From NCBI GenBank assembly GCA_016180645.1, contig JACPAV010000007.1:166888-204950 (forward strand): a DNA stretch of 38,063 nucleotides, given 5' to 3'. Shown in pieces: positions 1-38,063 of this stretch; the first letter of the stretch is position 1, and each line of letters begins with the position of its first letter. Under the pieces are notes generated by a model. The model was not told the origin of the DNA. It did not search any database and saw nothing but the letters and a program-made list of their open reading frames with translations. Both the position numbers and the translations under genes were made by a program. This DNA is from Nitrospirota bacterium (GTDB lineage Bacteria; JACPQY01).

Positions 1-2
1 CC

Positions 3-443
3 GGCAACCTTTTCATCGTGCCGGGGCCGAAACTCGCACTTCTGGATTTCGGCCTCTCGAAAGAAATGGACCCCAAGTTCCTGCCGAATTTCATCGGGTT
101 GGCCGCCGCCATCTACGGGAAGGATCCGAAACAGGCGTCGGAATGCTTCCGTGAACTGGGGCTGCGGGTCCTGAATCAGAAAGAAGATACCTTTCTGGAA
201 TTCTCGGAGTTCATCATCAAGAACATGGATGACGTGATTTACAAGAACCCCAAAAAAATCGACTACCAGAGCATCATGGATCAGGTGCTGGAGATGGTTC
301 GGACGCATCCCGTAGTGAACATCCCGAGTGATTTCGTACTTCTCGGACGACTCCTGGGCCAGCTCTCCGGCATCGGGCGCCAGCTTGGGGTGAGCGTGAA
401 CATGCAGGAAGTCCTCCTCCCTCATCTGGCCGGCGCGCGGTAA
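3..443 (+). CDS. ABC1/UbiB/AarF-family atypical kinase, C-terminal part (5' end outside the window)
   Basis: The frame is open from the window edge: GNLFIVPGPKLALLDFGL (kinase catalytic loop end plus DFG). The C-terminal 'IPSDFVLLGRLLGQLSGIGRQL' is typical of ABC1 proteins. Confidence 0.8.
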   Translation, partial: GNLFIVPGPKLALLDFGLSKEMDPKFLPNFIGLAAAIYGKDPKQASECFRELGLRVLNQKEDTFLEFSEFIIKNMDDVIYKNPKKIDYQSIMDQVLEMVRTHPVVNIPSDFVLLGRLLGQLSGIGRQLGVSVNMQEVLLPHLAGAR

Positions 444-448
444 CCGCA

Positions 449-512
449 GTACCATGTTGCTGAAGTCTTTGAGCAGATATGGAATCCGTTTCCAGTGTTG
501 GCAACATGGTAC
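449..512. repeat. 12-bp perfect inverted repeat (GTACCATGTTGC ... GCAACATGGTAC) with a 40-bp spacer
   Basis: Arms read directly at 449-460 and 501-512. Confidence 0.7.
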
Positions 513-580
513 ATACGCCCCGCCGCCATGCAGAGTGTCGAAATGAGAGCGGGGCTACCGTACCGCGCGCCAGCGTGTAA

Positions 581-1150
581 TTGCTCAATCAACTCCTCAA
601 CGCGGTACTAGACTTGGCAACCCTGATCGGCGTCGGCTCCAACGTAATCTTCACCGGTTTCATGGGGGCCGGGAAGACCACTGTGGGAGGCATCGTGGCC
701 GCGCGGTTGGGGCGGGCTTTCCACGACGTTGACGTCCTCATCGAAAAGGATTCCGGGATGAGTATCAACGACATTTTCGACCGACGGGGCGAGGCTTTTT
801 TCCGGGACGAGGAAACCCGCATGCTCACCCGGTTGGAATCAGCGGAGCAGGCCGTGATGGCCACGGGAGGCGGGATCGTCCTGCGCGAGGAAAACTGGGC
901 GATCATGAGGCGGATGGGAAAAGTGGTGTCCTTGCTCGCGTCGGCCGACGTGCTCTATGAGCGCGTGAAAGACCTTGCCCATCGGCCCCTCTTGAAAGTG
1001 GTCCACCCCAAGGATGAATTGGTCCGGTTGCTCGGCCTCCGGGCGCCGCTCTATCGGAAGGCGGATCTGTTGATCGATACGGATCGGCGCACCCCCGAGG
1101 ATGTGGCCGCCACCGTGCTGCGCGAACTGGGTCTTCTGCCGAAATCCTGA
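581..1150 (+). CDS. aroK: shikimate kinase (start uncertain, may be about 614)
   Basis: P-loop GFMGAGKT, GEAFFRDEE, ATGGGIV, RPLL lid motif, RAPLY. Confidence 0.93.
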   Translation: MLNQLLNAVLDLATLIGVGSNVIFTGFMGAGKTTVGGIVAARLGRAFHDVDVLIEKDSGMSINDIFDRRGEAFFRDEETRMLTRLESAEQAVMATGGGIVLREENWAIMRRMGKVVSLLASADVLYERVKDLAHRPLLKVVHPKDELVRLLGLRAPLYRKADLLIDTDRRTPEDVAATVLRELGLLPKS

Positions 1151-1190
1151 AAACGAAATCTTTATTTAGGCGTGCGGGAGATCGAACCCC

Positions 1191-2660
1191 TCATGACGAT
1201 GGGACGTCTTCTTCAATCGCTCGGAACTGCCCCAATGCGGATTCGAGGTCATCGGCGATCTCGGCAGCGATGACGCCCGGGGAGGGAAGATTCGCCCACT
1301 CTTCGAGAGATTCGTCCTTCAGCCAGAAGATGTCGAGGTTGGCCTTGTCCCGCTTGATGAGTTCGTCGTAGGAGAAGGACTTGAACCGTTCGCTCTCCTT
1401 GCGTTGGTGACGGTTCTTCGGGTTGAAGCAGCGAACGAAATCGTTCAAGTCCTCGCGTTTGAGCGGGTTCTCCTTGAGCGTGAAGTGCATGTTCGTCCGG
1501 AGATCGTGGATCCAGAGCTTTTGCGTCCAGGGCTTTTCGCCGGCAGGTTTTCGGTCGAAGAACAGGACGTTCGCCTTCACGCCTTGCGCGTAGAAAACCC
1601 CGGTGGGCAGACGCAGCAGGGTGTGAACGTCCGCCTGATGAAGGAGCTTCCGGCGAATCGTTTCCCCGGCGCCGCCTTCGAAGAGGACGTTGTCGGGGAC
1701 AACAATCGCCGCCCTGCCGTGCTGTTGGAGCAAGGTGAACACGTGCTGGAGGAAATTGAGCTGTTTGTTGCTCGTTGTCGCCCAGAAATCGTCCCGATGG
1801 ATGGTCAGGCTTTCGCGCTCGGCGCGCCCCTCGTCGTTCACAATGGTTACGCTGCTCTTTTTCCCGAAGGGCGGATTCGTTAGGACCATTTCGTAGTGGC
1901 GTCCGCCCTGGTCCGCCAGGGCATCCCGGACATCGATGGGAACCTTGTCCGCGCCATTCCCGCCGATGCCGTGAAGGAGCAGGTTCATGCAACAGAGCCG
2001 GGCGACGCCGTCAACCAGTTCAAGGCCGTAAAGCGTCCCGCTCTTGAGGCGTTTCTTCTGTTCGCGGTCCAACGTGTGGTGCTTGGCGATGTAGTCGTGG
2101 GCGGCGAGGAGGAACCCGCCCGTTCCGCACGCGGGGTCGCAGACGGTCATGCCCGGTTCAGGCCGCATCACCTCCACGAGGGCGGCGATGAGCGGACGCG
2201 GCGTGAAGTACTGGCCGGCGCCGCCTTTCACGTCCTCGGCGTTTTTCTGGAGCAGGCCCTCGTAGGCGTCGCCCTTCACGTCGGCGGATAGGGACGACCA
2301 ATTTTCCTTGTCAATCAGGTCCACGATGAGTCGCCTGAGTTTTGCGGGGTCCTGAATCTTGTTCTGGGCCTTTCGGAAAACGAGTCCGAGCATGCCCTTT
2401 TCTTTTCCGAGCGATTCCAAGACGCGCCGGTAATGCGTTTCGAGTTCTTCGCCGTCGCGGGCCAATAGACTCGGCCAGTCGGAACCTTTCGGAACGGGTG
2501 AGGGCTTGTTGAGCGGAGGTCGCGTCTGCTCGTCCGCCATCTTGAGGAAGAGAAGGAACGTCAGTTGCTCGACGTAATCGCCGTACGACAGCCCATCATC
2601 CCGAAGGATGTTGCAATAGTTCCAGAGCTTCTGGACGAGTTGTTGGGAATGTTCGGCCAT
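1191..2660 (-). CDS. hsdM: Type I R-M methyltransferase subunit (N6-adenine)
   Basis: N-terminal LVQKLWNYCNILRDDG, GQYFTPR, motif I DPACGTGGFL, motif IV NPPF. ATG 2660 preferred; the ORF track start is 2681. Confidence 0.95.
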   Translation of the reverse strand: MAEHSQQLVQKLWNYCNILRDDGLSYGDYVEQLTFLLFLKMADEQTRPPLNKPSPVPKGSDWPSLLARDGEELETHYRRVLESLGKEKGMLGLVFRKAQNKIQDPAKLRRLIVDLIDKENWSSLSADVKGDAYEGLLQKNAEDVKGGAGQYFTPRPLIAALVEVMRPEPGMTVCDPACGTGGFLLAAHDYIAKHHTLDREQKKRLKSGTLYGLELVDGVARLCCMNLLLHGIGGNGADKVPIDVRDALADQGGRHYEMVLTNPPFGKKSSVTIVNDEGRAERESLTIHRDDFWATTSNKQLNFLQHVFTLLQQHGRAAIVVPDNVLFEGGAGETIRRKLLHQADVHTLLRLPTGVFYAQGVKANVLFFDRKPAGEKPWTQKLWIHDLRTNMHFTLKENPLKREDLNDFVRCFNPKNRHQRKESERFKSFSYDELIKRDKANLDIFWLKDESLEEWANLPSPGVIAAEIADDLESALGQFRAIEEDVPSS

Positions 2661-2691
2661 ATCTACAGTGGTCCCAGACATCTGTTCGGAT

Positions 2692-3696
2692 TCATGCCAG
2701 CGTGTATCGTCCGGATTTTCTTGTTCCGCTGCGTTCTACCAGCTTCGCATCAATAAGCGGCGTAAGCAGATCCAGTGCCCCTTGTTTCGAGATCTTCAAG
2801 GCTTTCCAGATTTCAGCGGGCCTCATACCGCCACGGTCGCGAAGCAATTCGAGCAACTGTTCCTGTTTCGGTCTGAGCAGGAGCTTCTCTCCATGACATC
2901 CGGTAGACCATTCCCGGATTCGGCCCCAAACGTTTTCCAAGGTCACATGGACACCCTCGGCGGTATATTCGAGCCAGCTCGTCAGATTGCCGTCTGCCCG
3001 CTTGGGCTCGTCCAGGGCTTCGTAATATCGGTGCCGGTCGTTCCAATAGAACTCATCAACCGAGAAAATATGCTGCGTGTCGAAGCCTCGTCGGTACAGT
3101 TCCCACAAAGCCAGAATTCGGCCGGTCCGTCCGTTTCCATCGGCGAACGGGTGTATGTCCTCGAATCGGTGATGGACGACGGCCGATGTGATGACCGGCG
3201 ACCACCGGAGCGAACGATCGTTCCACCACGCCAATAGTTCAGACATCAGGCCGGAGACTTGCAAGGGAGGCGGGGGCATGTGCTTCCCCACCCTGACTTG
3301 AATGTCCCGATACCGGCCTGCTTCCCCTTGTTGCATGACCCCCGTTGAGATAAGGCGGTGGATTTCCAGAACATGCCCGTGAGTCACCACCTTCACGGAA
3401 GAATTCTTTTCAACGTATCGTAGGGCCGCCAGATGGTTCAAAACCTCGCGTTTTGACCGGGGCGTGGCGTCCGGCAGCGATTTGCCTTCAGCCAGTGCGC
3501 GCACTTTCTCCAACGTCAGTGGGTTTCCTTCGATTGCCGTGGACGAGTGGGCCGTTCGGGTTCGGCTGTCCCTTTGAAGTTTCGGGACCCATGGCGCCTG
3601 GAGGGTGGACATGAGGATTTTCTCGCGCAGGGCCGCGATCTTCTCGATCCACTCGACGAGGAGGCCGGTTACCTGAAAGAGGGGTTCGTATGCCAC
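2692..3696 (-). CDS. Fic-family protein with a probable C-terminal winged-helix domain
   Basis: Fic motif HPFADGNGRTGR and N-terminal inhibitory-type motif SSTAIEGN. The C-terminus resembles an HTH plus wing (LKISKQGALDLLTPLIDAKLVERSGTRKSGRY). Confidence 0.9.
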   Translation of the reverse strand: MAYEPLFQVTGLLVEWIEKIAALREKILMSTLQAPWVPKLQRDSRTRTAHSSTAIEGNPLTLEKVRALAEGKSLPDATPRSKREVLNHLAALRYVEKNSSVKVVTHGHVLEIHRLISTGVMQQGEAGRYRDIQVRVGKHMPPPPLQVSGLMSELLAWWNDRSLRWSPVITSAVVHHRFEDIHPFADGNGRTGRILALWELYRRGFDTQHIFSVDEFYWNDRHRYYEALDEPKRADGNLTSWLEYTAEGVHVTLENVWGRIREWSTGCHGEKLLLRPKQEQLLELLRDRGGMRPAEIWKALKISKQGALDLLTPLIDAKLVERSGTRKSGRYTLA

Positions 3697-3702
3697 CCCG
3701 TC

Positions 3703-3749
3703 ACACTACAGATAAGTCCAGTATTAGTCAAGTATGAGTCAACCGTCAA
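3703..3749 (-). promoter_or_regulatory. sigma70-like promoter for the Fic gene, overlapped by 11-bp tandem repeats; probably gives a leaderless mRNA
   Basis: TTGACT (3731-3726), N17, TAGTGT (3708-3703), then 6 nt to the GTG start at 3696. Repeats: TTGACTCATAC / TTGACTAATAC / TGGACTTATCT. Confidence 0.6.
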
Positions 3750-3778
3750 GGGTCCGGGTGTGTCCAGACCCGGCACCT

Positions 3779-3881
3779 GCCCGAGGATGCGGCGTGCAAG
3801 TTGGACTGGCGGAGGCGGGAGGCGCGAGAGAGGTCGGAGGCGACGAGTTTTTCGATCTCCTCGACCGCGCTCAGGCGGCGC
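3779..3881 (-). repeat. hsdS 3'-end copy 4 (fragment without a TRD)
   Basis: Translates RRLSAVEEIEKLVASDLSRASRLRQSNLHAASSG. About 72/88 nt identical to hsdS 9621-9708 by hand count. Confidence 0.92.
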
Positions 3882-4500
3882 ATTGAGAAGTGGGCCCCGT
3901 CCTCAGACTCTCCAGCATCTTCCTGATCTCGCGATAGCATTTGTCGAAGGAATCGGAATTGCGGGCCGTGGCCATGTCGAACACGGCGGCTAATGCCGGC
4001 TGATCATCCGTTTCAGAATAGCTCTCGCCGCTCGACATATGCGCACTTAACCAACCCTTTGCATCGCGGATGCCCTCCGGATCTGGAGGAGTCGTGATCC
4101 TTGTTGCCAGGTTACGCTTGCCGCACAATGATCCCACCGCCGCAATGAACCACGCTTCGAATTCCCTTTTTGCCAGGATTACGGAAATGAGTGTGTCGCC
4201 CCGGGCGCGCCGCGCGCGTTCCAGAAGAATCGGCCCTTCCCTCGCTGGGCAGCAACCATTCCAATCACAGTCAAGAATTACGAGGATTCCACCTCGCCCC
4301 CGGAGCTTCCTGGCGGCAAGCTCGACCGAGCGCTCGACTTCTCCAGCCTTGATGAGGCGTGAGGCGGGCACCCGAAGGGGAGGCAGGACATGAGGGACGA
4401 AGCCGGCATCTATCTCCTGCGCGATTCGGCGCACAAGAATCGGAACGGCCTCGATTTCCCCGTGGCCCTCCACAATTGCCGCAATTCTCACTTCCATCAT
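3871..4500 (-). CDS. DUF4276-like TOPRIM-fold protein
   Basis: N-terminal IVEGHGE, LDCD (DxD) and EFEAWFIA motifs. Overlaps the ATPase stop by 4 nt (ATGA). Confidence 0.75.
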   Translation of the reverse strand: MMEVRIAAIVEGHGEIEAVPILVRRIAQEIDAGFVPHVLPPLRVPASRLIKAGEVERSVELAARKLRGRGGILVILDCDWNGCCPAREGPILLERARRARGDTLISVILAKREFEAWFIAAVGSLCGKRNLATRITTPPDPEGIRDAKGWLSAHMSSGESYSETDDQPALAAVFDMATARNSDSFDKCYREIRKMLESLRTGPTSQCAA

Positions 4501-5720
4501 GCTTTCAGATCGGCAAAGAGATCCAATTGCGAAGGGACGATCTTGTCTAGAGCTTCCTCATCCGGTTCCAATTGGTTGAGTCGCATGAGTTCGCCGGCGC
4601 TGTACAGACGATCTCTGATGGCTGACCTACCGGCGTCGTCGAGCGGTCCGATCTTGGTTTCTCCATTCCGATTGATTACAGCCAGGATGTTATGGTCCGC
4701 GATTTCCTTATCGTCCAACAGATCGGGGCTGTGACTGGTTACCGCCGTCTGAGTGGTTCTCGATGCAGCGCGCAATCCATCCCGCAATACGCCGGCCGCG
4801 CCGGGGTGCACCGCAGCTTCCGGCTCTTCGATGCCCACGAACAGAACTTTCTTTCGGCCGCCATCGGATGACTGAAATAGTGCGGTCAAGACGCCAAGAG
4901 CGCGCAGGGTGCCGTCGGACATGTTCTCAGCCATGAACCGCCAAGGATCCCGGCTGGTTCCCACGAGCTGGCGAAATTCCAGCGTTTCCTTCTTGCCGAT
5001 ATGTTTGACGTCTATGCCTTGGATGCCCGGTACCACCTTGGAGAGCAAACCTACGATGCGAGCATGCAGATCCTTGTTTTCCCTTTCCAGTACCCCTAAC
5101 ACGCTCGCCAGATTACTCCCGTCACGCTTGAGGACGCTTCCGGGATCGGGGGGCTGTAAGTCGCGGATTTCGTCTGGGTTCAGATTATAGAATCCCATGT
5201 GGGACAGCGCATCATAGATTGGCCTGAAGGATGGCAAACCCGCCGCTGCCACCAGGTACAAACGATCACATGCCGCGGGGGGTGTTACGTCCATGCTGGA
5301 CTGCTTCACACTACCGTCGATCACTTTGTAAAAGTTCGCGGGCAGGCGGCCCTTGTCACGAACATGGCATTCTTCCTGCTGGACCTCGAATCCCCCCTTT
5401 TTCTGAGCACCGACACGAAAGGCATAGAATCCCTCGCTTTGATCCGGCAACCGCCAATCCACGCGGATGCCGAAATGGGTTGGATGCCCCGATGACCGCC
5501 GCCGAACCTCATTGATCCCGCCACGGTCTCGCAGGGCGTGCTCCAGAGATGAATTGATGGAATCGGAAACCAGCCGTAGAGCGTCGAGAAAGTTGCTCTT
5601 GCCTGCGCCGTTTTGTCCGACGAGGAAGGTCAACGGACCCAATGCGACAGAGCACTCCTTGATGCTCTTATAATTGTTCAGTACCACCCTGTTCAGAAAA
5701 ATAGAATCAGGCACCATCAC
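4497..5720 (-). CDS. ABC-type (AAA_21/AAA_15, SMC/RecF-like) ATPase
   Basis: LNNYKSI, Walker A GQNGAGKS, signature MSDGT, Walker B/D-loop IEEPEAAVHP, H-loop TSHSP. Confidence 0.9.
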   Translation of the reverse strand: MMVPDSIFLNRVVLNNYKSIKECSVALGPLTFLVGQNGAGKSNFLDALRLVSDSINSSLEHALRDRGGINEVRRRSSGHPTHFGIRVDWRLPDQSEGFYAFRVGAQKKGGFEVQQEECHVRDKGRLPANFYKVIDGSVKQSSMDVTPPAACDRLYLVAAAGLPSFRPIYDALSHMGFYNLNPDEIRDLQPPDPGSVLKRDGSNLASVLGVLERENKDLHARIVGLLSKVVPGIQGIDVKHIGKKETLEFRQLVGTSRDPWRFMAENMSDGTLRALGVLTALFQSSDGGRKKVLFVGIEEPEAAVHPGAAGVLRDGLRAASRTTQTAVTSHSPDLLDDKEIADHNILAVINRNGETKIGPLDDAGRSAIRDRLYSAGELMRLNQLEPDEEALDKIVPSQLDLFADLKA

Positions 5721-5767
5721 CTCCCGGTTCGCCAGAGTACCGAAATTCGTTTCATAGTGTATAGACG

Positions 5768-5795
5768 CTTATACTGCACTCGGTGATTCTTTCAA
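5768..5795 (-). promoter_or_regulatory. possible sigma70 promoter for the ATPase-DUF4276 cassette
   Basis: TTGAAA-N16-TATAAG about 50 bp upstream of the ATPase start. Confidence 0.35.
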
Positions 5796-5877
5796 ACGTC
5801 GGGTGCCCATCACCGGGGATTTCGGATACCAAAGCATTCGTGGCGGGTAGGGATCTCACCGGTTCCTACCACAGATC

Positions 5878-6003
5878 GCCGGAGAAGGCGGCGTGCAGGA
5901 TGGACTGGCGGAGGCGGGAGGCGCGGGAGAGATTGGCGGCGACGAGCTTCTCCAATTTTCCGACTGCGCTCAGCCGGCGCTCAGCCTCGGCGACGATGCG
6001 GTC
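5878..6003 (-). repeat. hsdS 3'-end copy 3
   Basis: Translates DRIVAEAERRLSAVGKLEKLVAANLSRASRLRQSILHAAFSG. About 100/110 nt identical to hsdS 9621-9730, including a 44-bp perfect run. Confidence 0.95.
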
Positions 6004-6028
6004 GTATTCATCCGATGATGATGGTAGG

Positions 6029-6095
6029 CCCCTCATCCCGCAAGATATTGCAATAATTGCCAGAGCTTCTGGACGAGTTGTTGCGGACTGTTCAC
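6029..6095 (-). pseudogene. hsdM 5'-end fragment with a +1 frameshift
   Basis: GTG-NSPQQLVQKLW[+C]NYCNILRDEG versus HsdM MAEHSQQLVQKLWNYCNILRDDG. Positions 6060-6083 are identical to 2622-2645 (24 bp). Confidence 0.92.
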
Positions 6096-6126
6096 GTCCC
6101 ACCAATCAACGAGACGCCCCCCTTTC

Positions 6127-6894
6127 TCAAGAAGAAAGGTGGCCTAGCGCTTGGTCTTTCTGGGACCAATAGAGTGGTTGAACTTCGTAATTTCGCAGGA
6201 CGTTCAAATACTCTTCATTCGGAGGGTTCACCGGATCGTTGATTATGGTAAACGCCTGCAAAGGTTCTGGCCTGATAAGTTTAACATCGGCGACCGCGAA
6301 CGCGAACAAGGTCGATTGTTCCCTCGTGAGGTTGTTAATGGCTTGGAGGACTCTCTCCGGACACTTGCTCGATTTTGGAAGGGCGAAATCGAACTTGTGA
6401 TCAATGCCACCTTTTCCGGCCAGCTTGAAGTCTCTGAAGACGGATACCCCCCGCTCGCTGAGGAAATGCGCCACGTCTTCCTTGAAAAAAGACACGACGT
6501 GTTCTTGGCCCATGACGAATAGGTCGCCGATGGCCAGGATTGCTTGAATCAGATTGTGCTTCTTCTGCGGAAAATCGTGTTCACCACTCGTGACAACGAT
6601 ATCATCGTTCTCCCGGCGAACGCCAAATCCGTTCAGAATTGCCGTAAGATGAGCGTTCCGTTTTTCGGTGGAAAACTCAAGCCCCGATGCTCTGAGATCG
6701 CCTAAAGTCTCCCCGTCGTCGGTGAGAAGAAGCATTCCGTTCCTCTTTTCTACAAATATCTCAATGGCATCATTGAATCTGTCGAGAAACGGCGTGGTGA
6801 TACGGCAAGCCTCCCCCACCTTGGTGGCAGAAAACTCCTCTCTCAGCCATCGAAGGTATCGCTCAATCAGCACTTGGCAGTCATTCTTTGTCAT
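6127..6894 (-). CDS. DUF1828/DUF1829-like protein with a restriction-endonuclease-like C-terminal domain
   Basis: ITTPFLDRFNDAIEIFV, LTDDGETLGDL, and FKEDVAHFL...GKGGIDHKFDF motifs recalled for this family. ATGA overlap with the upstream gene. Confidence 0.75.
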   Translation of the reverse strand: MTKNDCQVLIERYLRWLREEFSATKVGEACRITTPFLDRFNDAIEIFVEKRNGMLLLTDDGETLGDLRASGLEFSTEKRNAHLTAILNGFGVRRENDDIVVTSGEHDFPQKKHNLIQAILAIGDLFVMGQEHVVSFFKEDVAHFLSERGVSVFRDFKLAGKGGIDHKFDFALPKSSKCPERVLQAINNLTREQSTLFAFAVADVKLIRPEPLQAFTIINDPVNPPNEEYLNVLRNYEVQPLYWSQKDQALGHLSS

Positions 6895-7361
6895 GGCTGG
6901 AAGGTGGTTTGAAACTCGGGCCGGTTCAGAATTGCACAGAACGCAAGGAATTTATCGAACATCGCGAAGTCCGATCCGTCACCTCCAGATGGCCAAGACG
7001 GCAAGTCATGGAGTTCGTACGCCACGGCTACATCAAAGCCCTCACGATAGATGTGCAGATGGGTTCGATCTATCCTGATACCGGGTTTGTAAGGCGCATT
7101 GGGAGGGTTCTTGTGCGGTCTTGCCTTGAGGCAAAGCCGGGCCAGAACAATGACAACTCGTCCCCGCGTTTGATAGTGCACCTTGAACTGATCGCGCTTG
7201 CTGCGGTCATAATTCAAGATGAACACCTCTCTCTGATCCGTGGAACGCAGAGACCTCTCGTATTTCATCGGCGTGCTGGGGGAGAACTCTATGAGAGTCC
7301 TTTCCAGGAACTCCTTGGGAAGAGCCAGCAAGAAATCAGCTTCAGACTGAGTCAGCGGCAT
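6891..7361 (-). CDS. DUF6978-like conserved protein (partner of the DUF1828/1829-like gene)
   Basis: LTQSEADFLLALPK, LARLC..ARPHKNP, and THLHIYREGF His-containing motifs. Confidence 0.6.
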   Translation of the reverse strand: MPLTQSEADFLLALPKEFLERTLIEFSPSTPMKYERSLRSTDQREVFILNYDRSKRDQFKVHYQTRGRVVIVLARLCLKARPHKNPPNAPYKPGIRIDRTHLHIYREGFDVAVAYELHDLPSWPSGGDGSDFAMFDKFLAFCAILNRPEFQTTFQP

Positions 7362-7441
7362 TCGTGCCTGATCATTTCTGCATCCTTAACAAAGACGCTC
7401 ATCACGACGTCTCTGCCGGAGGGGATGCCCATTTGTTTCAG

Positions 7442-7469
7442 AGTATACTTTCTCCGGCTGATTAGACAA
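7442..7469 (-). promoter_or_regulatory. possible sigma70 promoter for the DUF6978-DUF1829 cassette
   Basis: TTGTCT-N16-TATACT just downstream of hsdS tail copy 2. Confidence 0.45.
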
Positions 7470-7497
7470 CTTCCCCATCGACCTCACGCGGAAGCAG

Positions 7498-7626
7498 ATT
7501 TCCGGAAAATGCCGCGTGGAGAATGGACTGGCGGAGGCGGGAGGCGCGGAGGAGGTTGGCGGCGACGGTCTTTTCAAGTTCTTCAACCGCGCTCAAGCGA
7601 CGTTCGACCTCGACGATGATGCGATC
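7498..7626 (-). repeat. hsdS 3'-end copy 2
   Basis: Translates DRIIVEVERRLSAVEELEKTVAANLLRASRLRQSILHAAFSGNL. About 92/110 nt identical to hsdS 9621-9730. Begins directly after the stop of the TcmP-like gene. Confidence 0.95.
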
Positions 7627-7628
7627 AA

Positions 7629-8801
7629 TCAAGTCCAGATGAGAATATGTTTCTTGCCCCGAGCAGGTACTCTCTGCCGTTCCCGCAGTCCCTCGATGTT
7701 CAGGTGCCCTGCTTTCTGCCATTCCTCAAGCCACATTTTCAGATCGGACCCCCATGTCATCGGTTCGGACAACGCGAGCAGCCATGCCTCGTCGTAGGGC
7801 AAACGGCGCCGTTTCTCCAGGACCCCTAACAAGAGGCGACGCGACTTCTCCAGGTACCGCTCCCTCAATCGGTTGTAGTAGCTGGGGTCGTGCATCTCCT
7901 TGCTGTTGAATAGTTCGGATTGACCTGCCTTCGATATGCGCCGCCGTTGCTGAGCATCGGCGCGGGCCTTCTCCTGGACCTGCATGGCTTTCTTCTCGAC
8001 ATCCTTGAACACCTCGACGCCCTTCACATTCCGGGTTGCATAGATGAGGTGATAGTGGGTTTGGTCCTTTTGCGGATCAAGTACGATTGCCGTACAGGTG
8101 TGGTTGAACCCGCCCGTCCGCTTTACATTGAGAGCGTATTCGCCCACCGCCGCATCGTCTCGATCCTGTCCGGACAATGTTGCAATTGTCTCGCGGAAAT
8201 CTTCCGAGCCGAACATCTTCCTGAAGCTTTCTTTTGTCTCGTACTGTGGCGAATCAATGAATCGCCTTATGGCGCTGGTCATGAAATTGATCAGTACTTC
8301 CCCCGGCCGACATTGAAGGAGGGGGGCAATCGTATCGAGCTCGAACCCCGCCCAGCCGGACGGGTCAATCAGAATGAACGGAAAAGAGTTTTGGCCGCCA
8401 CGCCGGACGAAATCGAGAATTTCTGGGATGGATTGTTCCAGGGCGGCATTTCGGGTCTCGATCGTCGCATAGTCGATGGTTCTTGCGAATTCGTCGAGCC
8501 TCGAATACGCCGTTGGGTCCGCTTCCAAGAAGAAACAGCGGATCGAGACATCCTTCCCACGTTGGGTGTGCGCGTCGCGAGCCTTTCGTAATTCATTCAA
8601 TGCAGTCGCAAAAGAGCTGTCCGCAAACTTGTTCGAGCGGACGTTCCAAGGACCGGAAAAACAATCCACATAAGTGATCGTGTTGCACCAGGAACCGATG
8701 ATGTGCGCGAAACGCTCCAGGTATTTCTGGAGAACAAAATGTTTTACGAATGTTTGTTCGCGCCCAGCATACAATTCATCATTGCTCATCCACTTGCCCA
8801 C
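7629..8801 (-). CDS. three-Cys-motif partner protein TcmP-like (SAM-dependent methyltransferase fold)
   Basis: TFVKHFVLQKYL, YVDCFSGP (SAM-binding-like), FILIDPSG, EVLINFM, YHLIYATRN. Lies next to a DUF5131 gene, the usual pairing. Confidence 0.8.
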   Translation of the reverse strand: MGKWMSNDELYAGREQTFVKHFVLQKYLERFAHIIGSWCNTITYVDCFSGPWNVRSNKFADSSFATALNELRKARDAHTQRGKDVSIRCFFLEADPTAYSRLDEFARTIDYATIETRNAALEQSIPEILDFVRRGGQNSFPFILIDPSGWAGFELDTIAPLLQCRPGEVLINFMTSAIRRFIDSPQYETKESFRKMFGSEDFRETIATLSGQDRDDAAVGEYALNVKRTGGFNHTCTAIVLDPQKDQTHYHLIYATRNVKGVEVFKDVEKKAMQVQEKARADAQQRRRISKAGQSELFNSKEMHDPSYYNRLRERYLEKSRRLLLGVLEKRRRLPYDEAWLLALSEPMTWGSDLKMWLEEWQKAGHLNIEGLRERQRVPARGKKHILIWT

Positions 8802-9595
8802 CTTCGAGCTTCAGCTTCAATCTCCCGCATGGCCTGAAGTCGTTCTTCTTCCACCGGCGATCGCACCGGCGGACGTGTGGGGAATTCGTCATAGGTTTTC
8901 CCATCCAGTCTGCGACCGGCCTCGCTCTTGCGCACGCCGCCCCATTGCTTGAAAAAGAGGGGGATTCCCGCCGCTCGACACTGGCGTCGAATCTTCCGCA
9001 CCCACTCTGCTTTCATCGGCCTGGCGCCCGAACCGCTTTCACCGCCGACAATCACCCAGCCAATACCGCGCAGATTGATTCTTCCCAGATCTTCCAAGAG
9101 GGGCTCGATTGAAAGGAATCGCATTTGAGCGGGCGCGGTTCGCAGGTGGTCTACGCGTGGCAGTCCACGTTTTCGGTTTTCGACGCTCGCGCCCCACCAG
9201 ATATGCTCTTGCCGACCCGCTCCGCGCAACTTTGAGCGCAGCATCGTCACCATTCGTGCAGTGCGCTTGGTAAGAACCTGAAATGTGTGCCAATTGGCCC
9301 GAACCATGACTTGTGCGACGGCGGCAATGTAATCGTCCGGGATGTCCTCGTGGAAGAGGTCGCTCATCGAATTGACGAAAATCATCCGGGGGGTGCTCCA
9401 GCGTAGTGGATCGAAAAGCTTCTCAGGGACCAGGCGAAGCTCGAACCCATCCTCAAAGGGATGGCCGGGTACGCCGCGAAACCGCTCGGCGAAGGTCTCG
9501 GCATAGCAATGGGCGCAACCCGGACTGATCTTGGTGCACCCGCGAACCGGATTCCATGTTGCATCTGTCCACTCAATCTTGGAGTGATCAGCCAC
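8786..9595 (-). CDS. DUF5131 (phage Gp37/Gp68-like) three-Cys protein
   Basis: SKIEWTDATWNPVRGCTKISPGCAHCYA, FVNSMSDLFH, FLSIEPLL, WVIVGGESG, FFKQWGG. Confidence 0.92.
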   Translation of the reverse strand: MADHSKIEWTDATWNPVRGCTKISPGCAHCYAETFAERFRGVPGHPFEDGFELRLVPEKLFDPLRWSTPRMIFVNSMSDLFHEDIPDDYIAAVAQVMVRANWHTFQVLTKRTARMVTMLRSKLRGAGRQEHIWWGASVENRKRGLPRVDHLRTAPAQMRFLSIEPLLEDLGRINLRGIGWVIVGGESGSGARPMKAEWVRKIRRQCRAAGIPLFFKQWGGVRKSEAGRRLDGKTYDEFPTRPPVRSPVEEERLQAMREIEAEARRWASG

Positions 9596-10991
9596 GAGAA
9601 AGCCCTCCTGAAAACGCTTGGTGAAGGATCGACTGGCGGAGGCGGGAGGCGCGGGAGAGATTGGCGGCGACGAGGTTCTCCAGTTCTTCGACCGCGCTCA
9701 ACCGGCGCTCGACCTCGGCGACGATGCGGTGTTGCTCGGGGAGGGGCGGAATGGGAACACAGTCAACTCGTAAATCCTCCAGATGTATATGCTGGAGTCC
9801 CGAACCTTTCGGAACCATTTGTGCTTGGACTTGCGGTGAGGACAGAGAAATGCCCAGGAAGTCGTTCATTTCGTAAAGGACAGGCTTAACCAACGCGACT
9901 GAAACGAAAATGCTGAATTCAGTGTCAGTCTTCACCACCCTGACCACACCGAGCGTGCCGTCTTTAGAAATCAGGATGTCTCCCTGCTCAGGGTTCGCTC
10001 GTTTGATGAACTCCTCATGATCTTTTTGCGTCACATGATTCAGCTTTTTGAAGTCGACACCGGGGCCTGCTGTCAGATTACGTACAGTAACGAACGGCAC
10101 ACCGCTTGAAACGTAATTGGGCTTCTTGTGAACGCCATCGACAACTTTTGTTGATAACGAGTCAACCGAAGCCCATGTCCAGCCCTTGGGAAGCGGCGGG
10201 AGGTTGGAGGTGTCGGGGGGCTTGGGTTCCGTGTAAGCTTTCAGCGGTCGGCCGTCAGCTCTCAGCTTTTTTCCCGACGCTTCACGGCGGGCGGTGAGGA
10301 TGCGTTCGAGGAGTTGGGCGCCGGATTCGAAGGGGCGGCCTTCCTTCCGGGCGAGTTCGGCCTCCGTTGGGACGAGTTTCCCTTCGCAGGCGGCTTTGAG
10401 CACGGCGGCTCGGTAACGCTTCAGATTCTCCTGCACGCGCTTGAGCGCGGCCACCCCCGCGTCCAGCCGCGTGAACTGCTTCTCGATCTCCGCGACGATT
10501 TGAACCTGTTCATTCGCGGGAGCAAGTGGGAAAGTGATTTTGCCAAGCGTTTGCCCGTTGACGTTTGGCTGTCCGATCCCGCGTTTGCCCGTTTCAATTT
10601 GCGTCCAGTAGTCTGGACTTTGAAAGTAAGCATAGAGATAACGAGGTGAGACTTCAGGTGATAGGCGGACACGGATCAGATACGAGGCAAATACAGAAGG
10701 AGGACATTCTCCAATAAGGTAACTTTTCCCGGTCGTCGCGCCGGTCCGCGCAAATACTATGTCACCGGGCAAGAGTCGGTATTTCTGAAAATCTGTTTTC
10801 GAGATGCTGCAAGATGGAACTGAAGACCAGATTACTTTTCCATCTTGAATATCGGTGATGCGAAGAAAACGCGGCCCGTCCCTTCCCTGGATTGCTGATG
10901 CAGTGTACCCATATTGAACGAGGGGAGCCACATCCTTGACACGAACACGTTTCCACAAACGTGAGGTGACTCGGGAACGATCAGATCTCAT
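9588..10991 (-). CDS. hsdS: Type I R-M specificity subunit (two TRDs)
   Basis: TRD1, central conserved helix (PLAPANEQVQIVAEIEKQF...VLKAACEGKL), TRD2, distal conserved helix (PIPPLPEQHRIVAEVERRL...SILHQAFSG). Confidence 0.95.
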   Translation of the reverse strand: MRSDRSRVTSRLWKRVRVKDVAPLVQYGYTASAIQGRDGPRFLRITDIQDGKVIWSSVPSCSISKTDFQKYRLLPGDIVFARTGATTGKSYLIGECPPSVFASYLIRVRLSPEVSPRYLYAYFQSPDYWTQIETGKRGIGQPNVNGQTLGKITFPLAPANEQVQIVAEIEKQFTRLDAGVAALKRVQENLKRYRAAVLKAACEGKLVPTEAELARKEGRPFESGAQLLERILTARREASGKKLRADGRPLKAYTEPKPPDTSNLPPLPKGWTWASVDSLSTKVVDGVHKKPNYVSSGVPFVTVRNLTAGPGVDFKKLNHVTQKDHEEFIKRANPEQGDILISKDGTLGVVRVVKTDTEFSIFVSVALVKPVLYEMNDFLGISLSSPQVQAQMVPKGSGLQHIHLEDLRVDCVPIPPLPEQHRIVAEVERRLSAVEELENLVAANLSRASRLRQSILHQAFSGGLSRG

Positions 10992-11010
10992 TCCGCCAAC
11001 GCCTCGTTGA
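10988..11010 (-). repeat. hsdR 3'-end copy 3 (NEALAE*), stop overlapping the hsdS ATG
   Basis: 22/23 nt identical to hsdR 12411-12433. Confidence 0.85.
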
Positions 11011-11114
11011 AATCGAGCGTAGAGGTCATACCCTCACTATTACCCTTATTTGAGGGCATTACCCTTTTTCGCAGACACACGCCTGCCTGAACCGGCTGTT
11101 CGCGGCCCAAACTG

Positions 11115-11147
11115 AATAGGATCACGAATACGGGCCGTGATCCTATT
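11115..11147. repeat. 12-bp perfect inverted repeat (AATAGGATCACG-N9-CGTGATCCTATT)
   Basis: Read directly from the sequence. Lies just downstream of a Fic 3' remnant; may be a terminator or an operator. Confidence 0.7.
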
Positions 11148-11160
11148 AATCGCTCCCGGA

Positions 11161-11211
11161 TCAGATTCGTTCCCATTTGGCATCCCGTCCTTTTCCCAGG
11201 CACCGAATCCT
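11161..11211 (-). pseudogene. remnant C-terminus of a Fic-family gene
   Basis: Translates RIRCLGKGRDAKWERI*, similar to the end of the neighbouring Fic (GVACLGRGPGTRWTRR). Confidence 0.6.
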
Positions 11212-11249
11212 TCTTGCGCGCCGCGCCTCAGCCAAGTCTCGTTACCTCT

Positions 11250-11306
11250 TCACGCGGCGAGCGCCTCGTTGAGTTCATCCAGCAGCTTCGGAAAAGACTC
11301 GCCGAA
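11250..11306 (-). repeat. hsdR 3'-end copy 2 (FGESFPKLLDELNEALAA*)
   Basis: 50/57 nt identical to hsdR 12411-12467, with a 27-bp perfect core and only one amino-acid change. Confidence 0.95.
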
Positions 11307-11352
11307 GGACGGGCGGGTCTTTCCGAAGCATTCCACGATATTACCCTTATTA

Positions 11353-12414
11353 TTACCCTCTTTTAAGGGTAATACCTCTTCTCGTCCAACGGGTGCCGGG
11401 ACCCCGACCAAGGCACGCCACCCCGCCGCTCTTCTGAAGGGCGCGAAGCACGTGCCGAATCATGTCCCGGCTCACGCCCGGGCAGGCCCGCTCAAGATCG
11501 GTGAGGCTGAAATCCGTGTCGAATCCCCGAATGGCGTCCTCGATAAGGGCCGTCTTTGCTCCCCGAGGCGCCTTGATGTTCCCCACGCGTTCCTCGAATT
11601 CTTTGTAGGCGGTCTTGAGGGTGTAGAGGAGATAATTTGCGAACGGCCAGGGGTCGTGCTTGCCCTCATGCCAACCATGCGAACTTTGTTCAAGGGTCTC
11701 GTAGTAGCGGTCCTTGTTCTGCTCGATGAGGCGCTCCAGGCTGATGTAACGACCCACCTCGTAGCCCAGATGGTAGCACTGAAGCAGGAGGAGAAGTCTT
11801 GAAACGCGGCCGTTGCCATCGCGGAAGGGATGAATGCAGAGAAAATCGAGATTGAAGGCGGCCAGGACGATCAGGGGATGAACCGCACGGTCTCGCATGG
11901 CCGAGCCCCAAGCGTTCACAAGGTCGCGTGTGGAGGCCGGAGTCTTGCCGGCGGGAACCGTCTTGAATCGGACGCGGATACGCCCGCCCGGGTACTTTTC
12001 GATGATGTCGCTGTCCTTTTCCTTGTATTTTCCGGCGTCCCATATTCTTCCCCTGGCCAAACGGTGAAGCTCCCGCACGGCCTTCTCCGTCACCGGCAGC
12101 CTCGATCCCTTCTCATGGATGAGTTTGAGCGCCTCCCGGTAGCCGTGGACTTCCTCCTCGTTGCGATCCCGGAGGACGGGCCTGCCGAGCACCAAAGTGC
12201 GGATTCGCTTCTGATCGACGACAACGCCCTCGATCCGGTTCGAGGAGATCGCGCTTTCGATCAAGGCGTGTTCGCGCAGTACCTTGAGACGCTGAGGAGA
12301 CTGGCGGGTGAAGAGCTCCTGCCTTCCGCGCGATTCGCCGAGTTCGGCGAGGTACCATGCCGTGGCCGTCGGAACGGAATCCATGCCTTTGGCCAGCAGG
12401 CGAAACGTCATCAT
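11353..12414 (-). CDS. Fic-family protein
   Basis: HPFRDGNGRVSR motif, N-terminal SSNRIEG motif, HTH-like C-terminus. The start overlaps the hsdR stop (ATGA). Confidence 0.92.
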   Translation of the reverse strand: MMTFRLLAKGMDSVPTATAWYLAELGESRGRQELFTRQSPQRLKVLREHALIESAISSNRIEGVVVDQKRIRTLVLGRPVLRDRNEEEVHGYREALKLIHEKGSRLPVTEKAVRELHRLARGRIWDAGKYKEKDSDIIEKYPGGRIRVRFKTVPAGKTPASTRDLVNAWGSAMRDRAVHPLIVLAAFNLDFLCIHPFRDGNGRVSRLLLLLQCYHLGYEVGRYISLERLIEQNKDRYYETLEQSSHGWHEGKHDPWPFANYLLYTLKTAYKEFEERVGNIKAPRGAKTALIEDAIRGFDTDFSLTDLERACPGVSRDMIRHVLRALQKSGGVACLGRGPGTRWTRRGITLKRG

Positions 12415-15170
12415 GCCGCCAACGCCTCGTTGAGTTCATCCAGCAGCTTTGGAAACAACTCGCCGAAAAGCTGATGGGCCTTACCCAAGCCTCCGCGCTG
12501 ACTGAAGGGAGAGTAGTCGAAGTCTTGTGCCTCGATGCTGAGGCTCGTGGAGATATGATCTCTGATGAATTCGAGCCACGCAAGCTGCTCGGCGTTGAAC
12601 AACGTCCCCTTCGACGATTTTGACTCCAGCCACGTCTTGAATCGGGTGTGGACGCTCTCGGCAAACGGTTGAAGGATAGGTTGGTGGGCCAAAGAGAAAT
12701 GAACCAATGATACAAGGTCGGCGAACCGGCCCGTTTGCGAACGTCCCCGCACTTTCGTCGGCTCGACGGAAGCAAACGCATCCCATAGACGATCCTCCGT
12801 CCACGCCGCGTGATTTTCCCGGAGTTTCCGTTCCAAATCCTTCAACATGGCCTCCGTCAACCGGTGGCGATAGGGCCGCGAATAGAGGATCTGAAGCGCC
12901 TCGATCTCGGACTTGTGCTGCTCGATGTATTCGCGAAATGACGCTGTGGTCTTCCGAGCGTTAAGATCAGACTGGGGCGTGCCGCCCGCAAAGAGTACGC
13001 GGTCCCGTGAAATCACGTCGATCACTTGGTCCGCCGTCCGATGCACTTTGATCAAGAGTTGCCGCAGATCCGGATTCCCCGCGAGCGGCGCGGCAGCCGC
13101 CTGCGCAAGGCCGTCGGCGGCAGTTTTCAGGGCGGCGGCCGTCGGCTCCTTGTAGCCCGGCGTACTTCCAGCCGCAGCCTCTGCGATTTTGTCCGGATTC
13201 ACGGCATCCAGGAGCCTGCCGGCGATCTCGGACAGGGTCTTCCCTTTCGCGGTCGCCGTCACTTCATCGGCGAGGTGTTCATCAAGCCGCTTTTCCAGTC
13301 GGATGAGACGGCCGGCCAGACTTTCGAGAGAGTCCGCATCCCGTGCCCCGAGGGCAACGGCATCCAGGAGCTTCTCGAATAAAACATTCGGCTTTTTCTC
13401 GAATGGACGAGAATCGGTCTTGTCGCGTTCACAGACCCCGACGGCGTCCACGATCACGAACCGCGATTTTCTCTTGATTCCGGGGTTGACCTGTTCCATT
13501 TCGGTCTGGGAAATGACGCGCACGCCCCGGCCCTTCATCTGCTCGAAAAAACTGCGGGATTTCACGGAGCGCATGAAAAAGACGATTTCCAACGGCTTGA
13601 TGTCGGTTCCCGTCGCGATCATATCGACGGTGACGGCAATGCGAGGAAAGTAGCTGTTCCGGAACGTCTTGATGAGGGTTTTCGGGCTTACGCCGGTGGT
13701 GCGATAGGTGATCTTCTGGCAAAAGTCATTCCCCTTGTCAAAGACTTCGCGGCAGATGCGGACGATGTCCTCCGCGTGGGAGTCGTCCTTCGCGTAGATC
13801 AACGTCTTGGGCACATCCTCCCGGCCCCGAAAGATGTCCGTGAACAACTTTTCCTTGAAGGTTTTCAGCACCGTGCGGATTTGGTCCTCGGCGACCACGT
13901 CCCGGTCGAGTTGTCCGGCCTCGTAGCTCAGATCTTCATCGAGCAGCTCCCACCGTTTCTTTCGCGTCAGTCGGTCGCGCTTGTCGACGTAGAATCCGGC
14001 GTCGATTTTCGATCCCGCGTCCGTGATGTGCGTCCGGATTTGGTAGACGTCGTAGGGCACGTTTACGCCATCCGTTACCGCCTGCTCATGACCGTATTCC
14101 ATCACAAGATTTTGTTTGAAGAATCCGAATGTCTGTTTCGAGGGCGTGGCCGTAAGTCCGATGATCTTGGCGTCGAAATACTCCAAGACCTGCCGCCAAA
14201 GGTGGTAAATCGAGCGATGGCATTCGTCCGTGATGATGAAATCGAACGTCTCGATGGGGAATTTCGGGTTGTATTCGACGGGGACGGGCTCCTTGAATAC
14301 GGATTCCGCCGACTCGATGCCAAGTTCATCCAGATCGGGCGGCGGTTCCGACTCGCCCTTCAACATCGAATAGACCCGCTGGATGGTGCCGATGACCACG
14401 CGGGCCGGGGAGTCGAGGGTGTTGGAGGTCAAATGTTGAACGTTGTACTCCTCTGGGAACTTGTAATTGTTGACCGGGGAAACGAATTGCTGAAATTCTT
14501 TCAGGGTTTGTTCGCCCAGATTGCCCCGATCCACGAGGAAGAGAATGCGGCGCGCGCCGGCATACTTGATCAGGCGATAAACGAAATTGACCGCGGTGAA
14601 AGTCTTGCCTGAGCCGGTGGCCATTTGGATGAGAGCGCGGGGGCGGTTGGCGGCAAAGGATTCTTCCAGTTTCTTGATGGCGCGTATTTGGGCGGACCAA
14701 AGGCCCTTCTCGATCAGTTCGGGCATTTCGCGAAGGCGCTGGTTGAGCTGATTTCCTGCGTTCACCCATTCGAGCAGGGTCTCCGGTCGATGGAATGCAA
14801 ACACAAGGCGGCTGCGCGGCTCCGGATCGAGTCCGTTGGTGAAGTAGGTTTCCGTCCCGGTGCTCTCGTAGGCGAATGGAAGCGGATCCCGCCACGCCTG
14901 CATGCCGGAGGGGACTCCCCTGATGTACTTCCCGGACTGTTCTTCGACCCCGCTGAGGGTGTGCCCTTCTTTCTTGGCCTCGACCGTTCCGATGGCCTTG
15001 CCGTCTACGAACAGGGTGTAGTCGGGCTCTCCCGTCTTCATGGAGAGGTTGCATAGCGCGACGCCCCTGGATGCGGCCAGGTTGGCGGCCGCTTTTTCCT
15101 GTACGACCCACCCACATTGATCCAATAAGCTATCGATGGTGGTTCGAGCTTTGTCTTCAGGAGTTCTCAT
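12411..15170 (-). CDS. hsdR: Type I R-M restriction subunit (EcoEI/EcoAI-like)
   Basis: Nuclease motif PDY...VEAKK, Walker A MATGSGKT, DECHRS, GLTATP, MIATGTD, FEQMKGRG, and an EcoEI-R-like C-terminus ending LDELNEALAA. Confidence 0.95.
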   Translation of the reverse strand: MRTPEDKARTTIDSLLDQCGWVVQEKAAANLAASRGVALCNLSMKTGEPDYTLFVDGKAIGTVEAKKEGHTLSGVEEQSGKYIRGVPSGMQAWRDPLPFAYESTGTETYFTNGLDPEPRSRLVFAFHRPETLLEWVNAGNQLNQRLREMPELIEKGLWSAQIRAIKKLEESFAANRPRALIQMATGSGKTFTAVNFVYRLIKYAGARRILFLVDRGNLGEQTLKEFQQFVSPVNNYKFPEEYNVQHLTSNTLDSPARVVIGTIQRVYSMLKGESEPPPDLDELGIESAESVFKEPVPVEYNPKFPIETFDFIITDECHRSIYHLWRQVLEYFDAKIIGLTATPSKQTFGFFKQNLVMEYGHEQAVTDGVNVPYDVYQIRTHITDAGSKIDAGFYVDKRDRLTRKKRWELLDEDLSYEAGQLDRDVVAEDQIRTVLKTFKEKLFTDIFRGREDVPKTLIYAKDDSHAEDIVRICREVFDKGNDFCQKITYRTTGVSPKTLIKTFRNSYFPRIAVTVDMIATGTDIKPLEIVFFMRSVKSRSFFEQMKGRGVRVISQTEMEQVNPGIKRKSRFVIVDAVGVCERDKTDSRPFEKKPNVLFEKLLDAVALGARDADSLESLAGRLIRLEKRLDEHLADEVTATAKGKTLSEIAGRLLDAVNPDKIAEAAAGSTPGYKEPTAAALKTAADGLAQAAAAPLAGNPDLRQLLIKVHRTADQVIDVISRDRVLFAGGTPQSDLNARKTTASFREYIEQHKSEIEALQILYSRPYRHRLTEAMLKDLERKLRENHAAWTEDRLWDAFASVEPTKVRGRSQTGRFADLVSLVHFSLAHQPILQPFAESVHTRFKTWLESKSSKGTLFNAEQLAWLEFIRDHISTSLSIEAQDFDYSPFSQRGGLGKAHQLFGELFPKLLDELNEALAA

Positions 15171-15307
15171 CGTGGCCGGTATCCTCGCTGCCGAAGGTCA
15201 TGTTTTTCCGTCAATGCGGATTCTATGGGAATCTTGGCAGGGGGACAAGTTGGCGCCCCGCTTGGGGAAGGAGGGGGAATCAGAGGAACGGGCAGGGTGA
15301 AGAGGAA

Positions 15308-16327
15308 CTAGAAGGTTTTCAGGACGCGGTGGGTCTGCTTGCAGTGGGGCCCATATTTCATAAGCTGGTCAAACCACGTCAGATAGTCGAAGCCGATCGC
15401 AAAGTTCATGGAGCATCCGGTGTGGCCGTCCGGGTGGTCGTAGTGGAAAATCAGGTGGCCCAATTCGTGGGTCTGATACCACGCGGTCATCTCGAGGGCG
15501 CGTGGGTCATTCCCGGAGAATTTCCGTTCACGGAGGAAGTACTTCAGGTCTGAGAGCAGGGGAAAGCTGGACATGATGACCATGCCATCCAATTCCGTCT
15601 TGCTCCGGTATGTGACCCCCGTGGAAACCCCGCCGCGGAGGGAGGAGTGGAGCGCCGGGCTGTAGGTCTCGATGCTGGCGACGAGCTGGTTGGTCACGAC
15701 GATATCGTATTCCTTCTGATTTCTCGCGAGCCATTCCCAATTCAGGAACTGTTCGTACGGGGCGCCGGTGAGCAAGGGCTTCCCATTGTCGAGCTTGACC
15801 TCCCGGAGCTCGCGGTACTTCGAAACGTGACAGCGGGCGAGTTGATCCGCCAGCTCCTCCTTCGTCGGTGCCGATTGGAGCGGCCCGCAGCCGGTGTAGG
15901 ATCCAATGGAGCGTTTGATTTCCTCGATCGGCTCATCCTTCCAGATCTCCACGAAAGCTTTCCCCAAATCGGCGGGATCATCCTCCTCGGCGTTGAAGTA
16001 GTTGGACTTGTAAGGGTTCTGTTCCGCCACCGGATCGTAGTAGGTGTGGAAATAGGCGTCGATCGGAAGGCGGCCGCGATCGACGAAACGGATGTGGTAG
16101 TCCCACTCCTTCTTGAATGCCTCCTCCATGATCACCAGCATCTTGCGGTAGTCCGAAATGGAGATGCCGGGGATTTCGGGATTCGTCACGAAGACCGTTT
16201 GCAACACGGTGACCTTCGGCTCCTGCTTCATCGATGAAATCCAATTGCAGGAAGGCGCGAACAGGGCCATGAGCAGGCAAGCCCCTGCGACACGGGTCGC
16301 CCAGGGACGTTTCAACGACACGGACAT
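15308..16327 (-). CDS. putative lipoprotein zinc metallopeptidase (metzincin-like)
   Basis: Signal/lipobox-like LLMALFAPSC, and HELGHLIFHYDH followed by a GCSM Met-turn. ATG 16327 preferred over 16366. Confidence 0.6.
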   Translation of the reverse strand: MSVSLKRPWATRVAGACLLMALFAPSCNWISSMKQEPKVTVLQTVFVTNPEIPGISISDYRKMLVIMEEAFKKEWDYHIRFVDRGRLPIDAYFHTYYDPVAEQNPYKSNYFNAEEDDPADLGKAFVEIWKDEPIEEIKRSIGSYTGCGPLQSAPTKEELADQLARCHVSKYRELREVKLDNGKPLLTGAPYEQFLNWEWLARNQKEYDIVVTNQLVASIETYSPALHSSLRGGVSTGVTYRSKTELDGMVIMSSFPLLSDLKYFLRERKFSGNDPRALEMTAWYQTHELGHLIFHYDHPDGHTGCSMNFAIGFDYLTWFDQLMKYGPHCKQTHRVLKTF

Positions 16328-16343
16328 CGGGAGCGGATGGCTT

Positions 16344-16646
16344 TCAGAATCGCTTGGGGATCGCATTCTTGGAATCCGGTTTGATCTTCTGGAGGAACAT
16401 CTCGACCTGCCGACGGCCGTAGAGGGGGATAACGTACCGATCGTGCTTGGCGAAAACCTTTCCCGCCCGAAGTTGGAGTTTTCGAAGCAGGGCGCGAACG
16501 CCCTCGGCTTCCCGCCTTGAGGGCAGGGAGAGTCGGATTTCCCAGCCCGTGCGTTTACCGCCGAGTCGTTTGTCGACTTTTACGCGGATGTAGCCGTGGC
16601 GTTCGTAGATGCCACGAAGAGCCCGTCCGGAATCGGCCTTCTCCGT
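16344..16646 (-). CDS. unannotated 100-aa LAGLIDADG-like domain protein with an ACG start (or a start-mutated pseudogene)
   Basis: Hand translation of an uninterrupted frame: ...RALRGIYERHGYIRVKVDKRLGGKRTGWEIRLSL...EAEGVRALLRKLQL...RYVIPLYGRRQVEMFLQKIKP... RBS AGGGAGG lies 5 nt before an in-frame ACG. Confidence 0.55.
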   Translation of the reverse strand, partial: TEKADSGRALRGIYERHGYIRVKVDKRLGGKRTGWEIRLSLPSRREAEGVRALLRKLQLRAGKVFAKHDRYVIPLYGRRQVEMFLQKIKPDSKNAIPKRF

Positions 16647-16800
16647 TGTTTCCTCCCTAGTTCCTAATACCTTTTACGGTCGCCAGCCAGATTATCTTGA
16701 ACCTTGCGCATCTGTCAACGAGATTCGTGCGGAGTCCGGCATTGCGACCTGTCGGACGGGGGGGGGGTGGTCCCTGGGCGGTCGGGGGGGGGGAGGCGTC

Positions 16801-18228
16801 CTATTCCCTGAAGATTTCACGCATTTCGCGCTTGATCCGTTTGCCGTCCGGGCTGTCCTCGCCGAAGAACGAAATGGATTTCTTGAAGTGGACCAGCGCC
16901 TTCTCCGGGTCGTCGTTCGCGAGAAACGACAGGGCCAGATAGTAGTGGGCAGGGCCGAGCGATTCACGTTTTCCGTACAGGACGCCGAGCTGGTAGTTGG
17001 CCTCCGCGGAGCTCCGGCGTTGCTCCACCGCCCGTCGATAGAGGGCGATGGCCTCGTCGGCCTGTCCCTTCGTTTCAAGCGCCTTGGCGAGGGACAACGC
17101 GCTCAAGTAGTCGCTGGGGTAGGCTGCGGCCGATGCGCGGAATCTCTCGATCGCGGCGTCGGTTTGACCCATTTCGAAGTAGACGCGGCCGAGATCCCGC
17201 TCCACGTAGGGTTTGTTCCGGAACTCCGCCCCGAGCTGTTTGAACTGTTCGATGGCGTTCGCCGGGCGGCCGGCGGCAAAATAGGCCAGGGCGAGAAGGT
17301 ATCGCGAGGTGTCATCCTTCTTCGTTTCGGCATCCTTCTCGTATGATGGGATCAGAGAGGCTCCGCCCGGGGAATACCGCACGCGGAGGAGGGTGCGGAA
17401 TTTTTCGAAGGCGAGGTCGAAGGGCCGGGCCGGAGCCTCGCCCTCTTCAGGAGGGGCGGCGGCGGAGCGGATGCGTTCTTCTTCAAGGGGGTGGGTCAGG
17501 AGATAAGGGGGAAGTCCCGTGGGGCTGAGACGTGTAGCCAGCTTCATTTTCTCGAAGAGCGACTGCATCCCGCGCGTATCGCGCCCGCCTTTCCGCATGT
17601 ATCGCATCCCCTCCGCGTCGGCCTCCCGCTCCTGCTGACGGCTGAAAGCGTACTTGGCTTGAGCATTGGCGCCGACGGCGCCGGCCATGATGCCCATGGC
17701 CGCTTTCGGATTGTCCGGCGCCAGGAACATGCTTCCAAGAATGGCCGCCATCATGCCGATATCAAGAAGGTTGTTCTTGGAGAAACTCTGGGACGCGTGG
17801 TGCTTGTTCACATGGGCGATTTCGTGTGAGAGGACGGAGGCCAGTTCGTCCGGCGTGTCGATAATGGTGAGCAGCCCGGTATTGACGTAGACGTACCCGC
17901 CGGGAACGGCGTAGGCGTTGATGTCGTCATCTTCCACGGCGGTGAACCGGTAGTGGAAGGGCTGAGGTTCGATCGGTTTGAGGAGGGACCCCCCGAATCC
18001 GTCGAGGTAATCCTGCACGTCCGGATCGCGCACGAGCTTGAGGTAGTCCCGGACTTGGCCGTTGAAGCGACGGCCGATCTCTTCCTCCTGCGAATTGGTG
18101 AGAGAGGAGGAGCGGCCACCGCCGGTTGCCCAGGCGTGGGCGATGGGAAGGCCCGAACAAGCGGACACGGAGCCCTGCAATACGAGGAGAAGCCATGCGA
18201 TTCGAATCACGAAACCCCTGAAAACCAT
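16801..18228 (-). CDS. M48-family metalloprotease with TPR repeats (BepA/YfgC-like)
   Basis: INAYAVPGG, HEIAH, FSRQQEREAD, YLLTHP, C-terminal TPR repeats, N-terminal signal peptide. Confidence 0.9.
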   Translation of the reverse strand: MVFRGFVIRIAWLLLVLQGSVSACSGLPIAHAWATGGGRSSSLTNSQEEEIGRRFNGQVRDYLKLVRDPDVQDYLDGFGGSLLKPIEPQPFHYRFTAVEDDDINAYAVPGGYVYVNTGLLTIIDTPDELASVLSHEIAHVNKHHASQSFSKNNLLDIGMMAAILGSMFLAPDNPKAAMGIMAGAVGANAQAKYAFSRQQEREADAEGMRYMRKGGRDTRGMQSLFEKMKLATRLSPTGLPPYLLTHPLEEERIRSAAAPPEEGEAPARPFDLAFEKFRTLLRVRYSPGGASLIPSYEKDAETKKDDTSRYLLALAYFAAGRPANAIEQFKQLGAEFRNKPYVERDLGRVYFEMGQTDAAIERFRASAAAYPSDYLSALSLAKALETKGQADEAIALYRRAVEQRRSSAEANYQLGVLYGKRESLGPAHYYLALSFLANDDPEKALVHFKKSISFFGEDSPDGKRIKREMREIFRE

Positions 18229-18289
18229 CGTACTCCCATCGGCAGAATGTGTCACTTGGGGCGCCTTGCCCAGAGACAAACGCGGGATT

Positions 18290-18964
18290 TCAATCGGCTT
18301 GCGAAAGGTCGAAGGGTCCCCCGCGAGGCAAAAGGGGCTGGAGGGGACAGGCTTCGCAGCGGGGTTTCTTCCGACAGAAGTGCTTCCCGATCATGACGAC
18401 GAGGGCGTGATACTCGTTGAAAAACGCCGGATCGGATTCGATTCCGCTTGTGATCAGGGTCTGGACGGCATGGTAGTCCGCGTCTTTCTCCGCCCAACCG
18501 TGGCGATGGAAAATTCGCAGGGTGTAGGCGTCCACGACGAAAATGGGATGGCCCAAGGCATAGAGGAGGATACTGTCCGCTGTTTCCGGCCCGACCCCAT
18601 GGACGCCGAGAAGTTCTTCGCGCAGTTCTGCCGTGGGCCGGCGCGCCATTTTCTTCCAATCGCCGCCGTATCGTTCGACGAAATAGCGCACGTAGCTGCG
18701 GAGTCTCCGGGCCTTCACACGGAAGTATCCCGCCGGACGAATCAAGGCTGCGAGCTTCGGGAGCGAAAGAGCCGCAATCCGCTCCGGTTTCAGCATGCGG
18801 GCTTCCTGAAGTCGGGCGATGGCTTTCTCCACGTTCCCCCAGTTCGTGTTCTGCGTGAGGACGGCCCCCACCATCACCTCGAACGGCGAGTTGGCGGGCC
18901 ACCAGTGTTGCGGGCCGAGCCGTGAGAACATGAGACGAAAGATCCTACGTACCGGTACGGACAT
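18290..18964 (-). CDS. endonuclease III-like HhH-GPD DNA glycosylase
   Basis: WWPANSPFEVMVGAVLTQNT, HhH GVGPETAD, VVDAY, Fe-S motif CRKKPRCEACPL. Confidence 0.9.
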   Translation of the reverse strand: MSVPVRRIFRLMFSRLGPQHWWPANSPFEVMVGAVLTQNTNWGNVEKAIARLQEARMLKPERIAALSLPKLAALIRPAGYFRVKARRLRSYVRYFVERYGGDWKKMARRPTAELREELLGVHGVGPETADSILLYALGHPIFVVDAYTLRIFHRHGWAEKDADYHAVQTLITSGIESDPAFFNEYHALVVMIGKHFCRKKPRCEACPLQPLLPRGGPFDLSQAD

Positions 18965-19048
18965 CCGTGAACGGTAGGACACGTGAACGCGGATCTCAAG
19001 TCTGCCCCGGACCTTCCCCCCTTTGCGCGGGAAGGTTACGATGAGACC

Positions 19049-20113
19049 ATGTCTTGGATCGACGAATTCGACTACCACCTTCCTCGGGAACGGATCGCTC
19101 AGATTCCGGCGGAGAAGAGGGATCAGTCCCGGCTGCTGGTGCTCGATCCATCTGCCGGGTCCATCGACCACGATACGTTCGAGCGCCTGGATCGATATTT
19201 TTCCAATGGGGATCTGATGGTGATCAACGACTCCAAGGTCGCTCCCCTGAGGCTGCGGGGAAGGAAGCCCAGCGGGGGAGCGGTGGAATTGCTTCTCATC
19301 CGACCGGAGATATCGGACCGGCGCTGGTACGCCCTTGCGAAGCCTCTCGGACGCCTGCCGTTGGGTTCGCCCATCGTCCTCGATGGAGGGGGGTCTGCCG
19401 TTATTCGGGCGAGAGGGAGAAGACAGATCCTGATTGAGTTCGAGATCGACGGGTTGACCGTGGGTGAGTATCTTTCGCGCCATGGTGAAATGCCCGTTCC
19501 TCCCTATATTCGGAGAAAGGCGGGTGACCCCAGGCTGGCGGTGGATCGGGACCGATACCAGACGGTCTACGCGAAGGAGGAGGGATCCGTGGCGGCGCCG
19601 ACGGCGGGGCTCCATCTCACGCCGGAGCTTCTGGATCGATTGCGGGCCGTCGGGGTGACTCTGGCGAGAGTGACTCTAAGTGTGGGCCCGGCCACCTTCA
19701 TGTCCCTGGATGATCTGGAGGAAGATTCGGCCACCCTGCCGCCCGAAAACTATTCTATTTCTCCCGAGACCGCGGATCTGCTTTGTCGGGCCCGTCGGGA
19801 CCGAAGAAGGGTGGTCGCCGTAGGGACCACGGTGACTCGCACGTTGGAGGACTGTTTTGGAAGAGAGGGTGAGATCCGATCCGGCCGATTCGCCGCCTCA
19901 CTTTTTGTGAGACCGGGGCATCGATTTCGGATTGTCGACGGCCTGATCACGAACTTCCATCAACCGCGCACGGGGGTTCTGGCTTTGGCGTGCGCATTTG
20001 CGGGGACGGAATTTCTAAGAAAGGCATACGCGGAGGCGATTCGATTGAAGTACCGCTTTCTCTCGTATGGGGATTCGACTTTCATCCTCAGAGCCGCGGG
20101 TCGTACCGGTTAA
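19049..20113 (+). CDS. queA: S-adenosylmethionine:tRNA ribosyltransferase-isomerase
   Basis: FDYHLP..RIAQ, RYQTVYA, GSVAAPTAGLH, AVGTT, ITNFHQP, YRFLSYGD. Confidence 0.95.
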   Translation: MSWIDEFDYHLPRERIAQIPAEKRDQSRLLVLDPSAGSIDHDTFERLDRYFSNGDLMVINDSKVAPLRLRGRKPSGGAVELLLIRPEISDRRWYALAKPLGRLPLGSPIVLDGGGSAVIRARGRRQILIEFEIDGLTVGEYLSRHGEMPVPPYIRRKAGDPRLAVDRDRYQTVYAKEEGSVAAPTAGLHLTPELLDRLRAVGVTLARVTLSVGPATFMSLDDLEEDSATLPPENYSISPETADLLCRARRDRRRVVAVGTTVTRTLEDCFGREGEIRSGRFAASLFVRPGHRFRIVDGLITNFHQPRTGVLALACAFAGTEFLRKAYAEAIRLKYRFLSYGDSTFILRAAGRTG

Positions 20114-20178
20114 GAATACGTCCAGGAATGTCCAGAAATGCCAAATGAGCCGGTTCGTAGCCTGGGAGCAAGCAGCGA

Positions 20179-20304
20179 GTAGGGGAGCAGCTTTAGCTGC
20201 TCCCAAGCAGGGAGGACCCCGTGCCACGGAGGGTACGGGGCCATGCAATGTCGCCGCGCCAGGGATGGCGCGGCATGGAACATGGCCTGAAGGTCCTCCC
20301 CTAC
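20179..20304. repeat. REP-like doublet (GTAG + palindrome); the second copy is interrupted by nested hairpins
   Basis: GTAGGGGAGCAGCTTTAGCTGCTCCC (20179-20204), and GGGAGGACC[about 67 bp]CCTGAAGGTCCTCCCCTAC (20210-20304). Confidence 0.7.
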
Positions 20305-20337
20305 GGCAGGTGAGTTTTCGGACGCACTCTCATACCC

Positions 20338-20373
20338 AAAACAAAACCGCCCCTGCCGTGAGGCAGAGGCGGT
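20338..20373 (-). terminator. intrinsic terminator after the SCP2 gene
   Basis: The minus strand reads ACCGCCTCTGCC-TCAC-GGCAGGGGCGGT followed by TTTGTTTT. Confidence 0.75.
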
Positions 20374-20397
20374 CGAGTTGTTTCTTGTTTGGAAAAA

Positions 20398-20841
20398 TCA
20401 GGCCGTTCCGAGAATGGCTCCAAGTCGCATGGCCAAGCTCATGTCGCCTTGGATTCTCAGTTTGCCCTGCATGAACGCGGCCTGCGGGTTGAGCGTACCG
20501 GTGTTCATCGCCTTCCAGTCGTCAACCTTCAGCGTGATCGTGCACTGGGCGGGATCGGGGGTGCCGCTGGCCACAGCCAAGGCCCCATCGGCGACCTTGA
20601 TCTGCCACTGGCCCCCGCCGTCGCCTTCCAGATTGAATTGATAGACGGCCTTCACGCCCTTTAACCGTTCGGCACCCTGAGGGTTCTTGGTGGCGCCGTA
20701 GGGCATGATGATCTCGAATACCTGTTTCGGAGTAGCATTCTTGAGGACCTGTTGACGCAGGGCGTTCCGATCGGCGCCCACGCTGTCAATGATCTTCTTG
20801 ATTTCCTCCGGACTTGATTGCGGAGTGACTTCGTCTGCCAT
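20398..20841 (-). CDS. SCP2 sterol/lipid-binding domain protein
   Basis: VYQFNLEGDGGGQW...LNPQAAFMQGKLRIQGDMSLAMRL. Strong RBS AAGGAGG before ATG 20841. Confidence 0.88.
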   Translation of the reverse strand: MADEVTPQSSPEEIKKIIDSVGADRNALRQQVLKNATPKQVFEIIMPYGATKNPQGAERLKGVKAVYQFNLEGDGGGQWQIKVADGALAVASGTPDPAQCTITLKVDDWKAMNTGTLNPQAAFMQGKLRIQGDMSLAMRLGAILGTA

Positions 20842-20919
20842 AAATCCTCCTTTTCCTGGCTGATTTAGCATTGGGTCCCTTTTTTGTCAAGAGAAGCTGG
20901 AGTAGAATGCCGCTTTGGC

Positions 20920-22158
20920 GTGAAAATTCTTTATCTGGACTGCTTTTCCGGCCTGAGCGGAGACATGTTCCTCTCGGGTCTGGTGGATCTTGGCCTGCCG
21001 GTTCGAACCCTGGCGGAGGAACTCGCCAAGCTTCACGTGGGGAGGATCGGACTTCGATTCGGTCACGTTCGGCAGAAAGCGATCCGGGCCCGGCGGCTGA
21101 CTCTTTCACTCCCCGGTTCACCCCATGCGCATGCGGGCCATCCCCACCCCCAGTCGCATCCGCACGCGCACCGCAGTTTTGGCGACATCGAGCGGCTGAT
21201 CCGAAAGAGTTCGATTCGACCGGAGGTTCAAAAGAAGGCCATCTCCATCTTCCGCATCGTGGCGGAGGCGGAGGGAAAAGTACACGGAGTGCCGTCGTCG
21301 AAGGTTCATTTTCATGAAGTGGGAGCGCTGGACTCGATCATCGACATTGTGGGCGCCGCCATCGGACTGGAGTATTTCCAATTCAATAAAGTCTACTGTT
21401 CGCCCCTCCCCCTGGGTCGTGGTTTCGTGAATACGCTTCACGGCCGTTACCCCGTGCCCGCCCCGGCCACGCTTGAGATCCTCAAGGGATTTCCTCTGGC
21501 CCAGCATCCGGACGCGGGCGAGTGGACCACACCCACCGGCGCGGCCATCGCGAAGGCCGTTGCGGAGCCGGTGGAAGGGATGCCCAGGATGAAGGTCACC
21601 CGGATCGGATACGGCTCGGGATCACGGATGGGCGAGACTCTGCCCAATGTTGTGCGAATGGTGGCCGGGAGCCGGGAAGATCGTCCCGAAGGGCTCCAGG
21701 GCGTGGAGCGCGACGAGGTCTGTGTGATGGAAACGGATATCGACGACATGACGCCTGAGATGTGTGCTCCGCTCATGGATCGGCTTCTCGCGAGGGGTGC
21801 GCTTGACGTGCAGTGGATCCCGACCCACATGAAGCGGGGACGTCCCGGATTCAGATTGGAGATCCTGGCCACCGACGAAACGCAAGAGGCCCTGGCGCAG
21901 ACCCTGTTTGAGGAAAGCAGCACCATCGGGCTCCGCTTCCACAGGGCGGAACGAATGAAGCTTCCCCGGAGAATCATCAATCTCCGCACGGCCTACGGGA
22001 TGATCCGGGCCAAGGTTTCCTCTCTCAACGGGCGGGTGGTTGCGGCGAAGCCGGAAATTCTTGACGTCGTGCGTGCCGCGCGGGAGCACGATGAGCCGCT
22101 GCCGCGCGTCCTCCGGGTCGTCCAGCAAACGTTGGACCGGCATGTCCGACCCCGGTAG
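20920..22158 (+). CDS. larC: nickel pincer cofactor biosynthesis protein LarC
   Basis: YLDCFSGLSGDM, His-rich loop, VHFHEVGALDSIIDI, PVPAPAT, TTPTGAAI, ETDIDD, MKRGRPG. Confidence 0.92.
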   Translation: MKILYLDCFSGLSGDMFLSGLVDLGLPVRTLAEELAKLHVGRIGLRFGHVRQKAIRARRLTLSLPGSPHAHAGHPHPQSHPHAHRSFGDIERLIRKSSIRPEVQKKAISIFRIVAEAEGKVHGVPSSKVHFHEVGALDSIIDIVGAAIGLEYFQFNKVYCSPLPLGRGFVNTLHGRYPVPAPATLEILKGFPLAQHPDAGEWTTPTGAAIAKAVAEPVEGMPRMKVTRIGYGSGSRMGETLPNVVRMVAGSREDRPEGLQGVERDEVCVMETDIDDMTPEMCAPLMDRLLARGALDVQWIPTHMKRGRPGFRLEILATDETQEALAQTLFEESSTIGLRFHRAERMKLPRRIINLRTAYGMIRAKVSSLNGRVVAAKPEILDVVRAAREHDEPLPRVLRVVQQTLDRHVRPR

Positions 22159-25069
22159 CCCCCTCCTCTCCCGGCCTACCGCTCCGCTGTTCCAGCGGGA
22201 GCGGCTCCAGAACATGTTCTTCGCGGTCAGCGTTCGTGTCGTCATCGCCGCCGTATTTCTCGGCTCGTATGTGCTGGCGGCCTACTTCGGTCTCGGCAAG
22301 CCGCCTTGGTGGGCGCGCCTGGTCCCGTATCTCTATGCCGGCTACGCGGCCGGACTGACCTATGCCCTGCACCTGCTTCGAAAAGGGAGATCTCCCGCCC
22401 CCGGTTTCCACGCGTTTTGCTATGTGGTGGACGCCTTCGCCATCACCGTCTTCGTGTTCTACACGGGGGGAATGTACAGCCCCTTTCTCCTGATCTATCT
22501 CCTGGCGTTTCTGGTGGCCTCCATGCTGGAGCGCGCGCGACTCGCGGTGCTCGTGGGCGTTTCGCAGGGCGTGCTGTTTTTCGGGATGGCCCTCGGCCAG
22601 GTCCTGGGGTGGGTACCCATCCACAGTGAGGCGATTCTCCGGGCCGATGCGCGGGTGGGCGTGTTTCTGCTGATCACGTGCTTCCTCGGGGTGGTCGATT
22701 TCCTGGTGATTTATCTTTTCCGCCGCATCAAGATCTCGGAGGAAGAGGGAAACAAGCAGTACCAGAAACTCGGCACGCTCTACTCCTTGACACAATCTCT
22801 TCTGGGGCGGCTCTCCCTCGACGAGCAAATGGAACGGGTCTGCGAGACGGTGGTGCATGCGTTGAAATTCGAATTCACCGCGATCTTTCTCTACGAGGAG
22901 GAGCGAGATGCCCTGGTGCTGAGCATGTCCGCCCCGAAGGGTTACCGGGAATGGCTTGAAGCAGCGGTGGGCGGCCCCCTCCGTCGGTTCTCCTATCCCC
23001 TCCAGCAGCCGGACCGGCCATTCATCGAGGCCATCCGAAAGAAACAGTTCTACGTGTCCAGGGATCTCCGCGAAATGATGGAAGCGATCGATCCGAAAAT
23101 CCCCGAGGGCACGTTCGAAGCGGTGGCGCAGGGGATTGGCGCCCGGTTCATCTATCAGGTTCCGCTGGTGCACCAGGACAAGCTGATCGGGCTGCTGAGT
23201 TCGATCGGGGGAGAAGTGGCCCTTTCCACGGAGGACCGGGATACACTCCTGAGCTATGCCGACGCGGCGTCCCTCGCGGTTGCAGACGCGAAGATGTGGT
23301 CGGACCTTCAGAGCAGCCGGAACGACTTGGAGCGGAGCCTGGAGGAATTGTGGATTGCGAATGACAAACTAAAGGCTTCCTACGAGCAGATTCGTGAACA
23401 GGCTTCGGACCTGGAGCGCTCCCGGCGGGAGGTGGAGGCCTCGGAAAAGGAGATCGAGTCGTCGCATTTGCGCCTGGAGCGGAAGCACCGATATCTTCAA
23501 AGCGCGGTGGACATCTCACAGAATCTCCACTCGTTGACCGATCCGGGCCGGTTGGCCCATGATTTCGCCAAGCTCCTCAAGAAGAGTTTTCCGGTCACCC
23601 AGGCGGCGATCTATATTCGGTCCGAAGAAACCATTGAGCCGAGGGCCGCCGCGGGTTTTCCCGAGGGCTCGCTGCGTCCCCTCACCACGGCTGAACTCCG
23701 TAAAGAGATCGTCTGGAAGGCGATCCAGGACCGCACGCTGATCCAGGCCTCGGTTCCCGCCTGGAAGCGAGCCTTCCCGGTGCTCGACAAGACCGTCGCC
23801 TTCGCAGCCGTTCCACTTCTCAGCGGAGCCGAATGGCTCGGATTCTTCTATTTTGAGAGCGGTGTGTCCAAGCCTTTTGATGAGGACGATACTTCGATGC
23901 AGGTGCTCCTAGCGAATCAGTTTACCCTGGCGTTGAAGAATTCGCTTCATTTTGAAGAAGCCATGTTCTACCGGAACTACCTGGAAAATCTGATCGAGCA
24001 TGCGGGGGCGATTTTTCTGGTTCTGGATCGCCGGAGCCGGATCCAGCTCTTCAACCGCTACGCGGAGGTAAAATCCGGGTATCGGCGCGAGGAGGTCATC
24101 GGGCGCCTCGCCGCGCGGCTCTTCGTCTCCGCCGACAAGCGGGAAGACTATTTTCGCCGGATGTCCGAACTCGTCCGCAGCCGTGTCCTGACCAGTTTCC
24201 AGGGTGAATTTCGAACCAAATCCGGACGGGTCCGGAAAACCCAGTTCACCTTGATCCCCGTCGTGAATGCCAAGGGAGAGGTCGAGCAGTCCATCCTGAT
24301 GGGTGAGGACATCACGGACCTCAAGAATCTGGAGCGTCAGTTGGTGGAGACCGGGCGCATGGCGGCTCTGGGACAGTTGGCGGCGGCGGTGGCGCACGAT
24401 CTGAACAACCCACTCTCTGTCATGAGCGCTCAGATGCAGCTTCTGGCTCGGGAGCTTTCGGCCGATGAGGGGAAAATGGCCCAACGCGTGCGGAAGGCGC
24501 AAACCGCCACGGAACACATCCGGATGCTCATCGACAACCTCATGGGGTACGCCAAGCCGGGTCGGGAGCGGAGAATCCGTCTCAGCCTCAACGATGTGAT
24601 CCGCGAGGCCCTGTCCTTCTCGGAATATGAAATCCGCCGGGGGGGGGTGAAGGTGGTCTGTCAACTCGATGAGGAGCTTCCGAGGATCGCCGCCGTCAAG
24701 GGCGAGATTCAGCAAATTGTTCTCAACTTGTTGGTCAATGCAAACCGGGCCATTCGGGAAGTGTCTTTCCGGGAGGGGCGGAACAATCACCGAGGGGAGA
24801 TCCGGATTGAGACCCGGCTCCTGGAGGACGGACAGGTCGCGCTCGTCGTATCGGACAACGGGATCGGGATTCCGGCACAGATGCAGGAGAAGATCTTCGA
24901 GCCGTTTTTCACCACGTGGTCCAACAAGGAAGGAACGGGGCTGGGACTGGCGGCCGTGCGGAGGATTGTGGAGCGCCACTCCGGTCGAATCTCCGTTCGG
25001 GGCGCGGACCCCAAAGGGGCGGAATTCGAGATCCTTCTTCCGGTGAATCCGCCTGAGGAGCGGGTCTAG
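22142..25069 (+). CDS. membrane sensor histidine kinase (TM helices, two GAF-like domains, PAS, HisKA, HATPase)
   Basis: H-box VAHDLNNPL, N-box NLLVNA, DNGIGI, FEPFFTT, GTGLGL; hydrophobic N-terminus. Confidence 0.9.
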   Translation: MSDPGSPLLSRPTAPLFQRERLQNMFFAVSVRVVIAAVFLGSYVLAAYFGLGKPPWWARLVPYLYAGYAAGLTYALHLLRKGRSPAPGFHAFCYVVDAFAITVFVFYTGGMYSPFLLIYLLAFLVASMLERARLAVLVGVSQGVLFFGMALGQVLGWVPIHSEAILRADARVGVFLLITCFLGVVDFLVIYLFRRIKISEEEGNKQYQKLGTLYSLTQSLLGRLSLDEQMERVCETVVHALKFEFTAIFLYEEERDALVLSMSAPKGYREWLEAAVGGPLRRFSYPLQQPDRPFIEAIRKKQFYVSRDLREMMEAIDPKIPEGTFEAVAQGIGARFIYQVPLVHQDKLIGLLSSIGGEVALSTEDRDTLLSYADAASLAVADAKMWSDLQSSRNDLERSLEELWIANDKLKASYEQIREQASDLERSRREVEASEKEIESSHLRLERKHRYLQSAVDISQNLHSLTDPGRLAHDFAKLLKKSFPVTQAAIYIRSEETIEPRAAAGFPEGSLRPLTTAELRKEIVWKAIQDRTLIQASVPAWKRAFPVLDKTVAFAAVPLLSGAEWLGFFYFESGVSKPFDEDDTSMQVLLANQFTLALKNSLHFEEAMFYRNYLENLIEHAGAIFLVLDRRSRIQLFNRYAEVKSGYRREEVIGRLAARLFVSADKREDYFRRMSELVRSRVLTSFQGEFRTKSGRVRKTQFTLIPVVNAKGEVEQSILMGEDITDLKNLERQLVETGRMAALGQLAAAVAHDLNNPLSVMSAQMQLLARELSADEGKMAQRVRKAQTATEHIRMLIDNLMGYAKPGRERRIRLSLNDVIREALSFSEYEIRRGGVKVVCQLDEELPRIAAVKGEIQQIVLNLLVNANRAIREVSFREGRNNHRGEIRIETRLLEDGQVALVVSDNGIGIPAQMQEKIFEPFFTTWSNKEGTGLGLAAVRRIVERHSGRISVRGADPKGAEFEILLPVNPPEERV

Positions 25070-25086
25070 TCACGGGACGCGCGCCG

Positions 25087-26271
25087 ATGACGGCAACATC
25101 CGGCCGATCGAAATTCCTCCCCGCCTTGCTTCCCTTCATCGAGGAAGACGACATACGTGCCGTCAATGAGGTCCTCCGTTCGGGTTGGCTGACGGTGGGA
25201 AAGCGGTGCCTGGATTTTGAGTCGGCCTTGGCGAAATTCATGGGGGCTCGACATGTCCATGCGGTCAGCTCCTGCACGGCGGCCCTGCATCTGGCCTTGA
25301 CCGCTCTGGGATTGAAGAAAGGGGACGTCGTCGTCACATCCCCGATCACGTTTACAGCCACGGTCGCGGCCATTGTGCACACAGGCGCGACTCCCTTGCT
25401 GGCGGACGTGGACAGGGACACGGGCAATCTGGATCCCGCGCAGGTGGAAAAGCTGGCGCGGACGAATCGGCGCATCCGCGCGATCATTCCGGTCCATTTT
25501 GCCGGCCACCCGTGCGAGATGGATGCTCTGCTGTCTCTGGCCCGGAAGCATCGTTGGCTGGTGGTGGAGGATGCCGCGCATGCACTTGCCGCGGAGTACA
25601 AGGGCACACCGATCGGAGCTCTCCCTTCGACGGCGACCTGCTTCAGCTTCTACGCCTGCAAGAACTTGTGCGCGATCGAGGGTGGGGCGATCGCGACGGA
25701 TTCGGCCACCCTCGACAGGAGAGTCCGCCTCTGGAGTCTGCACGGGATCAGTCGAGATGCATGGAAACGATACGGGGAGGGGGGCTCCTGGCGGTATGAC
25801 GTTGTCGAACCGGGATTCAAGAACAACTTTACCGATGTGCAGGCGGCTCTGGCCCTGTCGCAACTGGGCAAGCTGGATCGGCTCCAGCGCCGCCGGGAAA
25901 AGATTGCGCTGCGGTATGGTGAAGTCTTTCAGCCGCTGGAGGCGCTGGAGGTCCCCGTCGTCCGATCCGACGTCAAAATGGCCTGGCACATCTACGTCCT
26001 CCGCCTCAGGAAGAGACGTCTCAAGATCGGCCGCGACGGCTTCATCGAGGAACTTCGGCGACGCAACATTGGAACCAGCGTTCACTTTGTTCCGATCCAT
26101 CTTCACTCGGCGTATAAGAAAATCCTGAAGAAATCTGCGAAGGACTATCCTGTGGCGATGGACTTTTACTCACGGGCACTCACGTTGCCCCTTCATCCGG
26201 GAATGACCGACGAGGATGTGCAGGACGTGATTGAATCCGTACTGGACATCTGCCGACGGAACCGTGCGTAG
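25087..26271 (+). CDS. DegT/DnrJ/EryC1/StrS-family PLP-dependent sugar aminotransferase
   Basis: VSSCTAALHLAL, IIPVHFAG, EDAAHA, FSFYACKNL..IEGG, LPLHPGM. Confidence 0.92.
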   Translation: MTATSGRSKFLPALLPFIEEDDIRAVNEVLRSGWLTVGKRCLDFESALAKFMGARHVHAVSSCTAALHLALTALGLKKGDVVVTSPITFTATVAAIVHTGATPLLADVDRDTGNLDPAQVEKLARTNRRIRAIIPVHFAGHPCEMDALLSLARKHRWLVVEDAAHALAAEYKGTPIGALPSTATCFSFYACKNLCAIEGGAIATDSATLDRRVRLWSLHGISRDAWKRYGEGGSWRYDVVEPGFKNNFTDVQAALALSQLGKLDRLQRRREKIALRYGEVFQPLEALEVPVVRSDVKMAWHIYVLRLRKRRLKIGRDGFIEELRRRNIGTSVHFVPIHLHSAYKKILKKSAKDYPVAMDFYSRALTLPLHPGMTDEDVQDVIESVLDICRRNRA

Positions 26272-26383
26272 GGCGACCCGTAGCGCCCGGTTCGAGGCCG
26301 CAAGGACTGAATCGATCTTCTCGGCCTCGCCGGGCGATCACCGTCCGGCATAAAGCCGGACGCGACGAAGACCCCGCCCCTAC
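26268..26383. repeat. REP-like nested palindromic element
   Basis: Bounded by GTAGGGCG ... CGCCCCTAC, with internal stems CGCCCGG/CCGGGCG, GAGGCCG/CGGCCTC and CGTCCGGC/GCCGGACG. Confidence 0.6.
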
Positions 26384-26402
26384 GAAAGACCGCCGTCCAG
26401 GA

Positions 26403-26429
26403 TCAAGTTTTGATCCTCCCGTCCGATAG
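26403..26429 (+). promoter_or_regulatory. sigma28 (FliA)-type promoter
   Basis: TCAAGTTT-N11-TCCGATAG versus the consensus TAAAGTTT-N11-GCCGATAA, upstream of flagellin. Confidence 0.75.
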
Positions 26430-26495
26430 GCTTAATTGAGCCGTCAGGGAAGACGGCTCGTTAGTTGATCCCTATGTGAACAAGGAGGTTCGTGC

Positions 26496-27554
26496 ATGGG
26501 AACGCGGATCAATACCAACCTGGCGGCCCTCAATGCCGCGATGAATCTGAACAACACCCAGAGCCGTGTGGCCAAGAGCGTCGAGAGGCTCTCCTCGGGC
26601 CTCCGGATCAATAAGTCCTCGGATGATGCGGCGGGGATGCTTCTGTCGCAGACCTTGAGGGCGGATCTTCGATCCCTCGAGCAGGCCATCCGGAACGCCA
26701 ACGACGGCTTCAACGTGCTCGGCATCATCGACGGCGCCTCCGGCGAAATCCACGACATCCTGATCCGGATGAGGCAATTGGCTCAGCAGAGCGCGAACGG
26801 AGTCCTGGGTACGGACTCCCGACTGACGGTCCAGGCGGAATTTTCGCTGCTCCAGAGCGAAATCACGCGCATCGCTTCTACGATCACCTTCAACGGCCTT
26901 CGTCTGGGTGTTGGGGGTACAACCACTTCTGCCGGGGTGTACATGGCGTCGAGCGCGCTGACCGTGAGCACGGCGGCAACGAGCATGAATCTGCAGGTCG
27001 GCATCCGAAATGACGTCGCCGACCGGATCGGGGTCGATATCAGTCTTGGAAACATTACCAGCGCCGGCAATGATCCGGGCGGATCACGGCGACTGGGGCT
27101 CACCGCCGTTGGACTTCGGATCTACCATGTGGGGGAGGGGGGCGGAACTTTCAACGGCGTAACCTATGGCAACGGGGTGGCCACGTTTACGAACAACCCG
27201 GCGTCTGGGAATTTTATCGGGGGAATGAATGGGGCCACGCTCAACGCGGCGGGTGTCGCCGTTTCCTCCGTGTCGGCCGCTCGAAGTTCCTTGACCGCCA
27301 TCGACTACGCGATCCGGAGCCTTTCGCTCTATCGCGCCAGAATCGGCTCCTCGGCCAACCGGCTCGAGCGGACGATCTCAAACTCCGAAGTGACCGTGAG
27401 AAATGTTTCGGCGAGCGAGAGCTTCATCCGGGATACCGACTTCGCCCACGAAACGGCGAACCTGGTCCGATCGCAGGTTCTCGCCCAAGCGGGCGCGGCG
27501 GCCCTCGCGCAGGCGAACTTGATTCCTCAATCCGTTCTCACACTTCTAGGCTAA
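26496..27554 (+). CDS. fliC: flagellin
   Basis: RINTNLAAL, RLSSGLRINKSSDDAAG, and C-terminal SFIRDTDFAHE...QVLAQAG...QANLIPQSVLTLL. RBS AAGGAGG. Confidence 0.96.
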   Translation: MGTRINTNLAALNAAMNLNNTQSRVAKSVERLSSGLRINKSSDDAAGMLLSQTLRADLRSLEQAIRNANDGFNVLGIIDGASGEIHDILIRMRQLAQQSANGVLGTDSRLTVQAEFSLLQSEITRIASTITFNGLRLGVGGTTTSAGVYMASSALTVSTAATSMNLQVGIRNDVADRIGVDISLGNITSAGNDPGGSRRLGLTAVGLRIYHVGEGGGTFNGVTYGNGVATFTNNPASGNFIGGMNGATLNAAGVAVSSVSAARSSLTAIDYAIRSLSLYRARIGSSANRLERTISNSEVTVRNVSASESFIRDTDFAHETANLVRSQVLAQAGAAALAQANLIPQSVLTLLG

Positions 27555-27577
27555 AAGTCAGCCCATGGTGTTACCTC

Positions 27578-27657
27578 CTCCCCCCGCCCCGTCCAAGATC
27601 TGAGATCTTAGATTTCAAATCTCAAATCGTAGGAAGGGGTGGGGGGTGCCTTTTTTT
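27578..27657 (+). terminator. intrinsic terminator after fliC, with heptamer repeats in the loop
   Basis: CCCCCCGCCCC ... GGGGTGGGGGG stem followed by TGCC and a T tract. Confidence 0.6.
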
Positions 27658-27782
27658 CCCCCGAGAGACCACCCACCTGCACTCAGCCTCCCCAGCACTG
27701 GACCCAGTGGTCTCCTACAGGACAGCGCCTTGCCGCCGATAGCTGAAAACGCTCCGAGTTGGTATAGTCGCCGCCGATTGAG

Positions 27783-29555
27783 ATGAGTACAGAATCCCGA
27801 CTGCGATCCCACTATTGCGGCGACCTTCGGAGCGAACATCTTGGACAAGATGTCACTCTCATGGGATGGGTCCACTCCGTCCGCGATCACGGCGGGATCC
27901 TTTTCATCGATCTCCGCGACATCCACGGGGTGGTCCAACTCGTCTTCAGTCCGGAGGGCGATCCGGCCGTATATCAGGTCGCACAAAGGCTGCGGAGTGA
28001 ATTTGTCATCTGTGTACTGGGCTCGGTCGCGAAGAGACCCGCGGGCACTGAAAACGCGGGACTGCCCACGGGTCAGGTCGAAGTCCACGTGAGCCGGGCG
28101 GAGGTCCTGAACGAATCCAAACCTCTGCCGTTCACCGTGGACGACGACGTGAATGTCTCCGAGAACACCCGCCTCCAGTACCGCTATCTCGATTTGCGGC
28201 GCCCCCGGATGCAACGCATCCTGATGGCCCGACACCGCATGGCTCAGGCCATCCGTGAATACCTCAGCGCGCAGGATTTCCTGGAAATTGAAACGCCCAT
28301 GCTGTCCAAAAGCACACCCGAGGGCGCAAGGGATTTCCTTGTCCCGAGCCGCCTCTCTCCCGGCGCTTTCTACGCGCTGCCTCAATCCCCACAGCTGTAC
28401 AAACAAATCCTGATGATGAGCGGCCTCAATCGCTACTTCCAGATCGTCCGCTGTTTCCGCGACGAAGATCTCCGAGCCGACCGGCAACCCGAGTTCACCC
28501 AGCTGGACATCGAACTTTCCTTCACCGAGCCGGAGGAGATCTATCGGATCATCGAGGGCTTGATGCAAGCGGTTCTGGAGCGGGTTTTCGGGCGAATGGT
28601 GTCCATACCCTTTCCCCGGTTGAGCTATCAGGAAGCCATCGACCGGTATGGCAAGGATGCTCCCGATCTCCGATACGGACTCCAGTTGCAGATTCTCGGC
28701 TCGGTCTTCGCCAAGACAGGATTCAAGATTTTCAAGGAGACGCTCGCGAAAGGGGGCTCCGTACGGGGCTTCTGCGCGCCGGCGAAAAAGGCCTGGAGCC
28801 GCGCTGATTTCGACCGCAAAACGGAGTGGGTGAAGGAGTTCGGCGCGAAAGGGCTCGTCTGGCTCACCCATGAGAAAGGCGGATGGGCCGGCCCCGTCGC
28901 CAAGTTCCTCAGCGCCGAAGAATCGGCGGCCCTGAAAGGTATCTTCCGTCCCGGTGAGGGAGATACGGTGTTCGTGGTCGCCGATCGCGCTCCACTGGCG
29001 GCCAATGTGCTCGGCCGGCTTCGGGAGGAAATCGCGAAGGAATTGGACCTCGTTCCAAAGAACGATCTCCAGCTCGCGTGGATCACGGACTTTCCGATGT
29101 TTGAATTCAGCGAAGAGGACAAGCGTTGGGTGGCGATGCATCATCCGTTCACCGCGCCAAAGTGGGAGGATCTGGATCGGATGGAAAAAGACCCCGGTTC
29201 GGTGAAGGCTCAGGCCTACGACCTCGTTCTGAATGGAACGGAAATCGGCGGGGGGAGCATCCGAAACCATCGGAGCGACGTCCAATCCCGGGTATTTGAC
29301 ACGTTGGGGCTGAAGCCGGATGAGGCTCGGGCGAAATTCGGCTTCCTCCTGGAGGCGCTCCAGTACGGGGCGCCGCCGCATGGCGGCATTGCGTTCGGTC
29401 TGGACCGAATCACCATGCTTCTCACCGGTTGCGAGTCGATCCGAGATACCATTGCGTTTCCCAAGACTCAGAAAGGGACCTGTCTTCTGACCGACGCGCC
29501 CAGCCCCGTGGACGAAAAACAACTTCGGGAGATCCACATTCGAACCCTGCTTTGA
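27783..29555 (+). CDS. aspS: aspartate-tRNA ligase
   Basis: RSHYCG, RDHGG, RYLDLRR, TPEGARDFLVP, LPQSPQ, FRDEDLRADRQPEFTQ, PPHGGIAFGLDR. Confidence 0.97.
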   Translation: MSTESRLRSHYCGDLRSEHLGQDVTLMGWVHSVRDHGGILFIDLRDIHGVVQLVFSPEGDPAVYQVAQRLRSEFVICVLGSVAKRPAGTENAGLPTGQVEVHVSRAEVLNESKPLPFTVDDDVNVSENTRLQYRYLDLRRPRMQRILMARHRMAQAIREYLSAQDFLEIETPMLSKSTPEGARDFLVPSRLSPGAFYALPQSPQLYKQILMMSGLNRYFQIVRCFRDEDLRADRQPEFTQLDIELSFTEPEEIYRIIEGLMQAVLERVFGRMVSIPFPRLSYQEAIDRYGKDAPDLRYGLQLQILGSVFAKTGFKIFKETLAKGGSVRGFCAPAKKAWSRADFDRKTEWVKEFGAKGLVWLTHEKGGWAGPVAKFLSAEESAALKGIFRPGEGDTVFVVADRAPLAANVLGRLREEIAKELDLVPKNDLQLAWITDFPMFEFSEEDKRWVAMHHPFTAPKWEDLDRMEKDPGSVKAQAYDLVLNGTEIGGGSIRNHRSDVQSRVFDTLGLKPDEARAKFGFLLEALQYGAPPHGGIAFGLDRITMLLTGCESIRDTIAFPKTQKGTCLLTDAPSPVDEKQLREIHIRTLL

Positions 29556-29556
29556 A

Positions 29557-30642
29557 ATGAGCTCCATCGCCGTACTGGGCGCCGGGAGCTTCGGCACGGC
29601 TCTCGCCTATCTGCTCGGCTCCAAGGGCTTGGAGGTCAGGCTTTGGTGTCGTCGGAAAGACCAGGCGGAATCCATCCGGCAATCGCGCCGAAACCCCGAC
29701 TACCTGGCCGATACGATTCTGCCGGCGAGTGTGGCGTCGACTTCGGACTTGGCCGCCGCCGTTCGGGGTGTCGAAACGGTCGTGCTGGTCACGCCCACGC
29801 ACTCGCTACGGGAGACGATACGAACCGGGGGCGGATCGCTGGATGGGGCGAAGACGATTGTGTGCGCTTCGAAAGGAATCGAAAACGAAACCTTCCTGAC
29901 GCCCACGCAAATCGTTCGATCGCTCCTTCCCGGATCGGATCGGCGCGTCGCCGCGCTTTCAGGCCCCAGCTTTGCCAAGGAAATCGTGCGCGGCGTTCCG
30001 ACGGCCGTGACCATTGCCTCTCTGGCGCCGGAGACGGCGAAAGAGATGCAGGCCCTGTTCCGGACGCCCACGTTCCGGACCTACACTTCGGGAGATCTGG
30101 TGGGGGTCGAACTGGGGGGCGCCATGAAGAACGTGATCGCCATCGCGGCGGGGATTTGCGACGGCCTTCAATTCGGTCACAACGCGCGCGCCGCGCTCAT
30201 TACGCGGGGCTTGGCGGAAATTACCCGAATGGCCGTGCGTCTCGGCGCCGAACCGCTTACGCTGGCAGGGCTCTCCGGACTGGGCGATCTCGTGCTGACC
30301 TGCACGGGCGATCTGAGTCGAAATCGCACGGTGGGCCTCCGGTTGGGTCAGGGGGAATCGTTGGACGCGATCGTCAAAGGCATGCACATGGTCCCACCAC
30401 CCGCAACAGGCCGCGGGGCGGCCTCCCGGCCACTCGGTTCGCCTGGCGAAACGGTTGCAGGTGGTGCGATGGTGGCGGAGGGCATACACACCGCCCGTTC
30501 GGCCCGCCACTTCAGCCGGAAGCAGGGGGTGGAGCTTCCGATCACGGAGAAAGTTTACGAAGTGCTGTACGAGGGACTCCCGCCGCGCCGGGCCGTCGAA
30601 GAGCTCATGGGGCGGGAACTGAGGGCGGAAAGTACCGGCTGA
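29557..30642 (+). CDS. gpsA: NAD(P)H-dependent glycerol-3-phosphate dehydrogenase with a 27-aa in-frame insertion
   Basis: GAGSFGTALA, SKGIE, SGPSFA, GGAMKNVIAI, GLGDLVLTC...SRN, VAEG. Confidence 0.95.
   Translation: MSSIAVLGAGSFGTALAYLLGSKGLEVRLWCRRKDQAESIRQSRRNPDYLADTILPASVASTSDLAAAVRGVETVVLVTPTHSLRETIRTGGGSLDGAKTIVCASKGIENETFLTPTQIVRSLLPGSDRRVAALSGPSFAKEIVRGVPTAVTIASLAPETAKEMQALFRTPTFRTYTSGDLVGVELGGAMKNVIAIAAGICDGLQFGHNARAALITRGLAEITRMAVRLGAEPLTLAGLSGLGDLVLTCTGDLSRNRTVGLRLGQGESLDAIVKGMHMVPPPATGRGAASRPLGSPGETVAGGAMVAEGIHTARSARHFSRKQGVELPITEKVYEVLYEGLPPRRAVEELMGRELRAESTG
30388..30473. mobile_element. 81-bp palindromic MITE-like insertion inside gpsA
   Basis: ATGGT direct repeats at 30388-30392 and 30469-30473. 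Terminal IR CACCACCCGCAAC / GTTGCAGGTGGTG (12/13). Two internal hairpins. Confidence 0.75.
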
Positions 30643-30970
30643 CGATTTCTGCGAAGCGGTCGGCGAACGCCGATTTCGGGAGGACCTCGCCACAACCCTG
30701 TTCTTTGGCCTTTTTCTTCTGCTCCGTCTGGACGTGCGAAAAAAAGGCGACCACGGGAAGATCCGGTCGCCCCGAAGACGCTCTCAGACGGGTGACCGGA
30801 TCCGAATCGTTCGAGGTGAAACAGCCCAGGTCGAGTACGGCGAGTTGCGGCGGCGGACCTTTGGGCAGGGCTGAGAGGCTCGGTACACGCACGATCGCCA
30901 TTCCCTGCTTCTCCGCGACGCTCCTGAGCTTCGAGTAGTAGAACAAATCCTGCGTCAGAACCCAGATCAT
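30605..30970 (-). CDS. hypothetical protein, degenerate receiver (CheY-like) domain
   Basis: DLFYYSKL, PQLAVLDL, PVVAFFSHV, AKEQGCGEVLPKS pattern, similar to atypical receiver proteins. Confidence 0.6.
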   Translation of the reverse strand: MIWVLTQDLFYYSKLRSVAEKQGMAIVRVPSLSALPKGPPPQLAVLDLGCFTSNDSDPVTRLRASSGRPDLPVVAFFSHVQTEQKKKAKEQGCGEVLPKSAFADRFAEIVSRYFPPSVPAP

Positions 30971-31097
30971 TTCTCTTCTCCGCTTGCTTCACGGTAGGCC
31001 GGTTGGGGCTCGAGAGCAAGCCAGGCCTTTGAGCCGAACTTCATCCGAAGTGTCAACTTTACTTGCAAAACTTAAAGTAAAATGCTAACATTCCAAC

Positions 31098-31949
31098 ATG
31101 GCGCAGAGGGTGGAAGGATTCCTGAACCAGCTTTCCAACGCTCAGCCGCTCATCCAAAGGCCCCGCGAGGAAACGCTCCCCACCGATCTCAATCGACCCA
31201 CCGCGGGCCCGGCTGTTCGGAAACGACCTGCCGGCGCCGAGGGCGAGCCTGCGCCGAAGCCTCAGAAGGGGGTATCCCCCGAACTCATCGTTTCGCTGCG
31301 GCCGCGGCAGGCGGAAGCCCCTGCGGAAGGAGGCGAGCTCGGTCTGGCCCGCGCGCGAGCGGCCTTGGTGGCCTTGGTCGAGCGCCCGGCTCCTTTTGAG
31401 AGAATCTCCGAGGTTGAATTCGACGCGGCCAGGGTAAGAGATATCCTCATCCATGTTCGGGAACCGGTTTCCGAGTCGGAGTCAAAGGCAGTGATCGAGA
31501 AGCTGTCCCGGATCGAGGGGAGGGAGGCGCCCACACCGGAGGCGCCGAGAAGCCGTGAGGCTGAAGCCGGTGCAGCGCGGGTTGGGGCGAGAACCAGAGA
31601 GGCCGTACCTCAACCTGAGCGCAATCCTTTTGTTCGAGGGCCGGTGGCCGAGCGATTGGGCGTGGTTGAGAAGCCACCCGAAGCCGTAAATCGGCCTATC
31701 GAAGTTGAAGAAGCCCCTCAGCGGCCGGCTGCACCCCGTCGTTTGCCGGTGAACGCGGAGGCCGAGCGACCCGCTCCACCCGTGCCCGAGCGGGCTCCCG
31801 CGGTTGTGGAGGAGCGCCCACGTCGCGAGCCGGAAACTCCGGCGCCGGGACCCCGGCTCCAGGAGGCTCTGCAGCAGTCCGTGGCTTCCGCCAGCGTCCG
31901 CGAAAACGTTTCCGGCCTGGGCGATATCCGGCCGACAGCCGGACGTTAG
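31098..31949 (+). CDS. hypothetical Pro/Glu/Arg-rich protein
   Basis: 283-aa ORF with an ATG start after an AT-rich intergenic region, filling the gap between genes. No recognised motif. Confidence 0.6.
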   Translation: MAQRVEGFLNQLSNAQPLIQRPREETLPTDLNRPTAGPAVRKRPAGAEGEPAPKPQKGVSPELIVSLRPRQAEAPAEGGELGLARARAALVALVERPAPFERISEVEFDAARVRDILIHVREPVSESESKAVIEKLSRIEGREAPTPEAPRSREAEAGAARVGARTREAVPQPERNPFVRGPVAERLGVVEKPPEAVNRPIEVEEAPQRPAAPRRLPVNAEAERPAPPVPERAPAVVEERPRREPETPAPGPRLQEALQQSVASASVRENVSGLGDIRPTAGR

Positions 31950-31977
31950 GCCACTTCCGCCCGTCTGCCTTAATCCA

Positions 31978-32235
31978 CTATCGGCCCGGTCTCAGGTTGC
32001 CGATCAGATCGACGAGGAGCGCCGTCATTTCCGGCAGATTTCCCGAAAGGTCGGTATCGGAAGCGCCGATCAGTTTTCGAAAGGAGCGATACAGGTCTGA
32101 AAGCTCGGTGAACGGTGTGCCGGGGCGGCTCTCGACGGCCCGCACGAGTTCATCCAGGATCGCTTCGATTTTCTCGCGAAGATCGGAATGAACCCCGGGG
32201 GAGGCATTAAGCACGGTCTGGAGTTGGAGCAGCAA
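31978..32235 (-). CDS. hypothetical helical protein; the true start is probably further upstream
   Basis: The frame stays open and protein-like upstream of TTG 32235 as far as the end of frr. Confidence 0.45.
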   Translation of the reverse strand: MLLQLQTVLNASPGVHSDLREKIEAILDELVRAVESRPGTPFTELSDLYRSFRKLIGASDTDLSGNLPEMTALLVDLIGNLRPGR

Positions 32236-32363
32236 GCGGGCCAGCTCCTCGTTCAGGATACCGAAAACGTATTCAGGGGGGGCCGAGCGGAGTTGAGTGT
32301 CGAGGTAGCGCAGCGATTCGCGCCGGTGGGCGGCAGGAGGCCGGGGGGGGGACGGTTCGTTCC

Positions 32364-32939
32364 CTATGTTTCGAGGATTTCTTTTTCTTTGCTCTTGAGC
32401 GTTTCGTCAACTTTGTGGATCTCGTCGTCCGTCAACTTTTGAAGCTCGTTGAGAAAGCGTCGCAGGTCGTCCTCGGGGAGTTTGCCGTCCTTCTTGCGCT
32501 TCTCCAGGGCCTCCTTGGCGTCCCTCCGCGCGTTTCGCATGGAAACCCGGCATTCTTCCGCGTGCTTGTGCGCGAGCTTTACGAAATCCTGGCGCCGTTC
32601 CTGAGTCAGCGGAGGGATGGACACGCGCATGATTTGACCGTCGGTCGTGGGCACGAGTCCGAGATTGGAATTGATGATGGCTTTCTCGATGAAGGGAACC
32701 GCCTTCTTGTCCCAGGCCTGAATGGTAATCATGCGCGCCTCGGGTACGGCGAGTGTGGCCACCTGGTTCAGCGGGAGGTGGCTGCCGTAGTATTCCACGC
32801 GGATATTGTCGAGAAGAGCGAGGGAGGCGCGTCCGGTGCGGAGGCCGGCTAGTTCCTTCCTGAGTGCTTCGGCCGCCTTGTCCATCTTGTCGCGGGCGAC
32901 CTTGTTTTCATCCGCCGTCGCTTGTGTGGGACTGGCCAT
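32364..32939 (-). CDS. frr: ribosome recycling factor
   Basis: LRTGRAS, VEYYGS, IPPLTQERR, RNARRDA; canonical synteny. Confidence 0.97.
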   Translation of the reverse strand: MASPTQATADENKVARDKMDKAAEALRKELAGLRTGRASLALLDNIRVEYYGSHLPLNQVATLAVPEARMITIQAWDKKAVPFIEKAIINSNLGLVPTTDGQIMRVSIPPLTQERRQDFVKLAHKHAEECRVSMRNARRDAKEALEKRKKDGKLPEDDLRRFLNELQKLTDDEIHKVDETLKSKEKEILET

Positions 32940-33018
32940 CGAAGATTATTGTACTACGAAACCGGGCCTTTGGAAGTCATTTCCGGATTCACGCGGCTTC
33001 GGAAACCCGCGTGGTGTT

Positions 33019-33741
33019 CTACCCGTTGTAGACGAGCGTGCCGATCGGCTCCCGATGCACCACGCGCTTGAGGTTCCCCTTTTTCCGGATGTTGAACACA
33101 ATGATCGGGATCGAATTTCCCATGCAGAGAGATACGGCAGTGGCGTCCATCACCTGGAGACCCTTCTTGAGCACGTCCATGTAAGTCAGTTTCGTATACT
33201 TCTTCGCGTTCTTGTTCTTGAACGGATCGCTGTCGTACACGCCTTCCACCTTGGTCGCTTTGAGAATAATTTCGGCGTGGATTTCCTGGGCCCGGAGGCT
33301 GGCCGCGGTGTCCGTGGTGAAGAAGGGATTGCCCGTTCCCGCGGCGAAGATGACCACACGGTTCTTTTCCAGATGTCGGATGGCGCGGCGGCGGATGTAC
33401 GGCTCGGCCACGCGGTCCATGTGAAGGGCGGTCTGTACGCGCGTATACACGCCCTTCTTCTCCAGCAGGTCCTGGAGGGCGAGACTGTTGATGACCGTGG
33501 CCAGCATGCCCATGTAGTCCGCGGTGGCCCGCTCAATCCCCCCGGCCTTGTCGGATGTTCCTCGAAAAATGTTGCCGCCTCCGAGGACGATGGCCGTCTG
33601 AATGCCTTCGGAGTAGACGCCCTTGATTTCATCGGAGATGGATTCCATCGCCCGGTGGCTGATGCCGTAGCCTCCCTCTTCCGCAAGGGACTCCCCGGTG
33701 AGCTTGAGGAGGACCCTCTTGTAAGGTGGGGAGCTACCCAC
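33019..33741 (-). CDS. pyrH: UMP kinase
   Basis: [38 protein letters not shown] 33741 overlaps the end of tsf. Confidence 0.97.
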
Positions 33742-34342
33742 GCGTGGATTCGCCGAGCTCGAAACGAACGAAGCGGCGGACGACGATGTTCTCGCCGAGT
33801 TGAGCGATGCTCTGCTTGATGTAGTCGGTGACGGAAATGTTGGGGTCCTTGATGTAGGGCTGATCCAAAAGGCAGACATCCTGAAAGAACTTGACGAGCT
33901 TGCCCTCGATGATCTTTTCTACGACCTGGGGCGGCTTCCCCGAGGCGGCGGCCTCTTTCCGCAGGATGGCCTTCTGATCTTCCAGAGCGGGGGCGGGAAC
34001 GTCCGTGCGGGAAACGTAGAGGGGGTTGGACGCGGCCACCTGCATCGCGATGTCTTTGGCCACGGCCTGGAAGTTCGGGGTGCGCGCCACGAAGTCGGTT
34101 TCGCAGTTCACTTCCACCAGGACGCCGATCTTGCCGCCGGCGTGAACATAGTTGCCGACCAAGCCCTCCGACGCCACACGCTGAACTTTTCGCTCGGCGC
34201 GGGCAAGGCCCTTTTCGCGGAGATAGCGGGTGGCTTTGTCGACGTCCCCCTGCATTTCGGCCAGCGCCTTTTTGCAGTCCATGATGCCGGCGCCGGTCTT
34301 CTCGCGCAGTTCCCTGATCCGATCGACTTCAGACGCAGCCAT
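33734..34342 (-). CDS. tsf: elongation factor Ts (short form)
   Basis: [36 protein letters not shown]. Confidence 0.97.
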
Positions 34343-34358
34343 GGGAGGAATGAGGGGG

Positions 34359-35207
34359 CTAGGACTTACGCGGCTCTTGCTTCTCGTCGTACGCGGCGAT
34401 CAGCTCCTCGATCGTACGGCGCATCCGCACCTTGCCGCGCTCCACTTTGACGCCGGCGATGGTCGTCTGAGCGACCTGGACCTCGGGCTCGGCGGTCTGC
34501 CGCTGCTCGTGCATGCTCTTCTCCAGCGCCAGCCGTCCGTCGGAAATGGCTTCGCCGATGCGGGTGAGGAAAAGCCGGATGGATCGGACCGAATCATCAT
34601 TGGCAGGGATGGGATAGGCCATTTCGTCGGGGTCGCTGTTCGTGTCGGCCAACGCCACCACCGGGATGGAGAGGCGGTGGGCCTCCTGAATGGCAATGTG
34701 TTCCTTCTCGCTGTCGACTACCACGAGCGCTCCGGGCAGCTTGTCCATGTTGAGAATGCCCTCCAAGGCGCTCTGCATCTTGTCCCGCTTGAGGATCATG
34801 CGGCGGACTTCCTTCTTCGTGAACGCGGGACTGAACCCTTCTTTTTCCATTCGCTCAAGCGCCTTGATCTGTTCGACGCATTTCTTGATCGTGTTGAAAT
34901 TCGTTAGCGTGCCTCCGACCCACCGGAGATTGACGTACGGCATGTCGTGGGCTTTCGCGATCTCGCCGACGATCATCTGCGCCTGGGGCTTTGTTCCGAT
35001 GAGGAGGACCTTCTCGCCCCGGGCTACAATATGACCGACGAAATTGCAGGCTTCCTTGCAAAGGTCGATGGTCTTATTGACGTTCAGGATGTGGATGCCC
35101 CGCTTGGCGCCGTAGATGTAAGGGGCCATCTTGGGGTTCCACTTTTGGGTCGGGTGACCCAGGTGGACGCCCGCTTCAATGAGCTCAGTGACCGTCAATT
35201 CCGCCAT
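34359..35207 (-). CDS. rpsB: 30S ribosomal protein S2
   Basis: EAGVHLGH...WNPKM, RWVGGTLTN, DTNSDP, PANDDS. ATG 35207. Confidence 0.97.
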   Translation of the reverse strand: MAELTVTELIEAGVHLGHPTQKWNPKMAPYIYGAKRGIHILNVNKTIDLCKEACNFVGHIVARGEKVLLIGTKPQAQMIVGEIAKAHDMPYVNLRWVGGTLTNFNTIKKCVEQIKALERMEKEGFSPAFTKKEVRRMILKRDKMQSALEGILNMDKLPGALVVVDSEKEHIAIQEAHRLSIPVVALADTNSDPDEMAYPIPANDDSVRSIRLFLTRIGEAISDGRLALEKSMHEQRQTAEPEVQVAQTTIAGVKVERGKVRMRRTIEELIAAYDEKQEPRKS

Positions 35208-35258
35208 AAGCGCGCCCCTGTATAGCACACCCCGAAACGGAGTGCAAAACCCGGTAAG

Positions 35259-37562
35259 TTATGGAACGAGGGGGTCGGTCCGCCCCCAGGAGGAGGGGGA
35301 AGACCCCATGGTCAGGAGGAGCGAGCCGCCGGAGGCGAGGTCCGCGTGGCGAAACCACGGCTCGCGAAGCGGCCTGCCATTGAGCGAAGCGGACCGAATG
35401 TAAAGATTTTCCGGAGAAGCGTTCCTAGCCTCGATGACAAAGTTCCCGTCGGGGAGGTGCAGGACGCTTCGGCCGAACACCGGACTGCCGATGAGGTAGA
35501 CGTCGGTCCCGGCGAGCGGATAGATGCCCATTGCGCTGAAGACGTACCACGCAGAGAGAGTGCCCGCGTCATCGTTCCCGGGAAGGCCGTCCGGCCCGTC
35601 GGTGTACTTGGTGTCCATGATCCACCGAATCCATCTCGGGGCGAGATCCGGGCGGCCGGCGAGCGTGTACATGTAGGCGGCGTGGATGTCGGGTTCGTTG
35701 CCGTGCCAGTAGTAGGGATCGGGCATGGGGTAGGGGGTTCCGCCGAGGGGGATGACCGCCGCGGGATTTTCCACGGAGGATTGGAAAAAGGTGTCGAGCT
35801 TCCGGAGCATCGCGTCGCGGCTGCCGAAGAGTTGGATGAATCCGGACACGTCGTAGGGAACGAGCCAAAGATATTGCCAGGCATTGCCTTCGACGTAGTG
35901 GTCTTGGAGGATTCCCGCCGGATTGAATTTGTCCGGGTCGGCCCATGAACCGGATGTCGTTTTGGGCCGGAAGAACTGGGTGTCATCGTCCCACTGGTTT
36001 CGATAGGTTTGTGATCGTTCGAGATAGGTGGCGTGGTCGGATTCCAGACCCAAGGCCCTGGCCATTCGAGCAATCGCGTAATCGGCATAGGCGTATTCGA
36101 GAGTGAGTGAGACCGACCCGCCCATTTTGTCGGCTGGACAGAAACCGGCCGCGAGGCAGTCCTTGATTCCGCCACGCGGGCCATCCGTTCCCGCCGATTT
36201 TTTCATGCCTTCGTAGGCCAGGGCCGAGTCGAATTCGCGAATGCCCTTCAGGTAGCTTTCGGCGATCACGATATCGGCCGGGGTGCCCACCATCGTGCCC
36301 GCTTCGCTCGATGCGAGCGGCCACCGAGGGAAGTTGCCGTGCTGCTCGTACATCTTGACCAGCGTTACCACCATCTCACGTTGCCGATCGGGGGCGAGCA
36401 GGGTCAGGAGCGAGTGGAGCGTGTGGTACGTATCCCACAGCGAGAAATCGGTGTAGTAGCGGAAACCGTCCGCCTGATGGATTTGCTTGTCGAGGCCGAC
36501 GTACCGCCCGTCCACGTCGGTAAAGAGCGTGGGCATGAGATTCGAGTGGTAGAGGGCGGTGTAGAAAATCGTGCGTTCGCGCTCGGAACCGCCGGTGGCT
36601 TCAATTCCACCCATGATCTTGCTCCACGCGTTTTCGGCGGCTGCGCGTATTTCTTCAAACGATTTCCCGGCGATCTCCCGCTCGCGGTTGAGCCGCGCCT
36701 GTTCCACGCTGACGTAGGAAAGTCCAACCTGTGCCTCGACGGTCGTGGCCCCGGTCACTTCGAATCCCAGGTAGGCGCCGGCATCGCTGCCGTTCTCGAG
36801 GACTTCGAAGCCGGATTGACCGGGCAGGAGTTCGCCCTTGTTCCACAGGCTGTATTCTATAATGGGCCGGTTGAACTGGGCCGAAAAATACACGTGGAAG
36901 ATGGGCCCAAAGTCCCCCTTGTTGATCATCCAGCCGGAGATGTCACGATCACCAGGAGAGATGTCGATGCGAGCGCCCCGGCACTCACCGGTTCCCAACG
37001 TGTGGCAGACATCGATCAGGACCACCGGCGGCGCTCCGGCCGGAAAAGTGTATCGATGGGCCGCGCTTCTTTCCGAGGCGGTGAGTTCGACCCGGATCCC
37101 GCTGTCCTCCAGAGTCACGGCGTAGTATCCCGGACGCGCGGCTTCGGTGCTGTGGGAGAATCGGCTCTGGTAGCCGATTTCGTTTGTCTTGGAGACGTCC
37201 ATTCCCACCGTGGGCATGAACAAGATGTTCCCGTAGTCCGCAACTCCCGTGCCCTCCATGTGCGTGTGGCTGAATCCCTGGATGAAGGTATCGGGGTACC
37301 AGTATCCGGCGGCATGGGCGAAACCGATCGCCGCGAGATCGCCCGACGTGTCGGGTCCCACTTTGACCATTCCGAACGGCATTGTTGCCCCGGGAAATGC
37401 ATTTCCTTGGGCGAATCCGGCCCCGCCGCTCCCGATGAGCGGATTTACATATTCGATGGCCGGCTTGGCAAGTGGCTGAGCAATTGGTGCTTGGACGGCT
37501 TCAGAGTTGCAGGCCGCGCAAAAGATGACCACCTCAGCCAAGTGGACTCGACGCGTCCCCAT
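35259..37562 (-). CDS. GH92-family alpha-mannosidase, probably a lipoprotein or secreted
   Basis: YVNPLIGSGG, PFGMVKVGPD, GFSHTHMEGTG, FSLWDTY, EGNAWQY, HGNEP, GNDDAGTLSAWYVFSAMGIYP. Confidence 0.93.
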   Translation of the reverse strand: MGTRRVHLAEVVIFCAACNSEAVQAPIAQPLAKPAIEYVNPLIGSGGAGFAQGNAFPGATMPFGMVKVGPDTSGDLAAIGFAHAAGYWYPDTFIQGFSHTHMEGTGVADYGNILFMPTVGMDVSKTNEIGYQSRFSHSTEAARPGYYAVTLEDSGIRVELTASERSAAHRYTFPAGAPPVVLIDVCHTLGTGECRGARIDISPGDRDISGWMINKGDFGPIFHVYFSAQFNRPIIEYSLWNKGELLPGQSGFEVLENGSDAGAYLGFEVTGATTVEAQVGLSYVSVEQARLNREREIAGKSFEEIRAAAENAWSKIMGGIEATGGSERERTIFYTALYHSNLMPTLFTDVDGRYVGLDKQIHQADGFRYYTDFSLWDTYHTLHSLLTLLAPDRQREMVVTLVKMYEQHGNFPRWPLASSEAGTMVGTPADIVIAESYLKGIREFDSALAYEGMKKSAGTDGPRGGIKDCLAAGFCPADKMGGSVSLTLEYAYADYAIARMARALGLESDHATYLERSQTYRNQWDDDTQFFRPKTTSGSWADPDKFNPAGILQDHYVEGNAWQYLWLVPYDVSGFIQLFGSRDAMLRKLDTFFQSSVENPAAVIPLGGTPYPMPDPYYWHGNEPDIHAAYMYTLAGRPDLAPRWIRWIMDTKYTDGPDGLPGNDDAGTLSAWYVFSAMGIYPLAGTDVYLIGSPVFGRSVLHLPDGNFVIEARNASPENLYIRSASLNGRPLREPWFRHADLASGGSLLLTMGSSPSSWGRTDPLVP

Positions 37563-37627
37563 CTCTTACGTGTACCACAATCAGGCGCATCCTCCGAGAG
37601 CGATAAGTGCCCATCCCAAAACGTATC

Positions 37628-37963
37628 GCGGACCCTGAAGGGCCCGCTACGGAGAAGCTGTTTTTCGCCTGTAGCGGAGCCTTTAGGCTCCGCGAATCCC
37701 GCTCCGGTTCTGTCGGGTTTTGGGATAGGTTCTGAGCTCGACTTTTGCCATTTTTCCATGCTGTGTGAACATCGCTTAGAATCTCGCTCGGATGGGAAGG
37801 TATCTTCAGACACCGCTCAAGAATGGCAAAAGTCGAGCTTAGAGCCTCTGACAGAATGCCGCTTCGTAGGGGAGCATCTTCAGATGCTCCCAATACGGGC
37901 GGATCTAAAGATCCGCCCCTACGAATTGCTCCCTCTTTCGGGAGGGCCTGAAGGCCCTCCCCT
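37628..37963. repeat. cluster of five REP-like palindromes plus a long inverted repeat
   Basis: Units at 37628-37650 (-), 37671-37693 (+), 37866-37891 (+), 37897-37922 (-) and 37940-37963 (-, degenerate foot), all with CTT(C/T)AG centres. 18-bp perfect IR at 37735-37752 / 37822-37839. Confidence 0.75.
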
Positions 37964-38063
37964 TTCTCTGAAAGCGGCTGCCTTGTCAACCTATACGTTT
38001 CTCCTTTTTCTTCTTCCTCCCGGTCGTTTGAATCAGGGTCTCATCTATCTCTTCGCCGTCAAA

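Follow-up and report, generated by a model that had tools for sequence, protein, structure and literature searches.

Orphan hsd gene ends between defence-type cassettes of a type I restriction-modification operon suggest that cargo is stacked when related operons recombine

A type I restriction-modification operon with five embedded cassettes

The window, the whole stretch of 38,063 nucleotides analysed here, contains an ordinary type I restriction-modification (R-M) operon (hsdR-hsdS-hsdM) in which five defence-type cassettes are embedded. All genes of the locus lie on the minus strand, in the order hsdR, Fic-A, hsdS, DUF5131 with TcmP, DUF6978 with DUF1828/DUF1829, an ABC ATPase with DUF4276, Fic-B and hsdM. 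This order, as proposed in the first-pass annotation, was borne out by profile matches (Pfam, PADLOC, NCBIfam). The locus had also been described as integrase-less and, indeed, no integrase, transposase or tRNA was found in the 38-kb window; att-type machinery was not found either. That type I R-M operons can harbour defence genes is in itself already known (Payne et al. 2024 preprint). The informative part of the locus is its scars, namely three orphan hsdS tails, one hsdM head and two hsdR tails, all in direct orientation and all at cassette borders. The features are listed below in order of transcription.

12411..15170, minus strand: hsdR, restriction subunit, 919 aa (Pfam ResIII 3.5e-36, EcoEI_R_C 3.1e-36, HSDR_N; PADLOC REase_I)
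11353..12414, minus strand: Fic-A cargo, 353 aa, its ATG overlapping the stop of hsdR (Pfam Fic 3.7e-13; PADLOC SoFic 2.1e-30)
11244..11329, minus strand: orphan hsdR 3' end, copy 1, with the stop and the ~27 codons before it (86 nt; 79% identity to 12405-12490)
10990..11020, minus strand: orphan hsdR 3' end, copy 2, 31 nt, abutting the hsdS start (74% identical to 12413-12443)
9588..10991, minus strand: hsdS, specificity subunit, 467 aa (Pfam Methylase_S 1e-19, two stretches; PADLOC Specificity_I 1.3e-78)
7629..9595, minus strand: cassette 1, DUF5131 gene at 8786-9595 (Pfam DUF5131 1.3e-97; PADLOC PDC-M41B 2.7e-100 / PDC-M30B 6.4e-100) and its 390-aa partner at 7629-8801, TcmP by NCBIfam TIGR04474 (1.9e-37; 129.6 bits, cut-off 53)
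7495..7629, minus strand: orphan hsdS tail 1, ~44 codons, no TRD (82.1% identical to the hsdS end over 123 nt)
6127..7361, minus strand: cassette 2, DUF6978 at 6891-7361 and DUF1828/DUF1829 at 6127-6894 (Pfam 2.9e-26, 1.1e-25, 1.8e-20; PADLOC PDC-M24A 3.3e-31, PDC-M24B 4.2e-83)
6028..6094, minus strand: orphan 5' head of hsdM, frameshifted, covering about codons 10-33 (66-nt alignment with 2591-2654 at 87.9% identity)
5872..6009, minus strand: orphan hsdS tail 2 (90.9% identical to the hsdS end over 110 nt; tail HMM positions 1-46)
3871..5720, minus strand: cassette 3, ABC-type ATPase at 4497-5720 and DUF4276 at 3871-4500 (PADLOC HEC-01A 1.1e-160, HEC-01B 1.1e-68; Pfam AAA_21, AAA_15, DUF4276)
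3779..3881, minus strand: orphan hsdS tail 3, ~34 codons (84.6% identical to the hsdS end over 78 nt; tail HMM positions 11-44)
3711..3749, minus strand: hsdM leader with promoter-like site, containing two 11-nt direct repeats TTGACT[C/A]ATAC
2692..3696, minus strand: Fic-B cargo, 334 aa (Pfam Fic 4.5e-22; PADLOC SoFic 7.9e-54), with a MarR-like wHTH at its C-terminus (Pfam MarR_2 1.3e-4, below the Pfam cut-off)
1191..2681, minus strand: hsdM, methyltransferase subunit, 496 aa (Pfam N6_Mtase 5.8e-67, HsdM_N 3.4e-12; PADLOC MTase_I 2.8e-194)

Orphan gene ends at the cassette borders

Between the cargo modules, the 3' end of hsdS had been noticed in three direct copies that lack a TRD, and both the repeat search and the PADLOC models confirmed them. 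The search returned one direct repeat family with four ungapped copies of 124 nt (3780-3903, 5879-6002, 7502-7625 and 9607-9730), the conserved C-terminal region (DCR) of hsdS at 9600-9737 serving as the reference copy. The orphan copies matched the PADLOC specificity-subunit models over the last ~50 positions only, which identifies them as hsdS tails without a TRD. The absence of indels reported earlier was upheld, and the BLASTN identity among the four copies (78.7-90.9% over 78-132 nt) has a slightly wider range than the ~82-91% originally estimated. The repeat goes far beyond chance, because a search of the 4.7-Mb genome with the hsdS end gave only the four places in the window below an E-value of 1e-10, the next best match having an E-value of 0.028.

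The three tails differ in their state of preservation. Tail 1 begins 3 nt past the TcmP stop and matches positions 2-46 of the tail HMM. The alignment of tail 2 with the hsdS end includes a 44-nt exact match, and tail 2 forms with the orphan hsdM head a composite head-plus-tail junction with ~25 nt of filler in between. This combination before cassette 3, also noted in the first-pass annotation, was recovered by BLASTN, the head carrying two 1-nt indels relative to the resident hsdM. Tail 3 is the shortest copy and has degenerated furthest; it overlaps the last part of the DUF4276 ORF, is 81.6% identical to tail 2 over 103 nt and has lost conserved residues (SILHAAFSG to SNLHAASSG). Open reading frames persist in all three tails. 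All four copies of the hsdS end share an identical 23-nt core, for which gene conversion or use as a recognition site could be responsible instead of codon constraint. Between tail 3 and Fic-B stand 32 nt of hsdM leader (3711-3742). In one relative (G001) the stretch immediately 5' of hsdM matches them at 93.8% identity, and there the leader lies 7 nt from the hsdM start without a Fic gene; in the window, Fic-B is inserted between this leader and hsdM. A promoter-like match is present in the leader at 3749-3720, the window total of such matches not being above that of shuffled sequences.

The claim that every cargo module is preceded by an hsdS tail does not apply to Fic-A. This gene is flanked by hsdR ends instead, because the hsdR 3' end is repeated at 11244-11329 and 10990-11020, two extra copies that were missed in the earlier reading. 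The translation of copy 1 ends with FPKLLDELNEALAA, as in hsdR, and at the same stop; in a comparison with the hsdR end of one relative's locus, this copy reaches 91% identity over 57 nt and the resident hsdR end 87% over 75 nt. Copy 2, where a 71-aa ORF ends with LDFNEALAE and its stop overlaps the hsdS ATG, is a weaker case than copy 1, being short.

Scars and cargo in related loci

We analysed 74 loci, comprising 73 hsdM relatives on genome contigs and the window. Orphan hsd ends of any kind were present in 23 of these loci, from many phyla, and the 22 scar-bearing relatives are without exception records titled MAGs or uncultured-isolate bins. The commonest scar among the relatives is the orphan hsdM 5' head, which was found upstream of hsdM in 19 of the 74 loci (the window has one at the DNA level), versus five loci with orphan hsdS tails; orphan hsdR tails likewise occur in five, resident hsdS and hsdR tails being excluded from these counts. 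The controls gave one match on the opposite strand and three downstream of hsdM. The prevalence of hsdM heads and the presence of hsdR ends contradict the earlier view of the hsdS tail as a special site. In the 29 loci where the hsdS end and the hsdM start were both located automatically, the gap between them measured 2846-6910 nt in the 9 loci with scars inside it and −18 to 3048 nt in the 20 without. Single-cassette loci are therefore scarless, and the scars lie between cassettes.

The 5' borders of the orphan hsdS tails fall at positions 1, 2, 6, 7, 7, 11, 12 and 12 of the 46-position conserved region, with one at 25. This clustering in the first ~13 of 46 positions is not predicted by purely random illegitimate joins, and needs founding-junction inheritance, selection against TRD-bearing fragments or a homology-limited step. 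Most orphan hsdM heads stop at codons 29-78, and three extend to codons 105-131. Composite hsdM-head::hsdS-tail junctions, flanked by different cargo, occur in the window, L060, L075 and L090. In the latter three loci they lie at nearly identical codons, perhaps because a single old event was spread by recombination, or because the site is a hotspot. An orphan tail and its downstream cargo constitute a native unit; in L075 and L060, orphan tails followed by an HTH-Peptidase_M78 gene are colinear with the resident hsdS end of L083, its stop, intergenic spacer and copy of that gene. In L090 an ATGA overlap joins the stop of the orphan tail to the start of the cargo gene that follows, and the start of the orphan hsdM head overlaps the preceding cargo's stop, and L072 contains two tandem 203-nt units, each an intact, ATGA-coupled 68-aa ORF that ends in the hsdS helix. 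The L075 copy has a 33-nt internal deletion, and hsdM fragments are also located downstream of hsdM in L025 and L069.

As anticipated in the first-pass annotation, cargo number and order vary among related loci, and the kind of cargo varies as well. Homologues of DUF5131 and TcmP are hsdS-proximal in the window and in L054 (DUF5131 directly after hsdS), hsdM-proximal in L064 (between an hsdM head and hsdM) and internal in L075. An obligatory pairing of tail and cargo had to be abandoned, since the same cargo occurs without a tail in L064 and L054, an arrangement that the annotation itself had regarded as counter-evidence. The cargo of the relatives is highly diverse (AbiE, GmrSD, HD, nSTAND3, HipA_2, RhuM, KAP and others), a Pfam family being found for 36 of the 67 ORFs, out of 109, that were scanned.

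Origin of the orphan ends and rival explanations

All six pairs of the four hsdS-end copies in the window had dN/dS values of 0.17-0.21 over 33-40 codons, with a synonymous excess at p-values of 0.0005-0.005 per pair, the pairs not being independent. Between the hsdR end and orphan copy 1 the ratio of synonymous to nonsynonymous changes was 8:10 (p-value = 0.047). For orphan versus resident hsdM heads it was 9:0 in L024, 14:2 in L032, 22:3 in L078, 2:0 in L086 and 7:3 in L059 (p-values from 1.6e-6 to 0.047), these five comparisons having been chosen for long ungapped alignments among the 19 head-bearing loci. Judged from these alignments, the synonymous signal is stronger in the relatives' hsdM heads than in the window. 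Orphan and resident copies thus differ almost only synonymously and, therefore, represent different functional alleles rather than in-situ duplications. The low dN/dS in the window could also come from selection on small tail-bearing ORFs, such as the intact 68-aa ORFs of L090 and L072. The window tails are closest to each other and to the tail of one relative (79-91%), identities to other phyla being at most 78%. Four runs were examined as assembled contigs. In run X1, 175 of 245 contigs were 90-95% alike, which points to many related hsd alleles in that community.

The scars thus recur across phyla, sit between cassettes and stem from different functional alleles, which suggests that cargo was stacked when related operons recombined, without the help of a dedicated cassette machine. 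We consider it probable that the five cassettes accumulated by sequential displacement, via homologous plus illegitimate recombination between such operons. A fragment of a related hsd locus would enter with its own cargo beside a conserved hsd gene end, recombine homologously on one side, with its anchor in hsdR/hsdS or in hsdM, and join on the other side illegitimately or within a pre-existing orphan gene end. The intact gene end would then come from the incoming allele, while the other allele's end would persist as an orphan (an hsdS or hsdR 3' tail or an hsdM 5' head) beside the cargo that it natively adjoins. Each orphan may stem from the displaced resident or from the donor allele. Repeated rounds would stack cassettes, each tagged with a piece of its former hsd neighbour. 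Scars could later serve as homology arms: a cassette between a gene end and its orphan copy could move to a related operon by a plain double crossover that keeps the resident genes, and recombination between copies could also delete cassettes. We infer this pathway (RecA-dependent homology plus an illegitimate join) and the present-day mobility of the cassettes, no event having been observed directly; the contigs of the four runs held no circle or deletion junction assignable to the locus, and contigs cannot show rare forms. Conserved hsd gene ends plausibly act as homology for exchange, so that of the earlier proposal of an attachment or homology anchor the latter part stands and the special attachment site does not. 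Nor is the layout new in kind, although it had not been recognised as a described system: besides the published embedding in R-M operons, rhs and T6SS effector-immunity loci form integrase-less arrays of orphaned gene ends with linked cargo and offer a published precedent, sequential displacement by homologous and illegitimate recombination having been proposed for them (Kirchberger et al. 2017, PMC5361080).

A less likely pathway is that a whole second hsd locus with its own cargo, for instance on a plasmid or circular element, integrated by a single crossover in a shared hsd gene, and that later deletions of the redundant hsdM body, backbone, hsdR and hsdS TRDs left hsdM-head plus hsdS-tail junctions between the cargoes. 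The composite junctions of the window, L060, L075 and L090 are exactly those expected from a deletion running from hsdM into the next hsdS, and the foreign-allele signature and the hsdM fragments downstream of hsdM in L025 and L069 fit as well. Deletion ends should, however, scatter along the 1.5-kb hsdM and the 1.4-kb hsdS, whereas the heads end mostly in the codon range given above and the tails never keep TRD sequence; moreover, two full hsd loci in tandem, the expected intermediate, were not seen among the 74 loci. This pathway overlaps sequential displacement, the pathway being the sole difference. The strongest form of the earlier reading, already disfavoured, is a dedicated site-specific system in which the hsdS tail, e.g. 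its 23-nt core, is att-like and a recombinase encoded elsewhere captures cassettes in integron fashion and excises them as circles. The core is invariant though synonymous sites differ elsewhere, the tail borders are concentrated towards the beginning of the conserved region and the layout formally resembles accretion at att sites. We nonetheless regard such a system as very improbable: no integrase or recombinase is encoded within the 38-kb window or in any cassette, the same cargo is found without tails, the copies bear the synonymous signature of separate functional genes rather than of a copied site, and the commoner scars, hsdM heads with variable 3' ends, together with hsdR tails, mean that no single site was used.

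It is improbable, too, that the orphan ends were kept because they are useful, as RBS or translational-coupling context or promoters for the next cassette, or as small proteins (the hsdS C-terminal helix, hsdM(1-36)::helix fusions) modulating R-M complex assembly. This would explain retention and not origin, and is compatible with sequential displacement. The 68-aa ORFs of L090 (an in-frame fusion ATGA-coupled to both neighbours) and L072, the open frames of all three window tails, a dN/dS below 1 even between orphan copies and the location of all three coding-strand promoter-like matches in inter-cassette spacers are in its favour. Against it, the composite of the window is frameshifted, tail 3 and the L075 copy are damaged, promoter-like matches are not in excess (6 versus 5.1 in shuffles, sd 2.4), a function is unlikely for the hsdM heads, which are 20-130 codons long and show the same signature, and small proteins like tail 1 number three among five candidates, two of these from the window's own contig.

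The least credible origin is in-situ duplication of the hsdS end by slippage or unequal crossing-over followed by drift, or an assembly artefact joining strain variants via the repeat that they share. The copies are direct repeats in one locus, and the run contigs break inside the 44-nt exact repeat common to tail 2 and the hsdS tail, so that a k=31 graph by itself does not fix the order of the intervening 3.7-kb segment. Neutral drift after duplication is rejected by the synonymous excess in all comparisons. As for an artefact, in X1, X2 and X3 cassette 2, tail 1 and cassette 1 lie together on a 3744-nt contig without a single difference, and in X2 and X3 contigs over 1000-5932 connect hsdM with Fic-B, tail 3 and cassette 3, although the runs with such contigs may themselves be the source of the window. 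Segment depths are similar (36.9 versus 38 and 44 in X1; 10.6 versus 10.2 and 9.8 in X2), and orphan tails abut cargo ends, a junction that is absent from hsdS-cargo-hsdM strain variants. Finally, comparable scars are present in 22 other assemblies, some of them on contigs of 0.6-1.7 Mb.

Organization of the hsd gene string and its embedded cargo

The genes between positions 1191 and 15170 form a single minus-strand string that lies between housekeeping genes. A shikimate kinase gene (581-1150) flanks the string on one side, and genes for an M48/TPR protease, a base-excision glycosylase, QueA and other proteins flank it on the other side from 16.8 kb onward. In the order of transcription, the string consists of the following genes:

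12411-15170, minus strand, hsdR, first in the string
11353-12414, minus strand, Fic gene (Fic-A), after hsdR
9588-10991, minus strand, hsdS, after Fic-A
8786-9595, minus strand, DUF5131 gene, after hsdS (cassette 1)
7629-8801, minus strand, gene for a TcmP partner family protein of 390 aa (NCBIfam TIGR04474, 129.6 bits against a cut-off of 53; cassette 1)
6891-7361, minus strand, DUF6978 gene (cassette 2)
6127-6894, minus strand, DUF1828/DUF1829 gene (cassette 2)
4497-5720, minus strand, ABC-type ATPase gene (cassette 3)
3871-4500, minus strand, DUF4276 gene (cassette 3)
2692-3696, minus strand, second Fic gene (Fic-B)
1191-2681, minus strand, hsdM, last in the string

HsdR (919 aa) contains helicase/translocase and nuclease regions (ResIII 3.5e-36, Helicase_C, HSDR_N, EcoEI_R_C 3.1e-36), and HsdM matches N6_Mtase (5.8e-67), HsdM_N (3.4e-12) and the PADLOC model MTase_I (2.8e-194). 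HsdS has two Methylase_S stretches and matches the PADLOC model Specificity_I (1.3e-78) over residues 12-464, as befits a subunit with two TRDs. In its gene content the locus is a type I restriction-modification (R-M) system, and methylation and restriction activity are predicted. Eight cargo genes, making up five modules, are embedded on the minus strand between hsdR, hsdS and hsdM. PADLOC matched this cargo to HEC-01A (1.1e-160), HEC-01B (1.1e-68), SoFic (7.9e-54 and 2.1e-30) and PDC-M24A/B, and the DUF5131 and TcmP pair to PDC-M41B/M30B with an additional weak match to M30A. Judged by these family matches, the cargo genes are candidate members of defence families.

A promoter and terminator scan of the window gave 6 promoter-like and 16 terminator-like sites, which is not above the numbers in shuffled sequences. 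The hsdM leader (3711-3749) contains two 11-nt direct repeats, TTGACT[C/A]ATAC, that overlap a promoter-like site and could be an operator; the leader is 94% conserved in G001, the only family-level relative genome that was compared. The product of Fic-B, which lies directly behind this leader, has a C-terminal MarR-like match under the Pfam cut-off. Outside the string, a dispersed repeat of about 170 nt (442-612) sits between an ORF of no assigned function and the shikimate kinase gene. It is present in 12 copies of 75-80% identity in its own genome and in at least 4 copies in G001, folds better than shuffled sequences (z -2.84), has a terminal inverted repeat, belongs to no Rfam family and looks MITE- or REP-like.

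Orphan hsd ends in the window and in related loci

A repeat search identified one direct family of four ungapped 124-nt copies (3780-3903, 5879-6002, 7502-7625 and 9607-9730), which are 78.7-90.9% identical in pairwise BLASTN comparisons over 78-132 nt; no other sequence in the 4.7-Mb assembly matches with E below 0.03. The reference copy comprises the last ~45 codons of hsdS, which encode a conserved C-terminal helix, and the repeats are coding hsdS 3' ends in reading frame. The three other copies have no TRD, lie in ORFs of 64-86 aa and match the PADLOC specificity-subunit profiles only at the C-terminal ends of these profiles. These orphan hsdS tails are referred to as tails 1, 2 and 3 (7495-7629, 5872-6009 and 3779-3881). 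A core of 23 nt is identical in all four copies, and exact identity between the window tails extends over 23-44 nt. The middle copy is adjoined by an hsdM 5' piece of 66 nt that is 87.9% identical, with two single-base indels. The hsdS-tail repeats, the hsdM head beside the middle one and the gene order are thus as described in the first-pass annotation, which had nevertheless missed that hsdR 3' ends are also repeated around the hsdR-hsdS junction: the last ~27 hsdR codons and the stop codon recur downstream of Fic-A (11244-11329, 79%), and a third copy of 31 nt (10990-11020) abuts the start of hsdS.

The region is also present as contigs in four runs of one study (X1-X4), three of which are possibly the source of the window and therefore not independent of it. 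One contig of 3744 nt covers cassette 2, tail 1 and cassette 1 with 0 differences in X1, X2 and X3, and contigs of X2 and X3 over 1000-5932 cover hsdM, Fic-B, tail 3 and cassette 3. The contigs break only within a 44-nt exact repeat that is common to tail 2 and the hsdS tail, and segment depths are similar across the array. In X1, 175 of the 245 contigs matching the region are only 90-95% alike, which indicates that the community contains many related hsd alleles. Among the contigs of X1-X4, which drop rare variants, no joint between tail copies that would delete or circularize a cassette could be assigned to the locus. Two other joints, 2660>3711 (separated by 7 further letters) and 10499/10500>12411, correspond to the arrangement without Fic genes in G001, and a joint 2638>9709 rests on only 20 letters at one side.

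In G001, hsdR overlaps hsdS directly, without a Fic gene, and the conserved 32-nt hsdM leader lies 7 nt from hsdM, without Fic-B. The four window tails are all 79.5-84.0% identical to the G001 tail, a similarity that does not single out an ancestral tail. Tail 3 is the farthest from hsdS, the shortest and the most degenerate, which is a weak hint of polarity. Another weak hint comes from the orphan hsdR tail, which is nearer to the hsdR end of G001 (91% over 57 nt) than the resident end is (87% over 75 nt). The hsd locus of G001 (L021, contig C83) has an hsdM that ends after 274 of ~496 residues (3792-4616) and is followed by a 576-aa ORF without a Pfam family, and it lies in another chromosomal neighbourhood, beside a PAS-GGDEF-EAL gene. 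From the shortened hsdM and the different neighbourhood, this hsdM copy looks decayed, and the hsd locus itself has moved.

A scan for HsdM in one genome per species confirmed 666 relatives; the best 80 of them were retained and represent 73 loci from many phyla. Together with the window, 74 loci were searched for extra copies of hsdM heads, hsdS tails and hsdR tails, using the ends from the window and from each locus itself as queries (E <= 1e-4). One or two orphan hsdM 5' heads were found upstream of an intact hsdM in 19 of the 74 loci, the head in the window being detectable at the DNA level only. Orphan hsdS tails were found in 5 loci (the window, L060, L069, L072 and L090), a count that was curated by ORF length to remove resident tails, that omits L052, which is cut by a contig end, and that leaves out L075, where the tail is weak (iE 0.011). 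Orphan hsdR tails before hsdS were likewise found in 5 loci (the window, L022, L072, L081 and L083). Altogether, 23 of the 74 loci carry at least one type of scar, a figure that is a minimum, since many contigs are short. As controls, there was 1 match on the opposite strand and there were 3 downstream of hsdM. In the 29 loci where both gene borders were located automatically, the hsdS-hsdM gaps measured 2846-6910 nt in 9 scarred loci and -18 to 3048 nt in 20 unscarred loci; loci with one cassette are thus scarless, and the scars lie between cassettes. The first-pass annotation had regarded the hsdS tail as the special site of the array, a view that does not hold given that orphan hsdM heads are commoner and hsdR tails occur as well.

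All 22 scarred relatives are records titled as MAGs or as bins of uncultured isolates. We did not find an example of scars in an isolate genome, and finished plasmids gave 82 hsdM-head matches, all of which are less than 60% identical. The one unannotated fragment among these that was inspected, on a conjugative Marinobacter plasmid (L098, NZ_CP021334.1), is a lone hsdM N-terminal piece (6088-6378; query residues 19-115, 54% identical) that adjoins a DUF1778 gene, with no hsd operon nearby.

The cargo of the related loci is diverse and includes AbiE, GmrSD-HNH, HTH-Peptidase_M78, HD, nSTAND3, AAA_15 ATPase, HipA_2 with DUF3037, Fic, Bro-N, DndB-like, RhuM, KAP NTPase, SNF2 helicase, FRG, DUF4062 and Zeta toxin genes, among others; a Pfam family was found for 36 of the 67 ORFs scanned, out of 109 listed. 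As the first-pass annotation had anticipated, cargo varies between related loci in number and order, and it also varies in kind. Homologues of the DUF5131 and TcmP pair are adjacent to hsdS in the window and in L054, adjacent to hsdM in L064 and in the middle of the array in L075. That cargo is tied to an hsdS tail, as had also been proposed, is contradicted by L064 and L054, which carry this type of cargo without any such tail. A metagenome scan with the DUF1828/9 protein gave 100 pattern matches, none of which is a relative.

Three further loci were noted. In L024 (6593-6995 and 9846-10193), on a contig of 1.7 Mb, the orphan and resident hsdM heads have the same protein sequence over 69 codons (100%), with 95.7% identity of the DNA. 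A stretch of 91 nt before hsdM likewise has a second copy (90%), and a Fic gene and a Zeta-toxin-like gene lie between the copies. In L069, an opposite-strand hsdS gene ends beside an orphan hsdS tail that is on the plus strand and immediately precedes hsdM (7621-8919), and an hsdM C-terminal fragment lies downstream (13579-13731); the hsdS locus here may be rearranged or invertible. A genome search at the phylum level, covering 2 genomes, revealed a second PDC-M24A/B pair in the genome of the window, inside an Hma system (L097, G000:C15:17500-37499; 6290-13918). The pair lies between hmaB-like (6290-9307) and hmaC-like (11162-13918) genes, and the 219-aa ORF that follows it (10524-11183) starts with a copy of the first 24 hmaC codons (67 nt, 75%; 15 of 24 residues identical). 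This hmaC head is an orphan-head scar like those of the hsd loci, located in another host system.

Relation to known gene arrays

Islands at the 3' ends of tRNA or tmRNA genes each bring a tyrosine integrase, and their repeat is a short identical att core. The hsd array resembles such islands in its succession of an intact gene, cargo, a 3' fragment, cargo and a further 3' fragment in direct orientation. However, the window contains 0 tRNA or tmRNA genes, and no integrase, recombinase or transposase family was found among the 40 window ORFs scanned. Moreover, its repeats are gene ends of 79-91% identity that bear a signature of purifying selection, which sets them apart from att cores. On the content of the window, island accretion of the tRNA type and an integron-type array are accordingly rejected, as are attC-type sites, since the repeats are coding hsdS 3' ends and the general Rfam models gave 0 families at gathering scores in the window. 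The term 'integrase-less cassette array' proposed in the first-pass annotation is apt as a description, and also with regard to homology-based exchange.

Phase-variable hsdS loci, such as the pneumococcal ivr/tvr loci and those of Mycoplasma and Bacteroides, possess silent TRD-bearing copies, inverted repeats and a linked recombinase, by which specificity is shuffled. The window shares with them the presence of several hsdS-derived repeats inside one type I locus. An ivr-like shufflon is nonetheless rejected, as the orphan copies are TRD-less and direct and no recombinase was found among the window ORFs scanned; the only inverted pair in 17 kb is weak (71% complementary) and unrelated to hsdS.

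A close parallel is provided by the displacement arrays of rhs, cdiA and T6SS effector-immunity genes as treated in the available text of Kirchberger et al. 2017, where Jackson et al. 2009 is cited for rhs (PMC5361080). For these arrays, homology-facilitated illegitimate recombination was invoked, followed by spread of whole arrays through homologous recombination, and the same text refers to experimental demonstrations of the illegitimate pathway in Acinetobacter, Streptococcus and Pseudomonas (PMC5361080). As in the rhs and T6SS arrays so described, the window has an intact gene followed by orphaned 3' pieces in direct orientation, each with linked cargo, without an integrase; the pieces resemble alleles of other strains, and a homologous anchor with an illegitimate join is proposed. 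Differences emerge from the same comparison. The cargo of rhs and T6SS arrays is a cognate immunity gene that is kept for an obvious selective reason, whereas that of the window consists of unrelated defence modules. Furthermore, the variable part of hsdS (the TRDs) lies upstream of the conserved tail, and the mirror-image orphan hsdM 5' heads are commoner.

Embedding itself is also known. In the available text of a preprint by Payne et al., defence genes are described as embedded in type I R-M, Hma, BREX and DISARM operons ('guilt by embedding'), the origin of embedding is left open with the idea of a genomic sink, and HEC-01 gave no defence in the assays of that study (bioRxiv 10.1101/2024.01.29.577857). 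The window agrees with that description in having non-hsd genes between hsd genes on the same strand, and its cargo matches PADLOC models from the guilt-by-embedding work (HEC-01A/B, PDC-M24A/B and PDC-M30/M41). It differs in that its cassette borders carry orphan hsd ends that point to a pathway: the available preprint text does not contain 'hsdS' or 'recombin', and its single mentions of 'repeat' and 'duplicat' are unrelated to gene-end repeats (bioRxiv 10.1101/2024.01.29.577857). A defence gene between hsd genes is likewise exemplified by PrrC in the EcoprrI hsd locus (PMC12707154), and a toxin-antitoxin pair by DarTG2 in the RptR-RMS-DarTG-M48 island of EPEC, where the hsdS-hsdR interval was termed a 'potential recombination hotspot' (PMC12255303). 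Both loci have a single cassette, and the available text of the two articles does not mention duplicated hsd ends (PMC12707154, PMC12255303). The layout is hence not as unprecedented as the first-pass annotation held, since embedding is known from these studies and orphan-end arrays are known from polymorphic-toxin loci. What is new here are the orphan hsd ends at the borders of embedded cargo, for which no description was found in the literature searched; embedding itself and integrase-less orphan-end arrays elsewhere were already known.

Proposed origin of the orphan ends and of the stacking of cassettes

If the orphan ends had arisen by local duplication and drift, changes would be proportional to the numbers of synonymous and nonsynonymous sites, which is not what we observed. 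The four window tails have dN/dS values of 0.17-0.21 in all six comparisons, with a synonymous excess at p 0.0005-0.005 per pair, although the pairs are non-independent and comprise only 33-40 codons. In five cases selected for long ungapped alignments, the synonymous to nonsynonymous differences between orphan and resident hsdM heads were 9:0 (L024, 69 codons), 14:2 (L032), 22:3 (L078), 2:0 (L086) and 7:3 (L059). Selection on a methyltransferase stump of 20-130 codons is unlikely. Together with the synonymous excess, this argues that an orphan end and its intact neighbour diverged as working genes and represent two different alleles. The window tails most resemble each other and the G001 tail (79-91%), those of other phyla being at most 78% identical, which suggests that the partners were related loci within the reach of homologous recombination.

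The neighbours of the orphan ends bear on their former context. In L083, an intact hsdS is followed by its stop codon, a short spacer and an HTH-Peptidase_M78 gene, and this spacer and gene recur in L075 and L060, there behind an orphan tail and colinear with L083 base for base. In L090, the stop codon of the orphan tail overlaps the start of the next cargo gene (ATGA), and the start of the orphan hsdM head overlaps the stop codon of the previous cargo gene. This colinearity and these overlaps indicate that a tail is the end of an hsdS formerly located before that cargo, and a head the start of an hsdM formerly located behind the previous cargo. Composite junctions, in which an hsdM head is joined to an hsdS tail, are found in the window, L060, L075 and L090 with differing flanking cargo. 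The join is at the same codon in L060 and L090, one codon off in L075, and a few codons away in the window, with ~25 nt of filler. Such near-identical join codons may reflect one old junction that was spread by recombination, or a hotspot.

The scar pattern is what sequential displacement predicts. In this process, one side of a fragment from a related locus would undergo homologous pairing, either in hsdR/hsdS or in hsdM, and its far end would join illegitimately or inside an existing orphan copy. The incoming allele would supply the intact gene end, and the end of the other allele would stay behind as an orphan beside its native cargo. Orphan hsdM heads would result from anchoring in the long and well-conserved hsdM, and hsdS or hsdR tails from anchoring upstream; the scar frequencies, with heads in 19 loci against tails in 5 and 5, go with the length of conserved anchor sequence. 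We infer a homologous anchor with an illegitimate join as the route of formation. Once formed, a cassette flanked by a gene end and its orphan copy could be taken up by a related, naive operon through a simple double crossover with nothing deleted, and recombination between copies would delete cassettes.

A farther-reaching reading, which we consider possible but rather doubtful, is that the orphan ends are more than scars and function as components of a cassette exchange that needs no recombinase and applies to embedded immunity in general. They would then serve as overlapping homology arms by which RecA alone inserts cassettes into related R-M operons (or, by the hmaC-head example, Hma operons) without gene loss, stacks them and loops them out. 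Diversifying selection on hsdS specificity would cause alleles to be replaced, each new allele bringing defence cargo with it, and the array would be a stratigraphic record of past hsdS alleles.

Embedding in R-M, Hma, BREX and DISARM operons has, according to the available text of Payne et al., already been used for the discovery of immune systems. The scars give a concrete, testable answer to the question of how defence genes become embedded: cargo would be carried along by alleles of the genes that make up the host system and be stacked by displacement. The orphan ends could mark cassette borders, former neighbours and possibly the order of arrival, and scanning for orphan hsdM heads and hsdS or hsdR tails would delimit cassettes and flag uncharacterized cargo as candidate defence genes. 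If the scars also act as portable homology arms, related operons could exchange defence repertoires independently of mobile-element machinery, which would bear on the turnover of the pan-immune system.

The orphan hsdS tails all start in the first third of the conserved helix, and TRD sequence is never kept. Random joins do not predict such clustered starts. Possible explanations are that a few founding junctions were inherited, that half-subunits with a TRD are selected against, or that one step is limited by homology. The 23-nt core common to all four window copies likewise sits uneasily with the model. A search for small tail-bearing proteins in a set of 5.8 billion proteins, with a word index that is insensitive for a 48-aa query, gave 3 matches from 5 candidates, 2 of which were from the window itself. 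In L090, an intact ORF of 68 aa (8439-8645) fuses HsdM residues 1 to ~36 in frame to the HsdS C-terminal helix and is ATGA-coupled to an FRG-domain gene before it and a RhuM-family gene after it; this ORF could be a translational bridge across the scar. L072 has two tandem 203-nt units directly after hsdS (7089-7494), each starting in overlap with the previous stop codon (ATGA) and each containing an intact 68-aa ORF (MIIGR...GELV*) that ends in the hsdS C-terminal helix; the N-terminal halves include GC-rich hairpins and are not hsdM-like. The intact, ATGA-coupled 68-aa ORFs of L090 and L072 suggest that translational coupling, or a role as small proteins, may be the reason why some scars persist.
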